Assembly: GCF_021028975.2 (NCBI RefSeq)
Contig: NC_059429.1
Span: 76,756,001-76,820,000 of the forward strand
From: Sphaerodactylus townsendi
Lineage: Eukaryota
DNA: 64,000 nt
Reading direction: 5' to 3'
The number at the start of each line of letters is the position of its first letter. Within the stretch, counting starts at the first letter, position 1. The notes beneath the pieces are model-generated. The model was not told the origin of the DNA. It saw nothing but the letters and a program-made list of their open reading frames with translations, and did no database searches. The position numbers and the translations under genes are program-made. Shown piece by piece: positions 1 to 64,000 of this stretch.

Positions 1-242
1 TTTATTATTGCAAGCCACCTTGAACTATAAGTAAAGACAGAATATAAATGTTTTAATAAATAAATGGTCTGCTTCCATTACCATCTTGAAGAATTTTGTA
101 CCAGTATATCATATTCACATTTTCATCATGGAAAATGTAAGCAGGCCTCTTAGAGGAGTTCCAGTATTATCGGATGACTAAACTAATCCTGCTAAGTATC
201 GAAATGCACCCAAGAATACATAATTATTTTCTCTCACCTTAC

Positions 243-1104
243 CTGATATAGAGGGTTGTTCTGACTATCAACTTTGACAATTGCCATTAATCTTTGCTTT
301 TCCCACATCCAGTATGCAAGGTTTGATTCAGGAGGTCCTGTTTGAGCCACTAGGTACTTGGAATCAGGAGAGAACCCCAGGCTAACAAATTCCTGAACAG
401 CAAAATCAAAGGTATTCAGAACTTTTCGCTTCTTGCATGGGACAGATGACAATTCATAGATTGTGATAGTAGGTTTATCTTGTACTGTCTCTGAAACAGC
501 CAAGTATCGTCGGTTTGGGCTAATAGCCAATGCCAGCATCCCCTGGCTCTTTTCTGAGCCTAGAAAGTACAAACAAAAAGCTTCAATTAATCTAATACAA
601 CATTTTTAATGAGTTGGAATGAAAGTGGCCATACATTTCATACCCCCTTCTTTCCATTTTTTATGTGTTATTTGTGTCCTGAATGCAACTCCTCCACATG
701 CAACTTTTTACCAAATAATTTGCATGACTGACTTTTGAGTAATATTTCATGTATACATTCTACAACTGAAAAGACAGCAGCCAAATCTGTGGGACAAACT
801 TGCCTATGTATGAGGCTGACAACTGTATGTAACCAGAGGTACATTTCAGATTTTGAAGTTGGGAAAATAGGTGGGAAATGGCATTTTCTTTCTTCATAAC
901 ACTGAGGGGCCAGGGAAGCGAGAAAGCAAAGTAAGAGGCTCGTTTACCTGGAATGAACTTCTGCCATTTCTGTTCTATGTGATATTTCATACAGTAATTC
1001 CCCGAGGGATACACTATTATTTGTTCGTCAAAGAAACAAATATTATTTGCTACACGAGACTGGAACCCAAAAACGTGGAGAGCTTGCAACACAATCACCG
1101 ACAT
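243..1104 (-). CDS. CFAP57: Cilia- and flagella-associated protein 57 (WDR65), first two coding exons; gene continues beyond the left edge of the window
   Basis: Coding exons 1104-948 ([36 protein letters not shown]...QKFIP-G, GT donor at 947) and 559-243 ([30 protein letters not shown]...NNPLYQ, AG at 561-560, GT at 242). Frame is continuous across the intron and matches the recalled CFAP57 WD40 N-terminus. A probable non-coding exon 1 ends at 1305 (GTGACG donor), with the acceptor at 1126-1125. Confidence 0.95.
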
Positions 1105-1304
1105 GACGCCTGAGGTTCAGCGACCTGTGCAAGGAGAGAAACAACAAACGTCAGAGTCCCCGCACAGCTGCCTCCTTGGGGTTCCTCCTCCCTTCCTCCA
1201 ATCAGCCCCCGTTGATGCTCTTTTCGTTTCCACGTCCCGTCCTGCCACAGGTCCCCAGGCTTCCTCCCTTCCCTGGGCTCGGCCTCCCTCGATGAAACCG
1301 TCAC

Positions 1305-1483
1305 CGACTTATAGACAGGGAAGTCGAAAACAAACAAACAAAAAAAGCCGAACTGGTTGCTATGGAGACGGCGTCCCAGAACCCCGGCGAAAGCGTCCGA
1401 GCGGAAACGGAAGTGCGTAACAGCGGGCTCTCAGGGTCCGGAAATAGTGGCATACACATCCTCGTGGCTCGGAGAGCGTTTTG
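1305..1483. promoter_or_regulatory. CpG-rich bidirectional promoter CFAP57/EBNA1BP2 with RFX X-box and ETS/GABP sites
   Basis: X-box GTTGCTATGGAGAC at 1356-1369; CGGAAGTG at 1408-1415 and CCGGAAAT at 1438-1445; opposite-strand first-exon donors at 1305 (-) and 1483 (+, GTGAGT). Confidence 0.8.
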
Positions 1484-1824
1484 GTGAGTAAAGGAGGGCA
1501 TTCTCCGTTTCCCGGATTTGGAGCGCGGTCTGGAAAGGCTGACGGGGAATTTCAGGTCGAGGCTGTAATCTTATTTTCTGGTCAAGGTTTTGTGTGATGA
1601 GCAGACAGGAAGCGAGTAGAGGTTTCTCTACCGGCAGATGTGGCGGGGAACCCTTCTACTGAGTTTTTGGTAAAGGTTCAGCAGCACTACCAAAAGCAAA
1701 CTGGTAGATCTACCCTATTTCTTTCACGCTCTTGGGGAGAGAGTGTGCTTCATTTTTTATCCCTTTCCTACAGCTTGGTGGCGGCGAAGTCCAGGTATCA
1801 CCAAACGCAACGCTCCAGGCAGAC

Positions 1825-4800
1825 ATGGAACAAGATCTCTCAACGTCCTCTGATTCTGAAGAATCTGTTGTCACTGACCGAGAGGTACGTTTGATTTTGT
1901 GTTCAAAAGCGAGGGGAAGTTTCAGGTTGCCCTGCCTAACGGTATTGTGAAGTTGGATCTCTTAGTAGCTTATGCTGACTGATGGTGTTGGGTATTTTTG
2001 TTTTATAGACTTATGTGAAAGGCCATTTTTTTCCACTTACCAAGGGCAATTAGGTGCTTAATTCAGTGGCTTAAAAACAGCAATGGCTTTTCACTGAATT
2101 TTTAGGGTAACTTGTGATAAAAGTCCTGGGGGAACACTATATTGTTTCTATATAGTCATAATTATACTTAATGATATATAATGTAGGGCATTATATATCA
2201 TGAGATAGTGCATGTTGGGTCTGACAAAATGAATTACAACTTTATAATGTTATTGGTCTCTATATTTGGGCAGGGGGGAAGTTGAAGAAAATACTGATTT
2301 GCCTAAATCAACTTGGTGAATTTGGCTGTGTTGAGTTTTCTTTCAAATACTGCACCTGTTCTTAGTGGTGCAACATATATTGAGTATTTCAAGCAAAATG
2401 TACTCCTGTAAGGGTAAGACAGCAATTTGGCCATCTCAATCTGGACTGTACTTCCAAGAGTTATGGATAGCTGAACTAATTTCTATGACAATAGTGTGCA
2501 TCAGTTTCCTGGGATAGTATTTATTTATGTGTCACTTTTCTTCCAATATAGCTGCAGAAAGCATTTACAAAAGGTTCATTAAAGCCAGGTCTAAATGTTG
2601 TGCTTGAGGGACGACCAAAGGCTTTCAATAATGTGGTGAGTAACTGGGTGATTATGACTTTTGTCGGCAACCTGAACTGAAGAGTTGTGAATTTAACATT
2701 TAGGTGGGGGATCAGTCACTCTGTTCAACTTGAGCTTAATACTTGCCAGCCAGTTATTCCAATTTTGGAATGGAATTAGTTTTTTAAAATGTTATACAGA
2801 GGGTTTAGAGGTGATAGCCAGAGTGGATTAAAAGTCAGTGACTATAAAAAATTAAGTTTTTTTAATTTTAATTGGATTTTTAAAATAAATTGCTTTGTTG
2901 AAAATAGTTTAAATAGTTTTCGATTCACAATGTCATGCACTTATAGAGATTTCTGTAAGATTATGTTGGGCAGTTTTTCCATATAGAAGATATTAATCAC
3001 AGATGGTTTTATCTTCTCAAAACTGTGAATTTGTGTCTGCAGAGCAAACATACTTCTTCTTCACATGAAAAATGGTATGAAATGAACATAAAGAGTTGAG
3101 AAAAAGACCTTAATCCCATTGCTCCTTTGCAAATCTTTATTCACAGAATTGACCTTCTAAGTGCTACATTTCAAGAAGAAGAAGAAGAAGAGTTTGGATT
3201 TATATCCCCCCTTTCTCTCCTGCAGGAGACTCAAAGGGGCTTACGATCTCCTTGCCCTTCCCCCCTCACAACAAACACCCTGTGAGATAGGTGGGGCCAA
3301 GAGAGCTCCAAGAAGCTGTGACTAGCCCAAGGTCACCCAGCTGGGGTGTGTGGGAGTGTACAGGCTAATCTGAATTCCCCAGATAAGCCTCCACAGCTCA
3401 GACGGCAGAGCTGGGAATCAAACCTGGTTCCTCCAGATTAGATAAAGGGGCTCTTAACCTCCTACCTCCTAGAAGATTGTTTAGAGTGGACTAGATCTGC
3501 ACAAGTAAGAGCAGGAAGGAGCAAGCAGTAAAAATGAAACCTTTTGAGCAGAATATTCCACAAGTTGTGAGATCTGCATGTGTATAGCCTAAGGTTTATC
3601 ATATAATATTCTGTCCTTGGAGGAGAAAATCTATAATGGCAGCAGGCTGTCAAAGAGACCCAGTTTGGGAATATTTTAGGTGAAGGTAAGACAAAACCCA
3701 TGCAAAATGGAAACAGTGAAACAAAGAAATGCAAGGCTTAGAAGCCCAAGTAAAAATGGAAATAGTTCACTTTGCAATAATTTCATAATTATCTATGTAT
3801 GTATTTCTGATAGTATAACCAAACCAATTATTTCTATATAACTACAAAGCTAATACAAAATGCTAATCTAAAAATGAAACCATCATCTAATTGTAAATAT
3901 TAAGATTATACCAGCAACAATGAGTCTTTTTGTAGAAAATCATGATTTAAATCTCTTACTGACTAGTGATTTAAATCGTGATTTAAATCGGTTTGATTTA
4001 AAGCACATCCATCCTCATTGCTGCATTGCCCCTTTGAATCATGTATATGGGGGCAGGTAAACATGTTACTGTTTATTTAGTGAAAACATTATATAACTTT
4101 TTTTGCAAATACAGTCATTTATTTTGTTCCCTTCAAATTCATCAGGCAATGTCTGTCTAATTTTGATTTGACTGTTATTGATGTTGGATGGGCATCTGAG
4201 AGTTAGCAAATAATTTAGGGGAATGAATATTTCAATTTGGGGGTTGTCTTAATGTCTTTAGGGTATGCTTGGACAGGAGCCTTTCAGATTCTGAGTAGGT
4301 AAGGTGACATGGAAGTCAGTGTACAGAAACTCTTACATCTTGCACTTAAATTGCTGTTAATGTGCTTCTTTCTAGGATGGATTGAGACAGTGTCTGTCTG
4401 AATTCCAGAGACATTTAGCCTGGGTAGAAAGGCTTGATGTGACTTCTCATCTGAAAACAAATGTTGCTTCTAGTCACATGCCTGACAAAGATGCTGTTGA
4501 CCCTGAGGATGACTTCAAGAGAGAGATGAGTTTGTAAGTCTTTGTAAGTGAATTGCTTCCAGGGAATTTTCTGGGTACACTTTATATACAGTGTTTGCTC
4601 CAAAAGGACAATCCATGGCCCACTATTTACAAGGACAGCAAGTTACATTCATAACCTTAAGCCCCAAGGCTGTCTTCAGATATGGAATGCAAATCTTTCT
4701 AGCAACCACATCTAGACAGTCAAAGTTGGCAAACAATTATCCTTTTGCTAGTGAAAAAAATCAGGATCAAACAGGGAAGAAGGTACTAACATTCCAGTCT

Positions 4801-7800
4801 TATCAACTAATAGTCTAGTGGTTGGGAGTTTCCCAGCTGAAGTACTGGTGTTCTGCTGTGAGCAAAGAATTCCACACACTGAATCTTGGGCTGACTCCAT
4901 TCAAAAGATGAGCTTGTAAGTCCACGTATATGAAATGTTTCCTGAAAACCTAGTATGTTGCACTGCAAATTGCATGCTAGTATTAATGTCTGTGAGAGAG
5001 GAACAAATGAGAGAAATGAGGATCCCAGGAACAAGAAAGAATGCTTGTTATTATTATTATTTATTGGTCTTGATAGACCACCCAACCCCCGAAGGGCTTT
5101 GGGCGGTGTACAATAAAATATAAAACAAATTGTTATGAAAGCAAAGTTTCCAGAAGGCAGTTGCCATGAGCTGCCTGATACTTTGTTTTCCTGAATAAGC
5201 CCTACCCCGAAAATAAGCCCTATCATGATTTTTCAGGATTTTTGGAAGATGCTTAAAATATAAGCCCTACAGGTAGTTACAGATCAGGATGGTGTACTCC
5301 CTGTCAATGAGGATGCAACTTGCATCACATGTGACAGGGAAGCAACGGAGCTGCCGAGAGCCCACCTTAATGAGTTGTGAAGGTACTGTATTTCCCCGAA
5401 AATAAGCCTGTCTTATTTTCAGGGAAACACGGTACCTCTGTGGAACACAGTAATGCAGTGTAAAACAAGACATTTGGGGGATGTGAATGAAGCCTCCACA
5501 AGACCCTACCTTGTCAGAGCATGAAATACACATATGTAAAAATGTTGCTATAATTCTTTCTATTTTCCCAGTTATCATCAGGCTCAAGCATCTGTGCTGG
5601 AAGCATTACCTCGGTTACATCAGCTCAAAATCCCTACTAGACGGCCTGATGACTATTTTGCAGAGATGGCAAAATCTGACCAACAGATGCAGAAGGTATC
5701 TATTATGTTCTTCCCTTCTTTCTAAGAGCTCAGGTTCTTCCCCCTGTTTGGTCTTCACAGTTAAGAGGTAAGCCAGGGTGGGAGTGTTCAATCTCATTTA
5801 TTCCTAGACCACCTTTCCGCTATTGCATTTCTTTATTATGAGCCACCATGTGTAGTCGTGCCCGCGAGGTCAGTGCAAGAACGAGACGAGACGCGGTGAT
5901 AACATCTGGTGGAGAGCGCCAGCAGCGGGAGCGCGAGTGTCCGTGTTCCTAGCGACTCTGCCGCGTGCTGGTTCTTGGCACCTTTTATTATGATTCTAGC
6001 GGGGGCGTGTAGAGGGGCGGAACGGGGGGGATTCCGGGAGAGCGGGAGAGCGGGAGACTGAGAGATCATCATGTGATGCATGATCTCACCTGGCTGCTAC
6101 GTGCGGAGAGGAGCATCAGCGTCTGGGCCTAATCCTCACCTGGGGGCAAGACCATTGTCCCTTTGTCCGGGACACCCGGTGGTTGTGAGCCAGGTAGTTC
6201 ATGACCCGTGCCTCATCGGGGGATGAGGGGTGGGGGAGCGGTGCGACCAGAAGGCCGTAGGAGCGCCGGTGTTCCAGCGCTCTACTTACGGTGCTGCTGG
6301 GTCAGCAGTTCATCCCTACAACCATGAGCCCATCTTTGGATGGGAAAGGGCAGGATTCAAGTCCAATAAAATATCCACATACACACATATCCACCTTCAA
6401 AATATGGTCTGATAAAGTACTGTGAGATATTTCTGTAAGTGTAATGTTTGCAGGAAAATTCCAAAAGTTTTTTAAAGTAAAAATGGAAGAAAGGGGGTTT
6501 CAGAAACTCCACAAACAGAAAAGTGATGTTTATGCCTATGCTCATCTTGCAACATTAAAGAAGAATGCTGACTTAGATCAGCAGTATTGGATTGTCTAGC
6601 AGCCCTGTACAACCATTGGCTTTCATTTCCTGTTCAGCACCTGTCATCTGTTGTACTTTGCCGCATTTTCCTGCCATTTCTTTTTATTCTGCTATTGAGC
6701 AGGATTCATGCACTCAGAGAATTTGCCTTTTCCTTCTCTGACTTTGTGCTCTCCCCTGTAATGGGCAGCATGGGGGAGTTCCTATTTTTTAGAAAATCAT
6801 CCTGGAAAGGTCAATCACAGATCCTAGCCAGCAGGATTCCTGCTGTTTTCTGTACACACATATGGCCTCTTCAATCACCATGCCCCTTCAAAAATGCCTT
6901 CTTAGTGCATTCTTCCATCCGGTTTAAATGCCATCTCTTCTCCATTTTGGAGCATTGCCCTTTGCTGTTTCTCCTAAGTTTGGTTTCTTATTTCCCATAT
7001 ATTAAAAATCAATTTGTTGTCCTGAATCTGTACTGTCGATAGGGTGATAGACTGATAGGATGATGGACTGATAGATGGATCCATACGTCACATGTTGCCA
7101 GCGCACAATCATAATACATGATTTGTGAATAAATTTCTATCTACTGGAACTGTTTGCTCTGCATGGTGTGTATTCCTGTTGGGGAGGGGGGTGTATGGTT
7201 CCCATCATAATTCATATTTGCCATATGCAGGAATCGCTGGCTGCAACATGATGTTCTTCACTTTCCCTGCAAAGTGAAAAGAAGGTAGGGATATTGGGAA
7301 AATGCAGGGATTCTCCTTCAAGAAGCACAGTGGCTTTGGAGCAGTTGCATAATTGAAAATCTGACCTGAAGGGAGATTCTGTTTGAGGCAGAGATTTTCT
7401 GTGTACAATTGACCAATGACTTTCAAAGCAGAAAAGATAGATGAGATACCACAGATAATTGATGCTGTTGTTTGTTGCTTCTTATATGAACTCTGGTGTA
7501 AGGTAAGTTCAAATAAATAAGATTTTGCTGTATGCAGTTAAAAAGAGATAAAGAGAGATTAATTGGCATGATCAGTAAATCAACACATCTTTTATTAATT
7601 GCAGCTGTTTGATTAGCTGAGCAATTGTTTCATCAGTTTTCCTGAGGTCCTAACTGTCATTCTCTCACATTGAAAATAACCTTTCACATAAGTTTCTGGT
7701 ACGTGAGCAAGCACAGTTGTTGTTGTTCTCTCATCAGTGTAAGTACTATAAGAAGCATATCTTTATAGTCTTTAAAGGTGGTGATGATAAATTGAATCAT

Positions 7801-10800
7801 TGTAGCTGGAATTTTTAAGCAAGAGGTTGTCCTGATTTCATGTGTAACAGCTAAATTGCAGAAATTATGGGCATGTCATATTTAGGAACATGGTACTCTT
7901 AAAAATATGCACTGAAACCTGAGAAGAGGTCATGGTCGTAAACTAATCCCAAGTGCGTTCTTGTTGTTTGGTCTTTTTCCATTAGATTCGTCAAAAGCTG
8001 AAGAGCAAACAAGAAGCCATGGAGAAGTCTGAAAGGGCCAAACAGCTCCGTGCTCTGAGGAAATATGGCAAAAAGGTGAGAGGATCCGAGATAAGCCACT
8101 GCCCTTGAACTAAAGGGAGAGAGCTGGCACACCAAATTGTCTGGAAGTCTATGAAGTGTACCCCTTTGGGAAAGGAATCTAGTTGCTAAGCATAAACAAA
8201 CAAGAATCTTGATGTGCAGTGGGAAGTGTGCCTATTTGCATGCTTGTGCACAAAAGGAAAAGAAATGAAACACAAGATGGGGAACAACTGTGATAGGCTC
8301 ATCCTCTGCTTCTTGATAGGTACAAACTGAAGTGCTGCAGAAGAGGCAAAAGGAGAAGTCTACGATGTTGCATGCCGTCAAGAAATATCAGAAAGGTGAG
8401 CTATTTCACATTTCTCTCCTGTCCTCCTCTATTGTGCTTTAAGAGGAGGGAGAAATGGCATATGAAGTGTCTTGAGGTGGGAAAACGGGTAGGAACCGCT
8501 GGTCACCACTGCAGTTAAGATGCCAATCGATGTAGTGAAAGATTACTCCGGCAGATGGTATGGGCTTTGGTCCTCGATTCTCAGCTCAGGGCAGCAGCTT
8601 GGTCTGTGGCAGCTCAGCATCTGTAGAGTCCACAAACATGAGTATTCATTGAAAGAGAAGCCTCACCTGCATTCAAGTTTTTTTACAGAGCTTATGGTTC
8701 TATGAAGCTTTTCCCTTGAAACTTGCTTGCCTGTTCTACAGCTTGTTGATCTGATTACATCTTTTGGTGAAAGCTTTAAATATTTTTTCCCACTCGAAAT
8801 GTGTTGGCTAGTCTTTAAGAAATTCTGGCACAGTCATGGTCTTCAGTTGATTTAGAAGGATGTAATTCTTCTTAAGATTGCATTATCAGTGTCCCTGAGA
8901 TGATATATTTTATATAAATTCATTATTACATGTAAGGCTACTGGGCCAGGAATACTAGAAAGAAGGGATGGCAGCTTGTACCTCTCTGTCTTTCCTGGCA
9001 GCCTTACTGATTATTTGAGTCTGTCTGGTCATCAATTACTGTTTAGTATTTCGAAGGGCACACCAATTACAGCTATTACAGCTGTATAAAACCCTCAGTC
9101 TCCATCTATAAAATGGAAATTACAGTGACCTATCATATGGGGTTTGGGAACATTTAAGAAGAGCTTATGCATAGAGATTTTGTCCGCTGCAGAATAAAGC
9201 CTATTTTGGCTTTCTTCTGTGACTTGGCAATTCAGTGCAATTCTTTATGTAGGTCTCTCAGACAAGCTGGAATTCCTGGAGGGAGAACAGTCAGCATCTT
9301 CTCAGGGCAAGAAGAAAGAGGGGACTGGAGGCCAGCTGATAAAGAAAGGGTAAGGCCTTTGAAGTGGAGGGAATTCATCCAAATACGCCACTTTCCTAAT
9401 TGTCACTTTTTTGCTTCAAGAAGTTCTGTAATGTGTACATTTGCACTCTTTTCAAAGAACAGAAATAGATGAACTGAAATATATTTACTATTGTATGTTC
9501 TGTTGGCATTCAGCTGATGTGCAGAATATTTCACTGAGAAATGGGAGACAACACTGAGCTCTCAAAAATATATTTTTGAACTATGTTTTGCAGTCTGAAT
9601 TGTTTGTTTTTAAAATACAAATTTCTGTTCTCTCATAAGCTTTAAAGCATAAAGGCAGTATGTATGAGAGTAAGCTTCATGTTTAAAAATCATCAGATTT
9701 CAAAGGAAGCTGCATTTGGGACTAGCACTACCAGGGAACTTGATCACTGCAGCTAACTAAAAGACTAATGTGGTGAGATGGGGTTGTGGAGTCAAATAAT
9801 CTGCTATCTAATGGTGTTCTCCCTGTGCTCCTGATAGCTGAATAAAATTTTAGAGCTGTATTTTAGAGCAGTGATTTCCAATGGGGCATTCGTTAGCAGG
9901 TTTGCCATTTTTGGTTTGACAAAGCATCCTTTCCCTAAAGAGCCATTTTTTCTTTTTGGCCACCTCATTGGCACATGGAGTGTTTTTTTAAAAAACCCAG
10001 GAGGCATCACTTTTGTGGCTGCTGGGAGCTGCTTCCATCATAGGAAAAGGTTTGGTTATAAGCCTCCCAACATTTTGTGACAGATCCCTGCAACCTACAG
10101 CTGAACAAGATCAGGGACTCCTTCAGATCATTGGTGAACTAGGAGGCAATTTGTTATCTTTGTTCATAAATGTGTGAATTGGAAGGCAGAGGCAGCAGAT
10201 GTTCCTCCTTTGGTGAGAAAGCAGGGTTGCAGGTAAACAGAAGCCTCATAACCAACCATCTGGGATGTGTTTTCTTTCAGACCAAATGCCAAACGTCGCT
10301 ACAAGAATCAGAAATTTGGTTTTGGTGGTAAAAAGAAAGGCTCCAAGTGGAACACTCGAGAAAGTCACAATGATGTGTCCAGCTTTCGTGCTAGTGTAGC
10401 CCACTCTAAGGGCTCCAGGAAAGCAGGAAAAAAGGGTGCTAATGTAAGTATTTGCCCTGGACAGGAATGAAGGGATAGACTGTTATTGCTGTGAGACTAT
10501 GTTCTGGATTAGTTGGGTGTAAAAGGCAATTTTGTAGTTTTAATAAGTAGCATCCATTTTGATTCCTCAAGAAATTCTTCCCACAACTGGGCTGCTTGGG
10601 GAACATATGTTCTGGGACTGAATAAGAACTAGGGGGCATTCATTGAAAATGCTGGGGGGAAGAATTAGGACTAATAAAAGGAAACACTTCTTCACGCACC
10701 GTGTGATTGGCGTTTGGAATATGCTGCCACAGGAGGTAGTGATGGCCACTAACCTGGATAGTTTAAAAAGGGCTTGGACAGATTTATGGAGGAGAATTCG

Positions 10801-11103
10801 ATCTCTGGCTACCAATCTTGATCCTCCTTAACCTGAGATTGCAAATGCCTTAGCAGACCAGGTGCTCAGGAGCAGCAGCAGCAGGAGGCCATTGCTTTCA
10901 CCTCCTGTATGTGAGCTCCCAAAGGCACCTGGTGGGCCACTGTGAGTAGCAGAGTGCTGGACTAGATGGACTCTGGTCTGATTCAGCAGGCTAGTTCTTA
11001 TGTTCTTAAGGTAATAGGAAAATCACCAATGCTGCATTTTTTTTCTTTGCAGAAGAGGCCTGGCAAAAAGGTGAGGCAAAAGATGAAGAACCGCTCTCGA
11101 TAG
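1825..11103 (+). CDS. EBNA1BP2: EBNA1-binding protein 2 (Ebp2, 60S ribosome biogenesis factor), complete, ~300 aa, 9 coding exons
   Basis: Exons 1825-1884, 2552-2635, 4376-4533, 5572-5695, 7986-8075, 8320-8395, 9253-9349, 10281-10443, 11053-11103 (903 nt), all GT-AG and in frame. Conserved motifs LAWVERLDVT, DPEDDFKREMSFY, PTRRPDDYFAEMAKSD and KRRYKNQKFGFGGKKKGSKWNT. Non-coding exon 1 ends at 1483; exon 2 starts at 1774. Confidence 0.97.
3173..3465 (-). mobile_element. tRNA-derived SINE (Squam3-like) with (CTT)n tail
   Basis: (AAG)n at 3173-3192 followed by the reverse complement of the same SINE body seen at 18743-18860 (+) and 47873-48135 (-). Family name is from recall. Confidence 0.75.
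5179..5434. mobile_element. Tc1/mariner-type MITE remnant (TA-flanked, AAAATAAG subterminal motifs)
   Basis: Palindromic TACTGTATTTCCCCGAAAATAAG...CTTATTTTCAGGGAAACACGGTA at about 5385-5433; related to the element at 32216-32472. Confidence 0.5.
5851..6320 (-). mobile_element. Solo LTR of an LTR retroelement/endogenous retrovirus (470 bp)
   Basis: Termini TGTAG...CTACA; perfect 6-bp target-site duplication ACCATG (5845-5850 and 6321-6326); CpG-rich relative to the flanks; GC box and TAATAAAAGG on the minus strand. Confidence 0.85.
10630..11008 (+). mobile_element. CR1 LINE 3' fragment
   Basis: Nearly identical to 25535-25915 (..[17 protein letters not shown].., 3' UTR, TTCTTATG tail). Confidence 0.9.
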
Positions 11104-11866
11104 AGAAAGAAACGGGTGAATTTTTTTCTTTGTAATGTTTGGCATTCTTCAAGAACTAGTTATGAAAATGGTAGATGCGACTGTCTGATATTGAGACTTG
11201 CACATTTGTACATGATGCAGTCACTGGTTGTTCTCTGCTGCCTCTTCTACACTTGTTTTTCCTTTTGTGAGACTGAGGAATTAAACAGTTTTGAAAAAAA
11301 AATTGTCTGCTTTCCCCATGTGTTTCTGCTGTGAGACCACTGATCCCTTAAGTTTCCTGGGCTTTTTTCAAAAATAGCCACAGCCTGTTCAGCAGGGGAT
11401 GTGATATCCTGTAATGGAGGGTTTCATGGGGCAGCAGGGGGAGGCACAGGGACTATTTGCGGCACTGTGTGGGCACACAGGACTGAGCAGATAGCACCAT
11501 CTTGCACATAGTCTATCGCTGTTGTCTGGGCTGTCTCTCATGTCAGTCTGCCTACCATTAAGAGCACTGCCCCCCCCCCCTTAAGGATTGAATAGAGGTG
11601 AACTTCCTCTATACAATGTTTCTCAATGTGGAAGCGATCTTCTATTTTGTAAAAACTTATAAATAAATATAGGAAGGCAGAAGTAATTGTGGCAGGTAAT
11701 ACTTTGGAACCGGTTTATTGTAAGCGCAGAAGTGTTGTATTGTAAGAGCAGAGATCTTTGTTGCCTACAGTGCTTGTTTTTCTGCATGAGACAGTTGGGA
11801 GGATGCAGATCAGAAATCCTAGATTAGTAGCTGGGGTCTGCAAACTCCTATGATGTTGCGTCCATC

Positions 11867-14800
11867 TTATCTCTTGTCCTTCATCATCTCCTTCAGGCGC
11901 CACATGGCAGCCATATATCTGGTGATTTCAGTGCTTCGACTAGGGAAGTTCAGTCTCTTGTCATTCCGGTCAGTACTGATCTGCAAAGAAAAACTTCATC
12001 ATAATATAAAAAACATTTGGCAGAAGGAGTAATGAACTGAACATCTGACAACCCATACTTGGCTGGAATCTCTGACTTCTGATAATCCTACAGTATTTCA
12101 AGTTTTCTGAAATGTCTAGAAATGGCTTGATCTTGCCCCCCCTCCCAGTCTCCCATTACTTGGCAACCCTTAGCTCCACACAAGCCCCCTTAAACCTACT
12201 CACCAAAGGTGTGGAGAACCAGCCAATTTCCTGGCCCTCTGTCTGTGGTTCTTTATATTTCTTAGTTGGTTCAAGTGCAGCATGATGAATAAGTTTCAGG
12301 AATTTAGCTGTAGGGTCAAAGAACAGGTATTAAGTGAGAATTACTTCATATAGAGTATCAATACAATGCATCAATAGTTATGAGCCACTGAGATAAAGTG
12401 AATCCTTAAAGTAATTGATATCGCTAATTCTCAATGTGGCCAAATATGTGGATATTTAAAGTCAGAGAGTAGAGCCATGAACAGACATTGCATATGTTTC
12501 TACAAACATGACAAAGGCTCATTCCGCACATGCAGAATAATGCACTTTCAAACTGCTTTCACTGTTCTTTGAAGCTGTGTGGAATAGCAAAATCCACTTG
12601 CAAACAGTTGTGAAAGTGGTTTGAAAATGCATTATTTTGCGTGTGCAGAAGGGGCCAAAGTCTCCTGCTTGAAGAGAAATCTAAAATCTATAAAAACAAT
12701 GGGAAATTAAAACCCTCCAAAGTGAACAGGATATATTGAATGTTAAGAGTGGCTCTTGGCACCAGTGGCTTTAAGAAATGAATGTCCTCAGTGGTTGCTG
12801 CCAGCATTCAAGCCTTGGTTTCTGTCAGTAAAAGGGGGGTGGGGTGGTCAATGCCCTTTTCAGGGCTGTTCTGGCCTTTGAAAAGAACTCATTGAGGCCA
12901 GACCTAGCAGCAAGTCACTTGGCATTTCCTACCATGTGACTTTCATGACTCACCCAGGCCCAACTACTTGCTACAGCCACCCTATGAAACCAGTAGTGGT
13001 AGAGTTTCAAAATAGGCTCTGGAAGACCTAGGTTTGAATTCTCACTCTGTTCTACATGTTCACCGAATGACTGTGGGCCGGTCAAGTGCACTCAGCCTAA
13101 ATTACCTCATGGTTAGTGTGAGGAAAAAAAACAGAAGAATGATATAAGTTGCTTTGGGGTTCTATTCTGGAGAAAGGTAGGATATAGATTAAAAACCAAA
13201 GATGGGGGATAAATAAAATGTAGGTTGGTTGGTGGAAAGGAGAGAAGGAAAAGGTAAGAAATGGGTTGCCAGAAAGAAGCAAAGACCAAATAGTGTGGAG
13301 AGGGGGATACAGAGGAAAATGAGATGCCTTGTTTAAATTCTTGTGGGTTCACTCACGCAGAACTGCCTGGCAGCTGCCACTATAAAACTTGACCTGTAAT
13401 TTTCCTGGGTAGAGACTACAAACGGGAGAGAAAGCTGACAATTGGAGGGTTGCTAGGGAAGGAAAAGAAAGAACAGTGGAGGAGGATTAAATGAGATGAC
13501 TCCCAAAAGTCCTTGTGAGTCCCTCCACTTCTGTGCATTATTACATAGCACTGCAGCATACATAACTTACCTGGACTGTCCAAATTTTGCAATTGCCTGC
13601 TAGGTAATTTTAACATGTTACTTGTGCTTACTCCCATGAAAGATTTTACTATCTTGGTAGCATTTGCATCTTGCTTGGACTGTGGATTAGTATCACAAAA
13701 AGCACTTTCCTTTTCATATATGCTGAACAACCAGAAATATGTCAGAAACAGTAATTTTGCAATCTGTATTTCTCAGTCTGTTAATGGCAAAGCAACAGTA
13801 AACAATGGCTTTAAATCATTCATTACCATCAGCGGGCTCCTCTAAGTTATCATGCCACGACATTGGCTTTCGGGTGATAGTGTGAACTGAAGGCAAAAAA
13901 ATGCATATTAGTTCATTTATTTAAAATGCATATATCCTGTCTTTATCTTTTTCAACTCAACAAGCAACAAAAAGATGCAAGGATACAAAAAAAAGTCTAT
14001 TGACTATACAAGTTAAAAATGTAGCCAGATCTGCCAAAACAATTTACTGTCCAACAACTATCTTCTGAAATAAAACTCTTGTACACCTTCCTGAATGCAG
14101 CGTGTGAAGGCACCCTCTATTCCCACCATTACAGCAGACTGCATCTACCACAGAAAAAGGCCATGAATTAACTGTTGCTATATGGACCGGCCTAAGAAAC
14201 GGTGCTACAAAGCAAAGGCTGTTTGAACATAGCTGGCCTTTGGCCAAGGACGGCCACAACTAAAATATCTCATGCCAGAATGGGCAGTGATTCATTTCCA
14301 TCTTTGTCAGGAATTGTATTTCCTAAAGGAAAACTTTAAGATGACGCTCTTAGCTCCTCAAGTGGCAGAGACAACAAGGTATTCTGGTCATCTGATGTAT
14401 AATTTTGCCATGCACCTGCCTACTGCCGAGGGCCTGCCCACTTCAAGCCTTTCATGAAATTAGGTGTGTAACTGTCAGTATGGGTGCCTCTGTTATTGAA
14501 CTCTGACTGTCCCTTGTGTTTGGATTTTAATGGATTAGTTTAATGATATGCTGTTTTGTTTAGTAGCCACTGCTATGCTATGGGCTATTAGGAATCTCCA
14601 TCCCCTGATTTTACTGGGCACTGGGACATTAATTTTCTTATAGCCTTGACTTCTGCTGGATCATGAGGCATCTCTTATTATCACCATGCACCTGTAAAAG
14701 CAGACTGTTAAGGAAAAAGATCCTTCAACAATAAAAAAGGGTGCCTGCAGGCTTCACTCAGTGTTGCTGCTCCTGTCTTCATATACTGCTGATGCCGATA

Positions 14801-15074
14801 GATCTAGCCTCCAAAATCAACGGTGCACTTTCCCCCCTTTGTGTTCTGTGGTGCTGGGGAAAGCCAACCCGTGTGGTGCGGAAATCGCCTCTCCCCCACC
14901 CCGCTCGCCAAGCTCAGTGCTGCTCCTTACTGCCGTACCCTTTAGGAGGGGGTTCACCCCGTACTCAGTGTGCAGGCGCTGGCATCGCAGTTCTTTTCGG
15001 ACCGTTTCACAGAAGATCTTGTTCTGACTTACGGGGTCGAGCGGCTCCTTGGTGGCTCTCGCGACCCCTGCCAT
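11867..15074 (-). CDS. CFAP144: Cilia- and flagella-associated protein 144 (FAM183A), complete, 137 aa, 4 coding exons
   Basis: Exons 15074-14939 ([45 protein letters not shown]), 13886-13827 ([20 protein letters not shown]), 12307-12204 ([35 protein letters not shown]), 11980-11867 ([37 protein letters not shown]); 414 nt, GT-AG, in frame. [17 protein letters not shown] and QEIGW match recalled FAM183A. Tail-to-tail with EBNA1BP2 as in human. AATAAA on the minus strand at 11719-11714. Confidence 0.93.
12516..12656. mobile_element. PIF/Harbinger-like MITE
   Basis: Imperfect TIRs GGCTCATTCCGCACATGCAGAATAATGCA / TGCATTATTTTGCGTGTGCAGAAGGGGCC; 3-bp flanking repeat AAA. Confidence 0.7.
12990..13220 (+). 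mobile_element. Old tRNA-derived SINE
   Basis: Degenerate A/B-box head (CCAGTAGTGGTAGAG...GGTTTGAATTC), CCTAAATTACCTCATGGTTAGTGTGAGG core, tail GAAAGGTAGGATATA. Confidence 0.55.
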
Positions 15075-15290
15075 ATACCTCTGTCTGGGAAACTTTCCTC
15101 GGTGTTTTTTGCCCTGGTTTCCTAGCAACTGAATGGGATCTTTACTGTCTTAAGACAGGAAGTCGGGCTTCGCCTCTTTTTCTCTCATTGGTTGAGAAAT
15201 TAAAGCTCCCGCAGCGCTGATTGGCTGATCTGCTCAGGGCTTAACATTTGAATCCGCGTTCGGGGAAAGCTGGAAGACGTAAGTCGGCAC
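15075..15290. promoter_or_regulatory. Bidirectional promoter CFAP144/PIF1: RFX X-box, ETS site, two CCAAT boxes and CHR element
   Basis: X-box GTTTCCTAGCAAC at 15117-15129; AGGAAGT at 15157-15163; inverted CCAAT boxes (ATTGG) at 15187 and 15220; CHR TTTGAA at 15247-15252; candidate PIF1 non-coding exon 1 donors GTAAGT at 15279 and 15304; acceptor at 15431-15432. Confidence 0.8.
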
Positions 15291-15444
15291 GAAACAAACC
15301 CAAGTAAGTCATTGCAAAACCTGGTGGATATAAAAAAGCCGATATTTCTCCAAGGACGAATCCAGTTCGGTTCTAGTCCGTTTTGCACAAATCACCCATC
15401 TTAGCCGGTCTTCGGCTTCAATTTCTCTACAGTTCGGGGACAGC

Positions 15445-18400
15445 ATGCAGCTCAGCTGCCAGTCCGACGGGCGCATTCGCTGCACTGTAGCTATCGAGCA
15501 TTTGGGTGCAGCAGTCCCGAGTCGAGTGCTGCTTCGGGACGCCTGGGTGACCTTGGGCCGGGATGAGTTCCGAGAGCTGGCGTTGCAAGTGACAAATAGC
15601 AGTGGTCCGGAAATTCCCCGCAACTTCCCTTTACGCCGGGATGGAGTGCGACTGTTCACACGTTTCATGAAAGACGGGAAAAGCTCGGTGCGTTTGGGTT
15701 CAGGCACCAAGGGCGTGCAGCTGCTGTTCTCGAACTGCCCTCCCGACCTGTTGCGTCGCTTCATTCAGACGCTGCGCATCAAATTCAAAGCAACCCAGGA
15801 GGGGGTTCGGCCCGTGAGCGAACGGACGAGGCTTCTCTCTGGCCTGCCGCGCACCTTCGACACAGTCAGCCCCGTGCAGGTCCGCGACTTGCAGCAGGGG
15901 AGGGTCAGGCAAATCTTGGCTGATGTGGCCACCACCCCGACCAAAAGCCAGGCCCTTTGCGGTGAGCTTCGAAAACGTGCCCGGGATGAATCGGTGGGTG
16001 GCAACCAGGTGAGACGTCGGTTTGAACACTGAAACACTTTTGAATACTGCTTAACTAGCCTTTCTTGCTTCAAGTAAGGCTAAAGGCAGAGCCGGGGGGG
16101 TGGGGGGTGGCACCCGGGGGCAACACCTGCTCCTAGAGGAAAAGGCTTAGCTGGGAAAAGGCTTAGCTTGCTTGGAAGCCGTATCATCTAGGTGACAGCT
16201 CTAGTTACTGATTTGAGGTACTAAACTAGAGAGCAAGAGCATGGAGATGAAAATGCATTTTGCATGTGCTTACAAGTGCATCTCCTTCATTTATTTACTT
16301 TACCTATAGTTTGTCTTTCCCAGGGAAACTCGAGGACAGTTACTGGTTATAAACAGTGCAATGAGACAGCCAAAGATCAATGTGACGGATTAGGATTATA
16401 GAATTAGTGAACAAGTCATCTAAACCAAATTATACTATAAGTAATACAGAAAGTGGAATTTCAAGGTGAAACAATGTGGTTAAGGTAGGTGATACTAACA
16501 GTAGTCATTGCAGTAGACTACCATAATATTCTGTTGTGTCTTCCTTATTTATTTAAACATAATTAAACTTCACAACACATATTTCAAATCTAGGTTGTGA
16601 TATTGGAAACAATCATAATTTAAATGAAGATTTACCTTGGAGTGTGTGATTAGGAATGCAAATTCAACACATCTCTTTTAGTTCTTCATGCATTTATTTT
16701 TATTATTTATTTTATAAGATTTATATCCCACCTTATCCTCGCAGGGATTTATTATTATTAAATAATAATAAAAGCAAGTGTGGAGGAAATCTATCAAGGG
16801 CTTCAGGGTATAAGGGCATTGGGGGTTGACTTGGTCTCCCTTTGCACCAGTGATGATTATTGAGTGGATAAAATTGTGGGAACTCAGAACTAGTACCTGC
16901 ATGCCATCCACTGAAGAAGCAAATGTGCTTGCCTAGTCTAAAAAAAGACTGGGAATTGGTTTTGCTGGATCCCTCCCCCATATTTTCCTGCAAGGGTAGA
17001 TACTTCGCTGATTTGGTTCCACATCTAGTGTAAGGTACTACTGTGGCTATTACCCATGTGACTTTCTTTCAGATATGCAGGTTTAGTGACACTGAGCATC
17101 CATAAAGTTTTTCAAACTTTCAAAGCACCTGCATTCTCTGTAATCCTTATAATATGTATGTAAGGTAGATCAGAAGTAGTACTTCAGTACTGCAGATGCA
17201 GGAGCTGAATGGTGAAAACAGATGCTTATGTGATATGAAATTTGAAAGGGGGAGTTTAACAGTCTTGGCAGCATATCTCACTTGAAAAGTACAACCTCTT
17301 CCTTGAATGAACTAGCATATTGCTGTTCAGATTATATTTTTCTTCAGCATGGCATAATAGTTAAGAGTGGCTGACTCTAATCTGGAGAACTGGGTTTGAT
17401 TCCCCACTCTTCCACATAAATGACTAACTCTTATCTGGTGAACTGGATTTGTTTTCTCACTCATATACATGAAGCCTGTTGGGTGACTTACAGCTAGTCA
17501 CATGTCTCTCAGAACTCTCTCAGCCCCATTTACCTCACAAGGTGCCTACTGTGAGGAGCAGAAGGGAATGAGTGTAAGATGCTTTGAGGGTATAAAAACA
17601 GACTCTTCTTATATGCAACAGAATGGATGGAGAGGATGGTTTTGTGTGACATTCTTATAAGACACTTAAGATTTGTTGAGTTTTTAGGGCAAGACGTTCC
17701 TTGGAGAGTAGGCTTTGTCTCAGTATTGGATTTTCCTCCAGGTGACTGAAATACAATCAGCTAAGAAGCTGCCTTGGTTGATGCGCTCCAGAGCCACACT
17801 CACACAGGATCAATCAATGGTGCTGAATGCAGTGCTGAGTGGAAAGAATGTCTTCTTCACAGGCAGTGCTGGTGAGACAGGAAGGGGAAAGAGTTGCTTC
17901 ATTGGGTGGGAGATGCAGTGGCTTAATCTGCCATATTGTGAGTTCCAAATAACTTGGGGATTCTAATTCAATCCTGGGGATTCTAATTGAAGATTTTCCA
18001 TTGCTGTTGTTCTTAGAGCTCGAGGATGGATAGCATCTTACTAACACGTATCGAAATCTGATGTTTCTGTTCTATTTTTGAGATGTCGGTGGGAAGAGAT
18101 TCTCCTGACCTCTGTACTTATTGAATAATGCTCTTCCCAGTTGGGCAATATTACTATCTGCTGTTTGCCATGTAATGGTTCTCATGTAATAGGAAGTCAC
18201 AGATGGGGATGAAAGAGAAGGTGGGAATGGAATAGAAAGGCTAACTAAATTGACACGGACTGCATGTGTCTAAGACCGCTGTTATTTCCAAAGGGACTGG
18301 AAAATCCTACTTGCTGAAAAAGATTGTGGCCTCACTGCCTCCGAACAGCACTTATGCCACAGCCAGCACAGGAGTAGCAGCATGTCAAATTGGTGGCACC

Positions 18401-21400
18401 ACCCTCCATGCCTTTGCAGGTAACCAAGGCGCTGGGAAGAAAGCAGGGCAGGAAGAATCTGATGTTGGGATACCCATGATGCTCTCTTTCTCCCCCAAAT
18501 CTTTGCAGGTATTGGTTCTGGAAAGGCCCCCCTCCACCAGTGCACTGAGCTGGCTCAGAGGTCAGGGGTACGGCTACAGTGGCTAAATTGCTGTCATCTG
18601 ATCATTGATGAGATCTCTATGGTGGATGGTGAATTCTTTGATAAGCTGGAGGCAGTAGCCAGGTATGTACTCACAGGGAATATTCCTGCATCTACTTTTT
18701 TCATGTGAGGGTGAGGTATGGTGGTATAATGGTGGTATATATGGAGCAGCAGTGGCATAGGAGGTTAAGAGCTTGTGTATCTAATCTGGAGGAACTGGGT
18801 TTGATTCTCCGCTCTGCCGCCTGAGCTGTGGAGGCTTATCTGGGGAATTCAGATTAGCCTNNNNNNNNNNNNNNNNNNNNNNNNNNNNNNNNNNNNNNNN
18901 NNNNNNNNNNNNNNNNNNNNNNNNNNNNNNNNNNNNNNNNNNNNNNNNNNNNNNNNNNNNNNNNNNNNNNNNNNNNNNNNNNNNNNNNNNNNNNNNNNNN
19001 NNNNNNNNNNNNNNNNNNNNNNNNNNNNNNNNNNNNNNNNNNNNNNNNNNNNNNNNNNNNNNNNNNNNNNNNNNNNNNNNNNNNNNNNNNNNNNNNNNNN
19101 NNNNNNNNNNNNNNNNNNNNNNNNNNNNNNNNNNNNNNNNNNNNNNNNNNNNNNNNNNNNNNNNNNNNNNNNNNNNNNNNNNNNNNNNNNNNNNNNNATA
19201 GCTGTATCAAATTCTGCCTTGGTACATACAACCTCTGTTTGAGTCCTTGGTAGATAAATGGGTAAAGTATAGCGGCATATTGCTTTGGGGGGGGGGGGGG
19301 GATGCTATCAGCCTAGATTCAGCAGCAACCAGCTCCACAACTGTACTTCCATTCACATCTACTCTTTGGTTCCACATCTAGTGTAAGGTACTACTGTGGC
19401 TATTAGCCAACATTTGTAATGTGTGTCCTCCAGGCAACTGGTTCCACTCCTTAGTTTAATGTTCCGAATGCTGCCCATTTGCTTATTTTTCCACTCAAGG
19501 TTGCTGAATTACACAGCAAACTGTTCTGCCTCTGGCCAAGTGTCAGTAAACTGGGTTCTGTTTCTTTTTAATATATCACATGAACTGCAGGCGCTGCAAG
19601 GGAAATATGACGTGTGGGTTGAACAAGATAGAAGGCTTTTTATTACAGTACCTCGAAGAGAGAAAAAGCTTCAACATTACTACTTGCTCAAAATGCTTAG
19701 CATACTTTCAGCAATCCTAACCGCCATCATATAAGGCAGGTCACGATTCTTCTACAGTACAGGGTAGTCTAGTGGTGGCGGCAATGATCATGACTGAGCG
19801 TAGTTATCCAGTCTGCTCATGAATAAACTGAGAAAGCTTTTTGTGGTCTTAACCATAGTGCTATGCTAACTCCCTAAATCTACTGTAATGTAATACATTA
19901 CACAGTTGCAGATATTCTGCTTTTTTTCCACCTACTCATAAAATCTGAAGCTCTTTGTTGGTTTTAGAAGAGAGCTTTGCCTTAGATTCAGGAAGGATAA
20001 TGGACTTTTACAGAGAATCTAAGGACTATGGTAGAATTTGGATTGCACCATGCAAGTAATGTCACTTTGAACGTCTAATGAGACTAAGTCTCCAGGCAGC
20101 ATTGATATGAAAGGACTTCTTGGCTGCTATGGTGGAAGGATGTTTGGCCATGGTGGAAGGACTGTGGTGGAAAGACTGTTTGGCTGCCATGGCATGAGTT
20201 TAGCTGGTTTCAAGGTTTTTGCTTTCTGTTCACTCCTGGATAAGTGTGATAGCTGATCACTGACAGTGTTTATTTTTCTATGCTGCTTTGTTAGAACTAT
20301 CAGGAAATGTGAGGATCCATTTGGAGGAATTCAGCTCATCATCTGTGGAGACTTCCTGCAACTACCCCCAGTCAGCAAAGGCACCGAGCAAGCCAAGTTT
20401 TGCTTCCAGGTACTCTGGTGATGAAGTTGCTCAATACATATCCTGCTGCTGGCTGGCCTCTACCCAAAATTTCTTTCACAGGCAAAGAGTTGGATGAAGT
20501 GTATCCACTTGAACATGGAACTGACCAAAGTGCAGAGGCAAACTGACAGGGACTTCATTGCTCTTCTGGATGCAGTTCGGCAGGGCAGGTATACTATCAC
20601 CTTTTCCCACAATAGAATCAGTAACTATGATAATGTTCCCATTGATATCCAACAATCAGCTTTTCAAATGGCCATGGGCTGCCAAAGGAAGATTGGAAAG
20701 ATCTTTGTGTACATATTCTTGTGTACAAACACACAAATTAGTTTTCCTATTTTGATGGAGTTATAATTTCAGTATTATTATAGAAGGAAACATTGCAAGT
20801 TGGATATGACCAGTGAGGTATTGTGCTGAACCTGTCTTGGTGCACATCTAGATGGGTTCTTGGGTTGGAGTAATGATTTTATGTGTTCTTCATCAAATAC
20901 TCTAGGTCTTTGCTGTCTTGTTTTTAAACGGTCTCATCAATTTTTGTCAGATGCACAGAGGAGGTCACCAAACAGTTAACTGCAACAGCAGCCCACAGGG
21001 TGGAAAGAGATGGAATCCTGGCCACTCAGTTGTGCACCCACAAGGATGATGTGGAACTGACAAATACGAAACGACTGCAGAAGCTATCTGGTGGGAATGC
21101 CAAAGCAAAGGTTGTAGAAAACACTGCAAGGGATGGGGAGATGTCCAGGTGTGGTAAGATCTGCAGATGGCAGGGGCCAGCATTGCAGATCTTTTTGTAG
21201 CAGCTTCTTTCTAGACAAAACAGCAATGTAAAAGATAATCTCAGGGACCACTTGTGTCTCACCAGCAATAAAGTTTCCCTGTCCTGAGATCTGCTAGTGT
21301 TTGATAAAAGAATGAAAGGATTGTCTAGGTTGAGCTGAGGCAAAAGGGGGAAGGATTAGTTTTGTCTGTACCCAGAATGCACACGTGTGGTTGGAATTTA

Positions 21401-24400
21401 AAGAGACTTGATATTTGGGATTTTTGGGACAATGTTTTGGAAGTGGCATTTTCAGTAATGTGTAATGCCTGGGTCTTCAGTATCTAGAGCTATGGAAATG
21501 CCTATTAATGAGACCCTGTACAATCATTTTTGCTTATAAGAAAAAATATGGGGAGCTCTTTGAAAAAACATTAAGAATTACAAGATCACAAGTTCTTGCA
21601 TGTACTTTGACTTTTGTAGGAGAACCACGGTGCTTCAAGGCAGTGGATAGTGACCCTGGGTTGGTGAAAACTTTAGATGCACAGTGTCCTGTAAGCAGCA
21701 TCATTGAACTTAAACTCGGTGCCCAGGTAAGACACAAACATTGCATATGTTGTTACCTAGACTTAGAGGCAGTTCATAGACTGGCAATGGGATCTCATCT
21801 CCACTTGAGGAGGTTTTTATTTCCATTACTTTGCTCACTAGCATCACTCTTTTACATACTCATTACATTACCTGATAAGTGATTTTGATCACTACTTCTG
21901 TTCCGTTTAGACTGGAGTCTGTGTAATAACTATAAGTATTGCTACCAGTAATAAAGGCTCCTGGAGTCAGAAATTGTAAACCAAGTCAAGCAGACTTTAT
22001 TAGAACCGCTCTGTGTCAGCTGAGTATATATTGGAAACTACTTTTTCTAATGAGCCTGTTCCTTCTAGGCCTTGCAGTAAGCGGGCTCTACTTCATATCT
22101 GTAAACCTTGGCATTTCAGCAATGTTAAATACTGGAGGAAGTTATGGGATTTTTTTGAAGCCGCAACAAACATTTGAAATAATAAAACTTTTTCCCAGGG
22201 ATTGTGGGTAGGTGAACCTTTTTTGTGAATGTTCTGTAACTGAGGAGGCCCTTGTGGTGGTTCTTGTGTCTTTTTCCAATAGGTGATGCTTACCAAGAAT
22301 TTGGATGTATCCCGGGGTTTGGTAAATGGGGCTCGTGGAGTTGTGATTGGTTTTGAAACTGAAGGAAAAGGTTGGTTTCTAAAAAGCATACTTGACAGTG
22401 GCTTTTAGTCTTGCTTCCTGAAAAGAGGGAGCATTGTAAATCCTATGGGGCCTCTGCTTTGTGCAACAGCTTTTTTTTAAACTGCTGTGCTTTGATCCAT
22501 AGCTTGTATTCTTTCCTGCTCTATCTTAACTGTAATTAAATTTGGCATATTCATTTGGAGTGTTTGTCACTGGCGTTCCTGCCTAGGGACATGGGGTACC
22601 CCTTGTCCCTGGGCGCATAGATTGAGGTCACGTGGGGGGCGCCAAAACATCCTCCCACACAGCTAGGGATTGAGAAAGCCCTAGAAAGCAGGCACTGAAG
22701 CCGCAGACTGCTCCCAGTGCCTGTCGTAGCCCCGCCCACTCTGTACGGTGGCCTGGAGTGTCCAGGGGGCGGGGAAGAAGTCCCACTGGGCTCCCAGGAG
22801 CAGGACTGGGGAGCTCCGCCTCCCCTCCCTCTAACCCTCTAATGCCTTATTCGCCTTAAGTGTGGCATTTCTCAGAAGCCTTCTCCCCGGCAGCAGGCAC
22901 AGGAAAAGGCAAGCTGAGCAGGGAGCCCAGAGACTAGCAGCCGAACTGGAAAGATGATGCATGGATGTTTGCTTGGTAAAACCTTGGGGTGACTCTAGTA
23001 GAGAGAGAGATTTACATGCTTGGGTAAAAGTTAATTCCCACTTGCACTGGCTTGAGCTGGCTTCTGCTCCAGGCTAGGCAGCCTACCTCACAGGGTTGGT
23101 GTGAGGACACACCATTAGGAAAGTGGGTGGGGAGAGAGCCATGCCTGTCTTTGCTTGGGGGTTGGGGGTGATTTGTGAGGGATGATGCTGATGTTTGCGT
23201 TTGGTAAACCTTCAGATGGGGGGTGACTCTGTGAGAGATTTACATGCTTAAAAGTTAAATTCCCCTTGCACTGGCTTCTTGAGCTGGTTTCTCAGGCTAG
23301 CAGCCTACCTCACAGGGTTGGTGTGAGGACACAATTAGGAAAGTGGTGGGGAGGGAGCCATGTATGTTTTGCTGTAGGTAGGAGGTGATTTGTGAGAGAT
23401 GATGCTGATGTTTGCTTAGTAAACCTTCAGATGGGGGGTGACTTGTGAGAGATTTACATGCTTAAAAGGTTATTCCCACTTGCACTGGCTTGGAGCTCTT
23501 TCTGAGGCTAACAACCTACCTCATAGGGTTGGTGTGAGGACACAATTAGGAAAGAGAGTTGGTGGGGAGAAAGCCATGTATGTTTTGCTGGTGGTGGGAG
23601 GTGTTTTGTGAGCTGGTGCAAAAAATCATTGTTTGGTCGTTGTGGGGGAGGGTGGTTGTCCATACCTGGGGTGAGGGGGCACCAAACTCAGATTTTGTCC
23701 CCGGGCTCCAGTTTGCCTAGATTCGCCCCTGGTGTTTGTTGAAGGCTGCTGTGGCTGAAATGGAAGAGCTTTGGAAACTACTTTGAAACAACTCAAAACA
23801 TGTCATTGCCAGCTCCTTAGACTAGACATGAGAAAGAAAGTCTTTTAGAAAATGGAAGTCCAGTTTGACTGATGAAGAATATGAGAGGGAACACAAATGG
23901 TGGCAAAAGAGAAGCAAGTTAGCTGTAAGGGAGGCAAAAAAGGATTATGAGGAACGCATGGCTGCGAACATCAAGACCAGCAACAAACTGGTCTTCAAGT
24001 ATATCAAAAGTAGGAAGCTAGCTAGGGAAGCGGTAGGCCCGTTAGATGACAAAGGAACAAAGGGTGTGCTGAAAGATGACAGGGAGATTGCAGAGAAGCT
24101 GAATGAATTCTTTGCATCTGTCTTCACCCGAGAGGAGGTGAGGAAAATTCCTGCACCTGAACCATGCTTCTTAGGAGGTGAATCCGAGGAACTAGCGAAG
24201 ATAGTGGTAGACAAGGAAGAAGTTCTGGTAGCCATTAAAAAACTAAATGCTACCAAATCCCCTGGCCCAGATTGCATTCACCCAAGAATTCTTAAAGAGC
24301 TCAAGTATGAAATTGCTGATCTTCTCACTTTAATATTCAACTTGTCCCTGAAATCAGGCTCCATCCCTGAAGACTGGAAGATGGCCAATGTCACACCAAT

Positions 24401-27400
24401 CTTTAAGAAAGGATCTAGGGGGGACCCGGGAAATTACAGGCCAGTCAGTTTGACATCTGTTCCTGGTAAATTAGCAGAATCTATCATTAAAGATAAAATT
24501 ATAAAACATGTAGAAAAGCAAGACCTGCTGAGAAAGAGTCAGCATGGCTTTTGCAGAGGCAAATCCTGTCTTACAAACTTATTAGAGTTCTTTGAGGGTA
24601 TAAACAGGCATGTGGATAAGGGGGAACCAGTGGACATTGTCTACTTGGATTTCCAAAAGGCTTTTGACAAAGTTCCTCACCAGAGACTATTGAGAAAGCT
24701 CAGCAATCAAGGAATAAAAGGGGAAGTCCTCCTATGGATTAAAAACTGGTTGAGAAACAAGAAGCAAAGAGTGGGTATAAATGGGAAATTCTCACAATGG
24801 AGAGATGTCGGGAGTGGTGTCCCCCAAGGATCCGTTTTGGGACCAGTGCTCTTTAACCTATTCATAAATGACCTGGAAGTAGGGGTGGGTAGCGTGGTGG
24901 CCAAGTTTGCAGATTATACCAAATTATGTAGTGTGGTGAGAACTGCAAAGGATTGCGAAAAGCTCCAAGCGGACCTTGATAAATTAGGTGAGTGGGCTAA
25001 GAAATGGCAAATGCAGTTCAATGTAGCAAAGTGTAAAGTGATGCACATAGGGGCAAAAAATCCAAACTTCACAAACACGCTACAGGGGTCAGTGCTATCA
25101 GTCATAGACCAGGAAAGGGATTTGGGCGTCTTAGTTGATAGTTCCATGGAAATGTTAACTCAATGCATGGCAGCTGTGAAAAAGGCAAACTCTATGCTGG
25201 GGATAATTAGGAAAGGAATTGAGAATAAAACTGCAAAGATTGTCATGCCCTTATATAAAGCAGTGGTGTGACCGCACTTGGAGTACTGTGTTCAGTTCTG
25301 GTCGCCACATCTCAAAAAGGATATCGAAGAGATAGAAAAAGTGCAGAGAAGGGTAACGAGGATGATTGAGGGACTGGAGCACCTTCCTTATGAGAAGAGG
25401 CTGCAGCATTTGGGACTCTTTAGTTTGGAGAGGAGACGTCTGCGGGGGGATATGACTGAAGTTTTTAAAATTATGCATGGGGTAGAAAATGTTGACAGAG
25501 ACAAATTTTTCTCTCTTTCTCACAATATTAAAACCAGGGGGCATCCATTGAAAATGCTGGGGGGAAGAATTAGGACTAATAAAAGGAAACACTTCTTCAC
25601 GCAACGTGTGATTGGTGTTTGGAATATGCTGCCACAGGAGGTGGTGATGGCCACTAACCTGGAAAGCTTCAAAAGGGGCTTGGATAGATTTATGGAGGAG
25701 AAGTCGATCTATGGCTACCAATCTTGATCCTCTTTGATCTGAGATTGCAAATGCCTTAACAGACCAGGTGCTCGGGAGCAGCAGCCGCAGAAGGCCATTG
25801 CTTTCACATCCTGCATGTGAGCTCCCAAAGGCACCTGGTGGGCCACTGTGAGTAGCAGAGAGCTGGACTAGATGGACTCTTGTCTTATCCAGCTGGCTTA
25901 TTCTTATGTTCTTATATTTCTTATGAATGCCTCAGGATCTGCCTTTCATTTTTCCTACAGGACTGCCTAAAGTGAGGTTTCTGTGTGGTGTCACTACTCT
26001 TGTTGGGTTGGAAAGATGGGTCTTAAAGGGACCAGCAGGGACACATCTGACTCGCCAACAATTGCCCCTAAAACTTGCCTGGGCCATTTCCATCCACAAG
26101 AGTCAGGTTAGTGAATCTTCCCATGGTATCTGTTACAGCCATAGTGATCAACTATTAGCAAAAAGTAAAACTTCTTAAAGGTATCACAGCTGGTAAAATC
26201 TATATATCTGGATTCAAATCCCCACTGTTACTTCTGTCCATTCCAGGAAGGCAGCCATATTAGTCTGTTGCATCATAAAACAGAAGTCCAGACAAACATT
26301 TGTGAGTCAGAACTCACTTGATCAGATCTAGTGTCTCCATCCAAGCCAATTAAGTTTATATCTGGAGCTACAAGGAACAGATAGGCAGGTGTAAGGAGAT
26401 ATTACGAAGAGGCCTGAGAACTCTTTTAAATATGCATTGTATCACCTGCTAAGTGATTTCTATCATTTTTCTTGTCTCATTTAGACTGATGTTTGTTTGA
26501 AATCAAACCATACAATGTGGCTTTTATTTTATTTCATTTTTATTCTATGCATTACCAATTGGTCTCGACCTTGCAGGTATCTATGTCTAGTAGCCTGGTT
26601 TTAGGCTGTTTCCAATAAATACGTGGTTTGCACGAGCCATTTCCTGTTGCCTTATCTACCAACTTTTAAAATGTGACTACCATGTTTGTTCTCTACTGGT
26701 GCAAGAATGGCTTTTATTTTTTCAAGTGGTACTTTGCCCACCCCCACCCCCATTCCTGTCAGAATATTATGGTGCAACAATAGCAGCTAGTCCTAAAGTC
26801 TACAGCTCACTCTGCACAACAGACATGATACTAACATTTAACCTGTTGAAGCCCTGAAAGATTGCATCTACACTCTCAAGATATTTTTATTGGTCCAAGT
26901 AGAAGTGAAATTGCTTTGGTTTCTATGAGCCAAATGACTCTCAAATAGCTATTTTTCTGCATCTGAGCATGTGGCCACACAGGGAAAAAGTTATCTTTCT
27001 GCAAGGGTTGTTAAGGTTCTTGGGGAACAAGCTGTCTTCTATGCATGAATTGTAACAAGTAGAGAAATAGAAAATATTTATTCTTGCTACAATTACGGGC
27101 ATATAACTGTTGCTACAACTATCGATGACTTCTACAGATATTTTGTTCTCAGTATAACATCTGAATATTGCTTCATCATTTCATTAAGTAAGAACTATGT
27201 GGGTACCTTATTGCATTGTTTATCAATATTCTAGTTCTTCCAGTGAGTACTGGCTACCTTACTGACTTGTCTTTCTCCCATATTAGGGTATGTCTCTAGA
27301 CTGCGTTGAAATCTCCCTAGCTCGTGTCTTTGAATGCGGCCAGGCTTATGTAGCGCTTTCTCGGGCACGTAGCTTAACAGGACTTCGTGTTCTGGATTTT

Positions 27401-28993
27401 GATCCCAGTGCAGTGAAAGCTAATTCTTGCGTGTTGCATTTCTACCGTTGCTTGAGGAAAGAACAATTTTTAGCTCAGGTAATGTGAATCTGTTATTAAG
27501 CTGCTCTGATGAGATGTGAGTAAGCATGATATAGTAGTTAAGGTGCCGGACCAGGACTTGGGGAAACCAGGTTCTAAATTCCCCCTCACGCCATAAAAGC
27601 TTGCTGGGAGACCTTGGGTCAGTCACATACTCTCAGCCCTGACCCTGGGGGATTTCCAAGAAATACTAGGATCATGATGCAGAAGCAGGCAATGGCAAAT
27701 TACCTCCTAACATCTCTTAAGTTAGTTGCGACTTGACAAAAAAAAAATCAGATGTAGTAGTTTGTATCTTTGCATATTACGCACAGGGAAAGAAATGTAG
27801 TACATACAAGAGGAGATTTGAACACAAACCCCACTTAGCGCTGTATACCTGTGGTGCTATTCCCTCTTTCAAGAATCCCAAAGCAGCCATACTAAGTTGT
27901 TTATTTTGCTTTAGTCAGCTCTTTATAAATTATCTTCCTTTTAGTCTTTTCATGAAGTTTGATAACTGTCAGGTCTAAATACATGAAGGTGTGGGGGGAG
28001 TGTCTTTTCCACTTTTTCTTTTTACTGCCCCTCCCATTTTTTCTGATGGAAAAACTGTAAAGTTGGGAGGTGCTGAAAAACACCTCCTATGAAATTTTTT
28101 TTAGTGTGCATGAACTGGATTTAATGAAAACGTGAGCATGCTCAAAACATATACAGCTCTAAAATACAATACACCTCTGCACCTAGAAGGACATCTAATC
28201 TTCATGAGGACAATATGCAGGGTTTTCGTTGCTTCTGTTGTCCTTCTGACCTGTCTCTTCCCTGATGGATGATCTCCCTTATCGTATGACCCAAACACTC
28301 AGTCTGTGTAAAAGAAGCTTATTGCCCTTGTGGGAAGGGATAAAAGATTAGGAAATAGGTCAGAAACTGCACCAAAAATTCTGAAGGTTTCACTGAGAAC
28401 TGAGCTCTCTAACCAGTAGCTGCAGAAGGAAGATGGCATCTAGCTAGAACTGCATCTAGTTGTGCCAATATTATCATTGAACTTTTGTGTGACCCCTCTC
28501 CTCGGCCCGTAATATATTTTGTTATTTACCACAAAACTTCTGTTTACCTCCTATTTTTTCCAATCATTCACGAAACAAACATTAAAGTATGTATTTTCTT
28601 TCAAGTATTGGGTATATATGCAATTTTGCTTATGGAAAACTAAGGCATTTATAACATTTACATTCCATAAGGATGTCAAATACTGCAGTTTTATATGTCA
28701 AGTTATAAATGATGCATTTTTGTTGTTAAAACCACAAAATTGGTTTGGTTTGATAGAACAGCAAGTATTGCATATATTTTGGTGCTTCCCCAAATTTCCA
28801 ATTTTTTCCAGAAGTTTTTCCCATGGCCCCAACATTTCCAGCTATGTTGCATTAAATACAGGTCACACTGAATGCTGGTATTTCCATTCTGACTAGATCA
28901 AATGCTTCCCTATCTGAGGGATCACTTATGTAATTTATGTTTACTCTTTAGGCCTCTCTGAAATCCTACATTCAAGCTGATAAGGAAAACTGA
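15445..28993 (+). CDS. PIF1: ATP-dependent 5'-3' DNA helicase PIF1, complete, ~636 aa, 12 coding exons
   Basis: Exons 15445-16008, 17742-17871, 18294-18419, 18509-18662, 20295-20409, 20482-20588, 20951-21090, 21620-21726, 22283-22370, 25961-26106, 27287-27478, 28952-28993 (1911 nt), GT-AG, in frame. Walker A GSAGTGKS, motif Ia TASTGVAA, Walker B IIDEISM, Pif1 signature [63 protein letters not shown] at 29315-29320. Confidence 0.97.
17343..17610 (+). mobile_element. tRNA-derived SINE (older Squam3-like copy)
   Basis: Head GCATGGCATAATAGTTAAGAG...CTAATCTGGAGAACTGGGTTTGATTCCCCACT; tail ending GGGTATAAAAACAGACTCTTCTT. Confidence 0.65.
18743..18860 (+). mobile_element. tRNA-derived SINE 5' part (Squam3-like), truncated by the assembly gap
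   Basis: GGAGCAGCAGTGGCATAGGAGGTTAAGAG...GGTTTGATTCTCC...; reverse complement of the 3' half of 3173-3465. Confidence 0.75.
18861..19197. other. Assembly gap (run of N)
   Basis: 337 N within a PIF1 intron; no coding exon appears to be missing because the frame is continuous from 18662 to 20295. Confidence 0.99.
22568..23731 (+). mobile_element. Non-autonomous hAT transposon containing three ~190-bp internal tandem repeats
   Basis: 8-bp TSD GTGTTTGT (22560-22567 and 23732-23739); ends CACTGGCG...CGCCCCTG; internal repeat unit GATGATGCTGATGTTTGC...GAGATTTACATGCTT...CCTACCTCACAGGGTTGGTGTGAGG occurs three times over about 22950-23600. Confidence 0.85.
23823..25925 (+). mobile_element. 5'-truncated CR1 LINE (~2.1 kb) carrying ORF2 reverse transcriptase, inactivated
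   Basis: ORF 23865-25271 with [33 protein letters not shown] and [11 protein letters not shown]; catalytic motif mutated to FADY; premature TGA at 25269-25271, with the frame continuing to 25727; (TTCTTATG)n tail. Confidence 0.95.
27523..27748 (+). mobile_element. Sauria-SINE-like element (tRNA head, BovB-like tail)
   Basis: tRNA-like head, GCTGGGAGACCTTGGGTCAGTCACA core, GCAGAAGCAGGCAATGGCAAA..CCTC and GTTGCGACTTGAC tail plus A-run. Confidence 0.6.
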
Positions 28994-29120
28994 GACAACT
29001 GGAACAATTGTGAGCATACCTCATTCCAGTTTGTTGTTAATTTGGAAAACTATTTTTGCTGGCTGCTTTGGCTTAATTGCTCGTGTACAAAGGAGTATTC
29101 TTTTCCTCTATTACAGATCA

Positions 29121-29162
29121 CCCTAGGGCAGGTAGATACAGCCCTAGGGCAGGTAGATACAG
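29121..29162. repeat. Perfect 21-bp tandem duplication in the PIF1 3' UTR
   Basis: CCCTAGGGCAGGTAGATACAG occurs twice. Confidence 0.95.
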
Positions 29163-29902
29163 CAGAGTTGTTCCAAAGCAAAATCACATACTGGAAGAGA
29201 GGTTATTAAGCTAAAAGCTCAGTAAATATTTGTCATGATTGATTAGTCCGTTTTATTTGTGTTTAAGCCTGTATACATATGCATTGTATATGTGAAAGCA
29301 ATTTTTCACTGAAGAATAAAAAACTAATTTACAAGTACAAGCTACCTAGTCTTCCAAATTGCTTTTAAATGTGCCTTAATTTTCAGAATTCATATATTCC
29401 AGTTAGACTGACATGTAATGCTTTCAACAAAACAGGGTACTACAGTAGAAGCTTTCTGGATTAGTTTCAAGGTATTTCATTCTAGTTCTGTATTATAGCT
29501 TACACTCTGTCTTCTATATGTGTGTCTGCTTACTGCCTTGAGCGACAAGATCATGCAACACAGACTTTGTAACCAATATCTTTCATTTAAGGCAGCTATA
29601 CTTGTTGGAGCTACTTCTAATCCCAGATACAAGAGACAGTGGAAATGTAAGTATGAATTCTCTGGGACAAAGTCACCCATTTAGCAAAATGAACTGCTGA
29701 AATGATCTAAGACAAATATTGCTATTAAACAAGATAAAGCAGTACACGTAATCTACTGGAGAACACTCACAATAAGCAGATATTGTCCACAGAACAAAAT
29801 ATCAATGCTGCTAGGAAATCCATTGTAAGACAACTGTGTTTCCCTTTTAGAGTTACTATCACGCAAAAGAGACAATTCAGTACACAATCTTATTTCCTCA
29901 GT

Positions 29903-32900
29903 TCAAGGTTTCTTTTGTGCCAAAATATCTAAAGGAAGTAAGAATGAATTCACAGGGCAGATACCCAGAGACTTCCAGTCCATCACAGAAGCCCCAAGAG
30001 CATTGGCATCAGATGAGGTTGTGGAACTAGCATCTTCATGTTGTGAATGGCAATTAGTGATCTGGAACATAGGGAGAGACGTGTTATGTAATTCTCTGCT
30101 ACTGCTGTTCAGCTGGCTTGAATCCATTTGCATTCTGCTTCCCTCACCAGCATAGGGGCTATTTAACTCCACATAGCATTTGTACATGTGGCTCTTCAGT
30201 TTCATGATATCAAGGAAAACAAGCTGTTCTGGAAGAGACAGCAACAGGTCCAGGACCACAGCCGCCTCTGTAGAAATCAAAAAAATAGGAGATAATAGCT
30301 AACTACATGCTAATATAGCCATACATGCAATCTTTTGGCCTGTACCCCACTGCAGATTCTCAAAACTCTTGCTGTTTCTGCTCTGATTTGGCATTCTCTT
30401 TTCAGCAATGATGGCAGGAAAGGTTGAGTATTCCTTTTGCTTCCCTATTATTTGTTCAGATTTTTATTCTGCCTCTGAGACTTATGATAGTATACAGTAT
30501 GGACAATTACCCAGTTCGCCCATTTGTTATGAGAAAATACTCAACAGTTAATGAACCAGCTAAATATTTTAAAGTACTTCTATTCTTCTCCTATGTTATC
30601 CTATTCTTCCCTGCTTCAATTATCATGTTATTCTAATTCTCACAGATAGCAATATTAACACTATCTTTCTTTATTGATCCCAAATCAGGGAAATAATTAA
30701 AACATCATTCATTCCACTACTGCCTTCTTCCTTTAAATATAACATATTCCCCATGTTCGTACACTGCATTCTCATACTAACACAGTTGGGACAAACCAGC
30801 ATTCTTTAGCATGTTTTTTGAGCAGTCCTCAGAGATAGTGGTACAATGGCTTATTGATTTGTCTAGACTGCATTTGCCTCCTATTTGTACTGCAGAAATA
30901 TGATTGTGAAGGCCTACAGTATGTATCTCTATGTCTCAGCACTGTGAGGCCATTCATCCTTTTCCTGCTCAAACTCTACTTACCACCAGGTGAGAGTTCT
31001 GGTGCTTTGGACCCATGTGAGAGCATGGCCAGGTACTTGTAGATCTTTTCAAAGTCCACATGGAAGTCTTGCTCTTCTGCAGGAGCCTGTTCTGGGGGGA
31101 TCACGGTCTGAGAGTCTTCTGTTCTCCCTTGTACAGCTGTGGGTGAACACTGTTGGATCTTTGCATCAACAGGCTTTGGGGGCACAGAATGAAGCAAGCT
31201 AAGAGGCTCAGCAGATGCAACAGTTAGAACCTGGGAGGGTGGGAACATAAAGTCAAGAGACTTCAAATGAAGAAGTGAATCCACCCAGTGTCCAAACAGC
31301 TTAAGATTTCCTATGGAGCAGAGTGTAATTTCGAGCACTTGTCTTTTCCAAAGTAGCTGCCTTCAAAGGCACAGGCCTCACATAAAAGACAAGGTGAATG
31401 GCCAGAATGGATCACTCATGCTACTGCATTTATAACAGTAATCATCTGTTAGCAAGGTTACAAAACATACACACTTGGGAAAATGCAGTTGCCATACTGT
31501 CCTCAATACTGCCTGTCAGCTTCTCAGCCAGCCGTGTCCATACCTAAAAACAGTAAATACAAACAGTTAAAACAGATAAAGACCTGAATGCCTTCCATTC
31601 CAGTCTAACCAACACCCATAACTTTCTTTTACCTCAATAGGTGCTGGAGTTGGGCCATCCTGCCATTGGCTCTTGATGGACTGATACTGTGCCTTGACTG
31701 CTTCCTTTGCCACCTTTTTTTTAAGCAGTTCCACGAAGGCCAAGATCTGTGACAGAATATTTTATATAGTTTCAGGATAGTTGCATCTGTTTACAGTAAA
31801 ACATCCAGATCCAAATCTAGTAGCACTTTAGAAACCAACAAAATGTTCAGGGTATGAGTTTTCAAGAGTCAAAACTCCTTTTATTAGATAAAGAGCTTGA
31901 ACTTTTGGAAGCTCATATCCCAAAAATGTTGTTGGTCCCTGATATGCAACTGGACTCTAATCTAGTTGTTCCAACTATTTTAGAGACTACATGCATAGAA
32001 CACATTGAGTGAAATGTAGGAACCCTTCCACCTTTTGTTGTTCATAACTTTAAGCAATATATCTACACTTCATGTGTGTGTTGAAGTGAACCATGACTCA
32101 GGAGTAGAGGTTTTAACCTTATATCAAGCTCCTGTTCAATTCTGAAGATATTAACAAGCTGGTTATCCTTCTACCAGACACCAAACACTGAGATATTTCT
32201 CATTCACAAGAAAGGTACTGTGTTTCTCTGAAAATAAGACAGTGTCTTATATTAATTTTTGCTCCCAAAGATGCGCTATGTCTTATTTTCAGGGGATGTC
32301 TTATTTTTCCGCTCCACAGCTGCATGCTCTGGTGTTCTGTTCAACGGGCATGCTTCCAAACAAAAACTTTGCTACATCTTACTTTCAGGGGATGTTTTAT
32401 ATTTAGCACTTCAGCAAAACCTCTACTACATCTTATTCTCAGGGGATGTCTTATTTTCAGAGAAATAGGGTAGGCTCCGCAATATTTGTGTATTTTGGCT
32501 GGTTCCCCAGGCATTGGCAACCCCTAATCCCACTGTGAATTAATTTAAGCAGGTTATTTATAGTGGTTTACATCTGGGGACAGTTATATGAAACTCCCCC
32601 ATTCCTGGTGCAACTGCTGATGCAGCCCAGTGGCAATGGGGCTTCCACATGACAGTTTCCCCATCACCCAGCAATAGCCAGCTACCATCCCTTGGTTTAC
32701 TGGAGCTTTTAAAAACAAAACAGAAACAAAACAGAATCATGCATATCCCTTTATGTCCAGCAGCGGAAGAACTAGATACATTTGTTTTTAAAGTAAAAGC
32801 TGGGGGTTCAGGGAATCAATAACACACTACAATAATGTTAGATCACTATAACAATATTTAATGGCAAATTGTTTTTAAAAAGCTACCTATGGTGGGCGGG

Positions 32901-33635
32901 GGAATGGCCACCTTGGGGTTGGGAAAATGGCTGCCATTCAAGCTTTATTGTGATCTTTCCCAAAACCTTTTGGCCAGGCAGATTTGAGAAAGATCAAGGG
33001 GAAGCTGGGGAATTGCAACATAATGCTGTGAAAAAGCAGGAAGAAAATCTACCTCCAAACAGCATTGAACTTGAGACAAATGACCTTTGTCTGTTGGTAA
33101 GCCACATACAAGAGACAAAGGCTTAACCAACATAAACTTATGATCTTCTACTCTCTTGTCCCCAGTGGTAAGAACTGAAATTATTCTCCATGATCGAGAC
33201 TTTTTCAATATGTGTCAGTTACAAACCTGTACTGATTGTGCAAACCCTCTACGGATGTATATATATATATATATATATTAAAAAAACTGTTTTGGAAAAC
33301 GACGATGCACATAAACCTTTCCATCCAAGTACTGCCCAGCTCCGATTTGCATCGTTTCCCAACTATACGCATCCTTGCAAAACCCTGTTCTTCTAGGGGC
33401 CAACGCAGCCTGAGCGGAGAGAGATCTCCCCTCCCCCAGCCTATCTGAATGCACCCACCTCAGCCTCATCCCTCGCGGGCAGATACTTCTTCAGTAGCTC
33501 CGGGCGCAGCGGCCCTTCGCCGTGAGCTCTCAAGGCCTTGAGAAGGCGTCGCTTTTCTCGATCTGTCCAGACGTGGGCGACAGGGCCCTGAGCGTAGCGC
33601 GAAGGTGTCGAACGACGCCTTGCCGGCGGCTTCAT
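29903..33635 (-). CDS. SNAPC2: snRNA-activating protein complex subunit 2 (SNAP45), complete, ~323 aa, 5 coding exons
   Basis: Exons 33635-33459 (MKPPARRRSTPSRY...WTDREKRRLL...DEAE), 31746-31633 (ILAFVELLKKKVAKEAV...PAPIE), 31543-31475 (VWTRLAEKLTG...AFSQ), 31230-30984 (VLTVASAEPLSLLHS...VDFEKIYKYL...), 30267-29903 (EAAVVLDLLLSLPE...GICPVNSFLLPL...*); 972 nt, GT-AG, in frame; motifs match recalled SNAPC2. Confidence 0.95.
32216..32472. mobile_element. Tc1/mariner-type MITE
   Basis: TA-flanked inverted ends TACTGTGTTTCTCTGAAAATAAGAC...GTCTTATTTTCAGAGAAATAGGGTA; internal repeats of CTTATTTTCAGGGGATG. Confidence 0.7.
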
Positions 33636-33779
33636 GCCGGTGAAAGCAGGAGAGACCCGCTGGCCTCCTCTAGTTCGGTGTTTAATCAACTCCCTTATCT
33701 GCTCCCCCCATCCCCACGCCTCGTTCCCACAGTGATAGATCTCCGGTACTTCTCCGCACCACAGCCGCACCTTAAACCG

Positions 33780-34045
33780 AAGCCATCTGGCGTCGCATAC
33801 TAATGACGTAAATAGAAGCCGAACAAGATCAGGACTAACAGGAGGCGTGGCTAGTGAAGCCTTACCTCCATGGATAAATCGCGGTGAAGGAAGTTATTGT
33901 GGCTGGTGACGTCTCTTGTTGCTGTGGTAACAGAACGGCAGGAGGCTGGAGCTGTTTTGCTGGGATTCTGCAGGCGCGGCAAGGGACTGCCCCAGCAGGG
34001 AATCCTAAGGCCTCCGTCCGTTGCCATGGCGACAGAGCCGGGCTC
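33780..34045. promoter_or_regulatory. SNAPC2 upstream promoter region with two RFX X-boxes and two CRE sites
   Basis: TGACGT at 33804-33809, TGACGTC at 33907-33913, GTTGCTGTGGTAAC at 33918-33931, GTTGCCATGGCGAC at 34020-34033; CpG-rich over 33400-34060. Confidence 0.7.
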
Positions 34046-34218
34046 CCCCAAGCGCTGTGCAGTGGGACATATGTTTTCAAATGTGGTCTCATGTCTGGCC
34101 AGGCGATCAGAACAGCTTTAGGGATCGTTGCTCTAATTTCATTCCAAAGATCCAGCGTGCTCCAGTGAGAAGACTGGTTGTTGGTTTATTCCCCTTGCGT
34201 TATGGCAGAGGGCTGAAA

Positions 34219-34428
34219 CAGTGGCGTAGCTACCACGGGACACAGAATGTTCGCCGGGGGGGGGGGGGGGCAGCAAAAATGTATTTTTGATATTTTTTAG
34301 TATTTATTTTACTTTGGCCGTGGGGGGGGGTATTTTTGATATTTTTAGTATTTTTACTTTGTCGTGGGGGGGGGGGCAGCAAAACTCCGATTTTGCACTG
34401 GGCTCCATTTCCCCTAGCTATGTCTCTG
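34219..34428. mobile_element. hAT MITE
   Basis: 8-bp TSD GGCTGAAA (34211-34218 and 34429-34436); ends CAGTGGCGTAGCTA / TAGCTATGTCTCTG. Confidence 0.8.
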
Positions 34429-35233
34429 GGCTGAAAAGAAGCTGTGGTGGGAGCTCTGTGCCAGATCAGGACTGTGGTTCTAGGAAAGGAGCCAGGTTCT
34501 CCCATCATTAACTTCAGGACCCTCTGTGGTTCTTTACAGAAATGTGGAGCACTGCACATGCCACATGGAATTCATGACTCTACATGAATTTCTTGCTAAA
34601 GACAGTGGTCATTATGCCTGCACTGTCTCCTACACAGAAAGTCCAGTTTCAAGACTTTCTCTCACACATTGGTGGGTGAGTGCATTCTTCCTGTTCTGAA
34701 AAATGGAAGAAATGTGGGCTTCTTGCAGACTGCCTGGTGGAAGGATTAACAAGATAAGGATACTTACCACTCTGGATCTCCCAGGCAACCTACCTGACTT
34801 AAAATTGTGCCATGTCCACTGGCTAAGGTGGAGGCAGTGAAGGGAGGGTTCAAACAGCGCAGTGCAGACTGCAAGCAGCTCCATTGGAGGCAACTCTCCT
34901 GGTTATACTTTTCTGTGGGTCCAAGCCCCTGCACAAACACACTGCTTGGTTTGGTTGTAAAAGCCAGAAGGCCCAGCCATGTGTGAAGAGAACAGGAGAA
35001 GTAAATGTGGATGTCCTGGCCAGGGCTGCAGATTCCTGCACCTTGTTTTCCTGTCAGTGTATGGATGCCCCTTCAAGTGGAGCCTCTCTATAGAAGGATG
35101 TCTATTGTGGGTTGCACTAAGTCCTGGCCTATTAGTACTAAGGGCCCACTCTGTTCTTCTCCTGTCATTAAAGTGCAATGCCTCACACTTCAAGCTCTGA
35201 GACTGAGTCCCATGATGAGCACTACCACTGTAG

Positions 35234-35735
35234 TAGGGTTGCCAGTCTCCAAGTGGAAGTTATTTATTGACCTCTGAAGAAGGTTTAATGGGACTGAAAC
35301 ATTGTCAGGTATTTTGAGGATATATTTTGGGATATTTTGTTTATGACACTATCAATTGAGGTATTGTGGTTATTTGTGGAATATTTTGTGATACTTCATG
35401 TGTGTTTTTAGATATTGATGTATACTTTCTATTGAGCTTTTTATGTTTAGCTTTCTACTGATAAAGTTAAGCACAGTGCAATAAAATATATATTTAATTT
35501 TTTTTAATGGACATCTATCAGACTTCTCAGCCTCTTTGAGTTTCTAGCTTGGAGATCTCCCAGAACTAGGAGATCTCCGGACTAGGATCAGTCACCCTGG
35601 AGAAAATGTCTGCTTTGGAAGGTGCGCTCTTTGGCATTATACTCTGCTGAAATTCCTCTCCTCCCCAAACCCCACCTTTCCCCATCCCCACTCCCATATC
35701 TCTAGGGATTTCCTAGTCAACAGTTGGCAACCCTA
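35234..35735. mobile_element. TIR element remnant TAGGGTTGCCA...TGGCAACCCTA with an AT-rich internal insert
   Basis: Inverted termini at about 35234 and 35735; similar half-ends at about 12160 and 32515. Confidence 0.55.
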
Positions 35736-35969
35736 GCTGTAGTCAACATCCTGAACTCCTTTGGGCCTTTTGGGTGGGGCCATTCCAGTGGGGAGCATTT
35801 GAATGTTTGCTTTGTCTGGGCACCTATGGGCTATACTGTCTTGTTTAAGTACATAACTGCTGGTTTTTTCCCCTGGATTGGAGCATCTTAGGGAACTGAA
35901 ATTCCCATCATGGGTCCCTGCTTCATGCACTTTCATGCCAAGACAGGGGCTTAAATTGTGCATGAAGCA

Positions 35970-36613
35970 TATCTTGATTTCAGTAAGGCCTTTGACAAGG
36001 TCCCCCATGAAATTTTTGCGAGAAAGCTAGTAAACTGTGGGGTAGACAATGCTACTGTTGGATGGATTCATAATTGGTTGACTGAACAACCCAAAGGGTG
36101 CTCACCAATGGCTCATCTTCACCCTGAAGAGAAGTGACTAGTGGTGTGCCACAGGGTTTTGTCCTGGGTTGCTGTTCAATATTTTTTTGCTGTCCAGTGC
36201 TGGTCAATATTTTTTTATCAATGACTTGGATGATGGAATAGAGGGTGTGTTAATCAAATTTGCAGATGACACCAAATTAGGAGGGGCAGCTAATACCCCA
36301 GAGGACAGGGTCAGAATTCAAAATGACCTGGACAAATTAGAGAGCTGGCCCAAAACTAACAAAAATTTCAGCAGAGATAAATGTGAGATACTACACCTAG
36401 GCAGAAAAAATGAAATGCACAGATATAAAATGGGGGATACCTGGCTTGACAACAGTACATGTGAAAAAATCTGGGAACCTTAGTAGACCACAAACTGAAC
36501 ATGAGGCAGCCAAGAAAGCCAGTGCAATTCTGGATGCATCAATAGGAATATAGTGTCTAGGTTAAGGGATGTAATAGTACCACTCTATTCTGCATTGGTC
36601 AGACCTCACCTGG
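35970..36613 (+). mobile_element. Degenerate CR1 LINE RT fragment
   Basis: [51 protein letters not shown] with frameshifts; a detached (ATTCTRTG)n CR1 tail lies at about 37337-37355. Confidence 0.85.
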
Positions 36614-37330
36614 CCGGGTGGAGGCCAGCCGCATCATTGAGGGGCCAGGGATCACCAGCAAATTGGTCTTCTGAGCGCAGAGGTCAATTTGGGACATGCG
36701 GGGCAAGATGGTCCCAAAGGTACGGAGGTCCCAGGCTGCGCAAGGCCTTAAAGGTCAATACCAACACCTTGAAAATGATTTGGAATTCAACCGGTAGCCA
36801 GCGCAGACGACGCAGCACAGGTGAAATATGGTCTCTGGCGGCACCCCCTGTGAGCAAACGGGCCGCTGCATTCTGGACCAGTTTTAATTTTCGAATCAGA
36901 TGCAAGGGAAGGCCTGCATAGAGCGAGTTGCAATAGTCTAGCCTGGAGGTGACCGTTGCATGGATCACAGTAGCTAGGTCCGTTTGAGAGAGGAAGGGGG
37001 CCAGCCGCCGGGCTTGGCGAAGATGGAAAAACGCAACCCGGGTTACATAGGCCACCTGGGTCTCCATTGAAAGAGACGAATCCAGGTGGACCCCCAGGCT
37101 ATGAACGGAGGAGGCCGGTGCCAATGTAGCCCCCTCCCACACCAGTGGCTGGAAATCCCCAACCCCTCCTTCCCGTCCCAGCCAGAGGATCTCCGTCTTC
37201 GATGGATTCAGTTTTAACCTGCTCTGCTTCAACCAACCAGCAACCGCCTCCAAACAATGCTGGAGAGCCACAGGGGCAATGACTGTTCCCCTTTCCATCA
37301 ACAGAATGAGCTGAGTGTCATCAGTGTCAT
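36614..37330 (-). mobile_element. L2 LINE ORF2 fragment (RT C-terminal half)
   Basis: Open frame DDTQL...LKLNPSKTEILWL...LGVHLDSSLSM...SRLDYCNSLYAGLP...LVQNAAARLL...HISPVLRRLRWLPV, typical of L2. Confidence 0.9.
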
Positions 37331-37884
37331 TATAACTCTGTGATTCTATGATTCTGTCCTGAGAGGCTGCCAATGGCCAGGTATGATGGGGCTGCAAGGC
37401 ATTGCATTAGCACAACTCCCACTTACACTTATCTTGGAGATATACCAAAATAGCTGGTACTTCCCTGAATGCTTTCACACCACAAACACACGGACTGTGC
37501 TGTTTATTACTGTTCGTTATTACTGTAGCCTCCATCACATATGCCTTTTGTTTGGGCAGGGGGCTCTCCTTTTTTCACTAGAGGAAAAACTGTTTGGATC
37601 CAATACATTGCACCTTATTTACTACAAGTGTATTGGAAGCGTTGGCTAACTTTTTGTGCTCTGTCATTAGCAAACAATTATAACTGTACTGGAGATTGTA
37701 TTTATTACTCTGGTGTTGCCACGGTTGCTGTTATATTGTTGCTGTTGTTTTAATTATTCCATTAAAGGTTTATATATATATACTACAACTTATAGTAAAC
37801 ATGGGTGGAATGAATCATCAGGATCAAAGACGAGCAAAAAGAAGACAGAGTGTTCTGAAGTCAATTAGAACTCAGGCTATAAGT

Positions 37885-38030
37885 CCGTGGTGGCGAACCT
37901 TTGGCACTCCAGATGTTATGGACTACAATTCCCATCACCCCCTGCCAGCATGGCCAATTGGCCATGCTGGCAGGGGCTGATGGGAATTTTAGTCCATAAC
38001 ATCTGGAGTGCCAAAGGTTCGCCACCACGG
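37885..38030. mobile_element. Palindromic hAT-type MITE (146 bp)
   Basis: Near-perfect inverted repeat CCGTGGTGGCGAACCTTTGGCACTCCAGATGTTATGGACTA...; 8-bp TSD CTATAAGT/CTATAGGT (1 mismatch). Confidence 0.85.
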
Positions 38031-40129
38031 CTATAGGTCATTATTAGCCTACTTTACAAGCTGGGGGGGGGGGGGATCGGTGAAGCCCTTGACAGCTTGT
38101 TGTGACCAGTAAGTAAAGCAGTTTGAGGATAAGAGATAATTGGCAGATCTATGTAGGAAACAGAGAAGAAATTCTCTCTCTAATTATCCTTGATAGAGTA
38201 TGCTCTAAATTTGCCAGATAATTCATAGATATGCTATACAGAGATTTTCATCCTGAATATTCTACTTACTGGACATTGTGTATTGAAGCATATCTTTTAA
38301 AAGGACATCTGTTTACTGGCATCTCATGAAGCTTCAGTACATAAGCACAACTCTACGTGTTTCTGTCACTTTGAACAAGCAGCTGGGCTACCTCAGGGAA
38401 GACTCCAGGGAGTGCTAAGAAATTATGAATGACCTCCAGCTTATCTAGCTTTTCTGAGCCTCCTGTATGACTAGGGGCTTCATCCTTCCCTAAGAATTAA
38501 GAATCAGGAAACCCAAATCTTCATTTGAACTATGGAGAGAGAAGCAATATGCAGAGAAAGCTTTTATGGAAAACAAATCTTAAGTATTGATTAATTGTTT
38601 TCATTGAGTGAGTTTCTTGCTGAACACAACAACCTTGGTTTTGTTAATAGTTAACAGTTAAATTTTTTTCTAATAAATATTGTTTAATCTTTTAAGCAGA
38701 CCTGTCAATCTAATCAGCATAATAAAGGGGATTGTCAAATTGCTTGCATTGGGATTTGTTTGATCTTTTAACACTCAAATGGAGGCAACCTGGATTTAAA
38801 ATCTAATTGTAGCTAGAGCTAACTAAAGCTCATCTCTGACATTTTTTTAGTCTTTCAGTATATGAAATATATTAAGGAATTTCCATATCATGGTGTATCT
38901 GTATAAACCCTGGAAGAGGGAGAGTTGCGTTCGTGGGCAAAGTGTTGTTAACCTGAGCCATGATAGCAGAACTTCACAAAGCTAGGATTAGGGGCTTCAA
39001 GGCTATCAGGGCAGCTACTAAGCATGCTTGAATCCCCAGATTTCTCCATTAAGTTTTTGTTTTTCTAGAAGTGTCTCTTGGCTTTGACATTAATAGACTT
39101 CAAGTGATATGATAGGAAGAACATCTCACTGCATCCATAAGCTTCCTGAAGGGAACAAGCTTTTGAAGATTATAAGATTTTCAAAAAGACTAAATAGATT
39201 TGAATTTAAACACATGTAATTAACCCAACCTGATCAGGCAGATGTCAATCTGACTTAGGTCAGACAAGTAATCTGTTTGTAAAGCAAAGAACTGAAGTGT
39301 GTCACTAATTTTCCCAGCGTTTCCAAGAGAGCTCAGATCACACCCAGGCTTGAAGCCAGAAAAAATTATTGCGGGGGGGGGGGGGGGGGGGGGGAGGAGG
39401 ATGACTACTGTGGTGGTTAGCCTGTCATTATTTAACAGTTTTCTGTTAGAAACTCAAAATGAATTAAATGGTATAATACAATGATTCAAACAGCATGAGA
39501 GATCTAGTACAATAATGCACGTAGATTAGAAAAGTGCAAAAAAGTATCAGATGTGCTATGTCAGGCAATATAGAAAACAGAATTAGAGAAAATTAAAACA
39601 GTGCTGTAAGAACGTGATGGCACAAACATCAAACCAATAACATTTAGCATACACTGAAACATGGACTACAGTCCTGTTTTACATTAGCTTTACAAAAAAT
39701 CTTCTTCCAAACAACTGTTTTACAGTTTGCTGAATTTGAAAAAGTAAAAAAGCCTTTCTTCTACTTTCTGAAGCCTGAAACTGTAAATACAAACTTCTTT
39801 TTTCTACATTTTCTGCAAGGGAAACAAAAACTGTCGCTCAAAACAGAGCTTTCAAACCAAGAACTCTTGTCATTCCATTTGTAACTAAAACACTATTTTA
39901 TTTGTGTGTAAATAAGCCGAGGTTGTGATTTTCTGTACCGAGGTCTAGAGGACAACATGGCTCATGTCTCTAAAAATTCTCTGCTGCAGTTCTATGCTTG
40001 GAATTTAGCAGTTGTTGGATTCTAGTTATGAACCTGTCCATTTTCTTACAAGCTTAAGCTACTGAACTGATGCCAAATAAGACTGTCAATATGCAAGTCA
40101 CAACCTTTAAAAATTATTTATAAATGGCA

Positions 40130-40392
40130 CCCATAAGTAAAGTAGCGTAAGGCTTCTAATGGTGCCACCCAACAAAGGAATAAGATCAACAACTGCCCAG
40201 ACCCATTATCTTGTGGCTTCCATGTTCTGGAATAGCCATTCTGACAAAGTGCAGGAAGCTCACACACTTTTGTCATTTAAAACATAATGGTTCTAAAGGA
40301 CATAAAGGCAATAGGGCTATATTTGTAGTAACTGAGCCCTTCGGGGGAGGGCGGTTTATAAACCCAATGAATAAATAAATAAATAAATAAAA
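40130..40392 (+). mobile_element. Old L2 3' remnant ending in (TAAA)n
   Basis: TTCTGGAATAGCC..., then GAGCCCTTCGGGGGAGGGCGGTTTATAAA and a (AATA)n tail. Confidence 0.45.
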
Positions 40393-41173
40393 TATGATAG
40401 TGGAATGGTTCAGGAAGGAGATTTTATAAAAGGAACAGGACTATGGACTGTATCATTGCATGTTATATAACATCTGTTTGCTGGATGTACTATTCTGCTC
40501 TTACTGCATTGCTTTCTACTTTTTTGTAATACGCTTCTACATTGTTCGACACATCACGTGTAATGATTTTTTGCTCTTTTTCAAATTGCTGTAATCTTAG
40601 TCTTATTGCATTGTTTATTAGATGCCTTGTCTGGTTGGTTGGTTGAATTGAGTTACACTGTGTAATCCATTTTGAATCTCAGTGAGAAAGATGGATTATA
40701 AATAAAGGAAACAAAATGAATAAATAAAATGAGTAGGATCAGGCCGTGAGTGGAATTCTATTCTAAGGGAACACAGGTAGGGTCAAGGAAAAGTGCATGA
40801 CTCCTGAGCTGTGCATAAATAATGGATCCTTTCCCAGCAATGTTCCATCTTCAGAGCAAACACTACAGTTTCACCTTGTGAATAAGGTTCTTGTGGGGCA
40901 GCATATATTAGTAAAATAAGATCTGTGCTCACTTACCTCTGGGCATAAATTCCTTTTTATTTGTCTCCTGTCAAAATTAGCCTTGCTAATTCTTCTTTAG
41001 CCAGTTGCATAGAGAATTCACCCTTAGAAAATTTATGACCGGATTCACACCTCTTTACCTCAACTCTTTCTTTTTTTACCAAAAGAATTTATACTTAAAA
41101 GACACACAGCAGATTTCACACCAGCCTTTAGTGTTGATTGGAAGGGCATGACAAATTATTCGTGGACCTGGGC

Positions 41174-43101
41174 CAGTGGCATTCCTGCCTAGGGACAGGG
41201 GGTACCCTATGTCCCCGGGCGCCCCCATTTGGTCACATGGGGGGGCGCCAACATTTCAGGGTCGTTTGTGTGATTCTTAATGTTTTAAGTGTTTTTTCAC
41301 GTTCCGGCCTGCAGGGGGCGCATTTTTAAGGCTAGCGGCACCAAAGTTTCAGGGTACCATCCAGGGACTGCCCTGATGATACCACCCAAATTTGGTTATG
41401 TTTGGTTCAGGGGCAGCAAAGTTATGGACCCCCAAATGGAATGCCCCCATCCCCATTGTTTTCAATGGGAGCTAACCTATGAGATGGGGGCTACCATTTG
41501 AGGACCATAACTTTAGTCCCCTGAACATAACTTCCTGAAACAGGTGGCATCATAGAATAGTTAACAGATGATACCCTGAAATTTTGGTGTCACTAGCACA
41601 CAAAAGAAATGCATCCCTCCAGAGCACCCAAAAGAATTGCCCAAAGATTCTTTGTTTTGCAGTGACTTTGCTCCATTGTAGCTAATGAGGAATTTCTGAG
41701 GCTGCACATTTTTTGAGAATAGAGGTGCCAGACTTTCAAAGGTGGCTCCAAGAGGCATGAGTAATAGCATCCAAAGCTTGGTGAGCTTTTCTTTTGGAGT
41801 CTGGGGGGGGGTGTTGAGAGAGTTCTGAGAGAACTCTAGCCCACAGGCTTTCATATGCAGGAGCAGGGGAAACAAGAAAATAAAGCCTTTTGAGGGGGCC
41901 CATAAAATTGAACCCCCAGAAGCAAAGGTTTCCCAAACATGGATGCTATTACCAGGAGGCCCTCTATAGACCCACCCTGAAAGTCTGGTGCCTCTATCTT
42001 CAAAATGTGCAGCCTGCCTACACACTCAAGAAATTCCCCATTGGCTACAATGGAGCAAAGTCACACCAAAACAAAAGATCTTGGGCAAATTTCTTGGGGT
42101 GCCTGGAAGGGATGCATTTTTAAAGCTAGTGACACCAAAGAATTTCAGGGATTATCATCTGTTAACTATTCTTATGATGCCACCAAGATTTGGTGAAGTT
42201 ATGTTCAGGGGACCAAAGTTATGGTCCCTCAAATGGAGTAACCCCATCTTTCAGGTTAGCAGCTCCATTGAAAACAATGGGGATGGGGGCATTCCATTTG
42301 AGGGGTCCGCAGTCACGCTTTACTGAACCAAACATAACCAAACTTGGGTGGTATCATCAGGACAGTCCCTGGATGATGCCCTGAAATCATGGTGCCGCTA
42401 GCTTTAAAAATGCACTCCCTGCAGGCCAAAAAACCACCAAAAGTACCCTCCAAAACCCCAAATACCTTGCATTCGCATTTGTTCATATTTGGGCAGGACA
42501 TAATCAGACAATTTTTGTCTGAATGTGCCCAAATTTGCCCAGATTCCAGTCGAATCTGCTATTTGTTTTATCTGAATCCTCAAAAGTGATGCTGTTTCAG
42601 GGTGGGGGAGAATCCACCCCCAAACAGCATCACTTTCAATTTTGTTTTAACCGGGGACCCCAGATTCTCCCTTTAAGGTAGATTTAAAAGAAGAATTTGA
42701 GCTCCCTAGTTTAAACACCATTGAAAGTGATGCTGTTTGGGGGTGGATTCCACTGGAGGTGTTTTGTGAGAGATGATGCTGACATTTGTTTGGTAAATGT
42801 TTTGCTGGGGGTGATTTGTGAGAGATTTACATGATTAATACCCACTTGCACTGGCTTGGAGTTGTTTCTCAGGCTAACAACCTACCTCATAGGGTTGTTG
42901 TGATTAGGAAATTAGGAAAAGAGTTGGTGGGAAGAGAGCCATGTATGTTTTGCTGGGAGTGGGAGGTGTTTTGTGAGCTGGTACAAAAAAATCATTGTTT
43001 GGTCATGATGGGGGAGGGTGGCCGCCCATACGCGGGGGGGGGGGGGGGGGGCCAAACTCAGGTTTTGTCCCCGGGCACCAGTTTGCCTAGGTACACCCCT
43101 G
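41174..43101 (+). mobile_element. Non-autonomous hAT transposon (1.9 kb) with nested internal inverted repeats
   Basis: 8-bp TSD ACCTGGGC (41166-41173 and 43102-43109); same termini as 22568-23731; internal fold-back modules over about 41300-42430. Confidence 0.88.
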
Positions 43102-46100
43102 ACCTGGGCCCTTTTTGCACAACAGATCTGGGTCATTCAGATAGTATCTAGCCCTGCTATCTTCTCCTCACCCTTATTATTTGCCATCCATAATCTCCTT
43201 GTTCTAAAATCCTTTTCCCTAAATTTCACAATAATATGACGTGCTGTTTAGATCCATCCACATGTTTTCACAGCAGGGATGGAAGATTGAGAGGAACATC
43301 TATCTTTGCTGGGTGGATGGAATCTTAGTTGAGCTTTTGTTTTCCTTTCCTGTTTCTGGTATATAAAATCTGGGTATAGCTAAAGGTGCAGGCTAAAATG
43401 CACACCCATCAGGGAGAAAAGTGTGGTAGAATATCTAAATAAATAAATATGTTCATCTAAAATGTGGGGCTGGGTGGTAGGTTTACTAACCTGAGTCCAC
43501 CAGAGACTGTGCATGAAGAACTATTCAAAGCTGTTAATTTTATTTAAAAATGTTCAGTCCATAAATCCATTTGTGTAGATAAATAGGCAAGAATAAATGC
43601 CAGACAGTCACTACAGCAGCACATCTTTATTCAGATATTGCCTGCAATAACTTCAGCTGTTAGCCAAATGTAAAACGTATTTAGTTTTGATCCCAGTCAA
43701 TAAAAGCTGAACATAAAAATAATCTACTCAAGACACGTATCTGGAGAGGTGACATATACATTTTCTAAATACATGATTGTTCTACATAAAATAATTCTTG
43801 CTTTTCCCCAGCATTTTTGAAAGACAAATGTCTATGAGCCAAGAAGCACAACTGTATTCCCAAAGACATGCAGTTCATCATGTTTGCAAATCAAAACATA
43901 ATTTGGGGAAGGAGGAGTCAAACTCTGAGCTGCAAATACTTGTCCATCATCACCATCACCAGAACTAAAAGTGCAAAGGCTCTCCATAGTAACTGCTACT
44001 CAGCTATGTAAGTGGAGTACCATTCAGGAGTATGCATAAATGAAAAAAAAATCACCTTCAAGATAAATTCTGGAGTGGAAGCTATATTAGCCTGTTGCAA
44101 AAAGAAAACGAAAGAGTCTTATGTCAGCTTAATTCCATGTTAGAAGACGGGTCACATTTATTGTGGCATAAACTTTCATAGATTAGGGTCTACTTTATCA
44201 GATGCCGTATTTGTATCCTCATTTGGCAGATACAGGCTGCATATACTTGGTGATGATTCTCTGAGTGGCTCTCATTCCCACTGAAATGTAGGGGCATTTG
44301 CAGGAGCAACCAGGCATCCACACAGCAGTTTTCTACGTACTTTGCCTCAGCTTCTCATGATCACCATTCTTACCCATCCCAGTGGAAGAATTTGAGTAAT
44401 TGCCATAGAGTTGGCTATAGTGATGCAATAATTACAATGGCTTGTTTTTTCATGTTGTGGTGCTTTTAGTTGCAAGATACCTTGAACATTATCTAAGAGG
44501 CAGCATAGAAATAGCTTAAACAAACAAACAATCTATTTTTAAAAGCAATTGTTTCTTATATAAGCATTTTAGAAATGAGCTAGGCTATTTCCACAAAGAT
44601 GTTTTTCTCCATCTTGACTTCCTTATTTTACTGGTTTTCTCAGACATGTACACATGACTATGCCTCTTGATATGTTTCCATGCTTTCCCTTGCTTTGCTG
44701 TAATCTTTCCCAGACCTGGTTTGGTTTGATATTTTTGCTGTTTTGACTCTGTGTGGATGGGAAAGTGAGCATTTTTGCAGAGCCCTTCCACTTTGCTGCC
44801 AGTTGTTGGCAGAATGCTAGTTACATAGAAAAGTGGCACACACACTGATTAAAGTTAAATGTTTTAAGAGACTACATTACAGATAGGAAAGCTGAGAGAT
44901 AGGAATAGCCTTCAGCTACCTTGCTAGCTTGGAAAGGAGGAAAAAGAGACTTCCAAAAAGGAGGAAATTAGACCTGAGATTCAGCGGGCGGGCGGGCGGC
45001 ATAGAGCCCCAGGTCCACTTGCAGACGACACGTGGAGGACACATGTAGCTGCTCCTTCCTTCTTTCTTGTTTCCCAATATTTTACTTATGGCATGAAAAT
45101 TGACTCAGAATTAAGGCGTAGGAAACACATACAAGCTGGCTCAGTTTAAAATTGGATGTTTAATGTTCGCCCACATAAAAACTCTCCACAAACAGAACAT
45201 TAACACAACAGGGAGAAATGCTCCAAACTAAGGCTTCTACCTGCTGTGTTGTTTTATTTTCAGACATTTTTTTAAAAATAGGACAGCATTTGAAATTCCA
45301 TCCCCTATCTGCAGTCTGAAATGGAGCTCATTCTACCACTTGGTTGCTTATGTAATCTAGGCCCAATTGCCCCCCTCCAGTGACATTCCAAACAGAGGTA
45401 TACCCTTCTCAGTTTATTCACTTCAATGGACTTAGAATGGGATAACTCTGCTTAGGACTGCATTTTGCAGGTTGGGATCTTTCCTTCCTAACCCCCCCCC
45501 CCCCCCCCGAATCACAGATGCTTAGGTTAGGGCCCAAGCATAGAAGGGACGATGGTTCACAAAGGGGCCTGGCAATCTGCAAGCCCATTTCTTAATAATA
45601 TCAATGTATTTATCTGATTATGGAACTAAACTATTTTTTCCTTTTCGGGAGGTTCTAGGTATGGGATGTGATTTGAGGATCAGGAATGGTCATATTAGCA
45701 TTTTGTACTAGGCCTGTAGAAATGTTGCTTGGGTCCTTCTTGGGATGTGCCTCATTGGATCAAACTATAATTGGCACATCTTTTTTTCACTGGCTCAGAA
45801 AAAGGCCCTGAGCTCACCTGAAGTTATTTCTCTTTCTGACAGGCCCTGTTCTCCCAAGCAGAGCGTTCCTGAGCAGCCCTGATAGATGCAGCACCCATCT
45901 GCCAGCTCTCGATAAAGAGCTCACAGAATGACTTGCTAATGGGAAAGAGGATAAATGGGCCTGAATTGAGGCTCCATTTCAGACAAAATGCTTGATATTA
46001 ATCTTGTCAGCAAGGATAAGAAGGGAGGCAGGTTAGCTGAGTGCATTGCTGGCAGAAAGTCAGGCTGTGGTGTTTTGCATCACTGCTTGCCCAACCAGGA

Positions 46101-47394
46101 GCTGGGTCTGCACTGGAAGCCGGATTCGTTGCCCACTGGAATTATCATGATGATGAAGCACCAGTTAAAATGTAGGTGCCTACTGCTTATCATTCAACAA
46201 TCATTTCACAGCTGGATTCTCAGGTTCTATGACTCACCAAGACCCACTGTTTAAAGACACTGCTTCTTGTGTGTGGGGTGTGTGCGGGGGGGGGGGGGGG
46301 GGTTAACCTCCTTTTAAAAGCTTTTTCTCTCCCCTGAATGTCGGTTGCAGCAAGATTTCTTGTACGGATATATTTCCACGAGCCCCACTTTCAATTTCCA
46401 TTCTCCCTATACCAAGAGACACCACTTTAAGAGCAACTTTAATTTTCTTCACCACCAGAGCATGGAAGATTTGCCAGTGAGCACAGCTTTGCCCCAGATA
46501 TCTTTCCTCTACCCACCATCAGCCCCTCCCCCTCCCATGCACATCTGTCCCCTTTCCTCTTTTCAAATGTGTTATTAGTTCTATTTTTGTTATTTTATTA
46601 TATTGTATATTGATATAAACAGAGAATCACCATTGTCTTTTACTGCATTTGAAAAATTCCAAATGGCTGATCAGCCATTTCCCTCACGCTCTCCCTTTCA
46701 GAGCCTTTGCAATTAACAACAGGCTGGGAGTGGGGATGTCTATAGGATAAATTATGAATGGTGAGCTACCCATTTAATTGCAAGCCTCTCTCTCCTCCTG
46801 TGGCAGCAGCAGAAGAAACTATATTTGTATATGTGTGTGTGTGTGCATGCAGAGGGAGGGAGGGAGGGAGAGATATCACTTCTAAGACATGGTTCCCTTC
46901 TTCAGCAGAGTATAGTCCTAGGAATTTCTTTGCCTGTTTCTTGGGAGGGGGATATTTTTTTGGAAAAGGGTTGCAATACTGACATAATTGCAATCACAGG
47001 TATATTGATATAACTGAGATTTAAAGGACTTTAACAAAGCTCTTTATCTTACAACTACTGGGTGTGATGAGATCTATGCCTTTAAGAGAGAGTTGATGGG
47101 TAGAGTTAAGAGAACCAGGAAAAGCAGAAGCCTGTTGAGACTTCAGGAAGCAAATTGAGAAACAGATAGTGAATGCCTCCTTGTGTGTGAACAACTCCAT
47201 CTCCAGGCGCAATCCCCACCCCTGCGCCCCCCTGCAATCAGATGTGTGGCTTGGGGTGTGTGGCCCCAGCCTCCATGCAGGCCGGCTTTTGTGGGGAGCA
47301 GGGTTTGGGGCACGGGGGGGTGGGTGGGTGGGTGCGGGGTGCCCATAGAAGGAGTTGTCTCCAGGTGCCATCCCCCCCCCCCCATGCCTCTGGG

Positions 47395-47870
47395 TCTTGG
47401 AGTGTATCAACAGAAGCATACCATCCAAACTGTAAGTGCCACAGTCCCACTGTATAATACATGTCATGCCACACCTGGAGTATTGTATGCAGTCCTGGAT
47501 GCCTCACTTCAAAAAGGGTGTGGATAGAATGGAATGGGTGCAGAGGAGAGGAACAAGGATGATCAGGACTCTGGATACAGAGGAAAGGCTGAGGGACTTG
47601 GGAATGTTCAGTTTGAAGAAGAGGAGTTTGAGGAGGCACATGACTGCTCTCTTTAAGTACTGAAAAAGCTTGAAGGCTTAGAGGCTGTCACTTAATGGAG
47701 GGCAGCAAGCTGTTCCTTTTGGTATGAGAGAATATGACTCACAATAATGTGTTTACAGACATAATATAGCGGCTGGATACTGGGATTTTGTTGTTGTTGG
47801 CAGTAAGAGTAGTTCAGCAGGGGAACTGGCTGCTTAGAGAGGTGGTCTTCAAGCAGTGGCAGGACAAACA
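47395..47870 (+). mobile_element. Degenerate CR1 3' fragment
   Basis: PHLEYCMQSWMPHFKKGVDRMEWVQRRGTRMI...LRDLGMFSLKKRSLR. Confidence 0.8.
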
Positions 47871-47872
47871 CT

Positions 47873-48135
47873 CATCATCATCATCAGAGTTGGATTTATA
47901 TCCCCCCTTTCTCTCCTATAGGAGACTCAAAGGGGCTTACAAACTCCTTTCCCTTCCCCCCTCGCAACAAACACTCTGTGAGGTGGGTGGGGCTGAGAGA
48001 GCTCTGAAGAGCTGTGACTAGCCCAAGGTCACCCAGCTGGCATGTGTTGGAGTGTACAGGCTAATCTGAATTCCTCAGATAAGCCTCCACAGCTCAAGCA
48101 GCAGAGCGGGGAATCAAATCCGGTTCCTCCAAATA
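47873..48135 (-). mobile_element. tRNA-derived SINE (Squam3-like)
   Basis: Close match to 3190-3440, with a (CAT)n tail instead of (AAG)n on the plus strand. Confidence 0.75.
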
Positions 48136-49999
48136 CAGATATGCCACTGCTACTCAGGAATGCTATAGGTTGATCCTGCACTGAGCAAGGCCTTTCCTAT
48201 GATTTGTACAGCACATGTTTTGCAAGCAGAAGACTCATGATATCTCTGAATAAAGGCTCTACAGTAGTAAGAGTTGGGGTCATGAAACCTTGGACAGCTG
48301 CTTCAGACTCAATAGGCCATACTGGTCTGAGTTAGTATAGGACAGCTTCATAGGTTATAAATTCACAGTGACATAACTGGTTCTGCTGACTTTTGTTGTA
48401 AATATCCAAAATCATCCACCTGCGAACGTGATCTGGGAGAGAAGACTGTACGTCATTTAAACAAAATATAGCAAGAACATTTTGGCAACAGACTTGTGGC
48501 TCACAATATGCATATCAATTATGTACCCTGAGGTCAGCCCAAGATATTCCCAGGCAACAACCTTTCCAACAACAACAAAAACAAAGCCTTTACAAAGATA
48601 AATAAGATACAAAAACAAAAGATATCTAAAACAATTTAAAATATCATTTCAGCAGTAAATATGAGTGGGATCTGGCAAAAGTTAAGCATTTTACAGCCCA
48701 GTCCAGGGGCAGGGCAATCACTCCAAACTGTAAGTGCCACAGTCCCTGTGAGTGGGGCAGGGCAATCAATCACAGGAGCTGGAATAAGGCTGCGTGGTGC
48801 AAGGGGCACTTGGACTGGTGGAGGGGCCAGTGCCTGGCCACCTCTCTGCCCAGCTGTGGCCAAAGCCAGAAGTCCTGGCTGTAGTAGAGCTGCACTGGTG
48901 TCCAGAATGGATGCCAGCATGGGAAGAGCAGGCTGGGGCATTCATGGGGGTGGAGTCAACGTTAGTTGGCTTCCACTCCAAGTTTGCAGCCAGTTGCATT
49001 GCAGCCCCAGCCCCCTCCATTGGCTCAACAGAGGGCTCTCCGCCGGTGGGAAGGATTTTTTGTTTTTCTTCCCTCACCTTGCCTCTAGAAAGCCTGTGGG
49101 AGGTGGTACAGTGCCGCCTTCATCGCACTGCCTCCAGCCACCACAAAGTCTCGTTCATTTTGATGCGAGAACTAAACATGGGCTTAAATTTCTCCCACGG
49201 AAACCAGTGGGATTTTAAGTGCTTAACTGGAGTTGGATCATGCCCAGTGAGTTTAGAAAATAATAGGTTTATGAGTTAATCAAGAAAGGAGAAGGCATAA
49301 CAAAGACCAACAGCAGGTGTTCAAAACCATAGCCTCATTTTCTCTGCTAGAAGTGATGTTGGATGTGAAAACAAATACTTTACAGCATGAAATTAAACAG
49401 CAAGGAAGGCCACTTATATGCCTATAACAGTGATGCTATTTGTGACATGGCTTCAGGTGGTGCAAGAATGTATTTCTGTCTCAGCCAAAGGTGTGGAAAG
49501 CTCTGAAAGGAGAGGAATAAATATTCAGCAACAGAAACCATTGTTGAACTATCACTTTTAGAAATTCTTCATTCAGTTTGTTTTTCCTACCAGGGCAGGT
49601 ATTATAATCAGGGGCTGATTTACATTGTACAAAGGGCACAGGAGGGTTAAACTACCCACCTCAGTTTTCTGAACTCAAATTAATTTGTTTTAATCTCCCG
49701 TTTCCCTGTCCCTGTGTAGGATCATTCTGCGCATGCTCGCAGAGTCGTGGATCTGTCAGTTTGAATGTAAAAAAAAATTCCGCCCCAGCACAACACGGCA
49801 GCCAATCAGGATAGCCCCTGAGCGGATCGCGTGTTTGATCTGCCGACAGTGGGGACTCCTGCGTGGCTGCTGCGTTTCTGTGAACAAGGGGGGAGAAGCT
49901 GCAGGGAGGACCATGAAACCATGCTCAAAAGGTCCCAAATCTTACCAAACCGGTTTGTATCTAGTTTCATTTTTGAAGTGGGGAATCGACCCTAGTTAG

Positions 50000-50940
50000 C
50001 AGGGGCGTAACGAGGCAGCCCTGGGCAAACTGTAGCCCTGGGCAAAACCTGAGTTGGATGCCCCCTCCCATGGGCGGCCACTCCACCGTGACCAAATTTT
50101 TTTTGCACCAGGACATTGGTGCCTGCAGGGGGTGCATTTTTAGACATATCAACACAAATATTTCAGCATATCATCAGGAGACTATCCTTATGCTACTCCC
50201 CAAGTTTGGTGAGGTTTGGTTCAAGGAGTCCAACGTTATGGACTCCCAAAGGGGTGCCCCATCCCCCATTGTTTCCAATGGGAGCTAATAGGAGATGGGG
50301 GCTAGTTTTGAGGGTCCATAACTTTGCCCCCCTGAACCAAACTGCACCAAACTTGGGGAGTGCCATCATATCCAGATGCTACCCTGAAATTTTGATGCCG
50401 ATACATCCAAAAATGCACCCCCTGCAGGAACATCCTAGAAATTTGCCCAAGAATCTTTGTGCGGCATTGAGTTTTCGGTATGGCTGGCAATGGGGGGGGT
50501 TGCAGGATGGGGGGGGGGGCACATTTCTGAAGGCACAGTCTCAAAACTTTCAGGGTCTCATCAGGAGACTGCCCTAATGATATCCCCCAAGTTTGGTGCA
50601 GTTTGGTTCCAGGGAGGCCAAAGCTATGGACCCTCAAAACCGTAGCCCCCCAACTCCTATTAGCTCCTATTGGAAACAATGGGGGATAGGGGAACCCCTT
50701 TGGGAGTCCATAACGTTGGACTCCCTGAACCAAACCTCACCAAACTTGGGGGGTAGCATAAGGACAGTCTTCTGATGATACGCTGAAATTTTGGTGCCGC
50801 TAGCCTAAAAACTGCGCCCCCTGCAGGCCAAAAATGGAAAACCACTAAAATACCAAAAAACGAACCCAGCATTTTGATGCCCCCCACAAGGTGATGCCCT
50901 GGGCAGCTGCCCACCTTGCCCAATGGGCATTACGCCAGTG
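50000..50940 (-). mobile_element. Non-autonomous hAT transposon with internal palindrome
   Basis: Perfect 8-bp TSD CTAGTTAG (49992-49999 and 50941-50948); ends CAGGGGCGTAA...TTACGCCAGTG; 50120-50305 is an inverted copy of 50643-50828. Confidence 0.9.
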
Positions 50941-51808
50941 CTAGTTAGGCAATTCCATGTTTGACACATTCTGATCTGCCACCAATACATCTAGCATAGC
51001 TCTAAAATTCAAAGTGAGTATTTTTCTTTCTAAATTTGGGAAGGAAGGGTGGTAATTGGGGGTGGTGGTGGTGGTTGTGGAAGGCCTTTGTACTTTCAGC
51101 AGTTCCATGGCAAGAAGTGTTCAGAAAATGTTTTTCTAGGATTTGCCTCATACTGCAATACAGCAGGTGTTATTGTGAGATACCATGGCTGTTATTCCTA
51201 CTCTTAGTTTAAAGTAGAAGTAACAATGGCTGTAGCCTCACCATGTCTCAGTGTATTTAAAAAAGAATATGTGCTATCTTGGGAAGAGCATCTGGCACTG
51301 CATTGGCATGCTGGAGTGTTAAAGACCCCAGGTCCCTGCCAGGAAAAGTTGGCCACCATATCCTCTAGACTGCTTCCAAATACTGGAATGGAGCTGCCAA
51401 TAGTATAGAGCCTCTGCCAGGAAAACAGGCCCCAACAGAGGTACTTTGGTGCTGCCAGTTCACCATTAACGGATACTAATGATTTCTAAATGGAGGTGGT
51501 ATAAAACATGGTGAGAGAATAAAATTAGATGCAAGCCATAAATATAATTATCTGGATATGACATTATCTATCCAGCAGGTGGTAGTCTACTCTCAAGCTG
51601 AAAAGATCCAACATTTCTTTGTTTAGCTAGCCTGTGGGTTGATGCACTTTCTCAGCCAGTGCCTGAGCATGGACATAAGATGACATACAACAAAAGAAAG
51701 ATATTTCATGGTCTTTTGGGAAATCTTTTGCAGGGGACTAGATGGTAGTTATGCATTTTCACATGCTTGCAGACTCCACTTTGTCTGAACCAAATGGAAC
51801 CTCACTTG

Positions 51809-52308
51809 GGCTGTTTCCGCACAGGCGGAATACAGCGCCCCAGGGATGCTAAAGACAGCATCCCTGGGGAGGGGTTCGCATGGCTGCCGCCGCATCGCAG
51901 CAGCGGCGGTCTCGCAACCCCCGAGCGGCACGAAGCCGCTGTTTCTGAACCTCGCTCCCTGAGCAAGGTATTTCGGAAACAGCAGCTTCCAAACGCTGCT
52001 GTGCGAACGACAGCGGCTGGAAGGCGCCATTTCCTCCCCCTTTCCCAAATGCCTACCTTGTCTCCTTGCTTCCCTCTTGTCGCAGAGGCCAGGGGACACC
52101 CCCCCGGCCTGCGACTCCAGAGCCGTTGCTCCAGGCTGCAGGGGCGTGTCCCCTGGCTTCTGCGACAAGCTGGAAGCCAGGAGACAAGGTAGGCATATGC
52201 CGCTGCCTACCACCCTCCTGGGACCATCCATGCGAACGGTCCCAAGGGGGGTGCGTCGGCATTGTTTATGCCGACGCACTCCTGCACCGTTGCGGTGCAG
52301 AAAGGTCC
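51809..52308. mobile_element. GC-rich PIF/Harbinger-like MITE
   Basis: 3-bp TSD TTG; ends GGCTGTTTCCGCAC / GTGCAGAAAGGTCC; internal hairpin at about 52049-52196. Confidence 0.7.
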
Positions 52309-52858
52309 TTGGAAAGAGTGGGAACCTAAAGCACTGGTTTCATTTGCTATGTTGGGGTGGTGGTGGGGAGGAATTATCAATTGTCTTTCCTGGATGGGAC
52401 CCATGTATAAAAGTTCTGTTGTTGAGGATTTAATATGTTTGAGAGGTATAAGCAAGTAAGTTGAACAAATGTCAAATGTGTTCAACACAGTGTGACACAC
52501 TGTCTCTGTCAAACAGTGAAAGAGAAAAAAGGTGAAGGGTATTTTTCATTCCCTGTTCAGCCGAAAATAGTCATGGTGGCCCACAGTCCTCCTTTCCCAT
52601 TTGCAACTTTTTTTACTGCCCTCCACTCCTGCAACTTTCACAGGAGAGTAATCTGCTGACCTTAGCAGGTGGTAATATGAGTTTTCATGCCAAGAAAAGC
52701 TTTTTTTGCTGATCAAGCAGCTTTGAAAGGTCCAAGAGCAGGACACACAGTGGAAGGGGGGGGGGGTGTCAGTGAGCAATTCTCCCCAGTGTACCTTGAG
52801 AGTATGCAGACACTTTTAAGAATATGGAGTCTGTTCATGGCATGGAGTGCCTCTGGAG

Positions 52859-53016
52859 CAGAGGCATAGCAAGGGGAAAAGCACCTGGTGCAACAGTGCA
52901 TCCTCCACCCCGCCCTGGAATACCCCCGTCCTGCCCCGGAATGCCCTCGCCACACCCCCACAGGGGCGCACCCATTGCATCATGCACCCCCCTGTCCCCT
53001 TGGAACTACGCCTCTG
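52859..53016. mobile_element. hAT MITE
   Basis: Ends CAGAGGCATAG / CTACGCCTCTG; TSD CTCTGGAG/CACTGGAG. Confidence 0.7.
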
Positions 53017-54760
53017 CACTGGAGGCCACAAAACTCTGCTTGGGCTCCATCTACTCTGAAGTTTTAACAATCATCTCCAACATGCATAATGTAAATAGTC
53101 CCTTGGAACAGGATCAAGTTTCACAGTGTCCATATTTAAAGGCACACTTTAAAAAACACCCTGAAAGACACAATAGCAGCATCATCACTTTCCTTTAAAA
53201 AAAACAACAACCCTCTTTGAATACTTGCAAAAGTGATGAACGTTTTGTTCAAATGCTGTCTGGGACACAATAGTGCTTATGCAACCTCAGGAACCCTCCC
53301 AGGCTTGTTTTTTTTTGGGGGGTGGGGGGTGGGATTAACCTTTTTTCTATCATCTAATTCCATCCTGCTGTTTCAGAGGGAACAAACTGCTTGTCCAATT
53401 AAAAAAGCTTATATTTGGCTCTTTGTTTAGAAATACTGCAACTATCTCTACTAGATTTTTTCATCTATTCATTTGTTTAAATATATGTATTTACTTATTT
53501 AAAATATTGATCCCTTGCCTTATCCCTGAAAACTCAAGATAGCTAACAAAACAGCAGAATCTGAAGGACACAGACATCTTAAGTGTCCAACGAGGAAAAA
53601 CTAATACACATTTAAAAACAAGTAAAAGCTGATAAAGTTGGCCAAGACCATTTACCCTCTACCCAATGCCTTCTGGAACAGAATAGACTTATACCTTTTT
53701 TAAGGTCAGCAAATGAAAATGGCTGCCACCTCTACCGTGTGAGGCCATTCCAGAGGAAAACAGCTACTAGAGAGAATTTCTGTGACCTAACTGTTGCCAC
53801 GTGGATCATCATAGATGAGAGTTCTACCTGGAGAAGATGTTCTAAAGAGCACAACCAGCACACATGAGTATACTGGGAAATGCTTTTAGAGTGTGGTGTG
53901 AGTGTTTCAGGGAGGGAAGGTGGCTTCAAAGTACTGACCCATGTCAAACCACCTTTGCCTTTGCCTTGAAAGCCCCTTACTGGGGTTGCTATAAGTTGGC
54001 TGTGACTTGATGGGACTATCTTTACAGATACATGAGTATCCCAGATCATAAAGGAATTTAAGTATCAACATTATTCTCATGATATGGATGTTACACACCC
54101 AACATTTTTTAGTCCTGTCCTTATGGCTTCTTGACCCCTTTCTTTAGTTACAAGCTTTCTTGATGGTTGAGAACTCTGCTGGACATTTCCCATTAATAAG
54201 ACTACTCTTTAGGAACAATCTCAAAAGATCCTTCTATGGACAAAATTTTGCGTAATTGATTTTATCTATTTTATTTTCATCCCACTTTCCTTCTAAAGAG
54301 ATTATGGTAACATGTATCATTCTCTGTACCCTATTTTATTCTTGCAGCAACCCTTTGGGGGTAGGCTAGGCTGAGAACAAGCAACTAACCCAAGATCACT
54401 CAGTGAACTTTGTGGCTAAACAGGGATTTTTATTCACCTCTCACAGATGCTAGACTACACAGACCAACAACCAGACAACACTGACTCTTTACCAGTCTGT
54501 GGCTCTGTGAACTTGTTTCTGATCCAGTTTGCTTTGTGTTGGCACCTGTGCTAACTGTGGGTACCAGAAACAATTGTTCACAGAAGCAATTATTGGTTCG
54601 AAACAACTTTAGAGCTAGAAGGTAATTCTGAGGATAGAAATTCTAAAATACTAAAATATGAAAAGTGATATGAAGCCTTTCAGACACAGCACTCTGGTTT
54701 GGTAACCATATAGAGCTAAACTTTGTCCCACTGCAGAATTGAATTATGTGAAGTGTCACA

Positions 54761-54843
54761 CCAAGAAAGGAAAGGAGATTCTGTCAAAGGCCGTAGCAGC
54801 TCCCAAGAAAGGAAAGGAGGCTCTGTCAAAGGCTGCAGCAGCT
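54761..54843. repeat. 42-bp tandem duplication
   Basis: CCAAGAAAGGAAAGGAG..TCTGTCAAAGGC.G.AGCAGCT occurs twice with about 4 mismatches. Confidence 0.85.
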
Positions 54844-56407
54844 TTTCATCTGATTGTGAGTAGAATTCTTTTCATGTTCTCTAGCATGGATCAGCATCTT
54901 CTGAATAGTTTCATGAGCTAGTTGAATCAGCTTCATTCAGCTGATTTCTCTGACGTGACACAAATAGATATCAACTTGGGATATGGCCCTCTTTGTTTTC
55001 AGCAGCAGATCTCTGTAAGTGACTCCTTTGACATTTCCCTGATTTGCTGCAAGGCATACAGAACAAGAACAGATTTATAGGTTGTCACATGACACCCTCC
55101 TGCTGTTTTAGAAATATGTAGGACACAAGTCCTCCAAGGAGGTGTTATCATCAATTTAAAATCTTGGGAATTACTGATCTTCCCCTTGTGATATTTTCAT
55201 TTGCAAATAGATCTTAACAATTAGATACTAATTTATTCATGATGTGTCTCCATTACTAGCTGTGTGAGAAACAAATAAAATGCCTCTTTTCCTGCCTTGA
55301 AGCCAGGAGAATCAGAGTCAGTAGAAAGAAGATATAACAAAGAGATGGAAACTTCTGATTATGAAGCAATTGAAGAATAAGATTTAATGGGTTAGTGGCT
55401 GAAAATGAATGGTTTTTTCCTATCTTTCTCAAAATATGGAGCTGATCTACTGTGTGTTCTGTTACAATAAGAAGCTGAATACGTTAAATGTGGAAGCACA
55501 GACAAGGGAGAAGAATAAAGCTTTCAGAAATTAAAAGAGGACAAAAAACAAGCAGTCATTTTAGGCCACAGTCTAGGTTCTCAACTTGTTTGAAGGGCTG
55601 CTTGGAAGGATAAGAATGTTGGAGACCTAGGAGGAATTCCAAGGCACCAGTGCTAAAGAGATGGCTTGTTCCATGCTGAGAATTTTTGGTCTATATCTTC
55701 CTCCATCCAGTTTCATCCCCCAAGAGGAGCTTTGGTGGGAACTGAGCAAGAGGCTGATGGAGAGGGAATGTGCTCAGTTTTGGTTAATATTCACAAGAGT
55801 TTTATCTGTTACCACATTTTCATCTTTTCCAGCTTCACCAAACTCTGCACTCTATCCTCCCATTACCAGATCATCAGTTGAGAGCAGAATGCCAGTTTTA
55901 TTCCTAGGTTTAGTGCAAAACCCAGCCAGCACCATTCCCTTGCTTGTTCTAAAGCTGCAGTCTAAGGACCAAATTACAAATTATGGTTGTCTAGGCTCCC
56001 TGATGTGACTTTTAGTCAGTCACATGACAGCTGTGAGTTGCTGACTGTGAGTTCTCTAACTCAGTTCCCAAGTACATGGGGGCCCAATCTGGAACCAAAG
56101 CGTGCAGGAAGCAGGGGCCTTCTGTCTTTCCCCAAGCCATTTTCCCAACCCAATATGACCCCAGGAAGTTCTATTTGCCCCACTGGTTTGCTGCATGTGG
56201 ACTGATGGGCTACATGTGTAGATGCTAGTGGGGCAAACAGAACCCCTCATTAGTCTTTTGGGCAGAAAGCTGTGGGGAGCCCCTTCTCCCTGCTTGCTGT
56301 GGTTCTGAATTGGTCTCCCACAACTGAAGGTTAGGTTGATCAACCCAAGGAAAACTGGCAAGGGATGTAAAGAGCCATCCTGCTAAGGTGGTCTTTAGGA
56401 TCACTTA

Positions 56408-56850
56408 GGCCATTTCTGCACGGGCGGAATATGGCGGCCTGGGGACGGCAAAAACGTTGTCCCCAGGCCGCCATTCGCACAGGGGGCGCCCTTGCGCCGC
56501 CCGCCCGGCGCCGAGCCGGCGTTTTCAGAGTGCTTCCCAGCGCTTCCCCCCCCCCACACTCCCTGCCTTCACTCACCTGCTCTCCGGCCCTCCGGCGTGT
56601 CACCGGGGCCTGGGGACACGCCCCCCTGCTCTGCGACACAGAAGCAGGCGCGCAGGGCAGGGGAGGCGTGTCCCCAGGCCCCGGTGATGCGCCGGAGGAC
56701 CGGAGAGCAGGTGAGTCGACTGGGTGACGGCGCCCAGCGGTGCCGTCTTCCCGGTTCTTTCTGGGACCGTCCATGCGGACGGTCCCAGTGTCGTCGGGTC
56801 GGCGTCAGAAACGCCGACCCAAGCCCTTCCGCCTCCGTGTGGAAAGGGCC
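56408..56850. mobile_element. GC-rich PIF/Harbinger MITE
   Basis: TTA TSD (56405-56407 and 56851-56853); TIRs GGCCATTTCTGCACGG / CCGTGTGGAAAGGGCC; internal hairpins shared with 51809-52308. Confidence 0.8.
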
Positions 56851-57514
56851 TTAGTCTCTGGTATTGATTGCACACCAGCCAAAGAAACATTGGTTCTAGG
56901 TTGGAGGTATACCATGATTGTAAATTTAGAAGCAGAGGCCAAAGTCTCGAAAGGCTGAGAAATATTGGGCAATAGCTATTTGATAAAACATGTAAACACT
57001 GAATAAACAATTAGGAGCTTTCTGACCCTAAAAGCTCCTGTGCATAATCTGCTGAGTTTGTGAAAGCCTTGAATCATTAAGAAAAGGCTGGGCAGATACC
57101 TTTTGTAGATGTTTTTAGGAGGTTCTGCTTTAGGCTTGGGAGGTGGACTGGAATGATGCATTTAGTGATTACATGATTCTGCAACTCTAAGCAGGCTTGA
57201 CATAAGAACTGTGAGAATGTACTCTGATGTACTCTAATGATGAAGCAAATCAACTAGGCTACACTTGGTTGGAATAACAAACTGGTAGTGCAATATTTAT
57301 TGTCTATATAAGCATGTACACAATAACAGCCACAGAAATTTTGCAAGAAGGCAATACATATCCAATATTGGTGCTCAAATACAACAGTTCATCAGTGCAA
57401 ACAGACGAGCCCCCTGGTATCTGCTTGTTTCATGGAATTTATTATTGTCCACTTCCTTATTATGGTATCATCAGTCTTGCTTGCTTCTTTATAAGGTCAC
57501 CTTCCCATTAATTG

Positions 57515-57780
57515 AAGAACATAAGAAAGACCCTACTGGATCAGACCAGAGTCCATCTAGTCTAGCACTTTGCTACTTGCAGTGGCTCACCAGATGCCTT
57601 TGGGAGCTCACATACAGGATGAAAGCAATGGCCTTCTTCTTCTTCTGCTGCTGCTCCCAGCACCTGGTCTATTAAGGCATTTGTAACCTCAGATCAAAGA
57701 GGATCAAGATTGGCAGCCACAGATCGACTTTTCCTCCATAAATCTGTCCAAGCCCCCTTTAAAGCTATCCAGGTTAGTGG
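57515..57780 (-). mobile_element. CR1 3' end fragment
   Basis: Reverse complement of the CR1 3' UTR and tail seen at 25650-25915. Confidence 0.85.
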
Positions 57781-59540
57781 ATATCTATATATGAATATCT
57801 ATGCATGAATTATGGATATCTATATATTAATTATGAATATCTATATATGAATTATGTTATTTTATGCTTAAAATAAACATAATTTGTACAATTTGCCGTT
57901 TACAACATAATTCATAAATGCATACAAAAATACTATTTATAAATATTCAAGTGCAAGTTGTGCTATACGTATTACTTACAGCATCCAAATTCTGTATAAT
58001 CTCTTACAACATATTTGCGGCTAATTATTGTATACTGACTGTGTATGTCGACATGAAATATGCTGTCATTTTTCACTACTAGTTTTCTATTCTCACAGAG
58101 TATAGCCAAGGAATATAAATTTTCTTGATGTTTGTTTGCTTTGATTTATCTATACCCAGCCAGATCTTTTCTAAGTCTAATGATAGCCAAACACATACTG
58201 TATTCACTATTGAATTATACTGTTATTCCTGAAATAAACTAAATGGTCCTTTCTCTATGTTCAAAGCTCTATGTTCATCCACCGCAGGCTATTGTTATAG
58301 TACCAAGCTGATGCCAAATTAAGGACATAATAGGGAGAATGTACTTAGGACAGAAGAATGGTTACAACACATTGGCCTTTGGCAGGGGTAGGGCATCTGT
58401 CAGAGGCTCCTTTTGCCTTAATAAACTGTGACATTTTAAGGACACCATCATGGACAAAAACCTGATTAAAGTGGAGGAGCCATAGTAGTCTCCATACACA
58501 GATTCAGACCTGGCTGAGATTAGACGAATAACACAAACATACACACACACACTACGCAATCAGGCTGCCTGCTTCGTGTAATAAATTCACAGTATACGTG
58601 AAAATACGAAGCACGGTGACTTTCAAAAATTGGAGTGAGATTAAAGGAGGCTTGTTTGGTTAAGTGAATTGTTGATTCTTCACATACCATCACATAAAAT
58701 CGATCTTTACAGTGGATATTTGCAGAAAGGATGAATAGGTTTTTGCTGAAGGAGAAACTAATAAAATGAGGGTTATGCCTGCTTTTCCGAAGGAATTCTT
58801 CTTTCACCTCATCTTGCCTCATGAAGAAAGCAGGCTTCCATGCAATAAATAAGCATGGACAAAGAAATCTGCAGAGTTCACTTAGGGATAGAATTGTCTC
58901 CTACCTGACAAGCATGGAATACATGATAATGGAAAACAACCCAGCAAGCCTCATACCATGGCTAGGCAGCAAGGTCTGGTGAAAGTACAATAATCTGTGG
59001 TTGGGAGATTCCCACATGGCCCTCATTGTCTGGCTTTAGCTCCCTACCCCCACGCGGCTGATTACATTCCAAATAGATCACAGAAATTCTAACCTGTCTT
59101 CCGATCTCTTCCTTCCTTTGCTAGTTAATGTACGCACAACTCTTGGAAACTGCAAGGGGATAGATACATTCTAAGGTCTGGGTACACTAACAGTCTGAGT
59201 ACACTGCTTTTTTACCTTAAGGACAAGTGTTTTAGTCTTCCACTCTACTGCTTTGTCAATTAGATGGTTTGGGTAGGAAGAGATTATTGTAGATGAGAAC
59301 AGGGAAAACTATTTCATCTTAGGAAGGGCTAACATTTATTATAATGAACTGGTGTGATGGAGACAGCTAGGCTGGGAAGATCTCATTGGTCCAGGGTCAA
59401 TTTGTTTTCATTCTGGAATAAAAATAATGAATCCCTCTGATGTTGAGTAGCATAAGCTCTGTGACTACTACATTCCAGGGCCCAGGTTGTCCCACTCTTC
59501 TGAAGCATCTGAGAAGGGGGAAATTGAAAAGGGGTTGTTC

Positions 59541-59571
59541 TGTGTGTGTGTGTGTGAGAGAGAGAGAGAGC

Positions 59572-59604
<33 letters not shown>

Positions 59605-59606
59605 TG
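59541..59606. repeat. (TG)n(AG)n compound microsatellite
   Basis: Directly visible. Confidence 0.95.
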
Positions 59607-60034
59607 TGCTGGGGAAATTCCTTTGTGCATACATCCATTTTTTTCCAGCACCGTGGTGGTTGGGGGAGACACATATGTTCCACACTGGGTGACATAACAG
59701 GATCTTTCCTTGACTGAAGCATTCCGCACATGGAATATGTTGACAGTATGATCAATGAACAATCTCATAAATTGTGGGTAGCATCAGAGTACTAGGGATG
59801 TGGTGGGCATGTATGGTAGATCTTATTTATTGCCTGATTGCTTTCACAGCTCTGATTGTGATATTGCCTTTGATTGTGGTTGAGCACAGAATTGTGATCT
59901 CGTTTTGCCAGAACTGGCTTTCAAATAATGTTGCAGGATTGTAGGATCAATCTGCTGGTGCTTATTGAATTCTGATGCTTTGATCTGTTTTGTTAACTGA
60001 TTAAAATATAATTTTTCACTATCCTTGTTACAGC

Positions 60035-60625
60035 TAGATAACATTACTGCAATGTGCTCGATGTGGAGCTGCCCTTGAGATGTATTCAGAAACTTCAGTT
60101 GGTACAGAATGCTCCTGCCAGGATGTGGACTGGAGTGAGCTGGAGGGAACATATCATTTGAGTCTTGGCACGATCCACTCTGACTCTGACTTTGTTTCTG
60201 GACCCAATTCAAAGTGCTGATCTGGACTTTCAAAGCCCTAGATGGTTTGGGACCAATGATCCTGCTTCAGGCTTACTTGCCTTCTGAGATGAGGTGGGTT
60301 ACTAGCCAGGAGAGGACCTTCTCAGTCATGGCACCAAAGCTGTGGAACTCTCTCCACAGGCAAATTCATCTGTCCTCTTCTGTTGTGATCTTCTGCCAGC
60401 AGGTGAAGACTTGCCTCAATGGTCCAATTATGTATTTTAACCCTTTTAGTCAATGATGTGTTTTAACTCTTTTAAAATTGTTTTAATTATGTGTTTTGAA
60501 AGGGATGATTTTAGTGAATTTAAAATGTGACTTTATCATGTATGATTTAATTTGTTAGCCCCCTTGGTGGTCCTTGTAAGGACACAAAGGCAGAATACAA
60601 ATTTTGTAAATAAATTAAAAATAAA
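60035..60625 (+). mobile_element. Old L2 3' fragment
   Basis: Degenerate ELPLRCIQKLQLVQNA, FKVLIWTFKAL, RTFSVMAPKLWNSL and an A-rich tail. Confidence 0.7.
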
Positions 60626-62016
60626 TAGATTATATGCGATATTTTGAGGAAGTTTCATATTTATTCAATATTCTAGCTACACAGCACAGACAATCCAGTT
60701 ATCATGGAATAGCCTGAAACAAAATATCCATGCTTTGCAGCATTAACAGTGTGAATACTTTTATGAGGCAGCAGCACTGATTAAAATCTAAATCCAAATT
60801 CCATATTTCAAACCAGCAAATAATGAAGAAATCCCTCTGAAATAGTTGTCTAATCATTTTGTCCTCAATGTCATAAAAAAATTGGAACAGAATTATTAAC
60901 TGCAGCAGTTGATGTATTGTTTGTAAAGGTTCAGTAAGCATGCTGACCTTGGGCTTGCTTTGGGTTTATTGCTCTTTAGTATATGGGCATTGTCTTGATA
61001 TTGATAGATGTCTTCATCCCTAAGAACTGTTCTGCAAAACATCAAAGCAATCAGATTTTTGGCATGATTATGAATATGTGCATCTTTGTAAAGGTGAATC
61101 TTTTTAAATCTGTTTTGAGCAGTTAGGTTTGTGCTTGTGCTGTTGTGAGGCTATTTTGATTATGTAAGGCTGGATCCCTTCCCTTGGATCCATTCCAGCA
61201 ATGGTACTGCTGTCCCATAGCACAAGGAGCATCCATTCCCTTGATACAAGACACTCTTCAACCAGTGGAAAAGCTTCTTGCATCAGGTGATGGCTCTTGT
61301 TTGGGGAAAAGTACCATTTTTAGTACAGCAGATTCATGGGATCCAACCCATAGTGTCTTCTAGATAACTTGCAATAGTATAGTGGTAAGCATGGTGGACT
61401 AGGGCTGGGAAGACCTGGGTTCAAATCCACATGCAGACATGCTTACTGGGTCACCTTGGGCCAACAAACAAACAAATCATTCACTCAGCTATATCAGAGA
61501 GCCATGTATATTGAGTTACCTGAAGGAAGTGTAGGATAAAAAGTAGATGTATTTCTACAAGATTTTCCTTGAATAACTCAACACTTAAATTATCATCATG
61601 TGTACAATGGATTTACCTGTTTTGACCAGTATTTTGTTCACAATAAAGTCTGACCTAGGGCTTTGATCACCCTTATTTTAAAATGATATGCTAGATTTCA
61701 AGCCTCATGGAACATAATGAATATCATGTATTTCCATACTGAGCAAATGCTTGGAACACAAATGTCTCTTGGAGCCTGCCACAGTTAGGGAAGTATGAAG
61801 AACTTGGGTTCTCAAGACTGATGGATAACTAAGCCACTCTTTGAGTCGGTCGTATGACCAGTGGTGGGGTTCAAATAATTTAACAACCAGTTGTGACTAT
61901 TATTTCAGTTGTGAAACCTGGGTTTACACTTTTATTATCTGAAAAGGGCCTGTATACAGAATGGAGTTCCAAATTAATTCCAAAATCATTACAAAACTTT
62001 GATCTGGCAACAGTAA

Positions 62017-62135
62017 GGTGGATTCCACATGGGCCAAAAACAGCAGTGCGAAAACAGTGTAAACATTTTTATACCATTTTAAACCATTTTCATACCGTTT
62101 TCACACTGCTGTTTTTGGCCCATGCAGAATCCACC
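62017..62135. mobile_element. PIF/Harbinger MITE
   Basis: TAA TSD; long TIRs GGTGGATTCCACATGGGCCAAAAACAGCAGTG / CACTGCTGTTTTTGGCCCATGCAGAATCCACC. Confidence 0.85.
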
Positions 62136-62666
62136 TAAGAGTGTCTATTAAGAACATTTTAGAGAGATCAGGCACATTTATTTTGGGTATCTAATCCCAC
62201 AACTGGCATATAGTTCAGATGGCATTCTCACCAGTTCCATCCATGTACATGTCACATTATATGTACATGGGAACAACAGTGCAGACTGAGTGGCTTTATA
62301 CACATATCCCTAGCTGCAATGTTAGCATGGAGTTCTCCTGCGCCACATCATACTTTCTTTTCCAGGGCATTTTTATACACGATTGATTTAGCAACAAACA
62401 AGTGAACCATGTGTAGGAGATGCTGTCAAACAGATGCACTTCTCATCCCGCTCCATCACATGCAGCCCCTCAAAAAGCAGTGTCGTCTATTATCTAGCAA
62501 GGTAAAAGTGGCTTGAAAAATAATACATTCAAGGGCAACACCAAGAAATGTAAGTCCTGTGAGGTATATGCCAATATTATATATAGTGCAATCCTGAACA
62601 GAGTTACATCTCCTAAGCCCACTGACTTCAAAGGTGTTAGAAGGATATTCCACTTAGGATAGCACT

Positions 62667-62948
62667 GGGCCTTTCCCCACTCTCTTCGATCCCCCCTATG
62701 CCGCGTGCTGCTCTCAGCGTGCAGCATCCCAGGCGCACACCCGGGTGTCCCCACGACCCCGCGCTCTGCGCGGGGTCATCAAAAGGTGCCATTAAGAAGA
62801 GCGCCTGGGATGCCTCGCGCTGAGGGGGCATGACAGCGGCAGCGTTGGGGCGGCTGCGCTGTTGCCGCCCCTGTCGTGGGGAGTGCCGGGGGACCCCGCG
62901 CTACTCTCCTCAAGTAGTGCGGGGCTTAAGGTAAGTGGGGAAAGGCCC
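62667..62948. mobile_element. GC-rich PIF/Harbinger-like MITE
   Basis: Perfect TIR GGGCCTTTCCCCACT / AGTGGGGAAAGGCCC; flanking 3-bp repeat ACT. Confidence 0.75.
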
Positions 62949-64000
62949 ACTGTTAGAATCTCTGCTGATTGTTGATTTTCTAGAAATGCTCATCAGTGAG
63001 TGAATTGATGGTTTAAAATAAGGAAAATATATTTGTCATGAAATATGGCAGAGAGCTGGGGAGATGCTCTGGGGCCATGACTGCTTGAGTACCCTGCATG
63101 CAGGTGTGAAAATAAATTAGATTTGGTACAGGTACTATCTCTCTTGGAATGCTCAAAGCATAAAATGAGAAGGAGCACTTCAGCCACTTTTTTACTTCTA
63201 CTTCTCATTGGCCTATACTTGCTTACTTTCATTCCTGCTTCCATGCCTTACGTTGTTCATAAGGGAAGCGAAGACGATGTTCAGGTGTCCTGTTTTTGAG
63301 AGTCTGGATTTGTCTCCAATAGTTCCACCATTTGCTTATCTATATGGGTCCATTTTTTTGCAGACCCTACAACTGAGGATTCTGAAAGAGTTTTTCGGAA
63401 GCTAAATAGTACTAACAAGTATGAAAACAACAGTATTACTGTTGCCAGTATTCTGAATCAGTAATTCGTCTGCTCTTCTGACTTTGCTGTTTACCCTAAT
63501 GGTTTATTGTTTGTGCAAAATGTTTCCATCAAAGTTCTCACTTTTGTGCTTGTAGTTCAATAAGATCTGAGGCGAGAGTGAGGTAGCTCCATAAACGTAG
63601 CTGCCATGGAGACATCCGGGAACAAGCGCCCCTGGCAGCCCCTGTGGAGCCACGTGGGGGGCACTTTTGGGAAGGAGGAGGGGTGTCACTGGGCCTGGGC
63701 ACAATGTGTATGTGCCGCCCGGGCCAAGCCACGCCTAGGATGGCCTGATGTGCCATAGGCGTACTCTCTATCTCTCTGGAGAGCACAACCATGGCCCACC
63801 AGGCCAGCCAACATTGCACCACGCCCTTCCTCCTTCCACCCTTGCACCACCAGGGACTTGGCCAAGGTCCGGGGGCTGGCTGTGCAGGGGTGTCATCCCG
63901 CCCCCAAAAGTCCGCAGCCAATCCCAGGAACTGGCCAGGGGCTTTCCCCCAGTCCAGGGGCTGGCTGGGCTGCGGCCCCACCACCAAAAGCTCCCCAGTC

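What the first reader, a model, noticed from the sequence alone, without database searches (positions are those of the whole stretch)
243..34045. Chain of RFX-containing bidirectional promoters pairing ciliary genes with growth and replication genes
Seen: five genes alternate strand (- + - + -) in 34 kb. Both head-to-head junctions are short and contain an X-box on the side of the axonemal gene (1356-1369 for CFAP57, 15117-15129 for CFAP144). The partner side carries ETS/GABP sites (EBNA1BP2) or CCAAT+CHR (PIF1). A third promoter (SNAPC2) has two more X-boxes. Known: RFX factors drive motile-cilia genes through X-boxes. Inference: the cluster may be co-regulated in multiciliated or spermatogenic cells, or each promoter may switch direction between proliferating and ciliated states.
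Basis: partly seen in the sequence, partly recalled or inferred. Interest (0 to 1): 0.7.

Follow-up and report, generated by a model that had tools for sequence, protein, structure and literature searches.

The report
Cilia genes sharing back-to-back promoters
In a gecko, two cilia genes each share a short back-to-back promoter with a ribosome or DNA-helicase gene, a gene order also seen in a frog; each gene likely obeys only its own control sites, so this is a fairly ordinary layout rather than a co-regulated cluster.

Summary
Five genes alternate strand (CFAP57, EBNA1BP2, CFAP144, PIF1, SNAPC2), and four X-boxes sit in their three CpG-island promoters (0 of 3000 shuffles reach four). The first four genes have the same order in Xenopus; SNAPC2 does not. 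The interpretation mostly fails. In mouse one RFX1/2/3 peak covers the Cfap57/Ebna1bp2 promoter, yet Rfx2 or Rfx3 loss cuts Cfap57 threefold and lists no change for Ebna1bp2. In three RNA runs of a close relative, CFAP144 splice reads were 730/67/0, EBNA1BP2 73/59/27 and SNAPC2 37/54/23. Frog Multicilin raises WDR65 (CFAP57) 36-fold and changes no partner significantly. Best reading: RFX drives the ciliary direction only, and ETS or CCAAT/CHR sites run the partner. Open points: frog PIF1 rises 2-2.7-fold (not significant), and the two best X-boxes lie on the far side of the SNAPC2 island, ahead of a weak, unannotated Ig-like exon candidate. This scan has noted single RFX head-to-head pairs in other genomes. 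New member of a known kind; interest 0.3.

The parts
243..1330 (-). CFAP57 (WDR65), first two exons: 948 to about 1330 (ATG 1104) and 243-559; the gene runs off the window's left end
   Evidence: Homologues named CFAP57; read depth 45-56 at 1189-1217 and 19 at 1316 in run X12; splice sites read from the sequence; the 5' end is approximate
1356..1369 (.). X-box 1, in the shared CFAP57/EBNA1BP2 promoter
   Evidence: the mouse orthologous promoter has one RFX1/2/3 peak
1402..1444 (+). Three ETS/GABP-type cores (1402, 1408, 1439)
   Evidence: 174 of 5000 shuffles reach three; binding untested
1420..11302 (+). EBNA1BP2 (EBP2): exon-1 donor after 1483, ATG 1825, stop 11101-11103, poly(A) signal 11280; start approximate
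   Evidence: Pfam Ebp2; four GT-AG joints; coordinates
11691..15139 (-). CFAP144 (FAM183A): 4 exons, ATG 15074, 137 codons
   Evidence: Pfam FAM183 E=1.5e-5, below the cut-off on one exon; three CT-AC joints and read-end piles at 11691 and 15093-15139; ORF
15117..15129 (.). X-box 2, overlapping the CFAP144 5' ends
15187..15252 (.). CCAAT (15187), CCAAT (15220), CHR (15247): late-cell-cycle module facing PIF1
   Evidence: human PIF1 is among 148 DREAM-bound CHR genes (PMC4176359)
15250..29320 (+). PIF1 helicase: exon-1 donor after 15278, ATG 15445, stop 28991-28993, poly(A) signal 29315; both ends inferred
   Evidence: Pfam PIF1; almost no reads in the three RNA runs
29246..33670 (-). SNAPC2: 5 coding exons, ATG 33635, 323 codons; start site not fixed
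   Evidence: Pfam SNAPC2 on three exons; four joints and a 3'-end pile at 29246-29250; ORF
33918..33931 (.). X-box 3, far side of the SNAPC2 CpG island
34020..34033 (.). X-box 4, near-perfect palindrome
34540..34675 (+). Candidate exon with an Ig F-strand-like motif; possible unannotated transcript or relic behind X-boxes 3 and 4 (weak)
   Evidence: Only + strand exon candidate passing strict splice thresholds in 33.9-71.3 kb; Pfam Ig_2 E=0.0042, chance-level among 251 ORFs; no close homologue; no splice joint among the rows shown

Best explanation
These are two compact back-to-back CpG-island promoters in which each gene likely answers only to its own sites: RFX at the X-box would switch on CFAP57 or CFAP144 in ciliated and sperm-forming cells, while ETS/GABP would keep EBNA1BP2 on broadly and NF-Y with MuvB (CCAAT/CHR) would time PIF1 to late cell cycle. 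Shown here: the genes, the sites, the spread of expression across three RNA runs. Shown in published orthologue tables: RFX binding and one-sided loss in mouse, same four-gene order in frog. Inferred: factor binding in this gecko, and that interlocked promoters are what has held the order together. The SNAPC2 X-boxes are most likely bound by RFX without making SNAPC2 cilia-specific.
For: Mouse ependymal cells (PMC7498320 Tables S1, S6, S8): one peak each for RFX1, RFX2 and RFX3 is assigned to both Cfap57 and Ebna1bp2. Cfap57 log2FC is -1.68 (Rfx3-/-) and -1.59 (Rfx2-/-), Fam183b -3.79 (Rfx3-/-); the Ebna1bp2 and Snapc2 rows are blank for all three knockouts. Mouse testis (PMC4498915 Table S1): Ebna1bp2 is RFX2-bound and not changed; Fam183b is down 1.34 log2 at P30. 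RNA of a close relative, splice reads in X12/X13/X14: CFAP144 730/67/0, EBNA1BP2 73/59/27, SNAPC2 37/54/23; CFAP57 depth at base 372 is 86/7/0. Frog, Multicilin 9 h: WDR65 36x (padj 1.7e-21), EBNA1BP2 0.46x (padj 0.54), PIF1 2.7x (padj 0.27), SNAPC2 0.96x. PMC4176359 reports that CHR sites in head-to-head pairs never gave co-expression. PMC2077898 abstract: about 10% of human genes are head-to-head and GABP binds over 80% of such promoters.
Against: EBNA1BP2 reads fall in the same rank order as CFAP144 across the three runs (73>59>27). PIF1 depth is highest in the CFAP-rich run (1.2 against 0.19 and 0.13 at 15676-16302, a handful of reads), and frog PIF1 rises 2.2x, 2.0x and 2.7x at 3, 6 and 9 h (p 0.080, 0.073, 0.045). 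RFX dependence of CFAP57 is not uniform: Wdr65 is bound but unchanged in Rfx2-/- testis and is listed as a core MCC gene absent from the frog Chung/Kwon (Rfx2 knockdown) list. Single knockouts may be masked by other RFX factors. No species with the CFAP144|PIF1 pair has RFX-loss data that I could see. The RNA libraries gave about equal counts on both strands and their tissues are unknown.
Confidence: 0.72

Rival explanations
1. Partial coupling at the CFAP144|PIF1 promoter only: RFX binding about 60-130 bp from the CCAAT/CHR module opens the island and lifts PIF1 in multiciliated precursors or spermatocytes, which is why frog and gecko keep the pair.
For: The pair is head-to-head 70 bp apart in the frog gene models. 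Frog PIF1 rises 2.0-2.7x at all three Multicilin time points. PIF1 depth is highest in the CFAP-rich run.
Against: None of the frog values is significant after correction. CDC20, another CHR gene, rises 2.3x in the same table, so Multicilin's own effect on cell-cycle genes suffices. PIF1 stays a CHR gene in human, where (recalled) it lies on another chromosome. CHR head-to-head pairs are reported not to co-express.
Confidence: 0.12
2. The whole five-gene block is co-activated by RFX in ciliated or spermatogenic cells.
For: All three promoters carry X-boxes; mouse Ebna1bp2 and Snapc2 promoters are RFX-bound; EBNA1BP2 rank order follows CFAP144.
Against: No listed change of Ebna1bp2 or Snapc2 in three knockouts, nor of Ebna1bp2 in testis. 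SNAPC2 is flat in frog and highest in a run with little CFAP144. SNAPC2 is unlinked in frog.
Confidence: 0.06
3. Each promoter flips direction: RFX turns the ciliary side on and the growth side off as cells differentiate.
For: Frog EBNA1BP2 falls to 0.52x and 0.46x at 6 and 9 h as WDR65 rises.
Against: The fall is not significant after correction and is shared by genes with other promoters (MCM7 0.44x, AURKB 0.40x, USP24 0.41x, ELOVL1 0.46x). RFX loss does not raise Ebna1bp2 in mouse. EBNA1BP2 is highest in the run where CFAP57 is highest, and frog PIF1 goes up, not down.
Confidence: 0.05
4. Third junction only, compatible with the main reading: X-boxes 3 and 4 drive an unannotated + strand transcript (small secreted Ig-like gene, lncRNA or relic), making SNAPC2 a third head-to-head partner.
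For: Both sites lie on the far side of the island. The best-scoring + strand exon candidate in 37 kb is 500 bp downstream. Of 5 ATGs tested, only 34091 stays open through a weak donor at 34164 into it, and its first 24 codons have a hydrophobic core. X12 has depth 6 at 33994-34320 against about 2.5 in the other runs.
Against: No GT-AG joint among the rows shown (188 not shown), and depth 0.6/0/0 at 34648-34974. The 33994-34320 bin includes a repeat. The exon would give only half an Ig fold. No protein of 80-2000 aa shares words with it although the database holds annotated squamate proteins. Mouse Snapc2 has its own RFX1 peak at -110.
Confidence: 0.2

Closest known systems
Mouse Cfap57/Ebna1bp2 shared promoter bound by RFX1/2/3 (PMC7498320 and PMC4498915 supplements)
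   Same: Orthologous head-to-head pair with an RFX site between the starts.
   Different: Already documented as RFX-bound in the tables; here only the motif is seen. The gecko and frog also carry the second pair, CFAP144|PIF1.
RFX X-box promoters of motile-cilia genes (RFX2/RFX3 regulon)
   Same: Palindromic 13-14 bp X-boxes at or just beside the 5' ends of CFAP57 and CFAP144.
   Different: Nothing in kind; binding is untested in this species.
GABP-bound bidirectional CpG-island promoters (PMC2077898)
   Same: Divergent starts well under 1 kb apart in a CpG island; ETS cores at the first junction.
   Different: The second junction has no CGGAAR core, only AGGAAR cores; there the partner side is CCAAT/CHR.
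CHR/DREAM late-cell-cycle promoters (PMC4176359), which include human PIF1
   Same: Canonical TTTGAA near the inferred start with two CCAAT boxes upstream.
   Different: Shares its island with an X-box gene; the paper reports such pairs as not co-expressed.
Xenopus laevis PIF1-FAM183B-EBNA1BP2-WDR65 block (gene coordinates in PMC5245798 tables)
   Same: Same four genes, order and orientation; both divergent junctions under 100 bp in the models.
   Different: Frog has USP24 beyond PIF1 and SNAPC2 on another scaffold; the gecko has SNAPC2, then a KCNA gene 37 kb further.

Membership tests
RFX X-box ciliary promoter | X-box palindrome near the transcription start | tested here: met
   X-box 2 overlaps the CFAP144 read ends and X-box 1 lies about 40 bp beyond the last shown CFAP57 coverage
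RFX X-box ciliary promoter | RFX binds the site | not testable with these tools
   No ChIP for this species; mouse orthologous promoters are bound
RFX X-box ciliary promoter | Gene depends on RFX | tested here: inconclusive
   Orthologues only: Cfap57 down in ependyma but not in testis; Fam183b down in both; WDR65 absent from the frog Rfx2 list
RFX X-box ciliary promoter | X-box letters conserved in orthologous promoters | tested here: inconclusive
   A contig of organism D covers 33456-34209 with 50 other letters and 30 gap letters, but the single positions were not shown; no other vertebrate DNA was on hand
Bidirectional (head-to-head) promoter | Divergent starts under 1 kb apart in a CpG island | tested here: met
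   ATG-to-ATG 721 and 371 bp; islands 901-1900 and 14801-16200
Bidirectional (head-to-head) promoter | Third junction has a divergent partner for SNAPC2 | tested here: inconclusive
Co-regulated gene cluster | Members rise and fall together | tested here: not met
   PIF1 too low in the three runs to judge
Co-regulated gene cluster | Shared element needed by both directions | tested here: not met
   For the mouse Cfap57/Ebna1bp2 pair; untested for CFAP144|PIF1
Co-regulated gene cluster | Linkage conserved across lineages | tested here: inconclusive
   Four of five genes linked in frog; three of five listed together in yak; SNAPC2 unlinked in frog
CHR/DREAM late-cell-cycle promoter (PIF1) | CHR near the start with upstream CCAAT boxes | tested here: met
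   the PIF1 start is inferred from the exon-1 donor at 15278
CHR/DREAM late-cell-cycle promoter (PIF1) | DREAM/MMB binding and cell-cycle-timed expression | not testable with these tools
   Human PIF1 qualifies

The most novel reading that the evidence does not exclude
The roughly 130-bp CFAP144|PIF1 promoter is an old tetrapod device, kept in frog and gecko and broken up in mammals, by which RFX co-opts a CHR-controlled helicase into the multiciliated or meiotic programme; and the two strongest X-boxes mark an unannotated RFX-driven gene head-to-head with SNAPC2.
Probability: 0.12. Interest if true: 0.6.

Novelty: new member of a known kind. Interest (0 to 1): 0.3.

Why it matters
As it stands, it is a tidy example of opposite programmes packed within about 130 bp without obvious cross-talk, and a record of gene order: PIF1 sat head-to-head with CFAP144 in the frog-reptile ancestor (inferred from two species). 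The CFAP144|PIF1 promoter is a handy natural reporter for how a palindromic, orientation-free RFX site acts in one direction, and it can be tested in Xenopus epidermis. If PIF1 proved RFX-coupled, it would link a replication helicase to multiciliogenesis in non-mammals.

Tried and rejected
Promoter alignment across species: not possible; the genome has no relatives held and the contig lay of organism D showed only 40 of 860 difference rows. Run search: no RNA holder listed; RNA runs came as additions from a relative. Human RFX paper supplement (PMC5838959): 0 hits for the six gene names in 5 files. Human airway single-cell supplement (PMC6826037): 0 hits in the one 13,758-character file held; the marker tables were not among the text. 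Sixth gene on the + strand: 149 of 159 unmasked ORFs of 50+ aa in 34-64 kb and 102 of 102 ORFs of 55+ aa in the next 30 kb were scanned in Pfam; 3 weak hits, none over cut-off. The repeat mask hid the KCNA gene from that scan (found), so genes of a multi-copy family or with small exons could be missed. The Ig-like exon matched only generic multi-Ig proteins (21 hits; 4 of 5 checked are Ig-repeat proteins) and one PDB chain at E=0.94; the Atlas gave no answer. A sugar-transporter search for the expected mammalian neighbour gave no match near the window among 9 of 172 candidates scored. The frog FAM183B counts were dropped: that gene model spans EBNA1BP2 on the other strand. The third promoter (33680-34230) is single-copy in the genome search, so not a repeat. 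Literature: searches for 3 of 5 gene names, bidirectional promoter + RFX + cilia + head-to-head, PIF1 + multiciliated and SNAPC2 + EBNA1BP2 + chicken listed no paper describing this chain; only listings were read for most hits.
Full report
Setting. The window is G000:C5:76756001-76820000 of a 1.81-Gb genome. A protein identical over the CFAP57 exon carries a gecko label, and the next hits are other squamates. I added 50 kb to the left and 150 kb to the right.

Genes. CFAP57 (-) is identified by homologues. EBNA1BP2 (+), CFAP144 (-), PIF1 (+) and SNAPC2 (-) are identified by Pfam on single exons (the FAM183 hit is E=1.5e-5, under the cut-off). RNA reads from three runs of a close relative give four GT-AG joints in EBNA1BP2 and three CT-AC joints in CFAP144, and four joints in SNAPC2. 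Joined by those coordinates, CFAP144 reads 137 codons and SNAPC2 323. ATG-to-ATG distances are 721 and 371 bp. CFAP144 read ends pile at 15093-15139 and PIF1's first donor is at 15278, so those starts are roughly 110-140 bp apart (PIF1's start inferred).

Sites. The four X-boxes are at the stated places. A strict pattern finds 4 in the three promoters against 0.035 in shuffles (0 of 3000 reach 4), 15 in 264 kb, and none in the other 14 of 17 CpG-rich segments. The pattern was written after seeing the sites. Two recalled consensus patterns each hit only two places in 64 kb, all among these four; site 15117 needs a looser pattern. The PIF1 side has CCAAT, CCAAT 33 bp on, then TTTGAA; 4 of 5000 shuffles give that module. 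The ETS cluster is weaker: 174 of 5000 shuffles reach three cores. Letter-level conservation of the X-boxes could not be tested.

Conservation of order. Gene coordinates in the tables of PMC5245798 place X. laevis PIF1 (340725-351534, -), FAM183B (from 351604, +), EBNA1BP2 (to 367025, -) and WDR65 (from 366951, +) on one scaffold: same four genes and orientations, with 70 bp between PIF1 and FAM183B. USP24 follows PIF1 there, and SNAPC2 is on another scaffold with AURKB and PER1. A yak study lists only FAM183A, EBNA1BP2 and CFAP57 within 100 kb of four SNPs. That human PIF1 and SNAPC2, and mouse Fam183b, lie elsewhere is recalled; the mouse table order fits it (rows 533, 534 against 1181 and 1509). 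So the old unit is four genes, and SNAPC2 is a lineage-dependent neighbour.

Does RFX act on both sides? Mouse ependymal cells: peaks RFX1_42, RFX2_166 and RFX3_369 are each assigned to both Cfap57 and Ebna1bp2. Cfap57 falls 1.68 and 1.59 log2 in Rfx3 and Rfx2 knockouts; Fam183b falls 3.79 in Rfx3 knockouts. The Ebna1bp2 and Snapc2 rows carry no values in a table that gives only significant changes over 1.5-fold; I read blank as unchanged. Snapc2 has an RFX1 peak at -110; Pif1 does not occur in the text held, which was cut when stored. Mouse testis: Ebna1bp2, Wdr65 and Fam183b are RFX2-bound, and only Fam183b falls. Frog, Multicilin on a Notch background: WDR65 36x at 9 h; EBNA1BP2 0.99, 0.52, 0.46x; PIF1 2.2, 2.0, 2.7x; SNAPC2 0.92, 1.10, 0.96x at 3, 6, 9 h; none of the three partners passes correction. 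Only this one of the three comparisons was in the stored text. EBNA1BP2's fall is shared by MCM7, AURKB, USP24 and ELOVL1, and PIF1's rise by CDC20. In the relative's RNA, from equal amounts read, splice reads are CFAP144 730/67/0, EBNA1BP2 73/59/27, SNAPC2 37/54/23; PIF1 is near zero in all three.

Against my reading. EBNA1BP2 follows CFAP144's rank order, if weakly. PIF1 trends upward with ciliogenesis in frog and in run X12. Wdr65 is unchanged in Rfx2-/- testis and missing from the frog Rfx2-knockdown list, so redundancy among RFX factors could also hide a partner effect. The RNA runs are effectively unstranded and of unknown tissue.

Mechanism. Most likely each island is held open by several factors, and each direction is set by the sites next to its own start. 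RFX dimers on the X-box would drive the ciliary gene; GABP would support EBNA1BP2 and two-way firing (PMC2077898); NF-Y and MuvB complexes would time PIF1, as for human PIF1. PMC4176359 states that CHR sites in head-to-head pairs did not give co-expression and suggests that the arrangement of elements sets direction. Binding in the gecko is inferred throughout. Interlocked promoters are hard to separate without damage, which would explain the long-kept order without shared regulation (inference). Confidence 0.72.

Third promoter. Its X-boxes are the best matches but lie 283-398 bp upstream of the SNAPC2 ATG, past the end of SNAPC2 coverage, and SNAPC2 does not track ciliary genes. A candidate + strand exon at 34540-34675 is the only one passing strict splice thresholds in 37 kb (19 rows at looser thresholds). 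It has an Ig F-strand-like motif and can be reached in frame from a hydrophobic 24-codon leader. It lacks RNA joints, close homologues and half of the fold. I give a real divergent transcript about 0.2.

What I saw of each paper. PMC7498320: passages, section 17, supplement rows and two parts. PMC5245798: passages and supplement rows (files 13-17 not searched; files 7-9 cut). PMC4498915: passages and supplement rows. PMC4176359: passages. PMC2077898: abstract and outline. PMC9756674: passages. PMC5838959 and PMC6826037: supplement searches with no hits. Peak files and uncut tables that I could not see may bear on PIF1 in frog. Four searches listed no paper on the chain. The scan's own notes hold nothing near this place and several single RFX head-to-head pairs in other genomes; one note supplied the PMC5838959 lead.

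Verdict. Observation confirmed; interpretation partly supported. A new member of a known kind, interest 0.3. The boldest reading not excluded (RFX coupling of PIF1 plus a hidden sixth gene) has probability about 0.12 and would deserve 0.6.

Noticed in passing
window 29246-29320: PIF1's first poly(A) signal (+, 29315) lies beyond SNAPC2's read-mapped 3' end (29246-29250; signal at 29252), so the two 3' UTRs probably overlap tail-to-tail by some 80-100 bases. PIF1's end is inferred.
   Followed up: partly
L008 24-119 (74024-74119 counted from the window start): A second pair of strong X-boxes 82 bp apart, outside any CpG island, about 900 bases past the KCNA stop codon. Target unknown.
   Followed up: no
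L007 7226-9133 +: Intronless Shaker-type potassium channel ORF, KCNA3-like by recalled motifs; the next clear coding gene right of SNAPC2. Frog has USP24 beyond PIF1 instead, so a rearrangement boundary lies near here in one lineage.
   Followed up: partly
window 34210-34427: Repeat-like insertion absent from the contig of organism D, which joins 34209 to 34428.
   Followed up: no
window 23832-25931: Long reverse-transcriptase-like ORF (479 aa) and its tail inside a PIF1 intron; CR1-type LINE by recall. Shorter pieces at 10600-11010 and 35950-37400.
   Followed up: no
window 58688-59149 -: Three neighbouring weak exon candidates on the minus strand; the overlapping 126-aa ORF has no Pfam hit.
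   Followed up: partly
window 33804-33809 and 33907-33912: Two CRE-type half sites in the SNAPC2 island, one 6 bp from X-box 3.
   Followed up: no
L017 710-3133 - and L018 1474-3224 +: Fragmented LTR-retroelement-like ORFs (RT/integrase-like; gag-like) about 100-115 kb right of the window; seen only.
   Followed up: no
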